In this document: piece after piece, positions 1 to 64,000 of the stretch
How the letters are laid out: each line of letters opens with the position of its first letter
Position numbering within the stretch: position 1 is the first letter of the stretch
DNA from: Psammoneis japonica
Lineage: Eukaryota
Assembly (NCBI GenBank): GCA_008632985.1
Contig: QPGO01000012.1
Coordinates: forward strand, 372,001-436,000
Length of the DNA: 64,000 nt
Reading direction: 5' to 3'
Position numbers and translations under genes: made by a program
Notes under the pieces: model-generated
Told to the model about the DNA's origin: nothing
Seen by the model: the letters and a program-made list of their open reading frames with translations, nothing else
The model's database searches: none

Positions 1-12
1 CCATTTGCCATG

Positions 13-461
13 TGCAACACACAGCTGCCAATGAGAGTCAATGCATCACGGCGACGTGTTGCAGCCTTTAAATGTCACAACGGGCATGACAAAAACAACC
101 TTTTGTCTGCATGCATGCTGCACCATGAATTCACAGCGGAGTGGTTCATCGCAACCATTTGGGCAGGAGGCCAGGGGTTCGAAACCCTGAGTGGGAGTTG
201 TCTGCAGCAACGTTGATCACTGTCGAACGCGCAAAACTCTGTGCAGTTCTGTGTGTTCCTTCGCACGCACCCACACTGTTCCACCAAAACCGTGCAGTGT
301 CAGCGCACGTCAGCAAAGAGCCGCATGGACGCGTGACACATGGGGAGGAGTGCAACACACAGCTGCCAATGAGAGTCAATGCATCACGGCGACGTGTTGC
401 AGCCTTTAAATGTCACAATGGGCGTGACAAAAATGACCTTTTGTCTGCATGCATGCTGCAC
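13..461 (+). repeat. Direct repeat of about 110 bp (13-123 and 350-461)
   Basis: TGCAACACACAGCTGCCAATGAGAGTCAATGCATCACGGCGACGTGTTGCAGCCTTTAAATGTCACAA... occurs twice, 338 bp apart, at the point where the helicase similarity breaks off. Confidence 0.85.
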
Positions 462-3400
462 ATGTTCTCATTGTGCGGGATCATGACTCTGCATCCTTTG
501 CGTGTGCACAAAACTGGGTCAAGCCTTCCAGACTGCACGTCAACATCGCTCTCTCCACAATTCTTCCAGAATGTTTTGCACACAGGGAAAGGTCCATGCT
601 GTCTGGCTCCATCACACACTTGTGAATTGTTGCTGAAAATGGCCAAAGAGTCCAAGACTTCTCCATCTCTTTGGTGCAATTTCCTGGCTCTTTCTTCAAA
701 CAAGGCTGAGTCAACAGAGTCTCTGTCTTTGTTCCTGTGTGTTGCACATTTGATGTTCTCTGGGAGCTCTTGACCATTTTTCACTGCTCTTTTGTTTTTT
801 TTTCCAATGTCTTTGAGTGCCGCCTTGCCATCCCTGAATCGTTTCAGCAACTCACCCCACTCTGGATCATTGCTGAATCTGTGCATCCCATGTGGCTCGA
901 TGCAACAGTTCACCCATTCCTGGAATTTGGCACAGGGTTCTTTGCAAGAGGGTTCATGCCATGTCCCACTGGCTTGAGTTGTCTCAGATCACCTGCAAAC
1001 ACTGCATTCATGCCCCCGCAAGGTCTCCCCAAATTTGATTTTAAAACAGATGGATTAGCGTGCAACTTTTCCAAGTCTCTTTTGCAAGCAGTGACATTTT
1101 GTTGACAATCAACAAATGGGTGTCACTCCAGCTTTCCATTTGTGTTTCTGTCATTTCTTTTTTCCTGTTTGAACAAGCCACTCTGTGAGTGGTGTGCCTC
1201 CTTTTAGAGCAGTTGCTGCTGCTCCAGTCATGGCAGCAACAGCCATTGTGTGCATTGTGAATGGTTGTTTGATTGGAGAGCAATGTTTGCTTGCACGCAA
1301 AACAACAAGATCAATGACAGTCAATTTCCCACTTCATCCTGCTCCATGCAAAAAACAGACATTGATTGTGTGGTCCGTCATGCACGTGCTTCAACCAACT
1401 TCGTCAATCTCCTGTGTTCTTTGTCAAACTCATGCATGCCTGATTCCTCCTCTGGCATTTCCGCTGGCTTGTTCTCCCAGAGCATCTTTGCAGCATGTCA
1501 AAACGAATGTTCCCACAACAACTTCAAATGCACGTCTTTGGTGTGGGTCCAGCTTGGCTTTTCTTGACCAATTGATCATGCTTTTGATGGAGCCATTCAC
1601 TTCATGGACATCAACCATTTCTTCTGAATTGGTTGTGTCTTGGAAGGATTGTCAAATGCGCTGAGTCTTGGCCACATCTGATTGTTGCTGCTTTCGCCAT
1701 TTTCTTTGTCAACCTCATCCTGTGGCGGTTCCATCATTTCCACAACAGGTTCCAAATTGATGACAGTGTCTCCACAAGCAGCAGCAATGTTCATGTGTGC
1801 CAAGTGTTGACATCCTGCAAGATGACTTCCTTTTTGCCTGGTGTGTTTGCCGCTTGAGTGTGACAGGACGGTTGCTTTGTCATTCATGTCTGACCCACCC
1901 TCGTGTTTGCATTCCACCAATTCTTCCAGGAGAGCATCAAGCAGCTGTCCTTGCGGAGCTGTCTTGGTTTCATCTTCACTGTCGTTTGCCCTTGTTTGAT
2001 TGAACTTGTTTTCAGCCGTCTTGTGCTCACGTGTTGTGCATTTGAGGTGATCTGAGGTGTTCTTTGAACAAAGACAATTGGACTTTGCATCTTGCAGATT
2101 CTGTGGGAATTTCAAATTTTGTTCAGCAATGACATCCTCTTCCACCGCCTGACAGAATGATTGCAGGCAGGTTTGATTGAATGGCTGCACATCCGAAATG
2201 GTTTGACATGGTGTGAACAGAGCAAGAGCTGGCTTGCAATTTTTCTTGTGTGGATGGTGCAGCAACGTCCATTGAAGAACTGCCAGATGGCAAGGTCAAC
2301 AGTGCAATCATGATCGAAGGTCTGCATGATGGACAATCGAGTGTGGTCGTTGCTGCGCACCAATGCAGTTGTGCACATCTGTCCAGTTGATGCCGACAGA
2401 GTTCTCACACCATTGCACCTCAAATCTCTGTCACCAGAGTGCAGCCTGTCTCTTGCTGTGTTTGTGTTTTCAAACCATGCCTGCGTGTGGCTGTGTGCTG
2501 ACAGTCTGCCTTGTTCTTCCATTGCAGCTGCAAAGGCAGAGGGTCTTCCCATGTGGAACTCGAAATCCTCTCTTGGTGAATTGCTTTTTAAGTCCCATGA
2601 TCCCATTGTTTCTTCTGTGATGATTTTCAACAACATCTTGAACACAAAAGCTGTGATGCCTGGGTGCTCCACACAAAGTTTGTTTCTTGCCCTGGCCTTT
2701 TCAGACAATTCATCGTCTGACATCAATGTTGCATCTTCGCCCTTGTCGACAAGCAAGTTCACATGAATTTGAGCTGGAAAAGAATTTGCATCATCTGGGC
2801 TTGTCATCAAAAACACTCCAGGTTGCCCAAAGTGATGTTGACAGGTTTCAGCATTTCTTCTCATTTTCTTTGCTGCTTCATTGGTGTGCAGAACAGATGC
2901 TGACATCACATCCAATGCATTCAAGAAATGGTGCCCCAGTCATGATTCCTGCATTCACCAGTTTGTCTGTCATGTGTGGCTTGGTCAACATCATCTGATG
3001 TCAGCTCATTTGAGGGTTGTCTTGCTTGATCCTTGTCTCTTGCTTTCCATCCAGCACTTTGCACCATTTGTTGCTTCACTGTCAGATTGCACAGGGTCAA
3101 CACAAAAAGTTGTTTGTGGAGGTGGGGCTGAGAAATGCAAGCCAAATGATCCATGCAATGTGCTAAATTTGTGAGGTCGGCGAGACTGCTGTCTTCTTTC
3201 ATTCTGGTTTCATTGACACCACCACATCCATGAGGGCATTGCAGCAAGCATGCGTCAACAAGGTTGCCATCCTTGAAGTCACCAGCAAATTCTTTCATGA
3301 GGTCGGCCTTGAATTTGATGTCAAAACGCTTGCAGCTGCACTGTGCACCAAGTCTTTAAAGCTGTCTAAATTGCACTGGCCTCCTGTTGTTGAAGAGACT

Positions 3401-4517
3401 GCTCCATTGAGGAAACAGACGCTGTGTGACTCTGATGTTTCAATGTTTGCATTTTCACTTTCTTCTAGACTGCTGTCACTCACTGGGATTGGATTTTGCA
3501 AATTTCCAACCTCCTCTAGATCAATGTCTTGACACATCCAATCCTTGTGGTGGCAGACAAGCCACTCCAATGCTTGCATTGCATGGTGCATCCTGATTTT
3601 GTTCTTTTGTCTGGCCATTCTCCTTTGCTCTGGTGTCATTTTTCCAGGTGTTGGTGCAACGATGTTCTGGCGAAGGTTTAGAGCGTCAAAGTGCATGATG
3701 GTGCAAGCGATGCTCTTGATTTTTATCTTGTGATGGGCAAGGCCACCTTGCAGTTTCTTCTGTTTGCCACTGACAACATCAAAGCAGCAGCCATGTGTTT
3801 TCACGGGTGTCAACAGAGCCAGCTCCACTTTGGCAAGGCACAACAATTCAGGTGGTGGTGCTCCGAAACAGCAGTTGTTTGCTGTCACACATGCAGGCAT
3901 GGAATCAATGTGGAGACTTCTTTTGCAAGGTTTGCAACATGTGAATCCTTGGACCTTCTGTTGTCATCCGGCACAATGCATCGGGCTCTTGGCAAAAGTG
4001 ACAAGTTTGAAATCCATGGGCAGTCTCACGGAATGCCATCATCATTGAATCAACAACAATCATGAAGGTCTTCCAACACTTGGCTCCATTCTGATGGAGT
4101 CAGTGGGTGCCTGGCTTGATTCAGTCTGTTGATGGAAAGCCGAGTCACAGAGGATGGTTTTAACAGTCTGTCACACACCAAACAAACCCAAGGGATGCAC
4201 TCATTCCCATTCCTGCAATGGAGCTTTTCGAAGTGTCTGTTTGTCACGTCTTGGTGCCTGGAATTGACATGCTGACATTGCAAGACGTTCTTCAATGCAT
4301 TCAGGATTGCAGCACTGGCATTGTCGCACCCGCAGGTGTCGATGTTTGTCCCTTGGCTGTGGTGCTGAATGAACTGGATTTGAAGTCTCTTTGGCAAAGA
4401 TTGCAAATTTTGGCATAATTTCCTGCCACATGCTCCATGCGTGCAACTTCGTGCCCTCAGTGCCACACATTGAAATGGATTTGAAGTCTCCTCGGCAAAG
4501 ATTCTAAATTTTGGCAT
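440..4517 (-). mobile_element. Helitron RepHel (HUH Rep + PIF1 helicase) pseudogene, fragmented, probably with an internal deletion
   Basis: Minus-strand motifs in the expected order: VCLVCDRLL; PACVTANNCCFGAPPPELLCLAKVE (DUF6570-like); CPHGCGG (FPYGxGG-like); FGQPGVFLMTSPDD (Rep motif 1); EEQGRLSAHSH (HUH motif 2); ALALFTPC; AMTGAAATALKGG (PIF1 Ia); LLIVNKMS (DExS); CGGMNAVFAGDLRQLKPVG (PIF1 III); GMHRFSNDPEWGELLKRFRDG; GCRVMI..N. Rep motif 3 (YxxKY) not found; a jump occurs near 2290. Confidence 0.9.
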
Positions 4518-4560
4518 AATTTCCTGCCATGTGCTGCATGCGCACAGCTTTGCACCCTTG
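4372..4560 (+). repeat. Tandem duplication, about 101-bp period, at the 5' end of RepHel
   Basis: TGGATTTGAAGTCTC...GGCAAAGATT...AAATTTTGGCATAATTTCCTGCCA occurs twice. Confidence 0.85.
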
Positions 4561-4816
4561 GCACAGGACGTTCTTCGTGGGGATCATTTTCCTGCATGGG
4601 ATTGCAGTGTCTTTTTACGTGTTTTCAGTGATGTGTTTTGCCGTTGCCAATTTGATGGTGCTTGTCCGCGATCTGCATTTTGTGCCTTTCCTCATCTGCT
4701 CACAATTTCTGCTGGGATGGGGAAAGACAGTCCAAGTGAGTCATCCCCTTCATTTCACTTTTCTGCTTGTGTGCCATTCTTGCTCAACTGGTCTTTTATT
4801 TTTCCACAAGCATGGC

Positions 4817-6315
4817 ATGGCATGCAGAGCCAGGGGCTCCTCCAAGAAATCGGACAAGCAGGCTGCCAAGAAGCCGCAGTCACCTGTCAAGTTTTCTGCT
4901 TCTCTCATGAAGAAGATTGCTCCCACTGAGTCTAACGGTTTGTCTGATGAGGATCTGAAGGCGGAAGATCTTCTTGCAAAAGCAGGAATCAGGGTTGCCA
5001 AACCCACCGGAGCACTGCTGGATGTGACAGCAGCACCAAGGGCGCCAATTTCTGCATTTCCAAGATGTTCAACGGCAACAAACAGGGTCTTGTTTTCCAT
5101 TTGGAACCCAGGGGTTTGGTCAGCCCCTCTGGTGTGTGGGCCAAGATGGTCCTTTTTGATGCCATGCATGCCAACAAGGCTTGGGTTGTCAGTTTGGGGT
5201 TGTTCCTCACACCAAACAGTGGCACCACAACAACAAACCCATGAAGAATGGAAGGAACTGTTCCATCCGACTCTTTGTCATCTGCATCAAGGGACGTGTT
5301 CCAGTCCCGGTGACGCACAAAACGACAATCGGATTTTGAGTGTAATTTGTGTGTGTTTTAGTGTGTGCAGCATTTTAACAAAAATGCTCAGACGGATTGA
5401 CTGTTGCAGGCTTCTAGAGTGTGAACATTTAAACAGTTTTTTGAGGGGTGTTCAAATCATCATGGGACATGCATCACAAACTTCCTCAGTGGACTCAACA
5501 CTGATTGTACGTCAGTGGATTTATGCTGAGATTTTTTCGCAGGTGGAAAACCTGCCAAGCAGCATTGTAGAAAGATGTGTTTGGGTGACATCCAAACAAC
5601 GGCAATGTTTTCGCCGAAAATCATCCGTTGTGTTACGAATCTTTTAACGCAATGAAAAACATAGATGGCACAATGACAATGACATTGCAACACTCACACG
5701 AGTCTTGTCAGTGTTGCAAAACATTTGTGTTTGCACAAATCTGTGCTTTTGGTGGTGAAAGTTCGATCGTAAGTCAGGGACCGCGCAAAAATCGCGCAAA
5801 TGTCGTTTTTGTGCACGATTTGGTTCACGTGCGGCTGGAACACGTCAAGGAGCCCCCCTCTGATGAAAACATCAAAAGGCTTTGCAACTGCTTCGATGCT
5901 AAGCTCAACAACAAGCCCGACAACAACACTGCCACTCATGTCAAAGACGACTGCGTCTGGATCAAGGATGGTGTTTGGGCAGATGTCATCAGAAACGATG
6001 CGGCTTGAATGAGCTTTGTAAAGAGGGTGGCGACTTTCACTTGGGATGGTGCAAGCAGCACAAGAACTTGCTGCACAGCTGCCTTCATGCTGGCACATTG
6101 CCAATGGATTCTGCCGTGTGATTGGAGCCCCAGTTGAAGAGGTGGCTGAAGACAATGATGCCCATGTGGGGGACCAGGACAAGGAGCAGGATGAGCAGTT
6201 GTCCGACGGTGACAATGGCGATGACTTGCTTCTTTGTGATTCAGATGACAAGCAAGTGTGCTTCTGTGTGGAGAAGTTGGCAGTGTTTGAGATGTGGTGC
6301 TGTGCTTGGTCCTGA
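4817..6315 (+). pseudogene. Hypothetical gene, interrupted by a MITE and hypermutated
   Basis: Protein-like segments MACRARGSSKKSDKQAAKK... and RLFVICI|KEPPSDENIKRL... rejoin in frame when the MITE and one TSD are removed. Acidic C-terminal part. Confidence 0.55.
5293..5846. mobile_element. MITE copy A (554 bp), 12-bp TIR GACGTGTTCCAG, 4-bp TSD AAGG
   Basis: AAGG|GACGTGTTCCAG ... CTGGAACACGTC|AAGG. Homologous, in inverted orientation, to the copies at 48080-49211. Confidence 0.92.
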
Positions 6316-6800
6316 AACAGTGCAAATGTTTAGTTGAATTTACCCCGCATGAGTGAGAGTTGCCAATTCCACACCACGGACTTCCACACCAAATCTGCAC
6401 TGCATCTGTCATCCATCAGGTTCTTGAATTTTCCTGACCCCTCCTCCCCACCCCAAACTCCCCACAGCCAGACGCTTGGTCAGTGCATTGTGTGCTCAGA
6501 TTTGTGAGGTCCTGAAGATTGCAAACGATGTTGTCATTGCCTGGCATTTTCAGAATTGCATGAAAGCACAAATTGCATCATGCATGTGAGATGCACCCGT
6601 GCTTGTGTGCCACAACACAGTGTTGTCAAGCCCATCATTAGAAAAATTTTCTAAATTTTGGAAAATGTTTCCACCATGTTGTTCAGTGCTGCCACCGGCA
6701 CTGCATGTGCTCTGCCAACTAGAGTGAGAGAGCAGCAGAGAGCAGCATGTTGACAAACACTTTCTTGGAATTTTTTCCTAATTTTAGAACACATTCCCAA

Positions 6801-8130
6801 TCATGAGAACAGCCAATGGCAACTGTGCCACTTCTTCCGGAGACTCTTTGTAGCAGGTTTCTTGGCAGGCTTGAGCACCCTCTTCTGTTTCCTCTGGCTT
6901 GCTGCAACGATCTTGGCAGGCTTGGGCCAACCCTTCCATTTCTTCTGACTCTGCACAACCAACTTGGAATCAGCATCCTCATCTTCTTGATGCTTGCACA
7001 GAAGTTCTTCACCAGGACAGATGCGCTTCTTTGCAACAAGTGCACCATCGTCATTGAACTGACAATTGTCAGCATTGGCTTCTGTCTTGGTCATCTCACT
7101 GGGCTCTTCAAATGATTCCTCCACATCATTCACACAATGCATGCCCATGTGCAGTGACTCAGTGTTCTCGGCATCATCCAGCTCCGTGGGTTTTGGAGCT
7201 GCCATCACACAGTGCCCTGAAGGTTCGCGCAGGGTCATGTGACAGACACTGTGATCAACACCACAACAATCATCGTGGTTGCAATGGGTGTGAGGAGTTG
7301 GGGGTTCCTGGACACTTCCGTTCCAACGCACACCCCAATGACCTCTTGTTTCTGGAAAAAGGATGCAGCGAACATGCCAAGTCTGGCACCCTTCCTTTGA
7401 GAAAGACCGATTTCGAAGTGATCCCTCCAGGGATTCTGGTTGTGAACAGTTAGAAAAACATTGATGAGTGGAATGTCATGGTGAACATGCACTCACCTGC
7501 TGTTTGATGCACATCTGAAGTTGGGGCCTCCGCTGTTTGTCAAACACCTCCCAAAGATTTCCAAATGTTGGACATTTTGGCAAAACTCCAGCGGGTGCAG
7601 ACCAGCACCAACGGCGCGGCTTGCCTTCGGATTTTTCTACAAATTTTAAATTGCTGCACTTCAATCCAATCTGTCTGATGCTGTTGCACCACACACCTTT
7701 GCCAATGATGGGATTGGGATGGTTTTGTGATTTGCCACTCATGAAGTTGATGAGTGCATTTGCGTCGACTTGGTGAGACTGCCATTCTGCCATGCCCTCA
7801 GGCAAAGCCTCCACCTTGCCCCCCTCCTCTGACTTCTCCTCAGCCTCCACCTTGCCCTCCTCCACTGGCTCCTCCTCTGCTGCCGTGTCAGTTGCAGTGG
7901 ATGTCTCGTTTGGCAGCAGTTTAAACTTCGGATCCACAAAAAATGTGGTGCCATCAATGTTTGTGGATTCGCAATGGCACTCACTTGCTGTGTCCACTCC
8001 TCCGCACATTTCAAACTGGTCATGATGAACACATGGAGGGAGAGGAAAATTGTGGGTGGCACAGGCACATCTCCTGCTTTGTTTGTTGTGGCAGACATCG
8101 GCGCTGCCTCTGAGGTTGTGCTTGTCTCCG
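6801..8130 (-). pseudogene. SET-domain-like protein remnant with an intron
   Basis: FEIGLSQRKGARLGMFAASFFQKQEVIGVCVG resembles the SET N-terminal GxGLFA...IgxYxG; ESLHMGMHCVND resembles lyMGxHyxND. Minus-strand intron signals GTGAGT (about 7496) and CTAAC...CAG (about 7455-7435). Frameshifted. Confidence 0.55.
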
Positions 8131-9879
8131 TCTGCAAATCAAGGTGTGCAAGTGTTTTGACAATGGTGTGTTTGGCACCATCCTCCACCACCATGTTGGT
8201 TTTAGGAGTCAATGAAGCAACCCCCTTCATTGTGATGAGAGAACAATTGCAGTCAACAATGCCTGGTGCTGCAGTTGAGAAAGCAGCTGACAGATGATGC
8301 TGTGTAGAGCAGAGAACCGCAAAGCACAACGGAAAGGCGTGTGTTGCAAACACGAGCACACAGTTGAGTGCACCTGCTTGCAGCCACATGCATCGCATGA
8401 CAACAACAATGACCGGGACATGCAGTTGCTGATGTCACAAGTTCCAGTCATGAAAACCATGGCTGGATGTGAGGAACTGCTGGACAGCCAATGTGTTGCA
8501 TCATCGGAGAAAATGAACAGCAGAACACCAAATTCCTTGTGCATGAAAAGGGGGGCAAGACACTGAGGGTTTGTTCTGATGTCAGTGTTTGAGAGAGAGA
8601 GGTGATCATTGAAACACATTCCACCAAATTGTCCAACAGTTTTTTTCCCACAAAATGGAGGTGATCACAGCTTGGGCAGCAATTTCAATGACATGCTCAT
8701 GCCTTTTTTTCAACACTGCTGCCCTTTGCTCTTCCAAAACTCCAAAGAGAGAAAAAGCCATTGACTTGGAGATCCCAAACCATGAATGCCGCAGCCAATG
8801 GAGTGAGCTGCAAGACCCTGATGGAGCAACTCCATGCCCCATGAATGACGCCATTCCATTGCAACTCGGCAATTTCAATTTTCAAATGAGCGCATGTGTG
8901 ATTGTCATTTTTGTTGTCCAACCAACTGCGTGCTTTGACTGTGTCATCACAGTCTGATCTGCAAAACAATGCAGATGGCCTTTGGTGAGAGACATGGAAG
9001 TGGACACATTCAGTTCATGCAGCAGCCTCAAAACAATGGTTGCCAAAAGAGAATCCTCTCACAATCATTCTTCACATGCTGCTCTTGGTTCATTGTTGAC
9101 ACTGCTGTGATCAATGCAACAACAATGTGCCGCCAATTCATGTTGCAGTGCCAACAATGATGAATGTGTGATGCAAGATGTGTGAGGAGGAGTGCAGCAG
9201 TCTTGAGCATTGTTGTCTTCTGCGTTGTGCAAAGCCTGCATCCTGCATGTGAAAACTGCAGAAAGATCACCACGCAGACTCTGGTGCAAACTCCATTTTC
9301 GCGAGGTTGTCGCACAAAAATGGGTCAGTGCACAGGGGAAAAATCCGTGACCTCCCCCCCCCAATCTGAGTTGCCCAAAGCACAACTTTTGACCACACGT
9401 TTGCGCAGAACACAGAATTGCAAAAAGTTGAAAAACCACACAAACATGCAGGATTCTGCGCAAATCTGGCTGGCACAAAACGAATGCAAAGCTGCCCTCT
9501 TCCATCAGAGTGCATGAAATGTTAAAAATGTGTAGATTCACATGATGACAATTCATTAAAACATTGCAAAACATTGTTGTCACATGATGACAGGCCAACC
9601 TCTGGTCACAAGTTTGGTGTGCCAACATTGCAACAACTTGTTGAGAATCATGCATGCTGTTTTTCACTGTGTCCACATCGCCATTTCTGCCTCCACCTTG
9701 TTGCCATGTGCCAATGCGCGATTGCATTGCCACACAAACCTTGGTTTGTCAATTTTCGCAAACATTGTTTTAAACGAGAAAAACATTTCATCGGCTGAGT
9801 CAATTCCTTGTTGCATCTGCAGTGCAATGACCGAGTGCCATGTTGGCTGTGCACACATTTTTTTGCTGCAACTCTCTTA

Positions 9880-11131
9880 AACTGAGCTGACAATCATCAT
9901 CGGACTCATCTTCATTGGACTCGTCTTCATCGGATTCGTCTCCTCCGTTGTTCGTTTTTCCTTTTGTGATTTCCTCCTGCTCGTCGTCATTGCCATTGTC
10001 GTCCCTGCTGCTCTCCACCATTGGGCTGTTCATTGCCTTCACCTTCTCCGCATCATTGGTCGGTGCTGTCTTCTTCTTCTTTTTTGCTTCTCCGGACTTC
10101 TTGCACTCGCCTTTCTTGATCTCCGCACGCCACTTTTCAAACTCCTTGCCCTCCTTGGAGTCTCTGTCTTTCATCACCTCTGTGCACAAATCGTTGAACC
10201 GAATGATTCCGTTGTCTCCCCAAGACTCTCATTGTTTCTTTGGCTTCATGTGCTGAGGGGCAGGCCTTGTTTCTTTGGGCTCCATTTCCTCACCCAATTC
10301 TTCCACCGCCTCCTCCTTGTTCCTGTGTGCCCACACCTGCCAACAATTCTCCACAGCTGATGGCGCCAAAGCTTTGTCACATGCCGCAAACAACTGTGAG
10401 ACCTGTGCATTCCCAGTTTTGACGGTGTGACTCCATGCCTGCTTTTGCTTGGTTTGAGGCAGGATGTGATCACAGAACCACTTGTGTGCCTGCTTGTTCC
10501 TTCGTTTGCCGCCGGCAACAGTGTCCAGGCTGGACGGATCCCATGTCGGCACAAACGGGATGTCATTCTCTTCATTCTTGTCATGGCTTGACTTTTTCCT
10601 GTTTTGCTTTTTCCTCCTGACTGCCGCCTTGTGTTTCTTTTCTTTTTCCTTTCCCTCTTCCTTGGTGACAATGCCCACATGGACAAAGCATCACCGTCAT
10701 CTTCTTGTGAGATGTGCACAACTCTTGAATCACACACATTGGTCACTTGGCTTGCGGGCCATTGTCTCCGCCCCAACAGCCAAACACACCGTGTTTCTGC
10801 GATTGTCAACCTGCCTTTTTACCGCCTTTTTTGCCCATTCCTCCCAAGTTCCTGACCAATTTGAAGTGTCCATGTTGCCACCAGCAATCTGTTTCTTGAC
10901 AAACATTGAGATGCTCCCATTGCTTGCCAATTCTGATGGGCTGAGAAACTTCACCTGTGGAAAGAGATCATTTCTGGCCACCTTCTCCACTTCAGATTTC
11001 AGTGCACCATGCGCTGCCTGCGTGCCTGTTCTCTTCAACACTGCCTGAAGTCTCGGGCTCATTGGCCCAACAGTCTCATTTTTCTTTCTCTTCTTTGCCG
11101 GTGGTGCTGGAGACGACATCTTGATCTTCAC
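9880..11131 (-). pseudogene. Transposon-associated hypothetical protein remnant
   Basis: Coherent charged protein segments: LFPQVKFLSPSEL, KWFCDHILP, CDKALAPSAVENCWQVW (DEAxxxxxxEN-W-like), and an acidic tail. Broken by frameshifts or introns. Confidence 0.5.
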
Positions 11132-11825
11132 ATGGCAACAATGAGAGCAGTGTCACTGTTCGACAGTGCAACCGTCGTCTGGGTCGTGTTGAGACAGCTC
11201 CATGACATTGCACAAATCATTGTCGGCAACGTTGAAATTTGAAAATGTGTTTGCACATGACAATGAACAGTCCAACTTGCTTTTTGACATGGCTGTCATT
11301 GCGTTCCAACGGAGACAATGTTCTTTGTTTTGACAGCAAATAAAAAAGAACAACATTCGTTGTAAATGCCAGATGAAAAATCAAAATGCAGACACGTCAC
11401 ACCTGTGTGAATCATCCAAATCTGGAAGACAATGTAATGTTTGCCATTTTCCCGCCATTTTTCGCGCGTTGTTCTTCTTTTCCCTTCTCATCCACAAGAC
11501 AAGGATGACGAGCATGAGTCTTGATGAAGGCCCTGTCAACATTGACCAGAGAACTGTGAGGCAACGGCGTCAGCATGCAGACTTGGTCAGTCGCTGGCAG
11601 CTTGATCACAAACAAAACAACTGGCTTTCAACACCTGAGAAGACTCAGTTCTCACCCAAGTCACGGGTTGTCCCTGTCAAAGCAATTGGGGACAATGTTT
11701 TGGTTTATGAACAATGTCCAGGAGCAGCAGAAGCACAAGAAAAGGCCCTGTTTGTTTGGGCCACACAGGACAGAAGGAAGTGTTGGTCAGATTTGTTTCT
11801 AAAATGGGGCACGCGTCTGGATCTG

Positions 11826-14800
11826 TCATTCACTCACAGTGATTGCCCAACTCTTTCTTGCAAACATGATGAATTTGATCCTTTCAGAATCAGCAAAGTC
11901 ATTGCAGCACATGCGAAGCAGTGCGGCACGAGCACCTTCCATTGCTTTTGTTCTGATGTCTTCTTCGGAAACTCCAAGACAAGCTTCTTCCTGATCAGAG
12001 GGCTTTCCCAACCACCGTTCTCGTTGTTCTTGGGTTGTGAGGTTGCTTGCAAAGAATGTGCTCGCACAGCTCTTTGCAGCATCCTTGTCCATTGTGCATG
12101 TGTCGAACACAGCCAACAATTTCTTCCATTGTTTGACAACCTGGAAGAAGGTTGCAAGAGCAAAGGGAATCACTGTGCCCCCCCCCCTTCTTCGTTTTTG
12201 GAGAGCAAGGCCCGAAGATCAATCAGATTTTGGAAAAATTGAGTCGTCCCAAAATGACTGTCGCACCACTCTCCATCTGGCATCCAGCAGCAGTCCAACA
12301 TGATTTGGTCAAACCCATGATTGTCGAAATCAACAAGTTTCTCAAACTGCTGCTTGACTCTCTTGACGAAATCTCTTGCTTTCACATTGCAATTTAAGTG
12401 CAGATCAGGATGTCCGTCTTGGAGAGAAACTGTCATTACGACGTTTGCAATTGTTTTGTTAGATTCCTCAAATGCCATTGTGCGGGCCTCGTCTCGCCTG
12501 TGTTGGTCGGACAACACTGAGGCCACCCCCTTCTCAGAGCACAATTCTTGAGAAGATAGTTGCCTTGCATTGAGCGGACGGGTCATCCCCAACCACAGCA
12601 CATTGTGTGTTTCCCCGTTGGTTTCGTCACTTGCGAAACAATCTCCTGAGTCGCCATGGTCCTCTTCACCCTCGGAGCAATGTGCAACTTGGTTGTGCTC
12701 ATCGTCAACAGGCTCTTCGCTTTTGTCCTCTTCACCCATGCAAGCAGTGGGAAGTTTGCTTGTTTTCTCGTCAATTGACTCCTCCTCGCAATCGTCACTT
12801 TTGTTCATTGCGAATGACAACAAATCACCGGCGGCCTTCTTCCTGTTAGAACGAGAAATCAATGTGACAATGTCAGCACAATCAGACAAAAAACAAATGT
12901 GATTGCCGTGAAAAAGCAACCTCTCTTCACCGTTCCAGTTCAGCTTGAACTTCATCAATCGTCACGAGTGGGACTGGCTCCCACTCACACCTTCCAAACC
13001 GCTTGATCATTGATTGCCCATCAGAGAACAAGAGCAACAGATGCTGTCCACAACAAAAGACATCGCAGATTCCCATCTTTTCACGAGCTGCACTCAGGTC
13101 ACATGGCAAAGACTCTGGACCATTCTTTCCACAGTCTTCCAAATCAAAATCACCCTCCATCCGTTCCAAGAGTAAATCGCGCTCCTCCACCGGGACCTTC
13201 ATTTCCTCCATTTGCTTCGCCGCTCCCAACTTGGCCACCGGATAGACAAGATTACGAAGGTCAGGGTGAGGATGGATCCCTGTGCCACACAGCATCAACA
13301 TCTGCACAGAGTTCATGCATCTGAACTCTCCACAATCAGCACCTGTGTGATCCCATGTTTGGACCACGGTTTGAAACATGTCCTCGATCGCCTTGTGGTC
13401 AAATGTTGGCTTGCCAACATTGTCATTGATCCAGTTGATGAGAACAACCAGTCCGCCAACAAGCAAATCCATCAAACCGTTGAGTTTCGTCCCGCACTCT
13501 GCCACATGAACCTCCTCGAAATCGAGTCCCGGGCTCTGCATGCGTTGGTTGTTGCGATCCCCCGCAATGCTGTCGAACAGCCTCGTGGCTTCTCTGAAGT
13601 GATGAAGAGCACAATCGCCAGCCAGGAAAGGACGCTTCACAGCATCTGTGTTGCACAACAAGCAGCAAAAATGGGAGAATCCGGTTTGACACCCAGCCAC
13701 AACGGCGTGACGAAAGCAATCATGTGCACCAACCTCATCGAGGTTGTCAATGATTGCGGAACAACTGCACGATAAATTAAAGTCCTTCACGATGGCAGTC
13801 AGAAGATGTTTCCTCTGCATGACAATGACGGGGTGCTCAACTGTGTCGGATGGAAGATTTGGCTTGCCAATTTCCTCTTCCACCCACACAGAGTGAGGGT
13901 CAAGGAAAAAACATTTGATGTTTCTGTGGGTAGCTTGCCCGACGGAGGACGACAAGGGCCACGGCATCTCATCATTTCTGCAGCACATGACAGATCAAGT
14001 TTTGCAAAATGACCATGCACACGCGATTGGAACTCGGCATGCCCATGTGCTGAACTGACACAGTTTCCAGCATTGCCTTTGGATGCAGTGATGACCTTCA
14101 ACGACCAAGAGCGACCAACAGCGTCTCGCAGTGACAAGCAAAGAGCACCAGTCTTGGTGCACCCATCCATGTCACAATCCTCTTTGTCAATGTGCAGCTC
14201 GGTGTCCGAATTGACGGATTTTTTGCCAGACGACGAGATGCACTTAACTTGAATTTCCATGCCTTCCCTTCTAACATGCTTGGCTCCAACCATCTTGCGG
14301 AGCTCAGCCGTGAAAAGACTGTCACGGTGCGGGTCATGGAAGGAACGCATTTCTTTCAATGCAACAAGATTAATTTCGTCCTCGCAGAGTTGCACGGTGT
14401 CCAAGATTGAGGCCATCATTTCCTGCACATCCTTTGGAAGCTTCTCCCACTTGTCCCTGCCAAAGACAGCACCAGGCTTGTGAGCAGGTCCCACTTCAGC
14501 TAACTCACCGTCCGCGACTTCGTAATTCTGGCCACAACAACCAAAACAGATCCAACAGCGCAACTTGCATTCTGGTCCATCCCTTTTTTTGTTCGGCTCG
14601 CCATGTTCCAACACTGCACGGAGTGTCGACAACACACTGAATCGCAACCCAAAAAAGCATTTCTGATGCATCTTGTCCGTGTGTCGCAAACAAGTGACCG
14701 CGCCGGAAAAATGAGAGGTTGACTGGGTCGGGCAAGCAATCGCAACCATCGATTCTTGCGTCGGATCATTGGGAGCCATGCCGTTTTCAAATCCATGCAC

Positions 14801-16610
14801 AAACTTGCGGAGGTGATTCACCAAGTGGAAATCAGAGATGCTGTGGAATGACTGGTGCTTGACACAGTCCCCCTTGAAGGAACCGGAAATGGGGGTTTCC
14901 TCAAAGACGACAAGGTGAGAATGTTGTGACTTCACCTCACCCGGAATCGTAAACGGAGATGGTTCAGGAAACACTTTCACAAGCTCTTCTTTTGTGAAAT
15001 TGTCTGGCAGAGGAGGAGGCGACTGACAAGTTGCACTGAGGGTTGGCCACTTTGTTCGGGAACATTCAAATTGTTCCTTGAGAGTCGGCACATCTTGGAG
15101 AATCAGCGATTTGTTCTGAGAAACATCAGAAGGTTCACCATCTTTGGGGTTTTTGAGACTGGGGCTTGAGGAGCAAAGGGAGGCGGCTAAAGAGGTGGCA
15201 AGAAGAACAGAAGAATCAGAGACAAGAAGAGGAGCACAAACAATCAATCAAACAATGTGATGGATTCACACCATTTGGATTTTTTCGTTTCCGAGCATTT
15301 TTCGTAACGGATGGAATTGCATTGCCGATTTCTTTCTTCTTGTGCTGAGTGGCAAAGTCACGAAGCCTGGCTTTCCACACAGCCTCAAAACGATCCCTTG
15401 CAGCCTTGCTTTTGCCGGAATCGTCAGCGGCAGAAACCACACGATCAATTTTCACACATCTTAAAAGAGTCTCATCGACATGTGTTGCACGCATTTGTTC
15501 TTGCTCGACATTGAGCATTGCCAGTCGCACAGGCTGTCCCCAAGAATGTTTGTGTTGGTGGAACAACAACTTTACGAGTTCAGGGAAGGACATGGGGCAC
15601 TCGTCTTTGGTCGTCTCATGGTGACCAAGAGCCAGGAAATCCTCCAAAAAGTTGATGTAAGTTGATGTCTTGTCACATTCGCCAAACAGGGAGCACAGCC
15701 AACAATCGCAATCACCATTCCTTTCAGGTGCATGCGGCAGAATTTTGTCACGAAGAATCAAAAAACCAATGTGAAGGCATTGCGCACAACGCAAAACCTT
15801 CCCTTCAAAACTTTTCAGCTCAATGTGCTTGACAAGTGGCTCTCCCTTTGGGTCGCACAATCCGGGATCATGGAGAAGCTTGCACAACATGGAAATCTTT
15901 GCCATCATGTTGGTTGCAATGTCTGTTGATTTTGCCTTGTTGCCAACGACTTTCACATCCTCTGCTTTGGGAGCACGGCAATGCTCCAATGCATGAGGAT
16001 GTTTGGCGCCTTGACTGGAACAACTCCATCCTTTTGCAGAAAGAAAGTGCAGCGAGCTCTTGCACCCAAGTTCCTTTGCAACAATGCGGTTCACAGCCAT
16101 CAGTTCCACAAAAAAATGAGGTCTGCCCTTCGACTTTTGCCACACACAGGCAAGCGCGATCCAATTCGGAGAGGGATCACAAGTGGAATTGCGGTGAAAC
16201 TGAACCTTGGATTTCACCGTCTTGATTGTCGCTTTGACACGGCTCCGCTCGTTGCCATTGATCACTCCAAAACCGTTGGCAAAGAGAGATTCAAATGCGG
16301 CCTCCTCGAGGTGGGAATCATTGTTGTCTTGCGACAGAGAGGCAACCAACAGGTCACGCGGCACCATGGTTGCTGTTCCAACACCAAACAATCTGGTTTC
16401 TGCAGAAATGTGCCAGAGTGGTGTGTGGGAGAAGTTGCATGTGCGCCTGGTGCAATTTGGAGTTTTAAACACAAAAACCTGCCAGACGCGCATGTGACTT
16501 CTCCCAGGGAAATCCCACGTGAGATCATGCCGGGAAAGGGCAGTGCGGAGTGCAGAATTGATGGAAGAAAACATTGTGCGGAACAGCATCAGGAGAAAGG
16601 GTGCATGCAC
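11826..16610 (-). pseudogene. Large hypermutated hypothetical gene or gene cluster (about 1500 codons in overlapping ORFs)
   Basis: Chain of ORFs 15216-16610, 13799-15247, 12927-13988, 12170-12958 and 11826-12173 with protein-like composition but almost no Tyr. Weak HxD (about 14190) and Rossmann-like (12280-12610) motifs. Confidence 0.65.
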
Positions 16611-16792
16611 TGGAAAACAACATGGATTTCTACATGCACGTTAAGGTGCATGAAAAACATGTGGGTGCCTTCAAGTGATGCGCGCAAACCATCATAAAGA
16701 AACATCCGGAAATGGAGATGGCACAGAGAGAAGTCAGAAACATGGATCCAAAACAAAGTGACACAACAGAAAAAACAACAACAACAACAAGA

Positions 16793-17195
16793 GATGAAGG
16801 CGATGGCAACGGGATCAATGAAAAAGAAGGATTCGGATGGAAAGACGCCGGAGACGGTGAAAACAGGCGGCGCCAAGACGAGGAAGGAAGAGAAAAATGG
16901 GATGGGCAAAATGAAGAAAGACAAAAAGAAGCCGACGACACGACGTCAAGAGGGGAGCAGCAATGCCATTCAGCGTTTCAAGGGACCTCTTCCTCTTGAT
17001 GATGTTCACCCAAATGCAAGAAATGCAGTGTGGCTTTTTTGGAACGGTGACAAGGAAACATCCAACGAGGCAGCGGCACATTTGAAATTCTTGCAAGAGA
17101 GCGGACAAGACATGTGGAATGAAGAGGACGATGCGGACGACTGGGCAAATTGGAGCACAGTTGTTGATCAAACAATTGGTGCACACTTTGCATGA
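16793..17195 (+). pseudogene. Small hypothetical protein remnant (Lys-rich N-terminus, acidic C-terminus)
   Basis: ORF MKAMATGSMKKKDSDGK...WANWSTVVDQTIGAHFA, divergent from the large minus-strand gene, with no Tyr. Confidence 0.4.
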
Positions 17196-18809
17196 TGAAA
17201 ATTTCATTGCATGCAATTGCAATGTTTGGCTTGTCGTTAAAGATCGTTGGTTGTTGTGAAAAAGGCAGAGCACAAAATTTAAAAAACATCTGTGTTCAAA
17301 CATGAAGAACAGCAGGAGATTGATGATTGGCCAAATGACAAAAACCGTCATGTGTGGACAAGCAGATTTTATGGTGTGGCAACACATTTTTGTCATGTGT
17401 GCAGATGTTACGATGTTGTGCACTCTGATGTCCACACCATGGCAAAGCAAGGGGGCAATCACAAAAAAAAGTGCCTGCAGCTTTGATCACTGTTGTTGCT
17501 GTTGGTGTTGTCATTCAACTGCACTCGTCACCGTGACATCGCAAACCTCTGAGTCATCCACCGGCACCAAGATTGAGCTGTTGCAAATCATCAAACCACA
17601 TCATCATCTGCATTGCAACATCCTCAAGGTTGAAAGGTGACTGTGAGGTGACAGGCTTGAGGGCTGAGGATGAAATGCCGGTGTGCTCCAACTGCTTCCT
17701 CTGCCGGCACTTTGGCATGTGCTCTGGTGAGTGTGGTGCACATTTTCCAATCGTTGCCACACACTTCAATTCCAACGTTTTACTTCTGCCACCATTTCTG
17801 CCATTTGGGCTTGTCATCCACCATCCACACCACACACAAAGCTGTGGAGCAGCAGATGTTGAGTGTTGAGCATTGCCAAGGCTGGCATCAATGTTGTCAT
17901 GATGTTGAATTCATGAGCATTCAACCCTCTGTTTGGACGCTGTGTCAAGTCCAAGTCTTTGTCAGAAAATGTTGATTTCCCAAACTCTTTGTTGAGTTGA
18001 TTTGATCTTCTGTTTTTACTTTTGGACATTGACGCCATGGATTGAGACATGGTGGGGCAAGGGGAGAGGCATGTGACTTTGTTTTGTGCATCAAAATGAA
18101 GGTCTTGAGCAGTCTGAGTAAAAGAAGAACACAAAAAAAGACACACAACACAAAAAAGTGACTGGACCCTGTCATCATGCTTTTGAGGGAGTGCTTCTGT
18201 TGCTGGGGCCCGAAAGCAGCAAGCCATGGTTCCCTCCAAGGTGGCCCCATGCAGCACATTGTAGAAGCCTGTGTTTCACAATGCTTTGTCATTGTCATGC
18301 TGCCACGAATGATCATTTTGTTGACTTGACTTGCTGATTGTGCCCTGCTGACTCAACTTTGAGGAACAAGGAACAAGCCTTTTTGGTTTGCTGCAGCTTT
18401 TCTTCTGTCGTGGCAGTGTGGAATGACATGTCACAATGCCCTGCCACCACACAATGCAAGAGAGTTTGCTGTGTTTGGTTGCAAAGGTTGCAATGCAATG
18501 ATGGACCTCAGTGCCGTCCTGACTTGACAAAGGAAAAATGTGCCAGACTTGTGTGGAATTCTGTGTGTTTTGTTGTTTTTTGACTTTGTGATTTTGGCGG
18601 GAGGCTTCTGCAAAAGTTGTGCTTTCTGGCAGTTGTTTTTTGAGGGGGTGTTTTGTGCAATTTTTTCCATGGATGACGAAAATGACTGCAACTGCACAGC
18701 ACCAACAAAGCAGTGAGCAGTGGCGCACGAGCATGCACGAATGAGGCTTTTGGCTTTTGAGCAATCATCCAGCCAGAGCAGGCCGGTGGCTCTCCACAAA
18801 ACAAGTGGG

Positions 18810-18950
18810 ATTCATGCTGGAACTTCCGTGGGATTTGATGAGGACGCAATTCCATTTTGACAAGGACAAGCAGAAAGCAACGGTCCATTTTGGTGCAAAT
18901 TTGACAAGGACGCCTGAAGAGGAATCCTCTGGATTCCCCTCCATTCAATG
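18810..18950 (+). repeat. Dispersed repeat, also present at about 55345-55480
   Basis: CAATTCC(A/G)TTTTGACAAGGACAAG...GTCCATTTTGGTGCAAATTTGACAAG...GAGGAATCCTCT is shared between the two sites. Confidence 0.85.
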
Positions 18951-19035
18951 AACAACAAGTGCTGCAATGAGAAAAACAACACACCATGAGGCTCAACCGA
19001 TGCTCAATTTTGCCACCGAACCTTTTCCTGCCAAA

Positions 19036-19568
19036 AGTGAGGGCTGAGGCCAGTGAACGGCTCAAGGAAGTGGTCAGTCCCACCTGCTCATGACTCAGCA
19101 CTTTCCCACAGTGAAAATTGCACAGGAATCTGACGATGACTGAAACGGTCAGATGACTTCCAACAACAACAATTTTTGCTGCATGCAATGCACATTCCTT
19201 GTTCTTCAATGCACAAACCAACCACTTGATGCGTCACATGCAGTCATTTCCCTGAGCTTTGCCAAAATGATGCTGAGCACTGCATTGCGTGTGTGCAAAG
19301 CTGTGCAGTGCTCTGCACAATTCGTCTTTTGTTCGGATGACTTCCAATTTGTCAAAACAACTGCATGCAATGCCCAAAATGGTTGATTCAAGTGTTGACA
19401 AACAAAGAATGCAAGTTGCGTGCAGTTGATGTTGTTGTTGGCAGAAGTCATCTGACCGTTTTTGTCATTGTCGGATTCCTGCACCATTTTCACTGCAGGG
19501 AAGCACTGAGTCACGAGTGGGCAGGACTGACCACTTCACATTTACGCGCGCTTGCCTCAGTCCTCACT
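19036..19568. mobile_element. Foldback / MITE-like element with imperfect inverted arms of about 210 bp
   Basis: AGTGAGGGCTGAGGC...GAAGTGGTCAGTCC...AAACGGTCAGATGACTTC (19036-19245) is the reverse complement of about 19350-19568. No TSD recognised. Confidence 0.8.
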
Positions 19569-20337
19569 GATGCATGACATGCCATGTTTTTCCTCTGACA
19601 AGTGCATCAATGAAAAGAGATGTGAGAGAAACCCAAAAATGGATGAAAAATCCTTCCTTTGGTTTTTGCTGCCATTCTCACTTGATTCTCACAAATTGCA
19701 CAGCAACAACTGAAACTCTGTTTTGCCGCCAAACCTTTCCCACCAAAAACACACAAGGCATTTGAGCAGAGAGAAAGGCAGTGTGGGAGCAGGTGGCACT
19801 GTCTTTGATGGGGCTGTTGTTGAAATTGTGGTGTTGTCTGAACAAGTGCAAGCTTGTCCAGTTGCCTTTGTTGCTTTCCGCAATGCAGCAGCATTGGCAG
19901 TGCAGTCTGCAGATTTGCCAGCACCATTTGTGTCCGGTCTTCTTGAAATGGTTGCTTTTGATGCAATTGTTGGCTCATCAAGGCAGGTGGCATTGCAGCA
20001 GCAAGGCAGTTGGCATGGGAGTTGGTGCTTCTGGAGCAGCCAGCTGGCACAGGACATGTGTGGCATCGGAGCAGCTGTGTGTGGTGGGGGACCAATTCGA
20101 AAATTCAGGATCAATTGCAGTGACAAAAAGAGGAGGAAAAGGGGATCAAAAATGTGATGATCACAGGGCTGCTGTGCACTTGTCATTGCTGACTTCTCCA
20201 CCACCAATTCGCAAAGATGGGCTGCAGCTCAAAGGGTCATGGAGAATTCCAATCATGGAAAGGACAAAAATGTAGAGCTCATTGTGCTTCAACCTTGGTT
20301 TCACCACAAACAAGGCGTGCACATGACAACAATGCAT

Positions 20338-20680
20338 GGATTTTCTTTTGCACAACAAGTTTGGACAACATTTGTGCATTTGATTTGTTTGGCTCACACA
20401 TGTGTTTGCAGTGAGTGCGATCAATCTTGCACTCATCCTTGTTGTTGGACGTGTTGGAGCCGCTTTTGCATTGTTTGTGCATGATGCCTGGGCTTGGAAC
20501 TCAACAACATGCCGGGATTTTCTTTTGCACAACAAGTTTGGACAATGTTTGTGCATTTGATTTGTTTGGTTCACATGCATTTACATTGAGCTTGATCAAT
20601 CTTGTGCTCATCCTTGTTGTTGGATGCACAGGGACCGCTCATTTGCATTGTTTGCATGCGATGGCTCTGCTTGGCATGCA
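20338..20680 (+). repeat. Tandem duplication, period about 177 bp
   Basis: GGATTTTCTTTTGCACAACAAGTTTGGACAA...GATCAATCTTG..CTCATCCTTGTTGTTGGA occurs twice. Confidence 0.85.
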
Positions 20681-23600
20681 CCTGCATTTCAGTCCAACTC
20701 AGGGCCATGTCACATGAGCAAGGAACTCTGTCCAGCTCCACTGGATGGCAGCTCATTGCATTTTGTCTGGAGCTCTGCTGTGGCTGTTTGCATGGTTGGG
20801 ATGCTTTTTTTAAGTCACCATGCGCCCTGCTTTGCAGTGCGCATGCACACAGACGTGTGCACGTGTGTCCACTTTTCTGCCCAAATTCTGCTTGATGCAC
20901 AGTCTGTCCATCACACTTGAAATGAAGAAAGGTCTGTGCCATGCACCAAGCCCACAAAACCAATTCTTGTTCTTTCCAAAACTCAGACACACAACATGCA
21001 ATGCAACTCAAGTCAACCATGGGATTGGTTGCAGTGGTGGCAACATTTGACACCAAGTGCAAGAAAACCTGGAGAGTGTGAGATGAAACCTCATCATGAT
21101 CACAAGGCATGCATCCCAAAGCAAGACATCTTTGCTCATTTGATGCCCCTTTGATCATCATCTGAGCTTTTTTGCTCAGTTTCTTTCTTTGTTCTGCTTC
21201 CGACATGACAGCAAATGTTTTGAAGGTGCAACGCAGAATGCATTGTGCAGGCACCCATGACTTGGAGAGTGCACTTGCCAAAGATGACATGGAAAGGTGC
21301 ACTTTCTTTGGCAGTGTTTTCTGTGTGAAAAAAGCAAGCACACCACAACCTTTGCTCATCACTGTCATTTGCAACAACCAAATTGACTCAATGTCTGCAT
21401 CAATCCATCATAAAGTTTCAATCAATGGCTCAAGCTCAACCCTCTGTGACCAAATGAGACAGTCCCGGGCAGCTGTCAGGTGTCAAAAATTTGTGCAAGT
21501 TCCTGAGGAGGTGCTGCTGCAAGCAGCAGCTGGGGGTCTTGGATCCTGCAAACACATGCGAGCCCCAACCAAATTGATCCAGAGCATGGCTTGGATTGTT
21601 CACATTGTCTGCAAAGAGGCATTTTCAAGCAGTCAATGCTTCTAAGATTGAGATCAAATTGCAGAGAACACCACCAGTGACAGGCAAATGATCTGTCGGA
21701 CACCCACCCCACATGTTTTGCATGTGTGGAATGACATGTGCAGTTTGCCAATGACACAGATTGAGTGCTTTGCAACAGTCCAAGAAGCATCTGACACACA
21801 GAAGGACATTGAGTGCTTTGCAACAGCAAGAGCCAACAACCACAATTGGTGCCATCCAACCATGAAAGTGGGTTTCATCCAATGAGTGCCCAGGCCCCAG
21901 TTTCCTCTGCCGGGCTCCAACCACTGGAAATCATTGCTGCAATGATGAGAACAGATTTGTCAATGAGCAACTTGTCAAAACAGCACAGACCAGAGCCTTC
22001 CGGTGTGCCAAGAAAACACCCATCATGTCAACATCTGCTCTCCACTGAAATGCCCAGTCCAGTTCCTCACCCTTCATTGCAGTTGAACAATCCATTTGCT
22101 GAAATGGGACAAAACAACTAAGAAAAACAAACAACACCCCAAGGGTCTGTTGCACTGGCCACAAAGAGGAGTGCAATCCTCACATTTCAAGTGCCCCCCA
22201 GACTTGTTTTGGAGGCATCTCATTTGAGGAAAAAATGTGGCATCTGGCTCTTCAACAGAAGAGATGTTGGGCCTGCACATCTTCTGGGCAATGTTCAAGC
22301 ATTTTGGGGTCTGGAGGTGTCCACTTGGGTCAGGACACATCCAGCAGTTGTCTGCAGTTGCCCCCCATGTTTGAAGCTGTGTGAACTTGTCAGCATGCAG
22401 CACAGAAAGTGTGATGTGTGACCTTGCCCCCCGTTCACAAGATCTTTTGAAGGAAGCCAGCGTGCACATTTCACATGGCTCAACAGCCAGAATGAGATTG
22501 CTGCTCAAATGACCAAGGCCTTCATGCTCACCAACAATGGGGCTGAACCTTCTCCCATTGTCCCTGCTAACTTGCCCAGATCTGTTGTGTGTGCGAGTGC
22601 AATGTGGCATGCTTCCAGCTTGCTTGTGTGCCAAAATCAACCCCCAGAGCCAAGCATGTTGGCACTGTGCACTGCTGGCTCTGCACTGGAGTTGCAGTGC
22701 TGGTGCTGGAGATCCTGTCAGCTCTGCTGCTCAGGCAGCTCACAGACGAGATCACCAAGCAACCACTTGCTGGCTTGTTCCCCACTGGCTGCAAAGCCCT
22801 CATGGGTTGGTGACAAAATGTTTTTTCTGGCTAAGAGGGAGAGTCTTGAGTCTGACAATTTGAGGGCAACACAGCTGTCTTCAGAGCATTGCATTTCCTT
22901 TTGGCAGAAATGCCCATTGGGCCCATCAACAGCAGCAGTTGGAACAACGTTGGCAGCTGTCTGCCCAAATTGTCAAGTGCAACCCAACCTCATTGTCTGC
23001 TGTGCATTGCCCCATTTTCCTCTGTGCTGCTGCATTGCACAACCTCAAGAGAGGCACTCAAAATTGTGCTCTGTGCAAGTCCTTGCATCCCAAGTGCCCT
23101 GACTCCTTCAGAAGCTTGCTCGTTTGAGCCCCTGCAAAGAGTGGACCTCTGTGCTGTGTTGCATCCCTCTGAACCTGCCCAGCTGGTGTTTTTGAGTGTG
23201 GCATGTCATTGTGAACCACAGCCCTGGTGTTGCCTCCATGTTGAGCATCAACTTGGTGTTTTTGGCTGTGGAAATGACCAGAGTGAAAGCTCTTGAGAAA
23301 TGCATGCTGGGCCATGGTGTGACCAAAAGAGCTTTTTGCCATTGCACTGGCATTGTGTTCAAGGCCAGCACCATTGTGCAAAACAAGAGTCAACATGAGC
23401 AACACTTCTCTCATTGTCAGAGTGGAGTGGCTGGGTGTGACATGCAACATGATGAGAGCAGTGCTTGGAAATTCACAACTCCCAATGGCCCATGGCAGCA
23501 TCCTGTGCCTTGCATGTTTGCAACTGCCACACCAAGTGCACATGGCTGTTGCACTGCTGACATTTTTGCTTGGTCCATTGTGTGCCCAGACATTGCCGTT

Positions 23601-23804
23601 TTGGCACACACATGTGAGGGTGTGGACCTTGCGCCATGAAGCTGGCAATGCCACTCACTCTGCAGCATTGTTTTGTTGGTGGTTTGAGCAATGTTTGCTC
23701 CACTGAGGTGCCTTGACCTCCAGATGAGAAGGGTTGCTCACCAGCAGCACCGCATCATTTTTTTTAGGATCATTTTGCCACTGCTGCTTTGTTGATTGAT
23801 TGAT

Positions 23805-23832
23805 TGAGAGAGAGAGAGAGAGAGAGAGAGAG
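23805..23832. repeat. (GA)n microsatellite
   Basis: Perfect GA run preceded by (GATT)n. Confidence 0.9.
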
Positions 23833-24369
23833 GTGCTGATTTGTTTGTTCATTCGTTCATTCAAGAGAGAGCCAGTGGAACAAAACCTGCTCAAATTTCA
23901 CTGGAACATGACCAGCTGTTCCACCCACAATGAATGATGGCTTGCTGACTTCCAACAATCTGTGGTGCAAAAATAGAGAGATCAGGCATGAGCTGCTCTC
24001 ATGTCCAGATTTTGCTCCCTCAAACCTCCAGCCCCAGAAAATCCCATGCCAAAGCAATCAACAGCTCTTGAGCCATCATGCAAGAAGATCCACTGCAACT
24101 GCCCCCATGGCCCACAGTTGCAGCTGCCACCAGCTGCCACTTTTTCCCAGTTTGCAGTTCCATCACTGCTTGTGACACCAACAAAACACCAGAACATCCT
24201 GAAGCTGACACTTCAGAGGGGGGGTGCCACAACCACTGTGCCAGTCAAACTGGCATTGGGGACAGAGACAGCATTTACAAAGATCATGCTGCATGAAGCC
24301 TTGCACATTGTGAGCCGGGCAAATGAACAAAACTTGTTGCTCTGCCATTTTGCATGGGAAGCGGTGCTG

Positions 24370-24920
24370 AGAACCACTGGTGTCAGTGCACTGCACTTGG
24401 CACATGGGCTTTCAAGCTCACAAGACTTCCTGACAGCATGCCCATGAAGTGCAAGGGTGATTTGCAGAAACAAGGTGTTGACTTTTTTGAGATCTGCAAA
24501 TTAGCAGCACAATGTTCATCCAAACACCTTCTCCTCACCACATCACTCAAGGACGTTGGACTGCTCATCAAGTGGATTGTGTTGCTGCCTTCTGTCAAGC
24601 TGATGTCAAGGAAAAGAGTGCATGTTTTTGGCAAAGGGTTTTGGGCTAAAACCAGGTGCTGAGATTGTTCAAAAGCCCATGTGCACTCCAACAGTCTCAG
24701 AATCACTTCTGTGAAAAGCTGCATGTTGCACTGCTGGAGCGTGGTTGGATTCAATCCAACGTTGACCCTTGCCTTTATTTTAAGAAGAGCATGCTGTGCA
24801 TGGTGCATGTTGATGATACTGATTTTTGCGAGTCAATCTTCTCAAGAACTGGAGCAACGCCATGTCTTTGACCTGCGTGATGAAGGTTAAGTGGGTGACT
24901 TTCTGGGTGTCATAATCTAG
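24370..24920 (+). mobile_element. Ty1/copia reverse transcriptase fragment, inactivated
   Basis: GTWAFKLTRLPD, KGDLQKQGVDFFEIC (GVDYFETY), LFKSPCALQQS (KSLYGLKQ), GWIQSNVDPCLYFKK, MVHVDD (YVDD), FDLRDEG*VGDFLGV. Confidence 0.9.
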
Positions 24921-25139
24921 AGGAGCTGGAAGACGGCCGATTTCTGCCAACCAGACCGAATTCCAAAGCAACACGCGCCGACTGCATTAACTGCTGTACA
25001 GAAATCCCCTTTTCTCTCTTCACTTCACTGTGGTTACATTCCAACCAACATGAACAAATAACAAACACACAGACACGTGTGCACAACACTTGACGAATGA
25101 CAACATCGCTAAATCATTTCAGAGTCGCTCTACACACTA

Positions 25140-26341
25140 TTCAGCAGGAAGCCCCGCGGCAGCCCAATGCAGTTGACATGGTCGACTCACAGTAGCCATG
25201 GCCTTACAGGCTCCGCATTTACCCTTCTGCTTCAAACTTTGCCGGGCACTCTTCCATGTCGAATGCTGCCTCGGAGTACTCGCCAATAACAACATTGTAG
25301 TCGCCTTTTAATGACATATTGACATGCTTTCCAGCAAAGCTTATAGTGGGATCACATGATGCCAGATGTTCCCCATCAACAATCTTGAAAAAATCATCCT
25401 GGTGAGTGTTTTGAAGCAGAAACCAATAGCGATCATCGGACCTCCGAGCAGGATCATGGAGTGGATATTTGCTTTGCCACCTCTTTTTGAGACAATTTCC
25501 TTGTACCTCTCTTCATCACGGGGCCCTTCAAGGATTGTATTACCAGAAAACTCGCCGCCAACCTTAAAGTAGGAAATGAGGCCGGGTTCGTTCAAATCGA
25601 CACATGCATCGAAAAGTTTTTTGATGTCCATACGATGATATTTCTCCATCCAGGATTTTCTGACTGGCTTAATCTGTAAATACTGGTTATCCTCCGTCCC
25701 AGTAAAGAGTTGAACGAGTTCGAAAGAGTTATATCTGGTGACACCCTCCTCAACGTATCGCTTCTGGATCTGCACTGGTACATCCTTCCGAATAAAAGTT
25801 GAAATGTCGAGCATCTTGTGGTTCTCTTCCTGGGAGCTTCTGCGACAGCTCTCAACATAGTGCTGGAAAAGGACACTAGCGTGGGTGGAACCGATGCCAC
25901 TCAGCTGCTTTCGGATCGCCATGTAGTTTTTCATGGCTGTCTTGTCGAAGAAGACATTATCAAAAGTCGAGAATGCCGTTCGGTGAGGCTTTGAAAGTTC
26001 ACCAATAAATTGCTCCCACTCCGCCTCAAACGTGGTCGTGTAGCGACTGGCTTCCCCAGCGTCGCCTTTAGTTGGGCTCCACGCGAAGTCCGGCGACTGA
26101 ATTTTCTCTGCGCGGCTTCGCTGCAACCAAATTCCTTGGCTTTCTCTTCTCGAACAGCTGGAGTCATGATTGGTTGAGGGACGTCGGTCTCGGATACTGA
26201 CGAGGACGATTGGATGGACAATAATGCGACCGATGGGGGAGATTGCTTGTTCCTACTTAAACATGGAGAAGAAGGTCCGCCGCCGAGAGATTGATGTTTC
26301 TCAGCCTCAACGTGACGGTCGTTCTTATTTTTCGTTGCCAT
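25140..26341 (-). pseudogene. Frameshifted gene with a degenerate C-terminal MYND-type zinc finger, not TpA-depleted
   Basis: An ATG frame (MATKNKND...) shifts into the 261-aa frame, then into HQDDFFKIVDGEHLASCDP..., then KCGACKAMA(YC)SRPCQLHW. Tyr content is normal. Confidence 0.55.
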
Positions 26342-27042
26342 TGCGGAAATGGTGAGACAGGTTAATTCGTGGGAGGAGAACAATGGATCGAGGACAAAAG
26401 CGATCACAGATCCAATCGATGTTGCTCTTCTTTTGGAAAGATAATATAGCTGCTGCTACAGTGTGGCTGTGGATGTCGTGCGTCTCGACAATTTTTCTGT
26501 TACGGTGTTGTTGCTGTTGCGAAAACCTTGTGGGCGGGTTTCGTCGCGTCGACCGTCTGTAACGAGCCGTGATTCAGATTTACCGGTGAAGTCCCGTTGA
26601 AAACTTGCGTCATCTATTCCCCGTTCTCACCCACCTTTGCATCTTGCAGCGCAGCCCTCCAACAATAAGATAATACATAATCAATTCTGCTTGTTCGGCA
26701 GCGTCCATGGTCCATGATATTGTAGCCTAACTGAGTGATGGGTGATGCTTGCTTTCAAATCATGTGATTTTCACCACTTCTTTTTCACTTTTTTCCAAAA
26801 TGCTTGTTATTTTTAAAAATTCGATTTTAAAAATTCGCTGGAACTGGTTTTCAAGGAAATTGGGTTCGTGTGCTGATGGATGGGCGGACGACTCCCGCCA
26901 AAGCGTTCGTCCGTCCTTCTATACTTATTTTAGTCGAGTGGATCATGCACCAGTCGGTCGTCCAAAATAGAATTTCTCCAAATTTCTCACAATTTTTTTT
27001 CTTCAACGTAACGTCACGACGTCCGAAGAAACATCCGGCACG

Positions 27043-27862
27043 ATGAGATTCTCCGCTCTTGCCGTTGTAGTGTCCCTCATTGGAAAGGCGTGCGCCTTTA
27101 CATCATCCCATCGTCAACCGCTCTTTGGAATTCCAACGCTTGCAAAAACAAAGCCGTTGCAAATGACGATTGTCTCGCCGTTTGACAACAACGGTGAAGC
27201 CGACGACACTGCAACAACCGTGACCGCCACAGAACAAATAGACGATGATACTCCACTTGACTTGACGTATGACAATGTCGATTTGGTTTTGGAGGAAATG
27301 CGTCCCTATCTCATTCAAGACGGCGGCAACGTTGCCATTCAAGAGATCGATGGACCCGTCGTGAAGCTGGAACTTCAGGTGCGTCAACGTCATGCTGACG
27401 TGGCACTGCTGAATTCGAAAAAATCACCAAATTTTGCCATGCTGAAAGTTGCCCTCTTCTCATTCATGTCATTTCTTTCTCGTCCACTCTCGCTGTCATC
27501 ATTAGGGAGCTTGCGGAACATGCCCTAGTTCGACACAAACCATGAAGATGGGTTTGGAACGTCGTTTGCGAGAACGAATTCCAGAAATTCAAGAAGTTGT
27601 ACAATCCATGCCGGAAGGTCCGGAGCTGAGCGAGGATCAAGTCAATGTCGTTTTGGACGGGGTTCGTCCATTTTTGCAAGTGGCCGGAGGGACCATTGAC
27701 GTTGAAAGTATTACCGGAGAAGCCAGCGTGCAACCGGCTGTTACTCTTAAAATGCAAGGCAGCAGCGCGTCGTTGGCTTCGGTGAAAATGGAAATTGCAC
27801 AGCGTCTTCAAAGGCATTTCATGATGGCGGGGTTGAGAGTGGAATGGGCAGATGCCATGTAA
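27043..27862 (+). CDS. NFU: Plastid NifU/NFU-type Fe-S cluster scaffold protein (2 exons: 27043-27378, 27506-27862)
   Basis: Signal peptide plus ACA-F cleavage motif. Two NifU-C repeats ([30 protein letters not shown]). Splicing the GT..AG intron restores [11 protein letters not shown] (CxxC). Confidence 0.93.
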
Positions 27863-28221
27863 ACGGAAAGAAGATGGCTGATTTGAGTAGGGAATTACCA
27901 GGTGTTTGATTTTAATTTTTGCGGGGTTTCTGTTCACCTTCACTCCCACTCGAAGCAACACCGGCAGCTGCTTTCTCCTTTCCGACCACATGCCTCAGCA
28001 ATGCGATGAGAATGCAACCCAATTGTATAAAGAGCTCAAGATCAAGACAGAAGCTTTAACAATAGATTTTTTATTATATTCATTGCCCCCGCAAACTGAT
28101 CATTATTAAACTTTAATCGACGCCCAAAACAAATACCAGAAGTAGCCAAATTTCCGGGACTCGGTGCAACTTAAGTACACCCAGGACACGACATGCGAAC
28201 GTTCAAACCCCGTATGAGTAC

Positions 28222-31200
28222 TTAGTAAAACTTGGAACGCTTTGCAGGCGGCTGCAAGTCGCCGTCCACATCTTCCATGTGCATCTCCGCGTCTCCATCA
28301 TTCGTTGCATCCTGACACGTGAGCAACGGCACACTGGCGGGAAGATACGAGAAGTAAATCGCCTGCTTCGAGGTATCGTATTGAATCCGATATTCTGCAT
28401 CCTCCGTTACTTTCAGGCAGAGCGATCGGGTTTTCAACAGATTCTGTTTCGGACAAGAACAGCAGTACATGGGACAAAAGGGCTCCTAAAGGGTAAGCAA
28501 CACGCCACATGGAGAACATACCTGGCCTTTATGCTGGGACCGATCAAATAAAGGCAACAGTAAGTCTTCTTGTGCTACCTCTAAAAGAGCCTCGGCGCAA
28601 GATTTAACAAGCTTGGGTACAGCTGCAAGAAGGTACACCTTTTCCTTTAAAGCTTCACGACAGTAGCTTTCATAAACTTGAAAGTCAATCTCTCCGTCAA
28701 GCAACTTTTTCAAACACATAATAACCCCGGCATAGCTGCGTTTCTTTGATTCGTCAGTCTTCTCCACGTCCATAGCGTCGTCCCCATTCTTTTTGTTAAA
28801 AGCTTTTCGAGCATCAGAGAGAATCGAAACCAGTAAGCTGTACAAGCGCAAAAAGACAAAACCCGACTCGGTAGAGAACACGAGAGACTGGGAATCGGGC
28901 AACTTCTTATCGTCTCCGCTCACGTTTCCACCAACATCGACACGCTTCATGATTCCGTTAGTCCTCGCAAAAAGCGTTCCGTCCGATGAAGGCAACGCAT
29001 GCACAATGGCACTAGACCGGACAAAGCCACTTCCGTAAGGATAAAGAACTTTGTATGTGACGCCACCACTGCTGCGAGAATCTCCGGATGTAGAGACGAT
29101 TTTTGCATCGCCGTAAGCAGTCTTGACTAGCTGGCCAGAAGAATCTGCAGAAAGAGAAAGACAATCGCATAAAGTATGAGAAACGGACACGAAAAATACG
29201 AGACTAGTCAAAAAGAAAAAGTCAACTTACATTTCACCACTGAAGACTGCGTGTGAAGACTTTCCCTCATCTCACCGAGGAACCAATTGACAGGATAGTT
29301 GAAGAAAGGAACCATGAACTCCGACCAAATTCGTGAAATCTGCTCGTGGTCTTCGCTTGAAGCGGTGTGGCACTGCAAAGCTATGCATTGAAACGCATCC
29401 TTGTGGGCGATGGTGCCTCTAACTCTCATTTTAAGGTGCGGCTGAAAAAGAAGCAAAGCAACGTCTGGATTGCTCAAGGAGTATTGCGGTTGGACTGATT
29501 TTGTGGCTGGATGATAGGATTCTGATCCGTCCGTGAAATGCTCTGCATCTTTGCATTCTTCCACTAACTGTTCCGGAAGAAAACTTTTTTCAATCTCCTT
29601 CTTATAAAAGAAGCAGATCGCGTCGAGACTTCCAAGATAATTCTCTTCCAGAGTACTTTTCCATCGTTTGCTCATGTCTGCTTTCGCCTTTCGCCACTCA
29701 ACCTCTTTTTCCCGAAGACGTTGGTACACTATAGGGAGGACGGCCATAGGGTTCCTTACGAGGCGCTGGATGACTTCGTCGCCCTTTTCGCCGTAGAGGC
29801 GAGCAATGGCATTCACTTGAGTGCCGTTCAAAGTACGACTCCGCAAAGTGTACGTCGCACGACCGATCGGCTGCCCGTCCTTTTCTTCGTTTTCTCGTAG
29901 CTGTGTCACTTCCTCGGCGATGCCTTCTACCTGACGCATAGCCATAACATTTCTTTCAATCGCCATATCGACTTCAAACTTCTCATCCTCGACTCTAAAC
30001 ATAGCTTCTTCATAAGAATTGTGTCTCATTCTGACTGCGTCGTAGTCCTCGGGAGAACTAATAATCTGCTTCTTGTTACTCGGATCCTGGGCGCAAATAA
30101 GGGTGCTGTTAAGTACCGATGCATCCGCCTCCGTTTGTCCGGAATGTGCAAAGAAAAGGCTGTGGGGATAGTCCGCCGGATAGGTCCGGTAGGATGGCGT
30201 AGGTCTTTCACTATGAGAGGCGTCAAAGTCTCTGCTGGACATGGCACCATACTTGGATTTATCTTTTAACAGGTTTTCTTGATCGGCGTATGGGCCCCGG
30301 CCGACCATAATCTAAAATAAGTTGAAGCACAGAAGCAATAATTGAGAGCAAACCAATAAAACGTGTCCCGTGTAGGCTAATTCTACTCACCTCCTCAAAC
30401 TCCCGAAGCAGCTCCTGTGCATCGCTAGCAACGGTTGGGTTGCTGGCGCCGCCTCCGGCGTTCGCGCCACTCTTTGGGGCGTGCCCTTGCATAAAGAGCC
30501 CTCTAAGCAGAAGGAACAGCTCTTCCTTGTTCAGAATCCCGGCGCCGTACAGATGCAGACATTTGAGAAACTCTGTGTACGGTGTGTGTCGTCGCGAGCC
30601 AGGAGGCTTATCAGGTGCAAGTTCCTTCCGACCGAGATGAAGCTTGGCTCTCTCAAAAAAGGCAGACTCCGCGGTTGAGGGTTGAATAGGCGGCACAGGA
30701 ATCAATTTCGGTCTGCCGTTTTTGACGGCTGCCTGTGCGGCGGTCAACTCCCCCCGCCTCGGAGGGCGCTCAGGACTAAACGAGACGATTCCATGAGCAG
30801 CAGCACGGCAGATTTCTCTCTCACGCTCTTCGCTGCGTCCCTGAGTCGCGCCAAAAGGGACAGGAGCTGTTGTCTGAGTGAAACCACCTGATGAAGTGGT
30901 GGAGGCAGCATTTCCCGCCATCGAGGACTGTCCGCGAACAGAAGCTGGCATCCCATGTGCGTGCCTCTGCATGCCTCGAGCGGTTTGCATTATCGCCTGT
31001 TTCGAAGAAGCTGCCCTTTTTCTCATCTCTGATTCCTTCGCCACTTGATCTAGCTGCGCCTTAGCCTGTGCCTGGACTGCGTCGGGGAGAAAATACGTAA
31101 ACTCCGTCAGCAAATCTGGGTGTTCGGAGAAGAGTAAAGATACCTCATCAAGGACCTCTTTGATTCCACGCTGCTCCTTCTGGTAGGTATGGAGGATTTC

Positions 31201-32196
31201 AAGGAATTTCTTGTAAATCTCTGGCTCCGAGGCGAATCTTTTCTTGATTGTTGTAACGTAATTAATTGCGTGGTCGAACTCGACCGGTGGGCCGCCACCT
31301 GGCTGCTGCTGCTGAGCTTGCGCCTGAGCCTGCGCATGATGTGGGTGTTGCACAGCCGCCGCGTGCGACGGAGGTGCCGGCGGACCACCAGGAGCCATCA
31401 TACGATGAGTGCCCGAACCGTCAACCGCAACAGGAGGCCCACCACCGGGTTGTTGGTGATGCTGCGATGGCCTGCCTGGTTGTTGCTCCTGGCTGCTCCC
31501 ACGACTGTGTTGGTCAGCTCCCATTTGCTGAGGTGGATGCTGACCACGTTGTTGGGCCTGGTGCATCTGCTGCACGGCATGCTGCTGCGAGTGAGCATGA
31601 ATATGCTGCTGGAACTGGCCACCACCAGCCGGACCGCCCATAGACTGGTCGACGACCATGCCACCAGATCCAGGTTGAGAGGGGGCATTCATAGCGGCGG
31701 AAGGTACGGCAGGTGGCTTCTGCGGTGGGGCTTTAAACTGTTGTTGAGCCTGTGGCTGGTGTTGAGGCTGCCCAAGTTGGGCATGCTGAGTCGGTCCAGG
31801 CGCCCTTGCCACACCTTCGGGCCGCGCTTGAGCACCAGACGCCACCGCAGGTCCTGGACCACTCGGTGCGGCCGCCGCCTCGGCAGCTGGTCCAAGGATA
31901 TGCGTGACGCCGGGTTGTCCAGGGGCACGATAGACGGCAACAGGTGGGCCGTCGCCGTCTGCTGGGATTTCGATTTTGTAGCCCTCCGGAAGAAACGTGT
32001 TGAACCCCAGCACTAGCTTTTTGTTTCCTTTGAACAGCGTTGAAACACGACGGATAACACCAGGGGTGTCAATTTGCTGAGTCTTGAACGTTTTCATAAT
32101 GTCCAAAAACTCATTGTAAATTTGCGGCCGGTCTCCAAACTCCATCTTGACCTGGTCTAAGTAGAGAAGAGCATCTTCCACCCTGAGCTCCCTCAT
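28222..32196 (-). CDS. SIN3: Paired amphipathic helix co-repressor SIN3 (exons 32196-30391, 30311-29231, 29144-28522, 28443-28222)
   Basis: PAH1 [35 protein letters not shown]2 [20 protein letters not shown] region [12 protein letters not shown]...[22 protein letters not shown]. Three in-frame GT-AG introns. Confidence 0.95.
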
Positions 32197-33245
32197 GATA
32201 AATACTGGCGTTCACGGTGCTCGAACGAGATTTCCTGCATTATCGAAAAGCGGAAATGCGGCGTGAGAGGACATCATCGTCTTCGCTTACTACTTACTTC
32301 CAAGTGAGAAGAGCAACAGCACAGAAACAAAAAACAGATCGGCAATCGAATGACACGACTAAAGTACGCAGCAACGTGCGCGAGGTGGATGCGCGCCAGT
32401 CGCCAGTCAAGTGAAAAAAGGGAACATGTCGATCGATGCGAAACGCCGACGATGCGTTGACAACACTTTCGCAATGAAGCAGCTCCTTACGGGACATTGA
32501 GCGCCTATCATCATGTCTTCAAGAGCGTGTACGACACATAAGCGGCAAGGCGGTTCGAGGAGAACTCCTCTATCAAAAGTTGTACAATGGCAAATGCAAC
32601 ATGTCGAGGCGGTGGCAGATGATTTGATATCCTGTAGAAATCTACGTAGAGACATACTAATTCCGAAGTGGGACAGGCAAGTCACGAGAGCACGAAAAAA
32701 GCGTGTCTCGACGAAATGAATGACACGGCCGAAAGCGAAAGAGTTGCAAAGCCGCTTCAACAACACAAATCAAAGAGGCAGTGAACGAGTCACTGGCCAT
32801 ACGAAGCAAACTGAACAAGCTCATTGTTGTTGTCGATTCTCACCTTGTCTGACGGCGTCACTGCACTCTTGGCGAACAACCTCGTTGTGGTGTGTTGAGT
32901 TGAAAAAAAGGGTGGCGGCTGTTGTCTATCATACGGTGACGAAGTACTAAAATATGATACGGTTCTCCGTACGTACAAACATACCAGAGGTTCGTAGCGG
33001 CATCATTTGTTTCGCGCGAAAAAGTGCGCGTATCAAAATTATATCCAGGATGAAGTATGATGAATGAACGAAATATATCTATAATATCACGAATACTCTA
33101 TTTAATGTTGAATTATATCCAATGCTATAGATATTAGAATTTATGACCGTTGTCGTGGCTGACCCTCACGTTTTGACGGACTTTCTCGTGTTTTCTCACT
33201 TCTTCATGCGAGAGAAGAAACGAACAAAAAATACACCTGATAACC

Positions 33246-33732
33246 ATGTCGTACAGCTGCAACGACAACCAAAACTACTTTGTAAAGGAGGGGAAAACTA
33301 CATCCCGGGTTCTAGCCCCTCCAGGAGGAAAGACCTCTATCTGTTTGGGGTGGGAGGAGCCCGAACCACCAGTTCGACGCACAAAAACTGTTGCAAAGCG
33401 TAAGTCATTTCATATCTTGTTGAAGATTTTGTTTCTCTTTTTGTGTGGTGTCTCTCATTGTCAATGTCTGCTGCATATTCACAGAGCCGGATGCAACTGA
33501 AAAGGAAGAATTGGTGGCGGAAAAGAAAGAAGTTCTGGCGGTAGAGGCCACCAAGGTTTCAACGGAAAAGCCCGCCACCATAGACAAGACAGAACCGTCT
33601 ACGAAAAGCTCAGAGGAGCCGGTCTCCAATAATGTGTTTGCGGCTAGTGGAGGTGGCAATGTGATTACTGGCCGTCCTTCTTCCCGTGTGCTTGCGCCTC
33701 CTGGAGGCAAGTCATCCATTGTTTTGGGATAG
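33246..33732 (+). CDS. Small Jupiter/HN1/SPIRAL1-like microtubule-associated protein (exons 33246-33399, 33485-33732)
   Basis: Two copies of SRVLAPPGGK(T/S)SI. The GTAAGT...CAG intron keeps the frame. Confidence 0.8.
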
Positions 33733-34601
33733 ATTCATCATGAATCCGGCAAGCTGCGTTGTTTGGGAGAACTGAATACACGGAATATTCCTCTTGTGGA
33801 TAGTGATTCAGTATTGCGTGCATGATTAGATGGCTGGCGGTTTTTCCTAGACAGTTTTGTAATGCGAATTAGAAACAATATAGTTGAACACGACCTACTC
33901 TCCCGAGTCTACCCTAATTCGGCTTCGTTCTGCATGCATGTGTAAGGCGTCGTTTGTGTCTTGTAACGACCCAAGCTAGAAGTATGGAGTAGAATAGTGA
34001 ACCAATTGGATCCTAATTTTACAAACAACAAGTACACATCCCACGGCGTAGCGAAGTCCTACTTTGACCAATACTCTTGGATAAACGAATCTTCCAGGCC
34101 AATCACGGAAGGAAATTCCGAGTTCTGCAACGTGGACGTCTCGAAACGAGCCTCTAGCGTGGTAGATGCTGCTTCGACGACATGGTTGGGCTCGGCACTC
34201 GGCTCGTGTTTTGGTAAAAGACACATCTTGCCGACGAACGGCTCCTTTTGCTCCTGCGGCTACTCTTGCTTTGAACCCAATCATGATTCAACTGCGAGCA
34301 CGGAGACAATTGCTGCTGCTGCTCTAGAGACGGTGTCGCAGTTTCATATGCCAAAATGACTTGGGCCGTAACGGGTGATTCGATTGTAGCCGCGGTCGTC
34401 TCGTGGTGGCCTTGAGCTGCACTGTCGGCAGACAAACTGGAAGGTTCCGACATTTGAGAGCTGGAACTCGTAAATTCTCGGCTTGGCGGTGTCGTCGTAG
34501 AGCGAGGTGCTCCACGACGGTAGGGAGTAAAGGTCTTCCAAGACACGAGTGCGACGGGTGGATGATTTCCATGGGCGCCCTTCTTTTCAAGAGTGAACTT
34601 C

Positions 34602-35666
34602 TCAAATTTGCAAAAGGCGAACCGCATTGGCGTCAAACTCACAAAGCGCACGTTTCGCTTGACTCCAAACGGACTTCACGGAACATAGCAACGTCCTTTT
34701 CTTTTCGCAAGTTGCATCGCCAGTCTTGTGAGTGTTGTAATCCCGAAATAGCTGAACCGCAGTTGCGCCAATGGCAACCAAAAGTAGGACAATGGCAATA
34801 CCAAAACAAAAGAGAACCCCGTCAAGTAGCTTGGCTTCCTTTTCGAGTCGCTCGTAAAGAAGGGTGCGATTGTAGTGCATCGAGTAAGGATCGTGTGTAA
34901 CTTGCTCCATGCCGCAAACATCGAGATGCTTTGCTTCTATTTCAAGTGCTATGCCAAAGCTGTGCTCGGGCGCTGCGTCGTGATCAATATCCAAGTCGTC
35001 CTTGTCTTGAACAATCTCGAAAGAAAACACTGCATTCGTGGGTCCGCCTTGTAGTACAACCAATTCCGTAATTGCAGCTTCTTGCTCCGCCTCGTCGTGG
35101 AATTGACGCGCGGCTACAGTGGGTGCATCCTTGCATTCGGTAGTAGTAGGAGGCGCTTTTTCCGTCTCATCGAATTGACTCGTCGTGGCTACATGATAAT
35201 CAAACTCGACATCGAGCTCCACGGACGTTGCCAACACGACACCGTTGGTTGCTTCGTCGTCGTCTTCAAGGTGAAAGATGTGGGTTGACGGAAAAGCCTG
35301 TACGGGCACCAACAAGTCGTCGGTAGAATCATCATGATGTTCGACAACAAGATTGCACGATGACAGACGCAACGCAAAGCTGCTGCTGCTGCTGCCATTG
35401 GACGACGACGGTAAATCCGGAAGCACTACGACACTCTCCTCACCACAGGGGTTGATAGGAACATGCTCTGACGTTTGCACGTAGTACTCGGGTAGCGCGG
35501 CCGGAATGTTTTCAGAGCGAATCGAAATGTCACACACGAGCGGATGATGTAACCAGCGCGCTTTTTCGTCAACGCTTGTCATCAACGGTACTTCACTGCG
35601 AGGCGGCGTACACGACGAACGCAAGAGCAAGACGGAAACGAGACTGGTAGCGGCGGTTCTCATCAT
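34602..35666 (-). CDS. Hypothetical protein with an N-terminal hydrophobic segment and one transmembrane helix; 3' end uncertain
   Basis: ORF MMRTAATSLVSVLLLR..., acidic body, TM GVLFCFGIAIVLLLVAIGATAVQLF. May continue into the Ser-rich frame 34154-34600. Confidence 0.6.
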   Translation of the reverse strand: MMRTAATSLVSVLLLRSSCTPPRSEVPLMTSVDEKARWLHHPLVCDISIRSENIPAALPEYYVQTSEHVPINPCGEESVVVLPDLPSSSNGSSSSSFALRLSSCNLVVEHHDDSTDDLLVPVQAFPSTHIFHLEDDDEATNGVVLATSVELDVEFDYHVATTSQFDETEKAPPTTTECKDAPTVAARQFHDEAEQEAAITELVVLQGGPTNAVFSFEIVQDKDDLDIDHDAAPEHSFGIALEIEAKHLDVCGMEQVTHDPYSMHYNRTLLYERLEKEAKLLDGVLFCFGIAIVLLLVAIGATAVQLFRDYNTHKTGDATCEKKRTLLCSVKSVWSQAKRALCEFDANAVRLLQI

Positions 35667-35932
35667 GGTTGTTATTGTTGTTTGGGAAGTGATAATGTTG
35701 GGAATGTGCGTCGCCGTCACCGCGCGGCTGCAGTACTGGAAAGTCACGTAGAAAATCGCCGTAGAGATTTTTTGCGCGCCAAACCAATTTTGAGGCACGC
35801 ATTCGAGCAAAACAACTGCCTCTGAGCTTGTTTCTCAATACAAATCTACCTCAAAGGACTTGAGAAACAACCTCGTGACGACATGTCGTTGTTTGGCTCG
35901 TCCCGAACCTCTCACGTTGCCTCGAATCCTGA

Positions 35933-36799
35933 TTATGGCCAAAAGGTCGTCCACGGAAAGCTGCTCGATTTGCGATGAGGATGGAGCTTTGTTGGCAAGC
36001 ACCATCTCCACAAAGTCTTGTCGTCGCTGTTTTTCTCCGAGCGTATTTGAAGAATTTCAGAGACAACATCCTTGTCGTTGCTGCTCTCTCGATCGTTGTT
36101 GCTGTTGTTGATACTGGATTGTTGTTGCTCTTGACGCTCCCAAAGCCACTCCTTGGCCCGTTTGGATGCTTCCTTTTCCATATACGCCAACGTCTCATAT
36201 AGACGCGTATATACACCCAAGGCGGTCTTGTAGTCTGCGTCAACCGGTAGCACTTGATTCTTGATTGCCTCTTGTGCCAGTCGCCGAGCTCGCTTGTTTG
36301 CTCGAACTGCTTTTCGTTTCTTTATGCCCTCTTGTTTTAGTTTTTCCAACTCGGCATTCCACTCTCGCAGCTCTTGTCGACGTTTATAATATCCAGAAAA
36401 TGTTTCTTCTCTCTTTAATCTGGCTTCCTCGAGAGTCTTTTCTTTTGACAATCGCTTTTGCTCTTCCAACACATCTTGCTGATACAACTTTAGATAGTAT
36501 TCCTCGTCCGTGTCCTTGGCAAAGAGACGAGTTGTAGAGGAACATAAAGCTTCACGAGAATAGTGAGGCTTTCTCCTTTCTCCAAAAACAACGAGTGCAT
36601 GACTGCCTGACGACGACGACGAGAGGAAAAGAATGAAAACGACAAGCAGCACGAGCCGCCGAGTCGCAACATTTATATTTTTGTTTTGAGTGTGGTTGCC
36701 TTTCGTTTGGAAAATCCTCTTGAACATGGATTCATTCAGGGACTGAGCAGCTTTGCAGATCTTGTATATATGGTTGGCATTTCGGTGTAAGGCTTTCAT
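35933..36799 (-). CDS. Hypothetical coiled-coil protein, possibly organelle-targeted; start uncertain
   Basis: Long ORF with hydrophobic LVLLVVFILFL, a transit-like STTRLFA segment and an E/K/R-rich coiled coil. Normal codon usage. Confidence 0.6.
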   Translation of the reverse strand: MKALHRNANHIYKICKAAQSLNESMFKRIFQTKGNHTQNKNINVATRRLVLLVVFILFLSSSSSGSHALVVFGERRKPHYSREALCSSTTRLFAKDTDEEYYLKLYQQDVLEEQKRLSKEKTLEEARLKREETFSGYYKRRQELREWNAELEKLKQEGIKKRKAVRANKRARRLAQEAIKNQVLPVDADYKTALGVYTRLYETLAYMEKEASKRAKEWLWERQEQQQSSINNSNNDRESSNDKDVVSEILQIRSEKNSDDKTLWRWCLPTKLHPHRKSSSFPWTTFWP

Positions 36800-36963
36800 G
36801 TGGCCGTTGTGTTCTTCGTCATGGCCGTGACGACCAGTTGCGGCCACGAGTTGGCGACGGTTTGCTCCCGCGCTTTTCTCGCGTGGATCGCGCGCTTCTA
36901 CCTTTTGTTTACGGTAGGCCCTACATACAGTACGGTACAGTAGGGCCCGCTCTACGTGTCTGA

Positions 36964-39286
36964 ATGAGATCATTGCGTCACAGCCATTACGCAACGAACA
37001 GGCAGTCCGACGGCCGCCATGCAACAGTTATCATCAACGACCGGAAAAAGCACACGGCATCGAATTCACACTAAGTGAAAGCCAAGAAGGTTGCACCAGT
37101 CACATTGATCAAACACAGGAATTGTCAAGAACAACATTGTGTGGTCCATGCACTCTCTCCAAGCTTTTTGCCAGCACCAGCGCCGCAGCGAAACACAGCA
37201 GAGCCCTGGTCAGACACTCTCTGGAACGGCCTTGCTTGTTGGGTCATTGTTTTCACACACAAGCTTGGCAAGCAAAAAAGAAGAAAGGCGTTCCAGTGGG
37301 AGAATGGCCAAAGCAAGAATGCCCAGCTGGTGGCATCAAAACAAGGCCTCAAATGTGCTGCCGCCAAGATGTGCCACCCAGCAGCAGCCCAAACAAGAAG
37401 CGGGGAAAGTCCAAGAGCAAATGGCCAGAATGAAGGCAAGAGCCACCATTGGCTGCTCTCTCCTTGGCCCCTCCATTGACAAGATGGGTGCCAGTGCTCT
37501 GTGCAAAGTGCAAAAGAGTTGCTTGCATCATCTGGCAACAAAAAAAGAGAACAAAATGCTGTTGGCTTGACGTTCATTCAAAAAGTGCTCACTGCAGAGG
37601 CACGAATGGTGTCGGTGGTGGCAAAGAAGCAGCTGTCTGGCTGGTGAGGGCATTCTTGGTGGAAGCTGCAAACTCATTTTCAAGAAGCCTCCAAAAAAAC
37701 TCACCACTGTGGTGGTGGCTTCTTGTGCCAAGTTGGTGCTTGTCTTTGTTGAGGACAACAGCTGATTGTTGCACTTTTACAAGCTTTTGTCTCAGTTTCC
37801 TGGTGTCTTTGAAAAGGCAGCCAGTTGGCACTGTTGTTCTGCCTGAACTTTTGCTCATCCATGCACCTCTTTAGCCAAAGTCCAACTTGGCATGCACACT
37901 CTCAAATCATGTGCTGCTGGCATTCTTCACAAAGGAGGAAAACAGCATTTTGTCGATGGTTGGAGATGATGACTGTCACTCTGCACAGCTGTGCAATGAA
38001 CCCAACTTGCATTGACCAACATTTCAAGAAATCCACAAGACAGAAAAACAAATCAAAAACAAAAAACAGCTGCAAGCACAAGTCACAGCATGGTTCAAGC
38101 TCCAGCCTGTTTGTGTGCAAAATGCATGTAGAGACATCACATTGCACACACAGTCAATCTAAAGTGGACATCTGAAGTTGATTTTGAGTTGATTGTCCTG
38201 GTTTGCCCAGCCAAGCCAATGTGCTTGACACTTCTTTGTTGTTTGTTTGTCTCAAAGATGTGATCTGTCTCTTTTGGGTCTCATCACCATCAAGTCCTGT
38301 TTTCCTGATGAGTGCTTTGACCAAGCCCTTGCTTTGAGCTTTGTGTTGGCACCACTGCACTTTCTTGCAACAAAAGCAAAGCAGCAGTTTTGTGGTTTTT
38401 GCATTTGTGCACACAGCACAGCAGTTTGGTGTGTGTGTGACATTTTTTGTGCATCTGGACAATGGATCACAATCACCAAATGGCACATTGCAAAAAGCAG
38501 CTTTGTGGATGAGGTTTTGGAAGTGGCATGCAAGAAAGAGGTCAAGAATTGCAAACGAACACAGCATGTGCCGGGCAAAGAATTGAGGCTGCATTGTTGC
38601 TGTGCCTGTTGAAATCTCCTTTAATGTCCAGCTGTTGGCATTCATTGAGTGCAGTGCTGTGGCCCTTTGTCACCCACCCTTGCAGCGAAGCTTCTCAAGG
38701 CTTTCACATTCACTCCCATGCTCAACTGTGCTGCAGCCACTCCTGGAGAGGCACTCTGACAGTTGAGGGCAAATCATGAGGCAGTGCCCAGTGCAAAGTC
38801 ATTGGCATGAGTTGAGCACAACTTGTGCAAAAAGCAAGTGTCAAGCTCAAGCCTGTTGTTTCAATTTTGATAAAAACAAGGGTGACAATCACAACCACTG
38901 TCCTCAACCTGTGTTGGAACAAGCTCATTTGCAAGAAAACACAGTGCGGCATTGTTTCTTTGTGACTTGTGAGTTTGTGGCATGCCAAAGGAAGTGAAAA
39001 TGTTTGACCCATGTGAAGCAAGCCTCGTCAATGTGGCTGAAGCAGAACCTGTGAATGTCAAAAATGTCAACAATTTGCTGAACAAGCTCCATGACTTTTT
39101 GCAGGAGAGACTCCCCTCATCATTCCTGGGTTCAACTTTGCCTTCCCTTGGTTCTTTGCAGATGATGGAACTGTGCGTGGCTGGCTGTGCATGCTTTGCA
39201 GAGGCCAGCTTTGGCCATTGGATCTTGGCCATGGCAAACCAAAAAAGGCACCAACCTTGCAGACCCAAATGCGAGATGATTCAATG
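36964..39286 (+). repeat. Dispersed repeat element of about 2.3 kb, copy 1
   Basis: Colinear with 47672-51336 from TGAGAT..CATTGCGTCA to CAACCTTGCA.ACCCAAA...GATTCAA. Lacks the MITE insertion (empty site CCCAGCTGG near 37322). Confidence 0.88.
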
Positions 39287-42200
39287 AAGGTCTGCTTTGC
39301 TTGCTGCTCCATTTGCTGCAAGCTTCAAGCCAAAGTGACAAAGGAAAGTCACTGTGGTTGTGCCAGCATTTGTGGGACTTTCAGCAGGGTGAGAAAGATG
39401 GATCTTGATGTTTGTTCTCAATTTTTGTGAGAGCCCTGCTCTTGAATGGTGCTCCCATTCATCTTTCATGGTGGTGTCTGGAAGGGAGAAAATTGCAGCC
39501 CATGACAATTTTGGGGTGTCATCACCCAGTGCTTTCATGGGATCTTTTTGCACACATCCCGCAACTTGCTTCAGTCAAAGGTTTGGTGGAATTTGCAGGT
39601 GCTTCCAAGCACTGCCACAAAGCAACCACATGCCCAGCAGGGGACCTTGACAATTGCAGAGAATGTTGCAGCAGAAAGAACTCTTTCCAAGTTGGTCAAT
39701 GCTCAAGATCATGCATGCTTTTGCTGCATCATCAGTGGCACTCCTGTGGAAACAACCACCCTCACACTAAAGCACAAAAACTTTTGCAAAAACCACCACT
39801 TGGCTGCCTGCAACAGCCCAGCTGGTGCATTGAGAGTGCTCCTGCCAATGGCTGCCATTTGGCCAGGTGCTTTGCACAAGTTCCCACAGCTTGCACCCCA
39901 GCCCACCTTTCCAAAATTGTGCAAAACCTTCAAGATGTGACTCTGGAAATCTTGGCTTCTTGTCAATTTGTCCCAAACAATTTCTTCAAATGCACTGTTG
40001 TTTGCTCCAGTTGACTGCTCAGTCAGAAGTGTGACAGTCAGACTGCACTCCCACTGCCCCACACAAGATCTCCATGGATTCAAGAAAAGCCAAAACTTGA
40101 CAAATCTGTTTCTTGATTGTGCCACATTTTCTGGCAATGCACTGCAGATCAGAGAGCTCCTGGATGCACTCTTTTCCTCCTGCATGGCTGCCAAAACTGT
40201 GTCAAACAGATTGGTGCTGAGGGTGTCCTTGGTTTGCCTCATGATCCCTCCAACAGAATGATGGTGTGTTGGGGCCACTCCCCAACCAAGTGCTTGCACA
40301 ATTTTTGTGCTGAGATGAACTTTGGAGCAACTTGTCTCTAGAGAGTGTTGCTGTGTTGGAAGCCAAGCATCTTGAGATTGTTCTTGCATGGTGTGCAGTG
40401 TCACAGAGTGCATTTTTACATTGTTGCTCCTTCCACATGTGCGCTGGTCATGTCAGTGTGTCAAAAAAGCAAAGCCAATGATGCCACTTCTTTTGATGCC
40501 ACAGCCAGGCAGACAAGCAGGGGTTCACAGAATGTCTCCTTTTGGGATCTCCCTGCAGGTCCCACCTCTGATGTTTGAGAATGCCAGTGATCCAGATGTT
40601 CCTGAGGTGCCATTTTTGAGCAGAGGAGTCTCCCACAAAATCTGCTGGAGAGGTGTCAAACAGCATGGGTGGTTCTTGGGCCCCATTCTTGTGGGCTGTT
40701 GTTCTCTTGAAATGCTCACATCTTGTTTCTTCTTGCTTTCTCAGGGCAAAAAGAACAGGGTGTGGCATGAGTGCAGCAGCATGACACCTGGAGAGTGGGG
40801 CCCTGCAGTGCAATGCTGCAGCAATTTTGGGGCAAGGAGAAAGGGTGGAGTTGGACAAACATCCAATTGAGCAGCTCTGCCTTGGCCACTGGTGGCATTT
40901 GTTTGTCACATTTGACAGAAAACCAGCTTTGCCAATTTTGATCATTTGTTCAAGAGAGAGAGACACAAACTGGCCTCATCATCATGAGAGGTGTCTCCAC
41001 ACTGACCACAACATCAACAATGACAGGGGAAAGGAGTGGGAAGTGAGAAGATGTGAACTCTTTTTGTGTTTGCTCAAACTTCGCCAGCCCCCTCTGACCA
41101 CCATTGTCACCCAGAGGATGAGTGAGGGGCCAGGACAAAAAGGACACATGAAACACAATCCCAAACAGCAATGGCAAAAAGTTGAAATGAAGTTCACTGT
41201 GAGTTTGAAAGTTGATGAACATGCAAGTCAAAATGCAGAGCATGCATTTGCTTCACCCGTTCACTCTTTTGTTTGCATGTCTGAAGCACGCTTGCCAAAC
41301 AAGAGTTGAGAGTTGATCATTTTTGGACATTGACCATGCAACCAGGGCCATGTGTCATGCAGCATTGATGACTGCCAAAAAGTTAAGATGAAGCTCACTG
41401 TGTGCTTTTGCTTGTTGACAGACACTTGAGTCAAAATGATTGCACAGAGAGAGTGATGATGAGATGAGTGAGCTGACAATGGAAGCATTTCATGGATTGC
41501 ATTTTGTCGTGCATGGTGAGATCAGCAACAAATGTTTTGGGGGTCATGATGGTCAGAGTTCAGAGTTCTCATTTGTGGCAGAGCTCAAGAGTGTGCGACA
41601 AAGCCATTGGCTCACAAAGCCACAACCCAACAAATCAGCAACAAAGCTTCACATTTTGTCCATTGCTTCCACACTGTCCTTGGCTGTGTGGCTGCTTTGA
41701 GCAGCAAAATTGAGAATCACTGGTTCCAGCACTGCAGCCCTCCAGCTGCTGGAGAGTGGAGGACCCTGCTGCAGCTGTGGTGCCCTGCATGCCCCACCCT
41801 TGACCAGGGGTCTGTGGAGCTGGTTGCAACATGGCAGAAGTTCTGTGTGCATGTTGTGAACATGGCACACCAACACACAATGCACCTCTCTTTGGTCAAT
41901 GCTTTTTGGGTGCATTTCTCTTTAGTTCTTTTTGTTGTCAGCATTGAAGAACCCAAGCATTGTGGCAATGCACAGCAACCACTTTCACGCAGATGTGCTG
42001 TTGGTCCAATGACCATCCAGCCAGGCCAGCTTGCCAGCCACACACACTTGTGGCCCTGCTGCTGGCAACAACCATGACTGAGATGCAACAACACATTGAC
42101 ACAAAGCGGCTGTTTGCAGCAGAAGAGGGAAAGAACAAAAGAAACCGTTAAATCAGCCATGTTTGTTTCAAGCATGTGTGGCTCTGCTGTGGCCTTGGCC

Positions 42201-44490
42201 TTTGCTCTGGATGCCTTGTGGCTTGCACTTGTTGCAATGAGACACAGGAGTGGGCTGACAAAAACTGTCCGCACTGCACTCTGCACATGACATGTGCAAA
42301 TGGGAAGAGCAAATGTGACCATCAGATCCACCACAATTATTTTGGCCTTGTGCTGGGCCTCTGACTGCTCTTGCCTTGGCCTTCTTTTAAGATGCCTTGT
42401 GGTTTGCAGCAACAATGTTTTGCATGACAAACAATCTGTTCTGTCAGTGTTCTGCACACAAGCTGTCACATTCAATCTCACATTTTGTGCCATGGATCCC
42501 ATTCAATTGATGTCATCAAACACGTTGAACGTCATCATGAATGATCAACAAAAGTTGTCACAAATGGGATTTGAGCATGCCATGGCACATTGCACCCATT
42601 TCTGTTTGTTGCAGTTGGTTGATTGTTGCATTTGGGGTGTGGCTCCATGTGTCCTGGCATGCAGAAGGTGAAGAAATGCATGAGAAAATGTGACAAAGTG
42701 GCACTCTTGGCACCCCCCCCCCCCCCCCCCCTGGGAAATCCCATGGCACAACCAACCTGTGATTTCAGAGTGGAGAGAGACTGTGCATCATCACACTCAA
42801 TGTGTGCATGCAGTGCCCAGACATTTTGCACCTCAGGCCTGCTGACCAACACAAAATGAGGGAAGGATGAGGGATGAGCAGGACCAACAATTCAACCCAA
42901 CATCACAAAGGCCTCTAGTTCTCAGTTGAAAGCACCAAAACAAACAAGCACAGCAGACCAAAGTCAGCCAATGATGCGCACACCAAGTGCCTTTCATGAA
43001 GCAGCAAAAATGAGGCAATTTTCATTGTCTTCAAAGGTGTCAGTCTTCCTTGTCTTGTTCCCACGATCTTCTCAAAATTGCAGGATCCTCAGGAGACAAC
43101 ACGAATGACAGTGTGCCATCATCTGCAACAGCCATTGATGGGAGTGTGCTCCTTTCTCTGCATCTGGACTCTACAGCAACTTGCTGCCAGCTCACATGGC
43201 TGCAAACAAACACTCAGCAGAGGAAGCAGACTGTCCATTCTGCTCAGCAAACAGCTGCTGTTGCTGCTGTTGTGACTCCATGGTGCCAATTCTCTGTCCC
43301 GATGCCAGTTTGTGCAATGGTGACCTTGACTTGGTTTCCAGTGGAGGAGAAAATGACAGGATGACCAGCGGGACTCTGCCAAGAGATGCTGATTTCAAGG
43401 CATCTCTAGTTTCTTGCAGCAAAGTGAAAAGCAATGAATCCAGTGGTCAGAAAGGAGAAAGCTTGCATCATTCATCTGGTGCCACCGGTGCGAGGAGTCT
43501 TGACCATGAACCTCAATTTCCCGATGCGTGGTCAAGACTCTGTTGCAAATGTGCAACAACCAAAGATGACTGCCACAGCATTCACTCTGAGATTGAGCTG
43601 CAACATGGGGAACACTTTGGATGGGTGCTCTTGGAGTTGCAACGATGTTTCCCAACTGTGAAAAAAAAGCTCCAAGGTGTCGCCCTGCTTCTGTTTCTCA
43701 TAAAACGATCCCAAAGTCAAGCGACCAGCCCCAATCTGTCCTTTCTCAGCAGACACCATGTGGCCTCAAAGAGCACTGTCAATTCATCAGTGGACTGGCT
43801 GTCTTGACGATTGCATTGGTGAGACAAAGAATGTTGCTGTGTCAGGTTTTGTCAATCGTCATGTGCATGGAGTGGCTTTCAGCAAACGTGCGGCAGTGTT
43901 TGTTCTTTTGCTTGTGGTCTTCTTGCTGGGGCTTCTGCCAAAGCTGTTCATTTCAAAAGCCATTCCTGCCGAGACATCTCCTGCATCAACAAACTGAGCC
44001 ATGAAATCCTTGAATGTGGCAACACCACCATCCATGAACTTCTTGAACACTTGGGAAACTTCACACGGCACTGTCACTGCTGGCGAACCTGCCAACAATT
44101 TAAAAGATTTGTGCCATCAGCAGATGCTGTCTCAGCCCTTGGAACATTTGTTCAAACAGCTCCGCCTGTGCTGCACATTTGCCAAACCCCATGATCCCAT
44201 CTTGGAAGCAACTGCTGTCTGTGCTGGTGTTCAGAACCTTGAAAAGTCTGGGGTCTTCAGTGATGCAATCAAGGACTGGCAAAAGATTGCCACAGTTGAT
44301 CAGACCTTGGATCATTTCAAGGTCCACTTTGCAGCTGCCAACAAGGAACACTTGTGCCAACTCACCACCAATCTCCCCTTCCCCCAACACCAGTTCACTG
44401 GCTTTGGCCTGCTCATGCAGCTCAACAAACACAAGATGGCACATGTCTCTTTTCCCAACACAGGTGTTTTTTGGCAAATGCAGTTCCAGA
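37075..44490. other. TpA- and CpG-depleted hypermutated domain 2
   Basis: Almost no TA and few CG dinucleotides. Partial recovery of TA between 44497 and 44880. Confidence 0.93.
43945..44370 (+). mobile_element. Copia-type (diatom CoDi-like) gag fragment
   Basis: IHELLEHL / HGTVTAGEPANNLKDL / QPLEHLFKQLRLCCTFA / LEKSGVFSDAIKDW / DQTLDHFKVHFAAANKE. Confidence 0.7.
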
Positions 44491-45424
44491 GGCATGTTAC
44501 TCCATGATTTTTTGTGAGGTTATGGGTCCATTAAAAGTGAATAAAATGCTGTCACTGGTGAACAAATTGATGCACAAGCAGCGAAAGAATGTGACACTTG
44601 TTCTCAAGCGGCGGCAGTGGTGGCTGGTGGGTGGCAATGATGATGGTGGGGGCGACAATCCATTTTCTAAATGTTCCCTCACCAACTGTCACATTGCACT
44701 GTTGACTAAATGGGCACATGTGTCATTGGACAAGACGCTGTGCAAACGTCCACCCAGCTTCACACCCCACTCAAGCATGGCAGAGCTGTGAGCTGGTGTG
44801 AGAGTTTTCAACACACACTCCTGTGAGCCACTTTGGCCACCAGTGAAGGGTGTTCCTAGCAGGATGGATGCGCAGTAAGTAATCTCTAGCATTGGATTGT
44901 GTGTAGCTAGTGCAGGGAGCACTCTGGAGTGCCGACAGAAATCTCATGGTCGAGCAACAAAAACTCGCGATGCTGAGTGTTGTCAGCTGACCTTTGACGG
45001 GAAACAGACAGACTTCCCAGAAATTGGAGTCATCGTCTGTCCATGCCACGTTTTTGTCGAATCTGCTATCTGGGGGACGTCTTCGGAAGTGAGACTGTCG
45101 AAGAAAGTTACGTAGAATTTGCACTAAAACAGTCTGTCAATCAGTGCGATTGGGGTATTTGGGATCGCTGGACAGATCCTACGTGTGTTTTTGTGCGTAC
45201 AAATTGTACTGGGAAAACCCCCAAACGCACTGGCGATCAGACCGCCTTCGTCGATCTCACTTCCTTTTGGTTTTCTAAAAAATACATAGCCCTACTCTAA
45301 CAACCTCAAACCCGGTGGCGATCACGATGACCGATTATTGTGGACAACGGTCCTTTGCGTAGGCTGCTCTGTTTCATCCCTCTTGATTCACCAACGCCTT
45401 ACAACTGTGGTTTTTCTAGAGAAG

Positions 45425-46624
45425 ATGTCAGCGGTCGCAGTACACGACGAAGCCGGGAATTTGTTGGGAAAAGTTCGAGTTGGGGATTCGAAGCTGGAAG
45501 CATTCGAGAGACTTTCACTGGACGCTGGCGCTCTCTTCGACAAGAACGGAATTGGCCTGTTAAATAGCGATAAGTTATCTTTGGAGGCAGAACCTTACAG
45601 GTATGCGCCACGGCATGGTGGTTCACAGAATACTCAGTCCTCCCTACAGCTTCTTGAAGAGGCCAAGGGATCGCCTCTCACCGACGCTGAAATTGAGTAC
45701 GCTCTTGTGAATTATGCCAGCCTCATCGAGGAGATTATGAGCAAGCCAGATCGACGAGCGAGAGCTCGATTGACCAGTCGGTTGTGGTTACGGATGAGCG
45801 TACGAATCAAGACACAGACTAGGCTTGCAGTCCGGGCGGACTACCTTTTCGATGGACCGGTGCCTGGGGCATTCGGGAACGTGGGGACTGAAGTTCAGTT
45901 TGTAGTAAAGGGGTCCTCCTTGTATTGCGCCAAGATTATGCTAGACAATGGTGTTCTACAAAAGGAGCATTTTGTGGCTACTGCTGTGCACGAAAATCAG
46001 ACTTGCCCGACCGTGATGCCCGTTCTCGACCTGGTATTGCTGCCCGGAGAACAACAACGAGTTGCAATGATCACCCCGTACTATCCGCTTTCATTGTCAC
46101 CGCTAGCGAATGGGAATTTACACGAAGAAGGATGCATCAACATTGCTCTTTGCGGCCTGGCAACAATTAAAGCCTTCAACGCAAAGAGTCTTTGCCATGG
46201 AGATATTAAACCCGGGAACATGATGCTGAGCGGGGGAAATAACAATGTTGTTGTTACGATTGACTTTGGATCAACCGTGAAATACGGAGAGAGTTTGGTG
46301 TCGGTAACACCACGACTGGGTCTTGACCGTCCACAAGAAGGATCACTTATGTATGACGTGACGTGCTTGGCATCGTCCATTTATTTGCTCGCCACAGGCG
46401 AAACTCTACCAGATACTGTTCTAGATTTGGTTGAAATCTTGGAATCCAAGCAGCGCGATGGAGTGCGGCCTGTTCTGCAGATTGCTCAGTGTTGTTTGGA
46501 AGAATCTTCCGACATTGATGCAATATGGATGCATTCTCAGGGATTTGTCAATGCTACCCGAACTCTGAATGAGTCCTTGCTGGTTTCTTTTGAAGAAATC
46601 TGGCCCGCACCACAATTATCTTGA
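45425..46624 (+). CDS. Intronless Ser/Thr protein kinase-like protein with a short N-terminal header domain
   Basis: YCAKIM (VAIK), HGDIKPGNMM, IDFG. Intact 399-aa ORF with normal Tyr and TA content. Confidence 0.85.
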   Translation: MSAVAVHDEAGNLLGKVRVGDSKLEAFERLSLDAGALFDKNGIGLLNSDKLSLEAEPYRYAPRHGGSQNTQSSLQLLEEAKGSPLTDAEIEYALVNYASLIEEIMSKPDRRARARLTSRLWLRMSVRIKTQTRLAVRADYLFDGPVPGAFGNVGTEVQFVVKGSSLYCAKIMLDNGVLQKEHFVATAVHENQTCPTVMPVLDLVLLPGEQQRVAMITPYYPLSLSPLANGNLHEEGCINIALCGLATIKAFNAKSLCHGDIKPGNMMLSGGNNNVVVTIDFGSTVKYGESLVSVTPRLGLDRPQEGSLMYDVTCLASSIYLLATGETLPDTVLDLVEILESKQRDGVRPVLQIAQCCLEESSDIDAIWMHSQGFVNATRTLNESLLVSFEEIWPAPQLS

Positions 46625-48079
46625 TTTTCTGATGCACAAGTCTGCATTTGCTTTTTTTGCTGCCAGGGTCCTGCTTAAAGCCACAATCCAAAAGAGAATT
46701 TTGCTGCAAGGCTTAAATTTAACCGAGTGACCGAGCAATTTTCGTCGCTGATGGCCTGGCGCTCCTTTCTGCGCTGATGCCCAGTGACCTCAAACCACAA
46801 TCTAGTTTACAAGGGCATGGGAATGTATCCCGCTGCACCAGAACTATTACAAAACCCCTGAAATATCTCCGGTTCAAACAACCCCATACCTCTATGACCT
46901 TCCACATCTGCTCGGATGCGAAACCACTCCCGATGTAGCTTCCGACAGTTCTGCTGAACTATTGTGCTGTTCCAAACGACTGGATTGGGACAAGACCAAG
47001 GTTTTAAGCACATTGTGAAGTGAATGCTTCTCGAATCCTCTAGTGGCCACGTCTGACATTGAACTTTCCGTCACGTCCTTTGGCATGGTAACCGGCTTCT
47101 CGTGCAACAATTTGAACGGATTCCATATCCACGAAGAGAGTATGACCTCGTTTCCCATCGCGCATGTCATTGGAATGAAGCGGGGAGACAATTGGAACAA
47201 CCATAATTGCAGCAGCAGTAGCAGCAAGTAATCAGCGACAGAAAATAACTATCAAGGGAGGAATGGATGGGATATAGGTAAAGTATCGTCGATTCATTAC
47301 GTCGCTTGTGTGTGTGGGGAACGCCGGAGTATGATTTCTATTACTTGTAGCAGACAAAACCTATCAATATGACAAGGAACGAGTGCGACCACCCTCAATG
47401 CATACTCCTTTATGCTCGATGCTCGTCGAAACATTGACTTAGCTCTTTTTCATTAGCTCATATTTTAATTGTTCACAAAAAAGCAAATGAAGAATAGTCT
47501 TTGGGTTCTAGACAGGTACGTACAGAAGACAACCGGGAAGATGGGCACCGAGGAAGGCGGAAACCGCTTTGACCCTCCATCCGGCGGGTGCTTTTGCACT
47601 CCCCTTCACGGACTAAGCTCTGCTGTACTTCGTGACATCGGCTCTTTGCCCCGAGTCTCGAAGCATGAAGGATGAGATCTCATTGCGTCATTCACGGGGT
47701 GCAAAAAAAAAAAAGAACAGTCCGACGCCATGCAACAATTGTTGTCATCAAGGACCGGAAAAAGTGCATGGCATCAAATTCAAGCTCGGTTGAAAGCCAA
47801 GCAGCTTGCACCAGTCACTTTGAAGAACAAAAATGACAGGAATCATTGGGAACAACATTGTGTGTGTGTTGGGGGGGGGGTCCACACAGTGCCACTCGCT
47901 CTCTCCAAGCTTTTTGCCAGCTCCAGCCAGAAAAAACAGCAGATCCCTGGTCAGACACTCCCTGGAATGATCTTGCTTGTTTGGTGGTTCTTTTCACACA
48001 AACTTGGCGGCTTTTTTCACTCAAACTTGGCAAGAAGAAAGATGTTCCAATGGGAGTGGCCAAAGAGTGCCCAGCAGCT

Positions 48080-49211
48080 GACGTGTTCCAGCCACGTTCG
48101 AACCAAATCGTGCACAAAAACGACATTTGCACGATTTTTGCACAGTCTCTGACTTGCCCACTGGTGCAACCTAACTTTCTCCACCAAAAGCACAGGTGGA
48201 TTTTTCCAAATTTTTATGTTTTGCAACACTGGCAAGACTCGCATCAGTGACGTGTTCCAGCCGCACGTGAACCAAAATCGTGCACAAAAACGACATTTCC
48301 GCGATTTTCGCACGGTCTCTGACTTGTGACCGAGCTTGCTCCACCAAAAGTGCAGATTTGTGCAAATTTGGAATGTTTTGCAACACTCACAAGACTCGCG
48401 TCAGTGTTGCAATGTCATGGTTTTTGTGCAATCTGTCTTTTTCGCAGCAACAAACGAACCGCAACACAATGGATGATTTTTGGCAAAATTGTTGCCGTTG
48501 TTTTGATGTTGACACAAACAATTTTTCCACAATGCTGTCTGGTGTCATTTCTGCCTGCAGACAAATCTCTGTGCAAAATGTGTGGCAGACAAATCTCTGT
48601 GCAAAATGTGCTGACGTGCAATCAGCATTGAGTCCACTGAGGGAATTTGTGATGCACATCCCATGAGGACTTTCATGCCAACAAAAGAACCAATTAAATG
48701 TGCGTGCTCCAGATGCCCACAAAAGCACATCCACTCAAGCATTTTACATGCAAACGCTCCATGCACAAGAGATGCATGATTTGCGCTCAAAATTGGTTGT
48801 CATTTTGTGCGTCACCTGGGGCCAGAACACGCCCAGTGTTGCAGCATCATTGTTTTTGTGTGAACTGCAATGCAGCGGATGGTTTTTGGCAAAATTGTTG
48901 CTGTGGTTTGGATGTCAACACAAACAAATTTTCTATGATGCTGTTTTGCAGGTGTTCTGCCTGCAGAGAAATCTCTGCACAAATGCACTGTCGCACAATC
49001 AGCATTGAGTCTGCTGAGGAAGTTCGGGGCACACATCCCATGAGGACTTGCACTCCAACAAAAAAGCTGTTTGAGCTTTCACACTCCAAACACCTGCAAA
49101 AGCCCATCTTCTTGAGCATTTCATGTGCAAATGCTCCACACACAAGAGACACACAATTTGCACTCAAAACGTTGACAGTGTTTTGTGCATCACCTGGGAC
49201 TGGAGCACGTC
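48080..49211. mobile_element. MITE copy B (outer), TSD AGCT
   Basis: AGCT|GACGTGTTCCAG ... CTGGAGCACGTC|AGCT. Confidence 0.9.
48249..48833. mobile_element. MITE copy C nested in copy B, TSD CAGT
   Basis: CAGT|GACGTGTTCCAG ... CCAGAACACGCC|CAGT. Contains an internal 28-bp tandem duplication at about 48557-48610. Confidence 0.88.
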
Positions 49212-51554
49212 AGCTGGCACAACGAGGCCTCAGAGAGATGTGCTGCCAAGAGACATGCCACCCAGCAGCCCAAAGAAGCAGAGAGGAAACTCAAGAAGCA
49301 AATGGCCATCAAAACAAAAGCAAGAGCTGTTGAAACATCAGGGTGACAGGCAGTTTTAGAAAAGCAGACAGACAATGTCAAAACACAGAATGCACTGATG
49401 TGTGCTGATGACATCATGGAAGAGTCACGTGGTTAATTTGTGTTTGTTGCTCTTGAGGTTTGTGGGGGGCTGTTCCAACATTTGGCTTCTACAACCCCAC
49501 CAGTTGACACAGCAAATGCGGCATGGATGGCAAAACAGCAAAGCATGTGTGTTTGCAATCATCCATGCAGTGAGCTCAGCTCAGCAAGACTGAGCATTGA
49601 CCAGCTGGCAAGCCATGAAGCTCCAACAAGAGTGACCATGAGCTGCTCTCCCCTTGCCCCCTCCATCAGCAAGACAGGTGCCAGCACTCAGTGCAAAGTG
49701 CAAAAGAGCAGCTTGCGTCAACTGGCAACAAAGAGAACAAAACAGTTTTGGTTTGATGTGCAGTCTCAAAAAGTGCACTCACTGTGGGCACAAATGCTGG
49801 AGCAGCTGTCCAGCTGGTGAGGACATTCTTGACAGCAGCTGTGAACTCTTTTGCAAGAAGCCTCCTAAAATCCACAACTGCGCTGCTGGCTTTTTCCAAA
49901 TTGGCATCTGTCTTTGTTGGGAAAAGCAGATGATTGTTGCACTTTCACTTTCAGTTTGCTGGTGTCTCTTTAAAAAGGCAGCCAGTTGGTGCTGTTGTTC
50001 TGCATCAATGTGTGCTCATTCACACCTCTTCAGTCAATGCACAACTCAACATGCACACTTTCAAATTGTGTGCTGGCATTCATCAAAGGAGAACAACATT
50101 TTATTGGCAAATGAAGATGATGACTGTCACTCAGCACAGCCGTGCAATGAACCCAGCTTGCACTGATCAACATTTCCAGAAATCTGCAAGACAGAAAAAA
50201 AATGAAAATAAAAAAATGGCCACGAGCAACAAGTCACAGCATGGTTCAAGCTCCAGCCTGTTTGAGTGGTGCAAAATTCACAGACACAATGCATGCACAG
50301 TCAGATCTCAAGTGGATGTCTGAAGTTGATTTTTGAGTTGACTGTCCTGGTTTGCCCATTTTTTGAGCCAAGAACGTGCTCAACACCTTTGTTGTGCATT
50401 TGTCTCAAAGAGGCAATCTGTCTCTTTGGGGTCTGATCACCATCAAGTCCTTTCCTGGTGAGGGCTTTGATTGAACCCTTGCTGAGCCTGGTGATGTTGG
50501 TGCAACTGTGCTTTCTCACAACAAGAGCAAAGTGGCAGCTTTGTGTGGTTTTTGCATTTGTGCAATGGATTGCAAGCACCAATTGGCACATCACAAAAAA
50601 CAGCTTGCAAACAAGGCTTTGGAAGTGGCATGAAAGAAAGAGGTCAAAAATTGTGAAAAGAACATGGCAAGTGCTGGGCAAGAATTGGAGATGTGAGACT
50701 GCATTCTTGTTGCTGTGCACCTGTTGAAATCTCCTGAAATGTCCAGCCAGCTGTTGAATTTGAAGCTGGAGCTTTTTGTCACCCATCCATGCAGTGCAAA
50801 GCTTCTTAAAGCTTTCAACCACTGGGGGGGGGTGGCACTCCAATTCAACAGTCAAGGGCAAATTTCACAAGGCAGTGCCTGGTGCAAATGTGCCTGTCAT
50901 TGTTTCAATTGTGATGAAAAAGCAAGGAGGGTGACAATCACAACCAACCATTGTCCTCAACCTGTGTTGAAACGATCTCACCAGCAAGAAGAAACAGACA
51001 GACATTGCATGTTTGTGGCTCGCGACTGTGAGGCAGGCCAAAAGCAGCAAAAACATTTGACCCATGTGAGGCAAACCCGGTTAATGCAGCTGAAACAGAA
51101 CCTGTGAATGTCATCAACGTCAATGATTCATTGAACAAACTCCATTGCATTTTGCAGGAGAGACTCACCTTGTCATTCCTGGGTTCAACTTTGCCTTCCC
51201 CTGGTTCATTGCAGGTGATGAAACTGTGGCCAGCTGTGCATGCTTTGTGGGAGGGGAGCTCGGCCATGGGATCTCGGCCATGGCAAACCAAAAAAAAGAA
51301 TCAACCTTGCACACCCAAACACCAGACGATTCAACGCCAACTTCAATTTTGGCCAGCATGGCCTGACCTCTGGATCGGTCGCCTGCTCGAGACCACCTTT
51401 TGAGTCAGTCTACCCCTTCATCTTGAGTCCCACTTGGAACTTGTAAACCATCATTTTCCTAGAGGTGACTCTAGTTGCAAGCATTCTGTGATTCATGATT
51501 CGCGGTGGCATTAATGACAGATCCTTTCAGAAAGCCAGCACCGAGCAAACCACT

Positions 51555-54353
51555 CTAAATAATCATTACAGAACTAAGGCAAGCGATCACAACAGCTGCG
51601 ATCATTGGCCGAAAAGCTAAGAGAGCGGTTGCAGAGGACGGTGTAGCGGTGGTGGGTGGTCCACTTGGTGGGGGGGCTGTGGTTGGCATCGGAGCTGGGG
51701 TCGGTCCCGGGGCTGTGGTTTGCATCGGGGTCGGGGTCGGCACCGGGATAGGCGTCGGTTCGATGACAGGGAACAGCTTAACTGCTTCAGAGTAGAGTTC
51801 CGACAAATCACTTGTACCGGCGGGAAACTCCTCCTCGCTTGCCTCAGGAAACTCCACCGCAGTGAAGATCCTGGGAATGTGAAAGTCGGGTGTCCTGTTG
51901 ATGTACTGCATTGGAAAGGCACCTGGCTGCATAAAATTGCTGTAATAATTCAAAACCGGCATTCCAGGTAACTTGTTGAGAAAAAACGGTGGCACCGTTA
52001 AAAAATCATTGTAAACGTCAATCACCGGCAAAAGATCAACGTTCGTTGGGTTCAAGACGTTCAGGATGAGTAGAATGCCTTCGGCAATCAAGGGATACTC
52101 CAAGTGAACATCCTGAACAGATGCTGGGAACGAAGTCATGGTTGTTTCACCCATGACGCCACCGTACACTGCAGTAGTTACGGGCGTGGTAACAAGGCTG
52201 ACGTCTCGATTCTTCCACAGCTGACTGACCATGGACTCGAATAGTTCGGTCGCGCTACCCGCGACACCATTTGAAACGATAACATAGCTCTCAAATGAAT
52301 GGCCAAGTTCTTTGGCCGCACTGGTGGTTTCATCAAAATCTGATTCACTCCATATGCCACCGTGCAGTTCAGTAAGGTTCTGCACCTTTCCACCTCTAAC
52401 GACAGAGCGAACAACAGACGGATCGAACACTAAGTCTTCAGTCGGATTTAAATCCAAAACTCTCAATGGGTTGAAAGCGTTTGCCACTGCTAGGATAGAA
52501 TCCATGAAGTCAGCGAGCGCTGATGGAGTGGGGTCGGTCTCATATGCTGTGAGGTTTGATTTCATCGATGTGATAATGTCGCATCTAGACCCACAATCTT
52601 CATTATCACCAATTTCGCAGGTGTTATCACAAACGTCTTCCATGTAGTCAGCCCGAAGACGTACCTCTCCTAGCAATTCCGAATTATACAAATCAGTGAG
52701 CTCCTCAGGAAAATCTGCCAAAAGAGTCTCGAGCTCACTGAAATACTGGGTAATCGCTGGAGATGCCTTGTTCCGCCAGACGCGCATCAAATCGTTGTAA
52801 TTTCGGTCGAACTGATCTTCAAACGTCGCAAATGCCATGTCCGGGTACATGTATGCAACAAGTGTATATGCTCCGACGACGAGACCACCATTGTTGCCTG
52901 ACACGTCAACGAGTAGTTTCGTGATGTTACGACTCTTTGCTTCAAGGGTGACATTCCGCCATAGCTTATCGACCTCAAATTCATCAATATCAAAACTTTG
53001 CAGTTTGAGCACCGCAACGTCGTCTTCAAAGCCTATACCAAACACGGTCTTGTTAGCGTCCTCCCCGGTAGAGAGAGGATTCGTGAAAACAAAGTCAAAA
53101 CTGTACTGGTCTGAGAGTTTTCTTCGGAGACGCGTCTGCCTGAGCTTGCGACCTCGCTCACCCGTATTACTTGTTTCCGTACTGTTGATGCCTGTGATAA
53201 GGCCTGCGACGAGGTCAGAGAACGCATTACTGAATGCCTCGTATGTGGCACCAGGCGCATTGATATTACTTTCGAGGGTTTCTCGACGAAACTCACACGT
53301 CTCGTCTCCACAGAAAAGAAGGTCTTCAACGCCCGGGTGATCGACCGTGGTATAGAACATCTCGGACTCACCGTCTCTGTACTCAACTTGGAAAGTGCTA
53401 GGTAGAACGAGTGAAGGCCTCGAGCTTGACTCGATTCTTCCCGGAAACAGGACAATCGTTTGCATCAGCTTATTGATGCGCGCTCCAACCGACTCGTAAC
53501 CAAGTGCATCCACGGCGGGGTTGTTTGCGAGATTTACCAGAAAATCGTGAGGCGTCGCTTCGTTGATGGTTGTTACATTCTGCACACCTAGGGTCGTCCC
53601 GTCGTAATCAACCCATGTAACGGCCATCTGGATAAGACCTTCCGCGTCAAATCTATAGTTCAGCAACCCTTCAGCGGCAAGTCCTTGGACAACACGTTCT
53701 GGGTAAAATTCAAGAGTGTACCCAGAAGCCGGATGTTCTGGAAAGAGTTCCAAAAAGACGTGACCATCATGTAACTTATTGAAGATTGGAATAATATCCC
53801 AGAAATGAGACCCCCTTGCTCCATTGGTCTCAACGTCAGTGACGATGGCGGCTAGCTCTGCAGCAATATCCACTTGCATGTCGGTGAAGATAGTATATCC
53901 AAGCTCCGGCTGGAATGACTTTGGGTCACTGTTCTCAGGATCCCTTGCAAGGTCATAGAAGCAGCTGCAAAAGCACACAGGTTGGGGAACGATAACCCGT
54001 GAGCTCTACGGTATTGAAGAGAAAGATACGCATAGCAATACTGTTTAGTAGAGACCCCTCTCTCAAACTCACTGAAACTGACGGAAAGCTTCGTTTAAAG
54101 AGCGAAGGTGTTGTAGCATGTTGTCTGTGTTGACTGTGAGGGATTCAACACAACTCTCATAAAAGGAAGCCTTCAGATAGCACGGTTCGTCAGCCCCGTC
54201 ATCGATGCACACGTCTGATTCTTCAAAAGTGGCGACGCAAGGATCTGCAGGTTGGAGATTTCGCTCGTCTTGCTCGGGTACGGCACTGTTGAATCCTTGA
54301 GCTTCCGCAAATCCCAAGAGACATAATGCGCCAGTGACATGCCAACCAAACAT
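51555..54353 (-). CDS. Secreted, probably GPI-anchored peptidase S41 family protein (exons 54353-54073, 53964-51555)
   Basis: Signal peptide; FNKLHDGH; KLLVDVSGNNGG; VIVSNGVAGSATELF (catalytic Ser motif); Pro/Thr-rich stalk and hydrophobic C-terminus. In-frame GTGAG..TTTGCAG intron. Confidence 0.85.
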
Positions 54354-54794
54354 GATGGGTCCGATGGCAATCTTTCTCTACTCTCTGCGGTTCGACACGT
54401 TTATGATGATACTCATACAGCCACTCGTGCGTCGTAAGACATGAATGATGCATTTTAAGTTTGGATTGCAGCATTGAGGCTTTGGATCTTTCCCGTGGAA
54501 TTGGTTGTGACGTGGCAGAAGTTTTTTGTATATCAATATGTTGTGTGCGTGGCGTGGCACACCGCCCAACACATGTCCACCGTTCTTTGGTCACTGCTTT
54601 TATCTCTCTCTCTCTTGTGAAACCACAAAAAACCGACGCACAGACATGCATGGTTTTATGACAAAGACACGAAATGTTGGTTCCTCCTCGTTGCTTAGTC
54701 AGCAGGAACTCTGGACCGAAAGCCAGTAATTTGAAAATGAGATCAGGACGCCGAGGATGGAGGAGGTGTGGGTGGGTCACGGGTTGGGGGTGTG

Positions 54795-57700
54795 GTGCAC
54801 TCTCCATCGTGAGTGTCCACGCGTCGACCGTTCTTCGCGCGCGCTCGCACGCACACGAAGGTCTCCTCATAGACTCTCGCGGAAGTCAGACGGACGGTTT
54901 GTTACGATGCCTCCGGAATCCCCGCATGTTTCTGCACATGCAAAAAACTTTTCTACGGAGAATTCTACATGAAACATGCCAGGAGGGCACAGCGACAAAT
55001 CGCCTGCATGCGACCCTGGTGCATCGTCCGTCTTGCTTCCATGAGAGTCCATGAGGAGACTTCGGGTGTGCGCGCACACAACAACGGTCGACACACAAAC
55101 TCACGATGGAGAGTGGGTGTGGTGGATGCTGTGGATGTGTGGTGCAGTGTTGAGTGTGGAGCCGGCCGGCCCGTGCGCCCACTCTCCATCGTGAGTCTGT
55201 GCATCGACCATTCTTTGCACTTGCACCCACCCGAAGGTCAGCTCTCCTCATGCCGGCAGACTCCTTCTCTCATGGAAGTAAGACGGATGATGCAGCAGGC
55301 AATCGTCCAGCTGCACAGGCGGCTCTTCACAAACTGTGCAGGAAATGCACTGGAGCTTGTGCAGAATTTGACAAGGGCACAATTCCGTTTTGACAAGGAC
55401 AAGTGGAGGGAAACAGTCCATTTTGGTGCAAATTTGACAAGAGGACGTCTGATGAGGAATCCTCTTTGTTTCCTTCATTCCACTCAAACTCTCCCGATTT
55501 GGCATGCCGCTCCGCAAGAAATGGCCATGCACACTGCACTTTGATGTGTCTCAGCATGGCAAACATTGTGGGGCAGATGCATTTTTCATGTGTGATCTCT
55601 TTCCATTGCTGTTGCAAAGAGGTTGACGCATTGGTTTGGTTTCCTGGGGGCTTTGGTTGCAACACATGGTGCAAACGGTTGCATGTGTTGACTTGTGCCT
55701 TGATTGCTGCACGGTGCAGGCAACATCTGACTGGTCAACAATGCTGCCGAGGTGAGTTCTTTCTGCATTTTCTCGTTTTGTGTTGTTTTCCTGGTCACCA
55801 AAGATCATTGTTTCATTTTGTTGCAGCTTGAAAAGTGGGTGGATCGTCTCGCATGGTCAATTATGGTGTCCATTGTGTTGGCATGTTGTTCAAGTCATTG
55901 GCGCCACCAGAGCACATCTGTTTGGGAGCTTTGTGCTTCGCCCCACTCTGCGTCCTTTGGGCCACCTGTTGTGCACATTAAGATGGTCTTGTGGCGTGTT
56001 TGATTCGCTTGGAGGGGTCTCATTTGGCTCGCAATCACTTCATGTTGTTTTTTGGTCATGACAATTTCTGAAAAGTGCACACCGTGGGAACAAAATGATG
56101 CAATGGAGCCTCGGCAACACTTGTGACATTGGCATTTGTCAGACAGACTTGACACACTCCAAAGAAGATAATCCTGTGAGAGTGTCATGATTGACTGAGT
56201 TCCAGAGTCGTTTTTACAAAAGTTGCACACCTCACAAGCCTTTTTTGTTTGTCTCATTTACACGTGCAGGTGTCTGGTCTGTGATGAGCCTTTTTTCTTG
56301 CTCTGCATTCGATTCTCTTCATTGTCTAAGACACAATGTCATCCATGTTATTTTGGGAGATCTTGGCAGTGCACCAACCAGCCCAGGCTTTGCACTGGGT
56401 AAAATGGAGAGGCTTGCACTGCCGGGCTCCTCACCTCCTCTTGGATGCTCAGATGCCACAAACCGCTGGTGAGGTGGACATGAAATTTGACAGAGCAACT
56501 CAGAACTGCCTCTGGAAGCTTGTGCAGTGAGTGTGCTGCAACGTGTCTCCTCATTGGCTCATTGTTGTGAACATTGTTCCACTCGCATTTTCATTTTGCT
56601 TGTCAGTTTGCCAGCATGGTCATCTGTGACTGTGAGAGCTTGCAGTGGGCTTTCTAGACTGATGTTCCTCATGGCGTGAGTCTTTTGATCTCATTTGATG
56701 ATTTGGGGAAATTTGTTTCTGAAACTTTCAGTCTAGAGAGCAAATGGATGGAACAATGTGGAGCCGGTTGAAGAAAGTGATGGAGTTTTGGCCATCGTGC
56801 AGTTGAATCATCTCAATGGTGGGATCAGTGGTGGGTGTGCATTTTCCTTGAACAATGAAGCAGTGGACAAGGCATTTGGATGGCTCATGGCATGTCACTG
56901 TTCTCTAGAGAGTGTTTGCTGGAGCTGCAACTGCATCAGAAGCACCAATCGTCTGGGCATCATGCGGCACCCGAGCGCACCACTCTCTCTCCTCTCCTCC
57001 TTTTTCTCTTCTTTTTTTCATAAACTCGGAGCCACCTGCATGGCCAGACATGTGCCATGCAGTCTGCCAGGGTCGCATGCAGGCAGTTTGTCATGGTGCT
57101 TTTTCCATCCCTTGCAAGAGCACATGCTGTTGTCGGCATGAGCGACTCCCAATGCTGTCTGATGCTGCAGCAGAATGAATCTTTTGTTGGGACATTTAGA
57201 GCACACCATGACAGAACCCCAGAGGTGCACAGCTGCTGGCTTCTTGTTCCACCATGTCTTTCCCATGAATCAGGTGCATTCATCATTTTCTCTCAGCTCG
57301 ATCGCACCAGCCACACATCGAACCATGACCTGTGAACCATCACGCCAGGTCATTGAGCTGGCAGTCATGCACCAGCAGCTGTTTGTGCCGCAGGAGACTG
57401 AAAAGAGAAGGAAGGGTGCAAGAAGTGAGAACATCCTTGACACAAGATTCAAGAGAGGTGAAAAAATTGAAAATGTCAGCACAATTGGTGCAGAACAAAA
57501 AAATGGAAATGTTCTCACTGGCAACTGCCACCAAGGGAAAGACATGACAGCACCATGGAGCACTGAGCAGCATGCCAAAGAACATTGCCAAAATCTCCAT
57601 CAAGCCCGCCAATGAGCTTGTGCTTTCGATCCAAGCTGTGTCTTAAAGTGGGAGATCTTGTTTGAGACAAAAACCAAAACTGCAATTGGCTGAGTCACAG

Positions 57701-58750
57701 AAGCAAGCCATGAGCAAAATCACAACACCAACTTGCTGCTTCACCACCTTCACACAACTTCTGATGTGTCTCCTGTGTGTGTGTGCTCAACGCTGCACAA
57801 CAGCATTTGTCTCATGCCGTTGCTGGAGAGGCACTTGCACTGTTGCATTCGGATGACATCCTGCACAAAGTGCAGTCCCCATTGAGTGAGTTTGAATGCC
57901 AACAACTCACAATGCTGTCACATGAGCTCACCCAATTGACTCAGTGGCACTGCCAGAGTGCCGCCAGTGCACTCAAATCTACCCAAGTGGTAAGAAATCG
58001 ACATGACCGTCCAGAAATCTCCAAAAAAGTCACAAAACAGCAATGCCCAACCAAAAATGAGACCCCAGACTGTCTTTGTCTTGAAACTCCGAGCTGTGGT
58101 CCAACCATGCCTTGTGCAGACACCAACAAACAACACCAAGGCATTGCATGGACTGAGAGCCTGCATGACAATGAGGATGAGTCCAATCTGTGAGTGAGCA
58201 CATTTCTCACCAAAAATGAAAAGCCATTTCTTGTGAATGACAGAAACAATGTTCATGCTGCAAGAAAGACAATGCCATTGCAGTGCAATGACAAAAATGT
58301 TTGTGAGTTTCTATGCCACAACTCACAGGCTGCAATGGAGCAGAGCACATGATGACAATCAACAACACACTTCAGCACCTGCTGAAAAAGTGATGATTTT
58401 GCACTCGGTCATCAGTCATGGGGATAAATTGATCAAATGTTTGCCAATTTTCTCCATTCCAACACCACAGCAAGTTTCAACAGCAAGCATCCGAATGACC
58501 ACTGAACAGTGCAAGGCACAGCTTTTGATGTGCCGATGAAATCGATCATTGTTGGAATGGCACATTTTCTGGCATGTTTTGTGCAGAAAGCTCTGCAGAG
58601 CATTTTGCCAAACCCAGGGTGGCATGGCAACAATTTTTGAGCTGCCATCCATCTCACTTCCACAAGAGTCCATGAGGAGACCTTTGGGCACATGCAAGTG
58701 CCCATGAAGAATGGTCGATGCATGGACTCATGTGATGGAGAGTGGAGCCC
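54795..58750. mobile_element. Putative element of about 4 kb bounded by long inverted repeats
   Basis: The unit CACTCTCCATCGTGAGT...GGTCTCCTCAT.GACTCT..GGAAGT.AGACGGA lies at 54798-54898 (+), 55020-55115 (-), 55179-55290 (+) and 58640-58750 (-). 54900-54980 also matches 58555-58635 inverted. No coding capacity recognised. Confidence 0.6.
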
Positions 58751-60303
58751 GCCCTTGGTCGAATCACACTGCGCGTGGGCAAGCATTGCACATTTGAGCA
58801 GTCAGGCTCTGTCACTTTGAATTGCAAAACAATTGCATGACTCACATGCCCAAAGGTCAAATGTTGTTGCCCAAAGCAACAATTCATTCTTGCTTCACAC
58901 AGATGTCCATTCTGCACATCACATGGTGTTGAAAATCTCGCTGCAGTTGCATGAGTCATCCAAGCAATTTTGTCAAATGACCTCTGTGGCACTGCACTGT
59001 GTGATCACAAATCAGACATTCTCAAATGCTGGTGCATTTTCCATGGTCTCTGTGTGCACAAAGCTTGGATTTCTTGCCCGAAGCAACAACCACCCTTCGG
59101 GCATGTGAATCGCGCAATTGTTCAGCAATTCGCAGCACATGAATGCCGTGCATGCAGGGCCCCTGCCCAAAAGTCAGCAGCAACAGTGGGTGGGGCTTGC
59201 TCAGTCACGCATGCGCAAATCCATCAAAACACCTGCCACCCACCATGAGACCCTGTCCAAACTGGACCATGTCATGCCCATGTGCTCACCTGATGTCATG
59301 GAGCCAAAAATGAGCCTCTTCGAAAAAATCAGAGGTTGTTGCCCCTGTGCATGACACAATTTTAGGCCATGTGAGTTAGCCAGAGCAGGGCCAGTTGGTT
59401 GCACACATTTGGGTTCAATCTCACCATGCAACTGGCCACACCCTGCAGGAAAAGCTGTTGGTGGTTGGTGGCACGAGCAGAAGTTTCAGAGCAAAACACA
59501 TGTCGTGGTTCAAAATGTTGTAAAATTGCACAACAACAAGCAATGAGAAGAAACCAACTTGACCCAGGAACAAAGCACATTGACATTGTTCAATCACTTT
59601 GATTCCATCTGGAAAGACCTGCTTGCAGATCTGTCAAAGGTGCTCACGTTGCTTGCTGTGGCACTGTCATGTGCTGTTGTGCAGCTGTCATTGCGTGTGA
59701 AGGACGGGGTTCTGTTTCACCCACAGCGACTCTGTGCGAGGAACTCTTGAGAGGGCGACCAATTTGTTTTGTCCAAAAACTGCATTTTGGGCGCATGTGC
59801 ATGGCAATTGTGCTCTTGAGCTTGGGCCCAAAAAGCTCCATTCCAAAACCATCAGTGAAACATTCTGTGTCATCAAAATTGACATCATCAGCAAAGATGA
59901 ACGAGGGATCAGGGTCAACCTTGTCCGCTGATGGGGCAAAGTCATTGGCCACCATGGCCAGCAATCAGTTGGTGGTTCAAGCAGAAAGTGCACAAATCAC
60001 AACAGCACAAGTTCTGGTCAAATTAATTTTGGGGAGAGGGTGCACTGTTGTGAAATGCACAGAAAATGGCTCATGTGGAAAAATCACAAAAAATGTGGCA
60101 GAGAAACATGCACAGAATTCCAGGGAAAAATGAGATGCAAAGAGGAAGTGCACATGTGCAGATGACTGGGGTGCAGACATGACACCAGCACACATGGTGA
60201 TGCATGAATGGGGCACAAAAAGTGAAAACCAAGTTGAAATGTAAAGTGCCAAAAGCAAAGAGAGGATCAATTGTCACAACTCAACCCTTCAACCACCAGG
60301 GGA

Positions 60304-60479
60304 GCAAATCTCCACAGGTGGAGATTTGCCATGCTTGAGGATTTGTGATGTGTCATGCACTTTTACAATGGTGCAATGCACACAGCATAAAAATTTCATG
60401 TTGTGCACAATCTGCATGAAGTGTGCCACGTGCATTTGCTCATTTGGAGCAAATCTCCACCGGCGGAGATTTGCTCCAA
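60304..60479. repeat. Two related perfect hairpins
   Basis: GCAAATCTCCAC-AG-GTGGAGATTTGC (60304-60329) and TTGGAGCAAATCTCC-ACCGGC-GGAGATTTGCTCCAA (60444-60479). Confidence 0.85.
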
Positions 60480-61348
60480 GGGTGTGATGCTGTTGCTCCA
60501 TTTGTGATGGCAATTCATGACAACCTGCATTGCCACAGGTTGAGATTTAGTTCCTCTCTGTTCACAGATGTGAAGCTTGTAAAAAACCCAGTGTTAAAAG
60601 TCAACATGGAACTTTCTAAATTTTACAAAAAGGGTTCCCCACGATTTTCGGTGAGTGCGCGCTCCAAAACAAAATCACGCAAACAAAACATTGTGCACAT
60701 TTGAAATTGCTTCATTTGCCACATTTGTGACACAAGCGAGCATGCTGAAGTCCGGTGGTTGAAGGGCCAAATGTTGAATCACAAAACTTTTGGAAACACA
60801 AGTTACTTTGAGAAATGTGGTCACTGCAAACAGACAACAAAACCGCACAAATGCCTTGCGCATTGTGCAAAGACTGTTCAGGTTTGAACACTGCATTTAA
60901 AAGAACAAGGAAAACAAAATTCAGTGTCAAAACAAACATCAATGACAGCAACAACCACTGCACTGCAGCCTCTGATGTGCAGACAAACTGGTGGATCACA
61001 GACAGGACATGCTGCAGCACAGGTGCTTTGTTGTGTGGCGGTGGTTTCAGTTCAGCACTTGATTGACTCTCAGAATTGATTTTTTCTTTTTTGCCTGACA
61101 GCATTGCTGCATTTCCCAGCATTGTCAAATCATTGCCACTTTTGAAGTCATGGAAGGCATTGTCAAAGTTGATGCTCCATTGTGCACCCCTGCCTTGGGA
61201 GGGCTGCATGTTGAAAACGTGACCCATGTCAAGGGCAATGGCAAGGAGCAAGAGACCGCTCTCAAGGGATTGTCTGTGGCCATGCTGTCATCAATTCCAT
61301 TTGTCTCACAGCCTCCAGTCAACCCTGACGTGTGCATGTCAAAATGTG

Positions 61349-61710
61349 CTCAAGGCCAGCTTCAGCTGAACATGGTGCTCAACATTGTGCATCAAGCCAT
61401 GTGATTGCTTCACCTCAGAAAGAGAAAAAAGGAGTGTGGTGCAGTCAGACAAACGGAGTCTCACGAGTTGGAATCTTTGGTTTCTCTCTGGCAGATGGCA
61501 CAGCACTCTGGCCAGCTGCTGCTCAAGGCCAGCTTCAATGACAAGCTGGAGAATTTTCATTGGAGTTCAGCTGAACATGCTGGTGTTCAATGTTGTGCAT
61601 CTGGCCATGTGTTTCTTCACCTCAGAAAGAGAAAAGACAGAGTGTGGTGCAGTCAGACAAATGGACTCACAAGTTGGAATCTTTGGTTTCTCTCTGGCAG
61701 ATGGCACAGC
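61349..61710 (+). repeat. Direct repeat of about 145 bp, period about 207 bp
   Basis: TTCAGCTGAACATG...CTTCACCTCAGAAAGAGAAAA...GTTGGAATCTTTGGTTTCTCTCTGGCAGATGGCACAGC occurs twice. Confidence 0.85.
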
Positions 61711-62351
61711 GAGTAAATCTGGATGGAGTGCCATGTTGCAATTGGTGATTGGTCAAGATGTGTGGATCAAGTGGTGCTGCAGCGACACGCTCACAATCTA
61801 ATCAGGTTTAGGTTCACATTGACAGTGTCGCTGCTTTCCATTTAGACTCAAGGCATCGTGCTTGTTCTTTCGTTGCATCGAGATTTGTTCGCTTTGTCAG
61901 AGCCAAGACGAAAAAGACAGAGTGAAATGGTTTCGAGTGCAATTCGTCACAGACGATTGTTTGTTGTGTTGTTTGCATGGAACGTGCAGCTGTGGAAACG
62001 GCACTGAACTGTGCGCGATGCGTCAGAATTCGGATTGATGCGCACGATGATGCGTCTCGTGTTGCTCATCACAACACCCACAAAAACAGCTTGCAATGGT
62101 GACACTCACAAAGATGGTCACTGTCCTCACATGTGTGACAGGTGTGAAGGGACTGCGGCATTGGGCGACATGCCCGAGCGTTTGCCCAACAATGTCGGTT
62201 GACATGAGCGACACAGGACTGATCGCCCTGACGTCGGGTGGCTGTGTGAACCCGTCATCACAACACAGAGAAAGTGCAGCAATCATGACCATGCAGACTC
62301 ACAGCTGCATGTTCCTGGTGTGGGACCTTTGTGCCCTTTCTCCATTGTGGG

Positions 62352-63895
62352 ATGGCAGCAGCGGCAGCACCAGCAGCAGCACTTGCGGCGTCAGCCGCGG
62401 CAGCTGACGTTGACGCAGTTTTGCAAGTTTGTGGTGTTGCTGACCAGAACGCAAGGGCGAGGTTGGTCTTCCATGAAGGGTCCACGACTTTGGAAAACAT
62501 CGCAGTGATGGAGAGTGACCACGATGTGGAAGATGTGGCACAGAGGGCGTCTCGTCGCACGGTGGCCGACGGATGTGTGACTCTTGGGACTGTTCAGATC
62601 AAGAACTTACAGGCGCCAGTGTGGTGGTGCCAGGATTTGCTCAAACAGAATCAGCCATTGGTTGCGGCAGACTTTAATGCAGCAGCTGTGGCTGCGGCCC
62701 GGGATGGCAGGCACATCGAAAAGGAGCGCACGGATTCGGACGCGTCGGTGAGCGGTCTCGTAAAGTTCAAGCCCGATGACTTCAATGTGTGCGAAGATGC
62801 TTTCTTGAATCTCTTGGCACAGAAATTTGGCGTGTTGAAAGAACCCCTTGCCATGTCGTAAGGACAATGCCAGCTCCGGCTGCATTCACGGATGCTCAAC
62901 AACAGTGCACGCACCAGATGCCATTGAATGGTGCCACATGTGACGAGGACAACCGCAGCGTTTGCCATGTGTTGAAGGAACACTTGGTCGACACGGCAGG
63001 ATGGGCATGGATTGAACCGTTTGACGCGACAGAAGACGGACGTGGAGCATTCAACACATGGGTTGACCATTGCAATGGACAGGGTGAGTTGAGCAAGCGC
63101 ATCCATCTGGCTGCGGGAACTGTTGAAACCTTGTTTTGTAAAAAGGAAGGATCGCTCCCGTTCGAAAAGTTCAATGAGAAACTTGCCAGTGCTTTCGCCA
63201 CTTTGAACAAATCACCGGACGACCGCAAATCTGAACGACAGAAAGTTGACATTCTTCTAAAAGGGATCCGAACGGATGACACTCGTCTCATTGCAGCAAC
63301 GGCTGTCATCAGCAGTCAGCACCCACGTGACTTCGCGGGGGCATGTGCTTGTTTCTCATCCGAAGTCTCTCATTTGCACGCAGGTGCTCAGTTGGAAGCC
63401 CGGCATCACTCGAAGCGCAAGATTTCTGAAATGAGCCGTGGTGGCGGTGGTGGCCGCGGTTTTTATCAAGGTCGCGGTTGCGGAGGAAGATTTGGACGTG
63501 GGGGTGGACGCGGACGCGGTGGTGGCCATCAAGGCAGAGGTGGCGACCACACTACGATGATCAATGGAGTCGATGCATCCAACCCCACAAGGAGCTTTAG
63601 TGCTCAAGAATGGGAAAAGTCACAGTGTGATGGAGGCATGAGCCACGTGTTCCAAGCTCGCGAACGAATGGGTCATGGACGCGGTGGTGGCCGTGGGTCT
63701 CCCGCAGGTCGACAAGGACGCGATGGGGGCGGCAGGCATGCAGCTGAAGCCCAAGTCCATCAAGATGGCCAAGGCCAAACCCAACAACAGGATCAGGAGC
63801 AAAGGAGCAGCGGGCGTGGACGCGGCGCTGACCGGGATCGCGGTGGACGCAATGGACGTGCCTTCGGTCGGGGAGCCTACAATGGTTCCACCTGA
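62352..63895 (+). mobile_element. Copia-type (diatom CoDi-like) gag, nearly full length, one frameshift near 62850
   Basis: PL.HVVR (PLxYVxR), GATCDEDNRSVCHVLKEHL, DGRGAF, DHCNGQGELSKR (HYxGxGE), TLFCKKEGSLPFEKF (LxYKxE..FE.F), and an RGG-rich nucleic-acid-binding tail. LTR not delimited. Confidence 0.82.
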
Positions 63896-64000
63896 CTCCT
63901 TGGGGTGGCAACAGCCACTGGAGCATTGGCGCACTTGGTGCACTTGTCGTTTTTGCTTGTGTCACTCTTCTTGCTGTTGGCCAGGCCCCACCCAACATCT

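Follow-up and report, generated by a model that had tools for sequence, protein, structure and literature searches.

Erased and normal DNA in the window

The window, i.e., the whole stretch of 64,000 nucleotides analysed from Psammoneis japonica, begins with a block of nested mobile DNA (1..24776, with its edge at about 24776) from which the dinucleotide TA has been nearly erased. Approximately 4 TA/kb are left in this block, and the observed/expected ratios (O/E) in 1-24770 were 0.06 for TA, 1.74 for TG/CA, and 0.40 for CG. The adjoining gene block (24777..37073) served as the control with normal TA (35/kb) and normal CG, and carries a NifU-domain gene and Sin3, the best named relatives of which are from pennate diatoms. 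Three further erased blocks were found at 37074..44498 (2.6 TA/kb and 7 CG/kb), 47628..51411 (3.7 TA/kb), and 54968..64000. As the end part of the last block (62387-64000) is poor in TA (6/kb) yet rich in CG (67/kb), the loss of TA precedes CpG decay. Short-read contigs of run X1 matched the erased sequence at 1142-4196 (1 differing letter and 2 gaps) and at 6497-8489 (1 differing letter). This agreement excludes long-read error and rules out a sequencing or assembly artefact, although run X1 may come from the source sample and is in that case not biologically independent.

In the first erased block, a Helitron remnant lies on the minus strand at 2115..3963, comprising Helitron_like_N (2115-2939) and DUF6570 (3298-3963). 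Alignment columns of its relatives elsewhere (78-80%) showed independent TG/CA outcomes; thus, a DNA transposon is also affected. A 555-bp inverted-repeat MITE with 35% GC, which was treated as non-coding, occupies 5293..5846, with the ends GACGTG..CACGTC and a 4-bp target duplication, AAGG. On comparing it with an intact copy, 42 of 54 TA were found to be changed (26 to TG and 16 to CA) and 12 were kept, against 7 changes of other kinds. A multi-copy element of about 7.8 kb and unassigned class was located at 9590..17431 on the minus strand (left end approximate), and a 2-kb part of it gave 50 matches at 85-100%. Its copies showed 94 columns of mixed TG and CA, with neither TA nor CG in any copy, which points to separate erasure of each copy after insertion.

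Three overlapping frames on the minus strand of this element (12927..16640), which represent a broken gene or assembly indels, encode a large protein belonging to an unnamed family; the outer two were matched by eye and through family copies. The family carries a nearly invariant HxD motif (H173 in 53/54 and D175 in 54/54 of the rows with a residue there) and a conserved Arg (R211). In alignment A1, no His reached 70% conservation from D175 to R211 or further on, so that a conserved distal His as in TET/JBP was not seen. Searches of Pfam, NCBIfam, PHROGs, PDB sequences, and the ESM Atlas gave no match. The protein may resemble TET/JBP plus a thymine-pyrophosphorylase/HhH domain. Erasure has also struck 28 of the 30 loci of the family, and each of the three ORFs (355-482 aa) contains 1 Tyr as a consequence.

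The extent of erasure was determined from a genome sample of 378 kb, consisting of 38 of 40 chosen stretches (2 were nonexistent) at fixed, not random, places on larger contigs. Erased DNA accounted for 157 of the 378 kb (about two-fifths). As the sequence-only reading had anticipated, the depletion was unequal across NTAN contexts: in erased DNA, the O/E fell from 0.184 for TTAA to 0.003 for ATAT, and in normal DNA of the same sample it was 0.40-0.87. TA in genes was mildly low (O/E 0.60). A duplicated host ORF (82%) was not erased; it showed symmetric changes (9 vs 12) with 34 kept. Nearly untouched were also 13/25 MITE copies at 97-99% identity; both observations bear on whether duplication itself triggers the process, but timing could explain both. 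Among the best 80 of 218 metagenome copia loci, 0/80 had a TA O/E below 0.3 (lowest 0.36), in a search weakened by a TA-rich query copy and by the possible merging of copies in short-read assemblies. No diatom report of such TpA erasure was found in the literature, with subscription papers mostly uncovered.

Direction, strands, and episodes of TA loss

Polarised copy comparisons showed that the direction of change is from TA to TG or CA. Between copies L059 and L085, with L061 as the outgroup, 167 TA became 70 CA and 67 TG, while 21 were kept, and 67/151 TA adenines changed compared with 19/898 other adenines. In eleven young copia copies, TA>TG amounted to 78/3198, other A>G to 36/14449, and CpG>TpG to 24/3756. 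In the 12 converted MITE copies, A>G was 424/1296 at TA, 18/1452 at AA, 6/780 at CA, and 2/648 at GA; that is, 26/2880 outside TA, with AA changed approximately 27 times less often than TA. Only 11 of the 435 changes at TA adenines were to a base other than G. The earlier proposal of an enzyme with a defined motif rather than drift was thus borne out as regards a directional, context-dependent mutator; its binary motif gave way to graded flanks.

The two outcomes were approximately equal in total (432 TG vs 406 CA), and copies agreed in only 989/1772 outcomes, so the changes occurred after insertion. Runs of one strand were absent (203/409 vs 201 ± 9 expected), and strand-coordinated, i.e., processive single-strand, mutation was accordingly rejected. 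Copia elements are affected and two A_deamin loci are present, as would suit changes that arise in element transcripts through RNA editing by ADAR/ADAT, or through errors of reverse transcriptase, and become fixed on retrotransposition. However, TG and CA are equally frequent and interleaved within single copies, the limited outcome agreement indicates post-insertion change, and the changes extend to the Helitron family and to a TIR element. The two-strand pattern in DNA transposons refutes this explanation, to which we assign a vanishing probability.

Drift was considered together, as one group, with codon selection (Tyr or stop), GC-biased conversion, and assembly artefact. TAY is the Tyr codon pair, TAR is the stop pair, and the genic TA ratio is somewhat low, all of which could favour such causes. 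Against them, the MITE has the same flank ratio as coding elements, A>G at other adenines is 10-100 times less frequent, the X1 contigs confirm the sequence, and the duplicated host ORF changed symmetrically. The group is already refuted and scarcely deserves any weight; selection on Tyr and stop codons is refuted by the equal MITE ratio. The link between TAY and Tyr suggested from the sequence is therefore a coincidental by-product, and the process is independent of codons and of element class.

The 25 MITE copies fell into two groups that were equally diverged outside TA (p 0.43), 13 with 0-4 events and 12 with 15-47; this bimodality rules out steady, clock-like decay. Intact copies L160 and L163 lie within erased flanks. 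TA-poor DNA surrounds every MITE copy whose flank is visible, so that targeting may follow either the domain or homology. CpG>TpG was more frequent in converted copies (17/528) than in intact ones (1/572, p 4e-5), and for each CpG change the converted copies carried 25 TA changes. Hence, both strands are hit, exposure is all-or-none, and the loss is linked to CpG decay.

This combination bears on an error-prone Y-family (Pol eta-like) polymerase that would fill heterochromatin repair patches, e.g., after removal of deaminated 5mC, and misinsert G opposite T at TA. Pol eta produces many transversions and targets AA nearly as often as TA. The accompanying CpG decay and the involvement of both strands without runs fit such a polymerase, as does the hotspot of Pol eta at TA on both strands within its WA motif (PMC7884765, accessible text). 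The sparing of AA, the scarcity of changes to bases other than G, and the excess of TA over CpG changes speak against it, making this a very improbable source.

Graded flank weights

On the plus strand of 1-24770, 107 TA were left: 58 YTAR (25 TTAA, 16 CTAA, 13 TTAG, and 4 CTAG), 28 RTAR, 20 YTAY, and 1 RTAY. With TA, TG, and CA sites of the same flanks as the denominator, survival was 58/1209 for YTAR, 48/2889 for mixed contexts, and 1/1370 for RTAY (chi2 77.5, p 1.5e-17). The copies L059 and L085 kept 11/27 YTAR, 10/82 mixed, and 0/58 RTAY sites. The sequence-only reading was right that survivors depend on context, and ten of its eleven cited TA positions were exact (for the TCTAGA placed at 5414, the TA is found at 5415); its description of the survivors as mostly YTAR applies to 58/107, the remainder being 48 mixed and 1 RTAY. 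RTA and TAY contexts had been called almost gone, but they jointly provide 49/107 survivors, and only RTAY is nearly absent. Resistance of YTAR was likewise overstated, since YTAR is also lost: in the 378-kb sample, TTAA keeps approximately 46% of its genic O/E and CTAG approximately 14%, a level similar to that of TTAC/GTAA (13%).

The base at +2 was found to matter, as the surviving fraction was 0.057 for TAAA and 0.052 for TAGA, compared with 0.009 for TAGG and 0.012 for TAGT. TARA on either strand covered 80/107 survivors and 1481/5467 pool sites, and TYTARA sites survived in 20/106 cases compared with 2% overall. Survivors are better described by TARA on either strand than by YTAR, and the binary YTAR rule was replaced by graded flank weights.

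These weights were obtained from 1258 polarised outcomes at 550 sites, contributed by 12 converted of the 25 MITE copies and 6 of 10 copy pairs, after HSPs <85% and sites near gaps had been left out. Intervals were derived by a site bootstrap, which covers the reuse of the 54 MITE sites over 12 copies but not the presence of L089 in three pairs. The relative rates were 2.78 (2.06-3.68) for Y at +1, 0.50 (0.40-0.61) for A at +2, 2.48 (2.02-3.21) for A at -2, i.e., faster after AT, and 0.60 (0.45-0.74) for T at -3, with the same signs in both data subsets. Two independent sets agreed on the rate of the A of TAY relative to that of the A in TAR, which was 2.83 (MITE) and 2.79 (non-MITE). By context, 370/855 adenines changed in TAT, 244/589 in TAC, 114/539 in TAG, and 110/533 in TAA, and A at -2 was 2.95-fold over T at -2. 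The preference is thus graded, with each position from -3 to +2 contributing about 2-5-fold. The fastest sites are ATAT/ATAY with non-A at +2, and the slowest lie inside TTTAAA, TCTAGA, and TTTAGA/TCTAAA. The model also predicted survival in the window (62/958 in the lowest-hazard bin and 3/1677 in the highest), while genic DNA was flat. As survival falls exponentially with exposure, 2.8-fold per strand becomes an approximately 65-fold gap between YTAR and RTAY in old DNA.

The 5' weights mirror the 3' weights around TpA (r 0.82, 0.57-0.95), and this symmetric part of the flank rule could stem from DNA shape or repair and not from the enzyme. Accordingly, the mutator might see TpA alone, with the flanks acting through duplex shape (A-tract-like flanks resisting flipping), nucleosomes, or context-dependent repair. 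The mirrored -2/-3 and +1/+2 effects would agree with this, as would the finding that A at +2 acts more by shielding the site than by directing the choice of strand (77 vs 112 within the same +1 class; YTAR sites with 0, 1, and 2 protected sides were kept in 28/64, 80/118, and 32/36 cases). The choice of strand is asymmetric, however: at sites with TAY on only one strand, the A of that strand changed 263 vs 146 times (p 8e-9), and within RTAY sites TAC was preferred over TAT, 101 to 62. An origin of the flank rule in shape or repair is judged rather unlikely, though worth keeping in mind. Such an origin would fit either chemistry discussed below and concerns only where the flank rule comes from.

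Possible mechanism and known systems

It is proposed that a mutator of the host becomes active episodically on silenced mobile-DNA domains, which are probably CpG-methylated, and replaces A:T of TpA by G:C in either strand to give TG or CA. The mutator would most likely be an adenine deaminase producing inosine, which is read as G, acting on duplex DNA or flipping bases out of the duplex, at a rate graded by the flanks and highest at ATAY with non-A at +2. The duplex substrate is suggested by the mirror symmetry and the absence of strand runs. We hold this reading with moderate confidence, and the enzyme, the methylation, and a role in defence are what we infer. Against this reading, genome searches gave no dedicated or expanded deaminase; the deaminase-type loci comprised single TadA-like and ADAT2-like genes, a dCMP deaminase present on two contigs, a deaminase-2OG fusion, and the two A_deamin loci. 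For C5 methyltransferases, 27 matches were listed.

Alternatively, the thymine might be attacked: a TET/JBP-type dioxygenase would oxidise T of TpA in silenced repeats (5hmU to 5fU, which pairs with G), fixing T>C, with R-T*-A-T as the motif on the other strand. As TA is self-complementary, all counts would fit equally, and adenine deamination and thymine oxidation would look alike in sequence. Pairing of 5fU with G and early work placing 5hmU in TA and TC contexts (PMC11071213), as well as dinoflagellate transposons marked by TET/JBP-made 5hmU (PMC11572971), lend this some support as far as the accessible text of these papers goes, and the element at 9.6-17.4 kb encodes the HxD family with its conserved Arg. 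On the other side, this family has no database match and shows no conserved distal His of the kind needed by TET/JBP, 28 of its 30 loci have been erased too, and 5hmU in B. minutum is described without a sequence motif (PMC11071213). PF12851 had no match in the genome, a weak objection as the control was silent too. Oxidation is considered unlikely, but it is a more serious competitor to adenine deamination than the polymerase. A bolder and quite tentative form of the mutator reading is that diatoms, perhaps with Bigelowiella, carry a dedicated duplex-DNA TpA A:T>G:C editor, drawn to methylated domains of transposons in bursts, with a mirror-symmetric six-base footprint; in its boldest version, the HxD protein or a domesticated copy would be the enzyme. 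If true, nature would have an adenine editor (or a mutagenic thymine oxidase) for duplex DNA, and fungal RIP a second counterpart working in the opposite direction; a natural A:T>G:C editor of duplex DNA would, if real, interest base-editing work. The process also strips Tyr and TAA/TAG codons from dead elements, which leaves long false ORFs, and inflates the copy-divergence ages of diatom transposons.

RIP introduces C>T transitions in repeats and thereby creates TpA, with sharp borders, spared genes, and a link to cytosine methylation; it senses homology between duplicated sequences and acts in the sexual cycle through a RID-type methyltransferase. The present process resembles ascomycete RIP (PMC7296669, PMC7882544, accessible text) in its dense dinucleotide-context transitions in repeats, sharp borders, spared genes, and probable methylation link; unlike RIP, it destroys TpA. 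The suggested comparison with TadA-type deaminases and Pol eta matched neither. According to the accessible text of the TadA papers (PMC12255301, PMC8052359, PMC10085711), TadA depends on TACG/YTACGAA within a loop of RNA, no longer edits when T stands at +1, and in evolved forms favours single-stranded DNA. A>G after T with a pyrimidine at +1 is shared; here, however, TAT and TAC are changed equally often, TACG has no advantage (38/108 vs 614/1444 for all TAY), A at -2 is favoured, and the symmetry hints at duplex DNA. U at -1 is common to TadA and ADAT editing (the same papers and PMC11156358), and fungal Tad2-Tad3, a retargeted eukaryotic ADAT, is described as editing mRNA stage-specifically, >70% at UA, with A/G favoured at +1 (PMC11156358). 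It shares U/T at -1 with the present process, in which nearly all changes are at TA of DNA and a purine at +1 is disfavoured. Pol eta WA mutagenesis in somatic hypermutation has the same TA hotspot on both strands (PMC7884765), but here AA is changed 27-fold less and transitions make up 97% of the outcomes. Dinoflagellate 5hmU made by TET/JBP likewise lies in repeats, overlaps with 5mC, and could give T>C via 5fU; in the accessible text (PMC11572971, PMC11071213), it is a silencing mark with no mutational footprint.

A TpA-directed mutator has been measured once before, in one preprint and with no enzyme known: in Bigelowiella natans, NCLDV and virophage insertions undergo TpA-restricted hypermutation (Mettrop et al., bioRxiv 10.64898/2026.01.13.699255). 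Its spectrum was measured directly, only in a subset of lines, at a rate per generation about 1000-fold over background, and ADAT deamination was proposed there, not shown. The main text of the preprint gives no flank rule, and its Fig. 2B or Table S2 may carry flank information. As far as the accessible text allows comparison, both systems are nearly exclusively A:T>G:C at TpA (here 424/435 to G), yield TpG and CpA on both strands, and act locally on foreign or mobile DNA, host genes here being spared, including the duplicated ORF. Neither is constitutive, which is inferred here from bimodal MITE copies and not from lines. Unlike the chlorarachniophyte, the present host is a diatom of a different supergroup, the targets are multi-copy transposons of at least four kinds with CpG decay, and erasure is near saturation (O/E 0.06 over 157 of 378 kb, compared with 0.45 in the NCLDV region). 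The MITE family, with 54 sites and both intact and converted copies, is a ready reporter. Moreover, the flank weights from a lineage far from Bigelowiella provide a quantitative fingerprint for testing candidate enzymes in vitro and for comparing the diatom with Bigelowiella for one shared system.

Direction and mode of TA loss

In the window (C12:372001-436000 of assembly G000), gene blocks, where TA density is about 35 TA/kb, alternate with erased blocks of 3-5 TA/kb, in which TA steps have nearly all been rewritten to TG or CA. By TA density, the first erased block spans 1-24776. It adjoins a Sin3 gene whose best named relatives are from pennate diatoms, and within it lie a Helitron remnant, a 555-bp inverted-repeat element (MITE, 5293-5846) and, at about 9.6-17.4 kb (9590-17431), an element present in many copies. 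In 38 stretches of 10 kb elsewhere in the Psammoneis japonica assembly (G000), the erased state covered 157 of the 378 kb sampled. Observed/expected ratios in this erased part were 0.06 for TA, 0.38 for CG and 1.72 for TG/CA, against 0.60, 0.98 and 1.16 in the remainder. The erased sequence was reproduced by short-read contigs.

The direction of change was determined from copy comparisons. A TA-rich copia copy, L059, and its 90% relative L085 were 140 TA>TG/CA changes apart, which an outgroup assigned to the TA-poor copy. Of the 167 TA sites in L059, 137 had turned to TG or CA in L085 and 21 were kept, namely 11/27 YTAR, 10/82 mixed (RTAR and YTAY) and 0/58 RTAY. In the case of a young copia family of 11 copies, TA>TG changes (78/3198) were 10 times as frequent as other A>G changes and 4 times as frequent as CpG>TpG; the excess was still six times without the outlier L077. 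This outlier (contig C388) carried 33 TA changes, mostly in one 1.1-kb tract toward one locus end, and its 10 siblings carried 1-12; the tract suggests spread from an adjoining domain. In the family at 11.5-16.5 kb (20 copies), 94 columns were mixed TG/CA with TA and CG absent in all copies. These are read from the alignment as TA sites probably erased separately per copy, some of which could be former CG. Y..R flanks occurred in 10/94 mixed columns versus 22/57 columns still with TA.

The MITE (loci L159-L163 and L169-L188), flanked by 4-bp target duplications of varied sequence, was compared over 25 copies. The window copy had 12 TA versus 54 in the intact copy L163, with 42 TA>TG/CA and 7 other changes. 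In the 12 converted copies, A>G changes affected 424/1296 TA, 18/1452 AA, 6/780 CA and 2/648 GA sites. A Pol eta-type error, a highly improbable source of these changes, fails on AA and on transversions. Strand runs were absent (203/409 versus a null of 201 ± 9), and outcomes agreed between copies at 56%, which indicates that the copies were changed independently. Moreover, the copies were bimodal, 13 having 0-4 events and 12 having 15-47, with an equal load of other changes (p 0.43), and the flanks of the intact copies L160 and L163 were fully erased. Thus, exposure was all-or-none rather than clock-like. CpG>TpG changes reached 17/528 in converted versus 1/572 in intact copies (p 4e-5), a decay that we take as a probable sign of methylation. 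Across the 10-base flanks of 20 copies only one TA was found in total; thus, the MITE sits in already erased DNA. Since retroelements, a Helitron family and a TIR element were all affected, the change was made on DNA.

A host ORF (25341-26252, within 24694-26595) adjoins the block edge; it and its 82% duplicate L133, which lies on this contig too (G000:C12:37108-41086), were both spared from erasure. Older MITE relatives lie at 48079-49121; at 19067-19537, two arms of 183 bases with 74% complementarity form an inverted repeat. Two erased blocks share an old duplication of 78-93% identity, 12.1 kb apart (37437-39175 and 49627-51228). A Gag-like frame at 62387-64000, recognized by eye with no Pfam match, has TA erased and CG intact.

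Surviving TA sites and flank weights

The sequence-only reading had proposed that TA loss depends on flanking bases, and this was borne out. The 107 TA sites in the first erased block comprised 58 YTAR, 28 RTAR, 20 YTAY and 1 RTAY, and survival relative to the TA+TG+CA pool with the same flanks was 4.8% for YTAR, 1.7% for mixed and 0.07% for RTAY (p 1.5e-17). The surviving positions it cited were present, one being off by one base. Its stricter wording did not hold: RTA or TAY sites, described as almost gone, made up 49/107 survivors, and YTAR, described as resistant, was itself reduced 2- to 7-fold in the genome sample, where CTAG was retained no better than TTAC. The +2 base also counted, as survival in the first erased block was 0.057 for TAAA and 0.052 for TAGA versus 0.009 for TAGG and 0.012 for TAGT. 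TARA on either strand marked 80/107 survivors versus 27% of the pool, and TYTARA, the kind to which the reading's best examples TTTAAA and TCTAGA both belong, survived at 20/106 sites. The match of TAY to the Tyr codon pair is a coincidence, Tyr loss merely following from TA erasure.

A two-strand competing-risk model was fitted to 1258 outcomes at 550 sites. A pyrimidine at +1 of the A raised the rate 2.8 times (2.83 in MITE data, 2.79 in non-MITE data), A at +2 halved it, A at -2 raised it 2.5-fold and T at -3 lowered it to 0.6; site-bootstrap intervals of the flank weights excluded 1 in both subsets. The fastest target was ATAY with non-A at +2, and the TATC rate was about 11 times that of TAAA. 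The fitted hazards predicted the survivors of today, from 62/958 in the lowest bin to 3/1677 in the highest in the window and from 348/5640 to 36/9928 in the genome sample; survivors in genic DNA showed no trend. Thus, the YTAR enrichment is what a modest difference in rate leaves in the exponential tail when both strands are exposed. The weights on the 5' side mirrored those on the 3' side (r 0.82, 0.57-0.95), a pattern suggestive of a substrate in duplex form or of an effect of duplex shape. Some strand specificity remained, the A of the TAY strand being changed 263 times versus 146.

Candidate enzymes

On balance, an episodic enzyme directed at heterochromatin would account for these changes somewhat better than the alternatives, and it would most likely be an adenine deaminase with duplex DNA as its substrate. 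A deaminase is favoured because of the near-absolute -1 T, the pure transition outcome and a precedent in Bigelowiella natans. Only ordinary-looking deaminases were seen in the assembly, among them an ADAT2-like (L168) and a TadA-like (L164) candidate. Two A_deamin (ADAT1/ADAR-type) loci with a catalytic His-Ala-Glu motif lie at G000:C40:112674-113392 and G000:C79:344558-345390 (L269, L270), and a single frame at a locus on C79 (L167) joins a deaminase domain to a 2OG-Fe(II) oxygenase. Several matches to C5 DNA methyltransferases, some with stops, cluster on contigs C297 and C301, which also hold MITE copies, and C10 has such a match as well.

Thymine oxidation is the main rival, though a rather unlikely one. 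TA is self-complementary, so attack on thymine fits too, and the pairing of 5fU with G and the early placement of 5hmU in TA and TC contexts, both from passages of PMC11071213, would suit it. However, PF12851 had no match in the assembly, where the control was likewise silent.

The protein encoded by the unclassified 7.8-kb repeat at 9590-17431 (L001-L020, L102-L131) is about 1,400 aa long and belongs to an unnamed family with 229 relatives at E 0.001 and two or more subfamilies. Its HxD is invariant and an E..CE motif lies at the C-terminus, an arrangement reminiscent of TET/JBP combined with an HhH domain that modifies thymine, without profile support. As a possible mutator this protein is only a lead, because no distal His is conserved, no profile matched and most copies are victims, much TA being left at just two of 30 loci, L120 and L131. 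Four relatives only about 30% identical to the assembly's loci (P0108, P0057, P0096 and P0105) are nearly Tyr-free, with Tyr at 0/219, 2/387, 8/773 and 4/364 residues; His or Cys stands where Tyr is conserved. This hints that the same process may act in other genomes.

Comparison with known systems

The diatom process resembles RIP in its mode of action but runs in the opposite direction, and it is not RIP. The TadA motif, as given in portions of the sources, is TACG/YTACGAA, with editing lost at +1 T (PMC12255301, PMC8052359, PMC10085711); only -1 T and +1 C are common to both. The +1 preference of fungal Tad2/3 is the reverse, according to part of PMC11156358. No diatom report of such TA erasure was found in the literature searched, and none of the best 80 of 218 metagenome copia loci was erased, a weak negative.

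The closest parallel was measured in B. natans, where integrated viral DNA undergoes TpA>TpG/CpA hypermutation in a subset of lines; the main text of Mettrop et al. proposes an ADAT for it (bioRxiv 10.64898/2026.01.13.699255), and Table S2 of that preprint covers 231 de novo mutations. The diatom erasure shares its testable features, including TpA>TpG/CpA. By word search, that main text holds no flank analysis; its figures or supplements may bear on the point. It was concluded that context-dependent TA erasure is real and a variant of a recently described phenomenon, to which the present analysis brings polarised weights to ±3, mirror symmetry, all-or-none behaviour and a tie to CpG decay.

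Follow-up and report, generated by a model that had tools for sequence, protein, structure and literature searches.

Our analysis supports TA as the ancestral state of a family of non-coding DNA transposons in the genome of the diatom Psammoneis japonica, and the loss of these TAs in place after insertion, which leaves TpG or CpA. One member of this MITE family, copy A, lies in the window, i.e. the whole stretch of 64,000 nucleotides analyzed here (Table 1). At the family TA sites of 90 near-full copies we counted 2,159 TA, 1,169 TG, 1,233 CA, 40 CG and 330 other states; TG or CA was thus found at 2,402 TA sites and CG at 40 of 4,931.

Table 1. Features of the window (positions are those of the whole stretch; o/e, observed over expected)
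Feature	Position	Strand	Remarks
MITE copy A	5293..5846	+	554 bp, non-coding, 78% TA-eroded
Copy A, left 12-bp terminal inverted repeat	5293..5304	+	sequence; ends common to copies
Copy A, right 12-bp terminal inverted repeat	5835..5846	-	sequence; ends match between copies
Copy A, target-site duplication AAGG (4 bp), left	5289..5292	+	
Copy A, target-site duplication AAGG (4 bp), right	5847..5850	+	
Imperfect palindrome inside copy A	5685..5719	.	self-match; present too in longer parent element
Copy C, full-length older copy	48249..48833	-	29-bp internal duplication
Copy B, 5' part of older copy	48873..49211	-	
Copy D, 3' fragment, tandem with copy C	48079..48249	-	0 TA retained
TA-poor transposon-derived domain with copy A	1..24900	.	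TA o/e 0.01-0.18 per kb
Helitron-like remnant within TA-poor domain	2112-2939	minus	
Gene island, ordinary TA content (internal control)	25300..36900	.	TA o/e 0.28-0.72

The element is a MITE: it is short (555 bp) and non-coding, has 12-bp terminal inverted repeats and a 4-bp target-site duplication of free sequence (perfect in 80 of the 90 full-length copies), and occurs in many dispersed copies. Its majority sequence contains 55 TpA and 25 CpG. A first look at the 91-Mb genome yielded 320 candidates; searching the genome for exact end sequences gave 54 matches for a TA-free 27-mer (5' end) and 116 for a 16-mer (3' end). Fifty-five full-length copies were analyzed first and 35 more, found mostly via the other end, were added later; near-full copies were picked either for their similarity to copy A or through exact CpG-containing end patterns, and the sample is incomplete and leans to young copies. 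One divergent copy (L043; 70 of 392 other differences) was left out of the tree and the spectra, and L040_72 was removed as a duplicate from later analyses, the L040 pair sharing 90% of states, which looks like a local duplication. Two intermediate copies were omitted from contrasts between intact and eroded copies, and partial copies from most counts, with three of them included in the replication tallies. No two copies shared both unique flanks, and thus no insertion was seen in two allelic forms differing in TA state. A second subfamily differs at 38 of 402 neutral sites, has 43 of 47 scored TAs in common with the first, and likewise comprises intact and eroded members. Some copies carry other elements nested within them (L034, L067, L071): an insert of 338 bp in an intact MITE contains 21 TAs, whereas inserts of 450-470 bp in eroded hosts contain about 4. 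The TA counts of the inserts thus parallel those of the host copies, which indicates that host and insert share their state.

That TA is lost after insertion, as a preliminary description of this DNA had proposed, is confirmed by the family tree, the states at individual sites and the intact target-site duplications. In a tree of 54 copies built on non-TA, non-CG columns, intact and eroded copies are interleaved; one clade with support 100 unites two intact and seven eroded copies, and copies with 80-100% of their TAs belong to both subfamilies and to a third well-supported clade adjoining eroded copies. Forcing the 23 intact copies into one clade (against 31 remaining rows) was 74 log-likelihood units worse (AU p 0.002, quick tree). 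Across 29 eroded copies, all but one of the 55 sites (54) occur in both the TG and the CA state; agreement on TG versus CA between pairs of eroded copies was 56%. Only 12 double hits (TA>CG) were observed, compared with 243 expected if both strands mutated regardless of context; the first hit therefore abolishes the target on the opposite strand. Descent from a form that had TG, CA or CG at these sites cannot account for the observed pattern, which excludes the scenario that the preliminary description had named as its refutation, a RIP-like origin of the TAs in copy A.

The reverse direction, with TG/CA or CpG as the ancestral state and TA produced by RIP-like or methyl-cytosine C>T changes in either copy A or a master copy, can at any rate draw on precedent, as RIP is described as making TpA from CpA/TpG in fungal repeats (PMC2621366), and CpG decay does occur in the MITE copies. 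It is at odds with the intact copies, which do not form one clade and which share most TAs across separate subfamilies, and with the two outcomes per site and the scarcity of CG; moreover, intact copies have preserved 98% of the 25 real CpG sites, and C>T at CpA amounts to 0.65% (12/1,855) in eroded copies. We consider it practically refuted. An equally negligible probability attaches to a sequencing or assembly artefact. There is a single assembly, and the sole short-read run covering this stretch may derive from the same sample; short-read contigs nevertheless differ from the TA-poor unique flanks at only 5 positions in 9.4 kb (8 longest pieces), extend to both ends of copy A and, at 5667 and 5675, contain TA alleles that belong to other copies. 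An empty-site allele of copy A did not turn up among these contigs, which carries no weight with data of this type. In addition, the one assembly holds both intact and eroded copies, and the context rule described below is stable across separate sets of copies.

The preliminary description listed TAs at 5508, 5522, 5568, 5634, 5662 and 5770 in copy A and called this copy less mutated. All six are present, and the list is incomplete, with further TAs at 5343, 5359, 5376, 5415, 5430 and 5645 making 12 in total. At the 55 family TA sites copy A thus has 12 TA, 26 TG and 17 CA, and it has kept 24 of 25 CpGs. It is less mutated relative to copies B and C only and is not near-ancestral, since 43 of the 55 family TAs are gone; copy A is itself 78% eroded, and the state before erosion is found in other genomic copies. 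At non-TA, non-CG sites it differs from the family majority at 4 of 394 positions, and some of the copies closest to it at neutral sites, 4 differences away, retain 96-100% of their TAs. Copy C retains one TA, at the site corresponding to 5430 of copy A, besides 16 TG and 26 CA, and has lost 10 of 25 CpGs, with 59 of 394 other differences; copy B has one TA, 19 TG and 12 CA, with 52 of 253 other differences. Copies B and C belong to older lineages, which at non-TA, non-CG sites differ from the main consensus by about 21% and 15%, respectively, and because copy A is eroded as well, comparing it with B and C alone polarizes the changes only weakly.

The alignments on which the preliminary description had built were largely reproduced. 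GTAC at 5508 corresponds to GCAC in copy C and GTGC in copy B, TTAT at 5522 to TTGC and TTGT in copies C and B, TTAC at 5634 to TTGC in both, ATAG at 5662 to ACAG in copy C (CTAT>CTGT on the minus strand), and GTAA at 5770 to ACAA and GCAA in the 48-49 kb copies. GTAG at 5568 reads GTGG in copy C as claimed, but copy B still has TA there. Among the additional pairs drawn upon, those at 37029 (GTTATC versus GTTGTC) and 54870 (CATAGA versus CATGGA) hold; TCTAC versus TCTGC at 54954 and 54966 is seen, but in a weakly aligned extension, and for 54903 there is no reliable alignment. The tally of eight TAY to two RTAR changes derived from these sites had the right sign and overstated the strength: in 57 eroded copies we counted 657 hits on the TAY strand and 424 on the TAR strand.

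The changes are highly specific for TpA. By 5' base, A>G in eroded copies occurs at 1,214 of 3,176 adenines after T (38%), compared with 2.0% after A, 1.2% after C and 0.5% after G, i.e. about 19 times more frequently at TA than at AA; C>T amounts to 5.7% at CpG and to less than 1% elsewhere. In a competing-risk fit, the 3' base modulates the rate relative to A by factors of 3.8 (T), 2.6 (C) and 1.2 (G), and in the context model an A preceding the TA is 2-3 times better than other bases. The preferred context is therefore A-T-[A]-Y, with the 5' T strictly needed. The hazard per target A is about 0.78, compared with 0.0045 private non-A>G changes per base, which corresponds to an about 170-fold excess over background; this is a lower bound and a relative rate only. 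At four family positions (217, 277, 343, 479), TAs touching a CpG were hit below the context model by factors of 0.13-0.43; TAs adjoining CpG look partly protected at these four sites, which could reflect methylated C.

The same rule is evident beyond the MITE. Over the whole window TA reaches 0.20 of expectation and TG/CA 1.58; TA o/e per kb is 0.01-0.2 at 1-25, 37-45, 48-51 and 55-64 kb, whereas the gene islands have about 0.3-0.7. About 45 of the 64 kb are affected. The 189 TAs that survive in the 45 kb of TA-poor DNA comprise 1% RTAY and 53% YTAR, compared with 29% and 16% for the 619 TAs in genes; this depletion of RTAY shows that the context rule is valid outside the MITE too. Genes in the window are spared, differing from repeat-derived DNA both in TA o/e and in the contexts of the surviving TAs. 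The gene island used as a control carries Sin3 and NifU-like genes, the former with named relatives in the diatoms Fragilariopsis and Odontella. Two old copies of a longer repeat (37003-39284 versus 47718-48075 plus 49627-51334) are 71-79% identical, and the MITE cluster at 48079-49211 is nested in the second of them. A further TA-poor segment (9.3-17.3 kb; 39 TAs in 7.8 kb) has a summed contig depth of about 3,000-15,000, compared with about 63 in unique DNA, and short-read contigs contain a joint linking 17204 back to 9592; this segment is perhaps a high-copy element with copies at least 95% alike that was amplified after TA loss.

Hits on neighbouring adenines are coupled by strand at very short distance. 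Where both TAs of a TATA were hit, the hits fell on the same strand in 123 of 186 cases (0.66), compared with 0.49 by permutation (reached in 0 of 3,000 permutations) and 0.46 +/- 0.03 in simulations of independent, context-dependent hits. The excess was seen again in separate copies (73/111) and in the second subfamily measured against its own consensus (37/61; these copies overlap other sets). Likewise, the upstream A of AATA was changed in 27 of 196 cases when TA had become TG and in 3 of 143 when it had become CA, and native AATG, which served as a control, showed the upstream change in 3 of 140; in separate copies AATA>AGTG was found in 23 of 121 (TG) versus 7 of 108 (CA; p 0.006). There was no strand coupling at distances of 3-500 nt, and the ratio of TG to CA was homogeneous among copies (p 0.93). 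In lightly hit copies, with only 23 private hits and correspondingly little power, 6 of 9 pairs were on the same strand (p 0.36). A long-range strand bias in erosion, which we also considered, was rejected, the same-strand excess being confined to 2 nt. We infer many small events over many divisions, each of which sometimes touches two adenines 2 nt apart.

Retention of TA is bimodal. From 0 to 1 in bins of 0.1, the numbers of copies are 15, 26, 6, 4, 4, 1, 1, 0, 7 and 25 (89 copies), and both subfamilies have the same two peaks. The preliminary description had called the loss progressive, which is correct with respect to loss in place and not in the sense of a steady clock: private transversions per copy average 1.09 in intact and 1.23 in deeply eroded copies (p 0.28; Spearman 0.19, p 0.07), and 20 of 57 eroded copies have none. 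TA retention, which it had suggested plotting against neutral divergence, is not tied to the latter. At neutral sites the median distance to the nearest relative is 12 in eroded versus 5 in intact copies (secondary A>G included), which indicates that some eroded copies are older. Among the 33 intact copies there is no identical pair (minimum 3, median 11 differences), and assembly and reads differ less (about 0.05%, 5 in 9.4 kb) than intact copies do through private changes (0.35%). These data are best matched by a lag and subsequent fast erosion rather than by a steady clock. It is possible that the apparent lag instead reflects a recent burst of transposition through a relay of young copies.

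The latter idea leads to an alternative that concerns the timing only, namely that there is no switch: erosion would proceed at a constant fast rate from insertion, and the intact copies would be very recent descendants of a relay of young sources. At rates like those of Bigelowiella natans (see below) erosion would be expected to finish before neutral changes accrue; some TG/CA states are common to intact copies, one site in 15 of 33 for example, which indicates that sources were occasionally hit and yet still moved. The greater distance of eroded copies from their nearest relative points the same way, and a second, 720-bp family looks graded, with 8-32 TAs in 7 copies. Steady insertion, however, predicts a ratio of part-eroded to intact copies of about 9:1, compared with the observed 12 versus 31, and neither the absence of identical pairs among the intact copies nor the like peaks of the two subfamilies would be expected. 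We therefore regard the constant rate as unlikely, though as the alternative to be taken most seriously, and prefer a lag before erosion.

Decay of CpG accompanies the erosion and lags behind it. In total, 281 of 2,211 CpG sites had turned into TG or CA, and losses rise with the erosion class from 1.6% (intact) through 4.4% (intermediate) and 18% to 25% (most eroded). CpG as the source of TG/CA at the eroded sites was rejected: the source sites are TA in intact copies, and the CpG sites are largely kept. With respect to the surroundings of the copies, flanks of eroded copies were richer in CpG in the first set (median 3.75 versus 1.6 per 100 bp in intact copies; 28 versus 23 copies, p 0.0005). 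This effect was not replicated in 35 further copies (intact 2.4 versus eroded 3.15; 9 versus 26 copies, p 0.24, one-sided), and the pooled p of 0.002 is driven by the first set. Such an effect would have linked the erosion to methylation. Intact and eroded copies were alike in the TA content of their flanks (p 0.2-0.6).

Two longer elements have the ends of the MITE and are apparent parents. The first (L160:113-6718) is 6.6 kb long with the target-site duplication CCAT, the second extends from L161:5879 to L098:3501 on C2 with TTGG; both contain assembly gaps, which break a long ORF in each. Identity between the two is about 95%. Their ORFs contain tandem repeats of about 170 bp, and the elements differ as TG versus CA at 58 sites, which indicates that each was eroded independently. 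The ORF family has 35 matches in the genome and 120 database relatives, including Fragilariopsis proteins; it gave no Pfam match and is presumably a transposase. One TA-rich relative, L165, has an open frame of 1,229 aa. Tyrosine was counted 30 times in 766 aa of a TA-rich transposase relative and 0 times in 587 aa of an eroded one. TA loss thus fits an inactivation of transposases, and defence as its selected function would be a further inference. A 720-bp inverted-repeat element (L150-L156), one copy of which is nested in a parent transposon, shows both TG and CA at 24 of its 43 TA sites. The Sola superfamily is characterized by a DDD transposase core and a 4-bp target-site duplication. Short terminal inverted repeats, a 4-bp duplication of free sequence and parents of 6.6 kb and more with the same ends are shared here, and the MITE and its parents are possibly of Sola type, to judge by apparently Sola-like motifs in the parent ORF. 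Sola transposases lacking Pfam matches have been reported (PMC5751038).

Which process could bring about these changes? The A>G outcome, the shortness of the editing window and the order of 5' bases (T, A, C, G) lead us to rank adenine deamination in DNA first, carried out by a candidate host deaminase recruited to silenced transposon chromatin; we give this explanation about an even chance. The mobile form of the non-autonomous transposon is TA-rich, and erosion follows insertion. A host process, in this view, then turns TpA into TpG on one or the other strand (a hit on the minus strand appears as CpA on the plus strand), at more than 100 times the rate of background substitution and about 11 times that of CpG decay, until only resistant contexts such as TTAA and CTAG remain. 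Chemically, A might be converted enzymatically to inosine in DNA and read as G, the putative actor being a host tRNA-type adenosine deaminase (ADAT2/3- or ADAT1/ADAR-like) that would be recruited to silenced transposon chromatin. A single binding event would sometimes edit a pair of adenines separated by 2 nt; the fine mixture of TG and CA states would build up over many cell divisions, and a copy might stay untouched until marked and then erode quickly. A likely role would be genome defence, as tyrosine codons are removed from transposases.

Candidate enzymes are present in the genome. A profile search (PF14437/PF00383) found an ADAT2-like gene, a TadA-like gene, dCMP deaminases, a deaminase-dioxygenase fusion and, for PF00383, the additional loci L146 and L147, and there are two stand-alone adenosine-deaminase (PF02137) genes, one of which was searched and has orthologues across diatoms. 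Every eukaryote would be expected to have an ADAT2-like gene. The deaminases detected belong to housekeeping types and none is diagnostic; in the deaminase exons that were read, no DNA-binding or chromatin domain was seen. The fusion (L078:316-1791, minus strand), which joins a deaminase domain to a 2-oxoglutarate/Fe(II) dioxygenase, probably belongs to nucleotide metabolism. Two dCMP deaminase genes on two contigs (L076 and L077) have identical scores, which suggests that the assembly includes some redundant haplotype contigs.

An A>G change on one strand is a T>C change on the other, and thymine-side chemistry therefore fits the same data. The T in TpA of silenced DNA might be modified, e.g. 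oxidised, and mispair with G, giving T>C in R-[T]-A-T; by the symmetry of the sequence this is indistinguishable from A>G, and the coupling at 2 nt can equally be written TATT>CACT. Modified thymines mark transposons in other protists. The order of 5' bases (T>>A>C>G), however, parallels that of adenosine deaminases, although its magnitude differs; a Tet/JBP search gave no match in the genome and likewise none in the controls, which makes it uninformative. We assign thymine chemistry a small probability.

A comparably small one is assigned to error-prone repair or a translesion polymerase (polymerase-eta-like, WA>WG) that resynthesises short patches in methylated repeats and misinserts opposite T. 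Mutagenesis by polymerase eta at WA hits both TA and AA strongly and produces transversions. The weak A>G at AA (5.6% at AAT), which is confined to eroded copies, and the short same-strand coupling, which would suit a repair patch, are in line with such a process. What speaks against it is the large excess of TA over AA and the near-constancy of transversions: at non-TA sites they are equal in intact (13/5,091) and eroded copies (17/6,420), and at TA sites the increase, counting subfamily variants, is only from 1.3% to 2.1%. Most AAT changes are, moreover, tied to a neighbouring TG hit, and the coupling stops at 2 nt.

Lower still we place a two-step route, in which the adenine of TpA in repeats would be N6-methylated or otherwise marked by a dedicated enzyme and then deaminated or misread, the marking enzyme providing the specificity. 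Such a route would account for the strict dinucleotide rule and for the lag, and the genome has many DNA methylase genes (27 PF00145 matches), some in TA-poor DNA. However, PF00145 methylases are C5-cytosine types, and the 6mA known from eukaryotes is found mainly at ApT and in genes. C5 DNA methylase genes at three loci (L085-L087; C301, C297) lie in TA-poor DNA (o/e 0.07-0.10), some of them broken, and are apparently carried by a repeat; five others lie in ordinary DNA. Adenine deamination remains our preferred explanation.

RIP, APOBEC and methyl-CpG decay are mutational defences against mobile DNA that act by C>T changes, and A>G at TpA across the transposons of a genome takes the opposite course. 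The MITE family provides a clean before-and-after series which fixes the direction, the context and the order relative to CpG decay, and its intact, TA-rich copies are testable substrates. An enzyme behind the process, if there is one, would be a natural editor of DNA adenine. Going one step further, diatoms, and perhaps SAR algae broadly, might possess a dedicated, switchable defence that deaminates DNA adenine at TpA in marked transposon copies, with a very short processive window and no need for homologous pairing, and that strips tyrosine codons; we put this forward tentatively, at somewhat worse than even chances. If true, it would be an adenine-side counterpart of RIP and APOBEC, and its enzyme a natural editor of adenine in double-stranded DNA. 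In practical terms, repeat ages, consensus sequences and transposase annotation are distorted in such genomes: copy A is 91% identical to its family, yet has only about 1% differences at neutral sites.

RIP of ascomycete fungi resembles the process seen here in the mutational inactivation of repeats after insertion, in dinucleotide-specific transitions and in the sparing of genes, but its polarity is opposite: RIP creates TpA by C>T, whereas here TA is lost. Furthermore, RIP leaves long tracts mutated on one strand, in contrast to the same-strand excess at 2 nt only. In addition, the 33 near-identical MITE copies, each with dozens of 97-99% identical partners, are unmutated, and homology is therefore not a sufficient trigger. 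Methylation of the DNMT5 type has been described for diatom transposons (PMC9998398), and the resulting CpG decay has the same TG/CA products and is also seen in the MITE copies, where it is slower and later than TA erosion. Adenosine deaminases of the ADAR/ADAT type share the A>G outcome and the order of 5' bases (U/T, A, C, G); for human ADAR1 a 5' preference of U=A>C>G is given (PMC11120146). They act on RNA, whereas the target here is a DNA transposon without an RNA stage that is changed on both strands, and the preference for 5' T over A (about 19-fold) and the 3' order (T>C>G=A) set the process apart.

The closest parallel is Bigelowiella natans, for which Mettrop et al. describe TpA>TpG/CpA hypermutation of integrated NCLDV and virophage DNA (bioRxiv 10.64898/2026.01.13.699255). 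According to the main text of that preprint, mutation accumulation yielded about 230 new mutations in two viral inserts, with hypermutation in 11 of 15 lines, a rate about 1,000 times that of the background and about 7e-7 changes per A:T site per generation; its authors propose ADAT2, as yet unproven, and suggest an extension to transposons (10.64898/2026.01.13.699255). Both systems share A:T>G:C changes confined to TpA, with TpG or CpA depending on the strand, in mobile or foreign DNA and far above background. The on/off behaviour between B. natans lines may have a counterpart in the bimodality between copies here, which could also reflect a recent burst. The main text does not describe a flanking-base rule, the coupling at 2 nt or bimodality at the level of copies (10.64898/2026.01.13.699255), and in the literature we searched, which covers few subscription journals, there was no report of TpA hypermutation of diatom DNA. 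B. natans is a rhizarian alga in which viral inserts are affected and TpA is, by the preprint's account, mildly depleted (rho 0.45), whereas here it is a diatom in which a DNA-transposon family has been eroded to near saturation. The process in P. japonica is thus the diatom, DNA-transposon and near-saturation form of a kind that, as far as these sources go, has been described once, in B. natans.

What the first reader, a model, noticed from the sequence alone, without database searches (positions are those of the whole stretch)
62352..63895. TpA loss precedes and is separable from CpG decay
This nearly intact gag keeps abundant CpG (e.g. GACGCGACAGAAGACGGACG, GGACGCGGACGCGG) but has only about 10 TAs in 1.55 kb and 2 Tyr in about 510 codons. 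The 12-17 kb genes are similar. Older blocks (20-24, 37-44 kb) have lost both. TA conversion thus appears faster than 5mC deamination and mechanistically distinct, with both converging on TG/CA.
Basis: partly seen in the sequence, partly recalled or inferred. Interest (0 to 1): 0.72.

Follow-up and report, generated by a model that had tools for sequence, protein, structure and literature searches.

The report
TA-erasing mutation outruns CpG decay
In a diatom genome, jumping-gene copies have most of their T-A steps rewritten to T-G or C-A soon after they insert and long before their C-G steps decay, which points to a fast DNA-editing process aimed at silenced DNA, of a kind I found described only in one preprint on an unrelated alga.

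Summary
Confirmed. The stretch is the frameshifted gag of a 6.87-kb Ty1/copia copy in a pennate diatom: 10 TA (o/e 0.13), 109 CG (o/e 0.91), 2 Tyr. Sister copies show that 38 of 48 former TA sites, but only 21 of 126 CG sites, became TG/CA. Outside relatives hold about 2.8% Tyr, so gag is not natively Tyr-poor. Conversion happened after insertion, on both strands, copy by copy, and also in Helitrons. In a very young copia family the converted zones lost 538 of 658 TA but 50 of 988 CG: TA loss comes first, 30-50 times faster. It has its own context rule (RTAY hot, YTAR cold) and ignores CpG distance, so the chemistry differs. But it is not independent of CpG decay: both share domains and edges, and they correlate across 32 copies (rho 0.70-0.78). 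Closest known: TpA hypermutation in Bigelowiella natans (2026 preprint). Most likely a TadA/ADAT2-type DNA deaminase acting in silenced chromatin (inferred; no enzyme shown). This scan noted the same pattern before, on other DNA of this genome.

The parts
61706..61709 (+). 4-bp target-site duplication, 5' copy (the 3' copy lies beyond the window)
   Evidence: same four bases on both sides of the element in L031
61710..61891 (+). 5' LTR, 182 bp, ends CG...CG; 4 of 16 TA-class and 6 of 8 CG-class sites kept
   Evidence: self-match to the 3' LTR 6.7 kb downstream; site counts
61892..62351 (+). leader between LTR and gag, TA-poor
   Evidence: aligns across 13 copies
62352..62861 (+). gag, 5' frame (about 170 codons, no Tyr)
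62780..63895 (+). gag, 3' frame (371 codons, 2 Tyr); conserved Tyr columns read Cys or His
   Evidence: 'gag' rests on position upstream of an RVT_2 pol, Pfam gave no gag hit
63896..64000 (+). start of the pol region; the element runs on about 4.6 kb beyond the window
   Evidence: in sister copies pol follows the gag stop in the same frame; RVT_2 hit E 5e-12 in L048
10696..17431 (-). second repeat family (the '12-17 kb genes'); left end not reached; class unresolved, Helitron-like only as a weak lead; 32 of 249 TA-class and 233 of 317 CG-class sites kept
   Evidence: 62 matches in the genome, 12 fetched; Atlas score 0.85 with low recognition
20001..24000 (.). old block, both TA and CG gone (o/e 0.04, 0.13)
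37001..44000 (.). old block, both TA and CG gone (o/e 0.04, 0.14)
2115..2939 (-). Helitron helicase-like fragment in TA-free DNA (a DNA transposon, no reverse transcription)
   Evidence: PF14214 E 4e-9; TA 1 per kb
25001..37000 (.). host-gene control region (Sin3, NifU-like): TA o/e 0.54, CG o/e 1.06

Best explanation
Two mutational processes act on the same silenced DNA at very different speeds. SHOWN from sequence: after a transposon copy has inserted, A:T pairs in TpA are changed to G:C, on either strand with equal odds, one site at a time; one hit gives TG or CA and destroys the target. It nears completion while CpG loss is still about 5%, covers part of a young copy first and then more of it, spares about 300 bp beside TA-normal DNA in older copies, and can leak about 300 bp into a flank. 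CpG-to-TG/CA decay follows in the same domains, far more slowly. The result kills coding capacity early (Tyr to Cys/His). INFERRED (about 0.5): the agent is a host TadA/ADAT2-type deaminase that turns A into hypoxanthine in chromosomal DNA, read as G at replication. INFERRED (about 0.65): it is aimed by a silenced chromatin domain that also carries 5mC, not by pairing of homologous copies.
For: Tyr columns conserved in 48 outside relatives read Cys in some own copies and His in others. 307 TA-class sites in 13 copies: TG 1731, CA 1576, TA 640, CG 9; background 0.3-1.2%. TG/CA outcomes agree between copies only 0.50-0.66 and are uncorrelated along a copy beyond 4 nt. The two LTRs of one copy differ at 102 of 244 TA-class comparisons, 28 of them TG against CA (16 pairs). 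L126 vs L152: 140 of 172 TA and 29 of 161 CG changed to TG/CA. Young family: 3 of 11 copies unconverted (TA o/e 0.73-0.75), 6 with converted zones: TA 538 of 658, CG 50 of 988 inside; TA 63 of 1047, CG 23 of 1271 outside. 20 of 20 fetched Helitron loci have TA o/e 0-0.24. A context model fitted on three families predicts outcomes in the held-out young family (slope 1.12 +/- 0.22; strand term 0.03 +/- 0.12). Context: +1 T 1.95, C 1.6, G 0.63, A 0.51; engineered TadA8.20 favours UA 5-10-fold and UAU most, on RNA (PMC12027372, passages). Edges beside TA-normal flanks keep TA 142 of 166 vs 116 of 481 and CG 110 of 110 vs 253 of 293. B. natans shows the same TpA-only spectrum in mutation-accumulation lines.
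Against: No enzyme is identified: the deaminase set is ordinary (9 PF00383 matches, one ADAT2-like and one TadA-like), and its presence is not evidence. Sequence cannot tell A-to-G from T-to-C on the other strand. TadA8.20 also edits UAG well in the same paper, whereas +1 G is cold here, and the TadA data are on RNA. Methylation and chromatin were not measured. No TA-intact copy of this gag family was found among the 25 copies profiled, so the progenitor state rests on LTRs, site classes and outside relatives. Four of 11 young copies (L134, L138, L139, L144) have mismatched target-site duplications and may be recombinants or assembly joins; the graded zone is best supported by L137, L140 and L141. 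Why conversion starts in the 5' half of the young family, while older families keep 5' LTRs beside genes intact, is unexplained. Site classes were inferred from the copies themselves, so sites where all copies took one outcome are missed.
Confidence: 0.78

Rival explanations
1. Error-prone repair or translesion synthesis (polymerase-eta type, recalled to favour TA and AA) patches DNA around damaged methyl-CpG and leaves A>G changes as a by-product of methylation.
For: TA and CG loss share domains and edges and correlate; background A>G outside TA tracks CpG loss (rho -0.81).
Against: AA is not hot: A>G at AAN is 0.25-1.5% per copy against 60-99% loss of TA. TA survival is unrelated to distance from or density of CpG (rho -0.06, p 0.32) and outcomes do not cluster by strand beyond 4 nt.
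Confidence: 0.13
2. A base modification at TpA is the lesion: oxidised thymine read as C, or methyl-adenine that deaminates.
For: Fits strand symmetry, site-by-site independence and domain-wide action as well as a deaminase does.
Against: No TET/JBP match in the genome, but the control was silent too, so this is weak. I know of no TpA-specific mark in diatoms (recalled, not searched).
Confidence: 0.2
3. Targeting is by homology pairing between copies, as in fungal RIP, with an inverse chemistry.
For: All converted sequences studied here in depth are multi-copy.
Against: Six near-identical 18S copies keep normal TA and show no TA variant (selection and concerted evolution could hide it). Of two identical LTRs one is spared and one converted according to the flank. 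A TA-poor, CpG-normal flank has one match in the genome. Four TA changes lie in a flank within 290 bp of an LTR. The B. natans target is single-copy.
Confidence: 0.12
4. Editing happens on the element's RNA or cDNA during retrotransposition (ADAR/APOBEC-like).
For: The target is a retroelement; two A_deamin loci exist.
Against: The two LTRs of one copy changed independently; no strand term; Helitrons are hit; the youngest copies are unconverted.
Confidence: 0.02
5. Base-calling artefact of modified DNA in the assembly.
For: The assembly method is unknown to me; the pattern is confined to probably methylated DNA.
Against: Contigs of a public DNA run show the same TG/CA swaps at the same places (62308/9, 62749/50, 62852/3, 63644/5), and one 228-nt record matches 61268-61495 without a difference (library not on record, and the run may be the assembly's own source). 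TA-intact copies exist in the same assembly. 3 of 120 outside relatives are likewise Tyr-poor and Cys-rich.
Confidence: 0.03
6. The element is natively TA- and Tyr-poor (codon or nucleotide bias).
For: All 25 profiled gag copies are TA-poor.
Against: Median 2.8% Tyr in 120 outside relatives; Cys/His alternate between copies at Tyr columns; LTRs beside genes keep 14-16 of 16-17 TA in most cases.
Confidence: 0.01

Closest known systems
TpA-restricted hypermutation of integrated NCLDV and virophage DNA in Bigelowiella natans (Mettrop et al., bioRxiv 10.64898/2026.01.13.699255; read parts 1-3 of 5 of the text and a term search; supplements closed)
   Same: A>G and T>C at TpA, giving TpG and CpA; confined to foreign or silent DNA; very high rate; uneven between lines or copies; TpA-poor coding sequences there are enriched for RT and DDE domains; ADAT2 proposed without proof.
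   Different: Host is a diatom (stramenopile), not a rhizarian. Targets here are resident LTR elements and Helitrons, driven to near saturation, whereas TpA persists in the B. natans regions. The preprint's main text has 0 occurrences of 'diatom', 'CpG', 'LTR' or 'flanking': the ordering against CpG decay, the context rule, edge protection and partial zones are not described in what I could read.
Repeat-induced point mutation of ascomycete fungi (RID/DNMT4-type; recalled, and named in PMC9998398 passages)
   Same: Dinucleotide-specific hypermutation that ruins repeats and can leak into flanks.
   Different: Opposite direction (RIP is C>T and creates TpA); RIP needs homology; here neighbouring hits are not strand-coordinated and sparing depends on the flank.
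CpG decay of methylated transposons (5mC deamination); diatom LTR elements are methylated (PMC2806351, PMC9998398, passages)
   Same: The slower component here: CG to TG and CA in equal numbers (498:497), nearly context-free.
   Different: Cannot make TA into TG/CA; about 10- to 50-fold slower than the TA process.
Diatom Ty1/copia (CoDi) retrotransposons (PMC2806351, passages)
   Same: LTRs, gag then pol with an RVT_2 domain, one stop between gag and pol, short target-site duplication.
   Different: CG...CG LTR ends instead of the usual TG...CA (recalled); CoDi group not determined.

Membership tests
B. natans-type TpA hypermutation | A:T>G:C transitions concentrated on TpA | tested here: met
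   TA-class states TG 1731, CA 1576, other changes under 25; A>G outside TA 0.2-1.5%
B. natans-type TpA hypermutation | both outcomes (TpG and CpA), i.e. both strands | tested here: met
   strand terms within 0.06 of zero in four families
B. natans-type TpA hypermutation | restricted to foreign or silent DNA, host genes spared | tested here: met
   element TA drops at its boundary; host genes o/e 0.54; rDNA normal; silence itself not measured
B. natans-type TpA hypermutation | rate about 1000-fold above background per generation | tested here: inconclusive
   relative only: about 0.9 hits per TA base against 0.23% non-CpG C>T in the same copies, some hundreds-fold; no per-generation rate
B. 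natans-type TpA hypermutation | acts on single-copy DNA | tested here: inconclusive
   one single-match TA-poor flank and 4 TA changes in one flank; small numbers
B. natans-type TpA hypermutation | active in only some lines (not constitutive) | not testable with these tools
   one assembly; young copies differ widely (4-143 TA lost), which may be age or switching
B. natans-type TpA hypermutation | same enzyme (ADAT2 proposed, unproven there) | not testable with these tools
   an ADAT2-like gene with the Asn motif is present, which is ordinary
Fungal RIP | C:G>T:A transitions that create TpA | tested here: not met
   TpA is destroyed, not made
Fungal RIP | triggered by homology between copies | tested here: inconclusive
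   rDNA spared, identical LTRs treated differently; no experiment
APOBEC/ADAR-type editing during retrotransposition | one-strand, pre-insertion changes shared by both LTRs, retroelements only | tested here: not met
Ty1/copia LTR retrotransposon | direct LTRs with target-site duplication | tested here: met
Ty1/copia LTR retrotransposon | copia-type reverse transcriptase late in pol | tested here: met
   RVT_2 at residues 944-1095 of 1470 in sister-subfamily copy L048
Ty1/copia LTR retrotransposon | integrase before RT; gag motifs | tested here: inconclusive
   Pfam gave no integrase or gag hit

The most novel reading that the evidence does not exclude
Diatoms run a chromatin-guided, spreading A-to-G DNA-editing defence, shared in kind with a rhizarian alga and so possibly old in the SAR lineage. 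It destroys new transposon copies almost at once, at or before the time CpG methylation is laid down, without needing homology: an adenine counterpart of RIP that works through a natural double-strand-acting adenine editor with an ATAY preference.
Probability: 0.42. Interest if true: 0.9.

Novelty: new variant of a known kind. Interest (0 to 1): 0.7.

Why it matters
It extends TpA hypermutation from two viral inserts in one alga to resident transposons across a diatom genome, and adds what makes it testable: an order (TA first, CpG later), a rate ratio, a context rule that predicts held-out copies, and young copies caught part-way, where methylation, chromatin marks and small RNAs can be mapped against the edge of conversion. 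A natural enzyme that edits A to G in chromosomal DNA would matter for genome-defence biology and for base editing. Practically, LTR-pair dating in such genomes is inflated (129 of 165 LTR-pair differences lie at TA- or CG-class sites), and Tyr-to-Cys/His erosion hides these elements from profile searches.

Tried and rejected
Pfam gave no family for the gag frames or for the 12-17 kb ORFs. A homologue search for one 12-17 kb ORF gave one unnamed hit; the Atlas gave a Helitron-like lead under 0.9. Background divergence in subfamily 2 is inflated by misalignment around deletions in 3 of 7 copies, so only transitions were read there. An apparent TG excess on the sense strand (358:243) vanished after context correction. 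Zero C>T at CA is a product of my site classes. A context fit on outcomes alone cannot separate the -2 and +1 positions; the joint fit was used. Light-harvesting paralogues were uninformative as a homology control. The TET/JBP search had a silent control. No RNA holder listed for this stretch. The domain make-up of the two A_deamin loci was not examined and stays open. Literature: searches for diatom or algal TpA loss in repeats returned no such report other than the B. natans preprint (found, listed again in 73 and 83); a 2025 diatom transposon preprint (10.1101/2025.10.24.684338) has 0 hits for TpA, dinucleotide, hypermutation or deamination (term search only). Subscription journals are mostly outside the library.

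Full report
1. Observation. The counts hold: 10 TA and 109 CG in 62352-63895, 2 Tyr. The window alternates between TA-poor blocks and TA-normal gene blocks. A host kinase at 45290-46624 has named relatives in Amphora and Nitzschia, so the host is probably a pennate diatom; the genome holds 91.4 Mb in 597 contigs.

2. The element. The gag belongs to a 6.87-kb element with 182-bp LTRs and a 4-bp target-site duplication. A sister-subfamily copy has a 1470-codon pol with RVT_2: Ty1/copia. The genome search gave 49 matches (40 scored); all 25 copies profiled have 4-15 TA in gag. The window's gag is split over two frames.

3. Is it natively Tyr-poor? No. 120 outside relatives have a median of 2.8% Tyr. 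At nine columns where 58-96% of 48 aligned relatives have Tyr and own copies do not share another residue, the ten own copies read mostly Cys or His, differing from copy to copy (two further columns read Phe or Lys/Met). TAY to TGY or CAY needs a TA progenitor and independent later changes. 3 of the 120 relatives are themselves Tyr-poor and Cys-rich, a hint that the process occurs in other organisms.

4. Rates in this family. In 13 full-length copies (L031-L043; the 87%-identical L044 and six rearranged or more divergent copies were left out), 307 sites were classed as former TA, 464 as CG, and 98 as ambiguous and dropped. TA survival is 0.08-0.23, CG survival 0.74-0.91, background change 0.3-1.2%; the -ln ratio is 7.6-15.4. 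States at TA sites are TG 1731, CA 1576, CG 9: one hit removes the target. In the window's gag 38 of 48 TA-class and 21 of 126 CG-class sites are changed.

5. After insertion, at DNA level. In 16 LTR pairs, 102 of 244 TA-class comparisons differ (28 as TG against CA), 27 of 142 CG-class and 36 of 2120 others. Outcomes agree between copies only 0.50-0.66. All 20 fetched Helitron loci (of 49 matches) have TA o/e 0-0.24. After context correction there is no strand term in four families, and no strand coordination beyond 4 nt.

6. Order. A younger subfamily (7 copies; L048 and L050 share a flank) keeps TA 0.18-0.35 and CG 0.87-0.95; the 12-17 kb repeat (12 copies) keeps 0.09-0.17 and 0.67-0.82. 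Among the 30 best-scoring RVT_2 loci (of 150 scored; biased toward intact ones) 13 are TA-normal, 11 of them one family at 98.5-99.8% identity. In that family three copies with 99.7-100% identical LTRs are unconverted, two are lightly hit and six have a converted 5' zone of 1.5-4.3 kb. Inside the zones 538 of 658 TA and 50 of 988 CG are lost; outside, 63 of 1047 and 23 of 1271: ratio 33, or 49 after subtracting baselines. The zone edge was fitted on the TA data, which favours a TA contrast but not a CG one. Over the same first 2 kb, four converted copies lost 290 of 330 TA and 25 of 462 CG, five others 42 of 419 and 5 of 577. L134, L138, L139 and L144 have mismatched target-site duplications and may be joins; L137, L140 and L141 match and show a graded decline. 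A TA-intact/converted pair gives 140 of 172 TA against 29 of 161 CG. Of 791 1-kb tiles (repeat-enriched, partly redundant), 188 are TA-poor with normal CpG, 159 poor in both, and 0 of 229 TA-normal tiles are CpG-poor. TA loss precedes CpG loss.

7. Separable? In chemistry, yes. TA loss has a context rule: ATAT sites survive 0.5%, YTAR about 40%; fitted weights are A 1.74 at -2 and T 1.95, C 1.6, G 0.63, A 0.51 at +1 (784 sites). The rule predicts the held-out young family (slope 1.12 +/- 0.22), and 42 depleted kb of the window hold no RTAY against 10.5 per kb in genes. Weak A>G outside TA shows the same 3'-pyrimidine taste. CpG loss is almost context-free, and TA survival ignores CpG distance. 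With site heterogeneity modelled, TA load rises as CpG load to the power 0.61; both 1 and 0 fit worse (2 dlnL 20.8 and 52.7), though noise in the CpG estimate and unmodelled resistant sites pull the exponent down. In targeting, no. Survival of the two correlates across 32 copies (rho 0.70-0.78; families are not independent points). At 10 edges beside TA-normal DNA the first 190 bp keep 142 of 166 TA and 110 of 110 CG, against 116 of 481 and 253 of 293 at the other 30 edges; TA protection fades by 500 bp (one edge just under the cut-off, L035 5', was counted as closed although intact). CpG loss is higher inside young converted zones (odds 2.9, p 2e-5).

8. Targeting. Six 18S copies keep normal TA with no TA variant. 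Identical LTRs are treated differently by position. One TA-poor, CpG-normal flank has a single match. Against an LTR-free homologue, one flank shows 4 TA-to-TG/CA and 1 CG-to-TG among 5 substitutions, all within 290 bp of the LTR. These favour a chromatin domain over homology pairing, on small numbers. Diatom LTR elements are methylated, and DNMT5a loss releases young elements in Phaeodactylum (PMC2806351 and PMC9998398, passages); this genome has several C5-methyltransferase genes.

9. Mechanism. A TadA/ADAT2-type deaminase is my lead (about 0.5): TadA's natural target has a 5' U and TadA8.20 favours UA, most of all UAU (PMC12027372, passages), and the B. natans authors propose ADAT2. Against: +1 G is cold here but well edited in that paper, and the genome's deaminase set looks ordinary. 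A modified base at TpA (0.2) and error-prone repair (0.13) remain. Editing during retrotransposition, native bias and a base-calling artefact are unlikely.

10. Novelty. My searches found no report for diatoms; the preprint's supplements were closed and may hold flanking contexts. Earlier notes of this scan report the same pattern, including the ordering and a partial zone, elsewhere in this genome; they are not independent support.

Noticed in passing
window 61710-61891; L031-L050: LTRs of this family begin and end with CG (imperfect inverted ends) and make 4-bp duplications, while the young copia family has TG...CA ends and 5-bp duplications.
   Followed up: partly
L032 3045/3046, L048 3021/3022: pol follows the gag stop codon in the same frame, which suggests read-through.
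   Followed up: no
L134, L136-L141, L143-L145, L151 with L176-L186: Conversion in the young family always occupies the 5' part; the 3' 2.2 kb and 3' LTR stay nearly intact even beside TA-poor 3' flanks. L137, L138 and L139 share one 3' flank.
   Followed up: partly
L093-L095, L099 (G000:C297, C301): Several C5-methyltransferase-like frames lie in TA-poor DNA, some with stops: possibly methyltransferases carried by a mobile element or dead copies.
   Followed up: no
G000:C40:112674-113392 and C79:344558-345390: Two A_deamin (ADAT1/ADAR-type) loci; the second may be an ADAR-like paralogue.
   Followed up: no
L124 3500-4500: An rDNA locus carries a 1-kb block almost free of TA and CG just after the 18S region.
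   Followed up: no
window 10696-17431: Multi-copy repeat (62 matches) whose ORFs have no Pfam family and one distant unnamed relative; class unknown.
   Followed up: partly
proteins P0009, P0051, P0118: Outside gag relatives from other data sets with 0-2 Tyr and raised Cys; P0009 has Cys or His at five of nine Tyr columns.
   Followed up: partly
window 61370-61709: Short direct repeats just upstream of the 5' LTR; a 211-bp stretch recurs at 97% just beyond the 3' LTR.
   Followed up: no
L079/L082 and L080/L085: Tandem dCMP-deaminase-like domains at two loci with identical scores, perhaps haplotypes.
   Followed up: no
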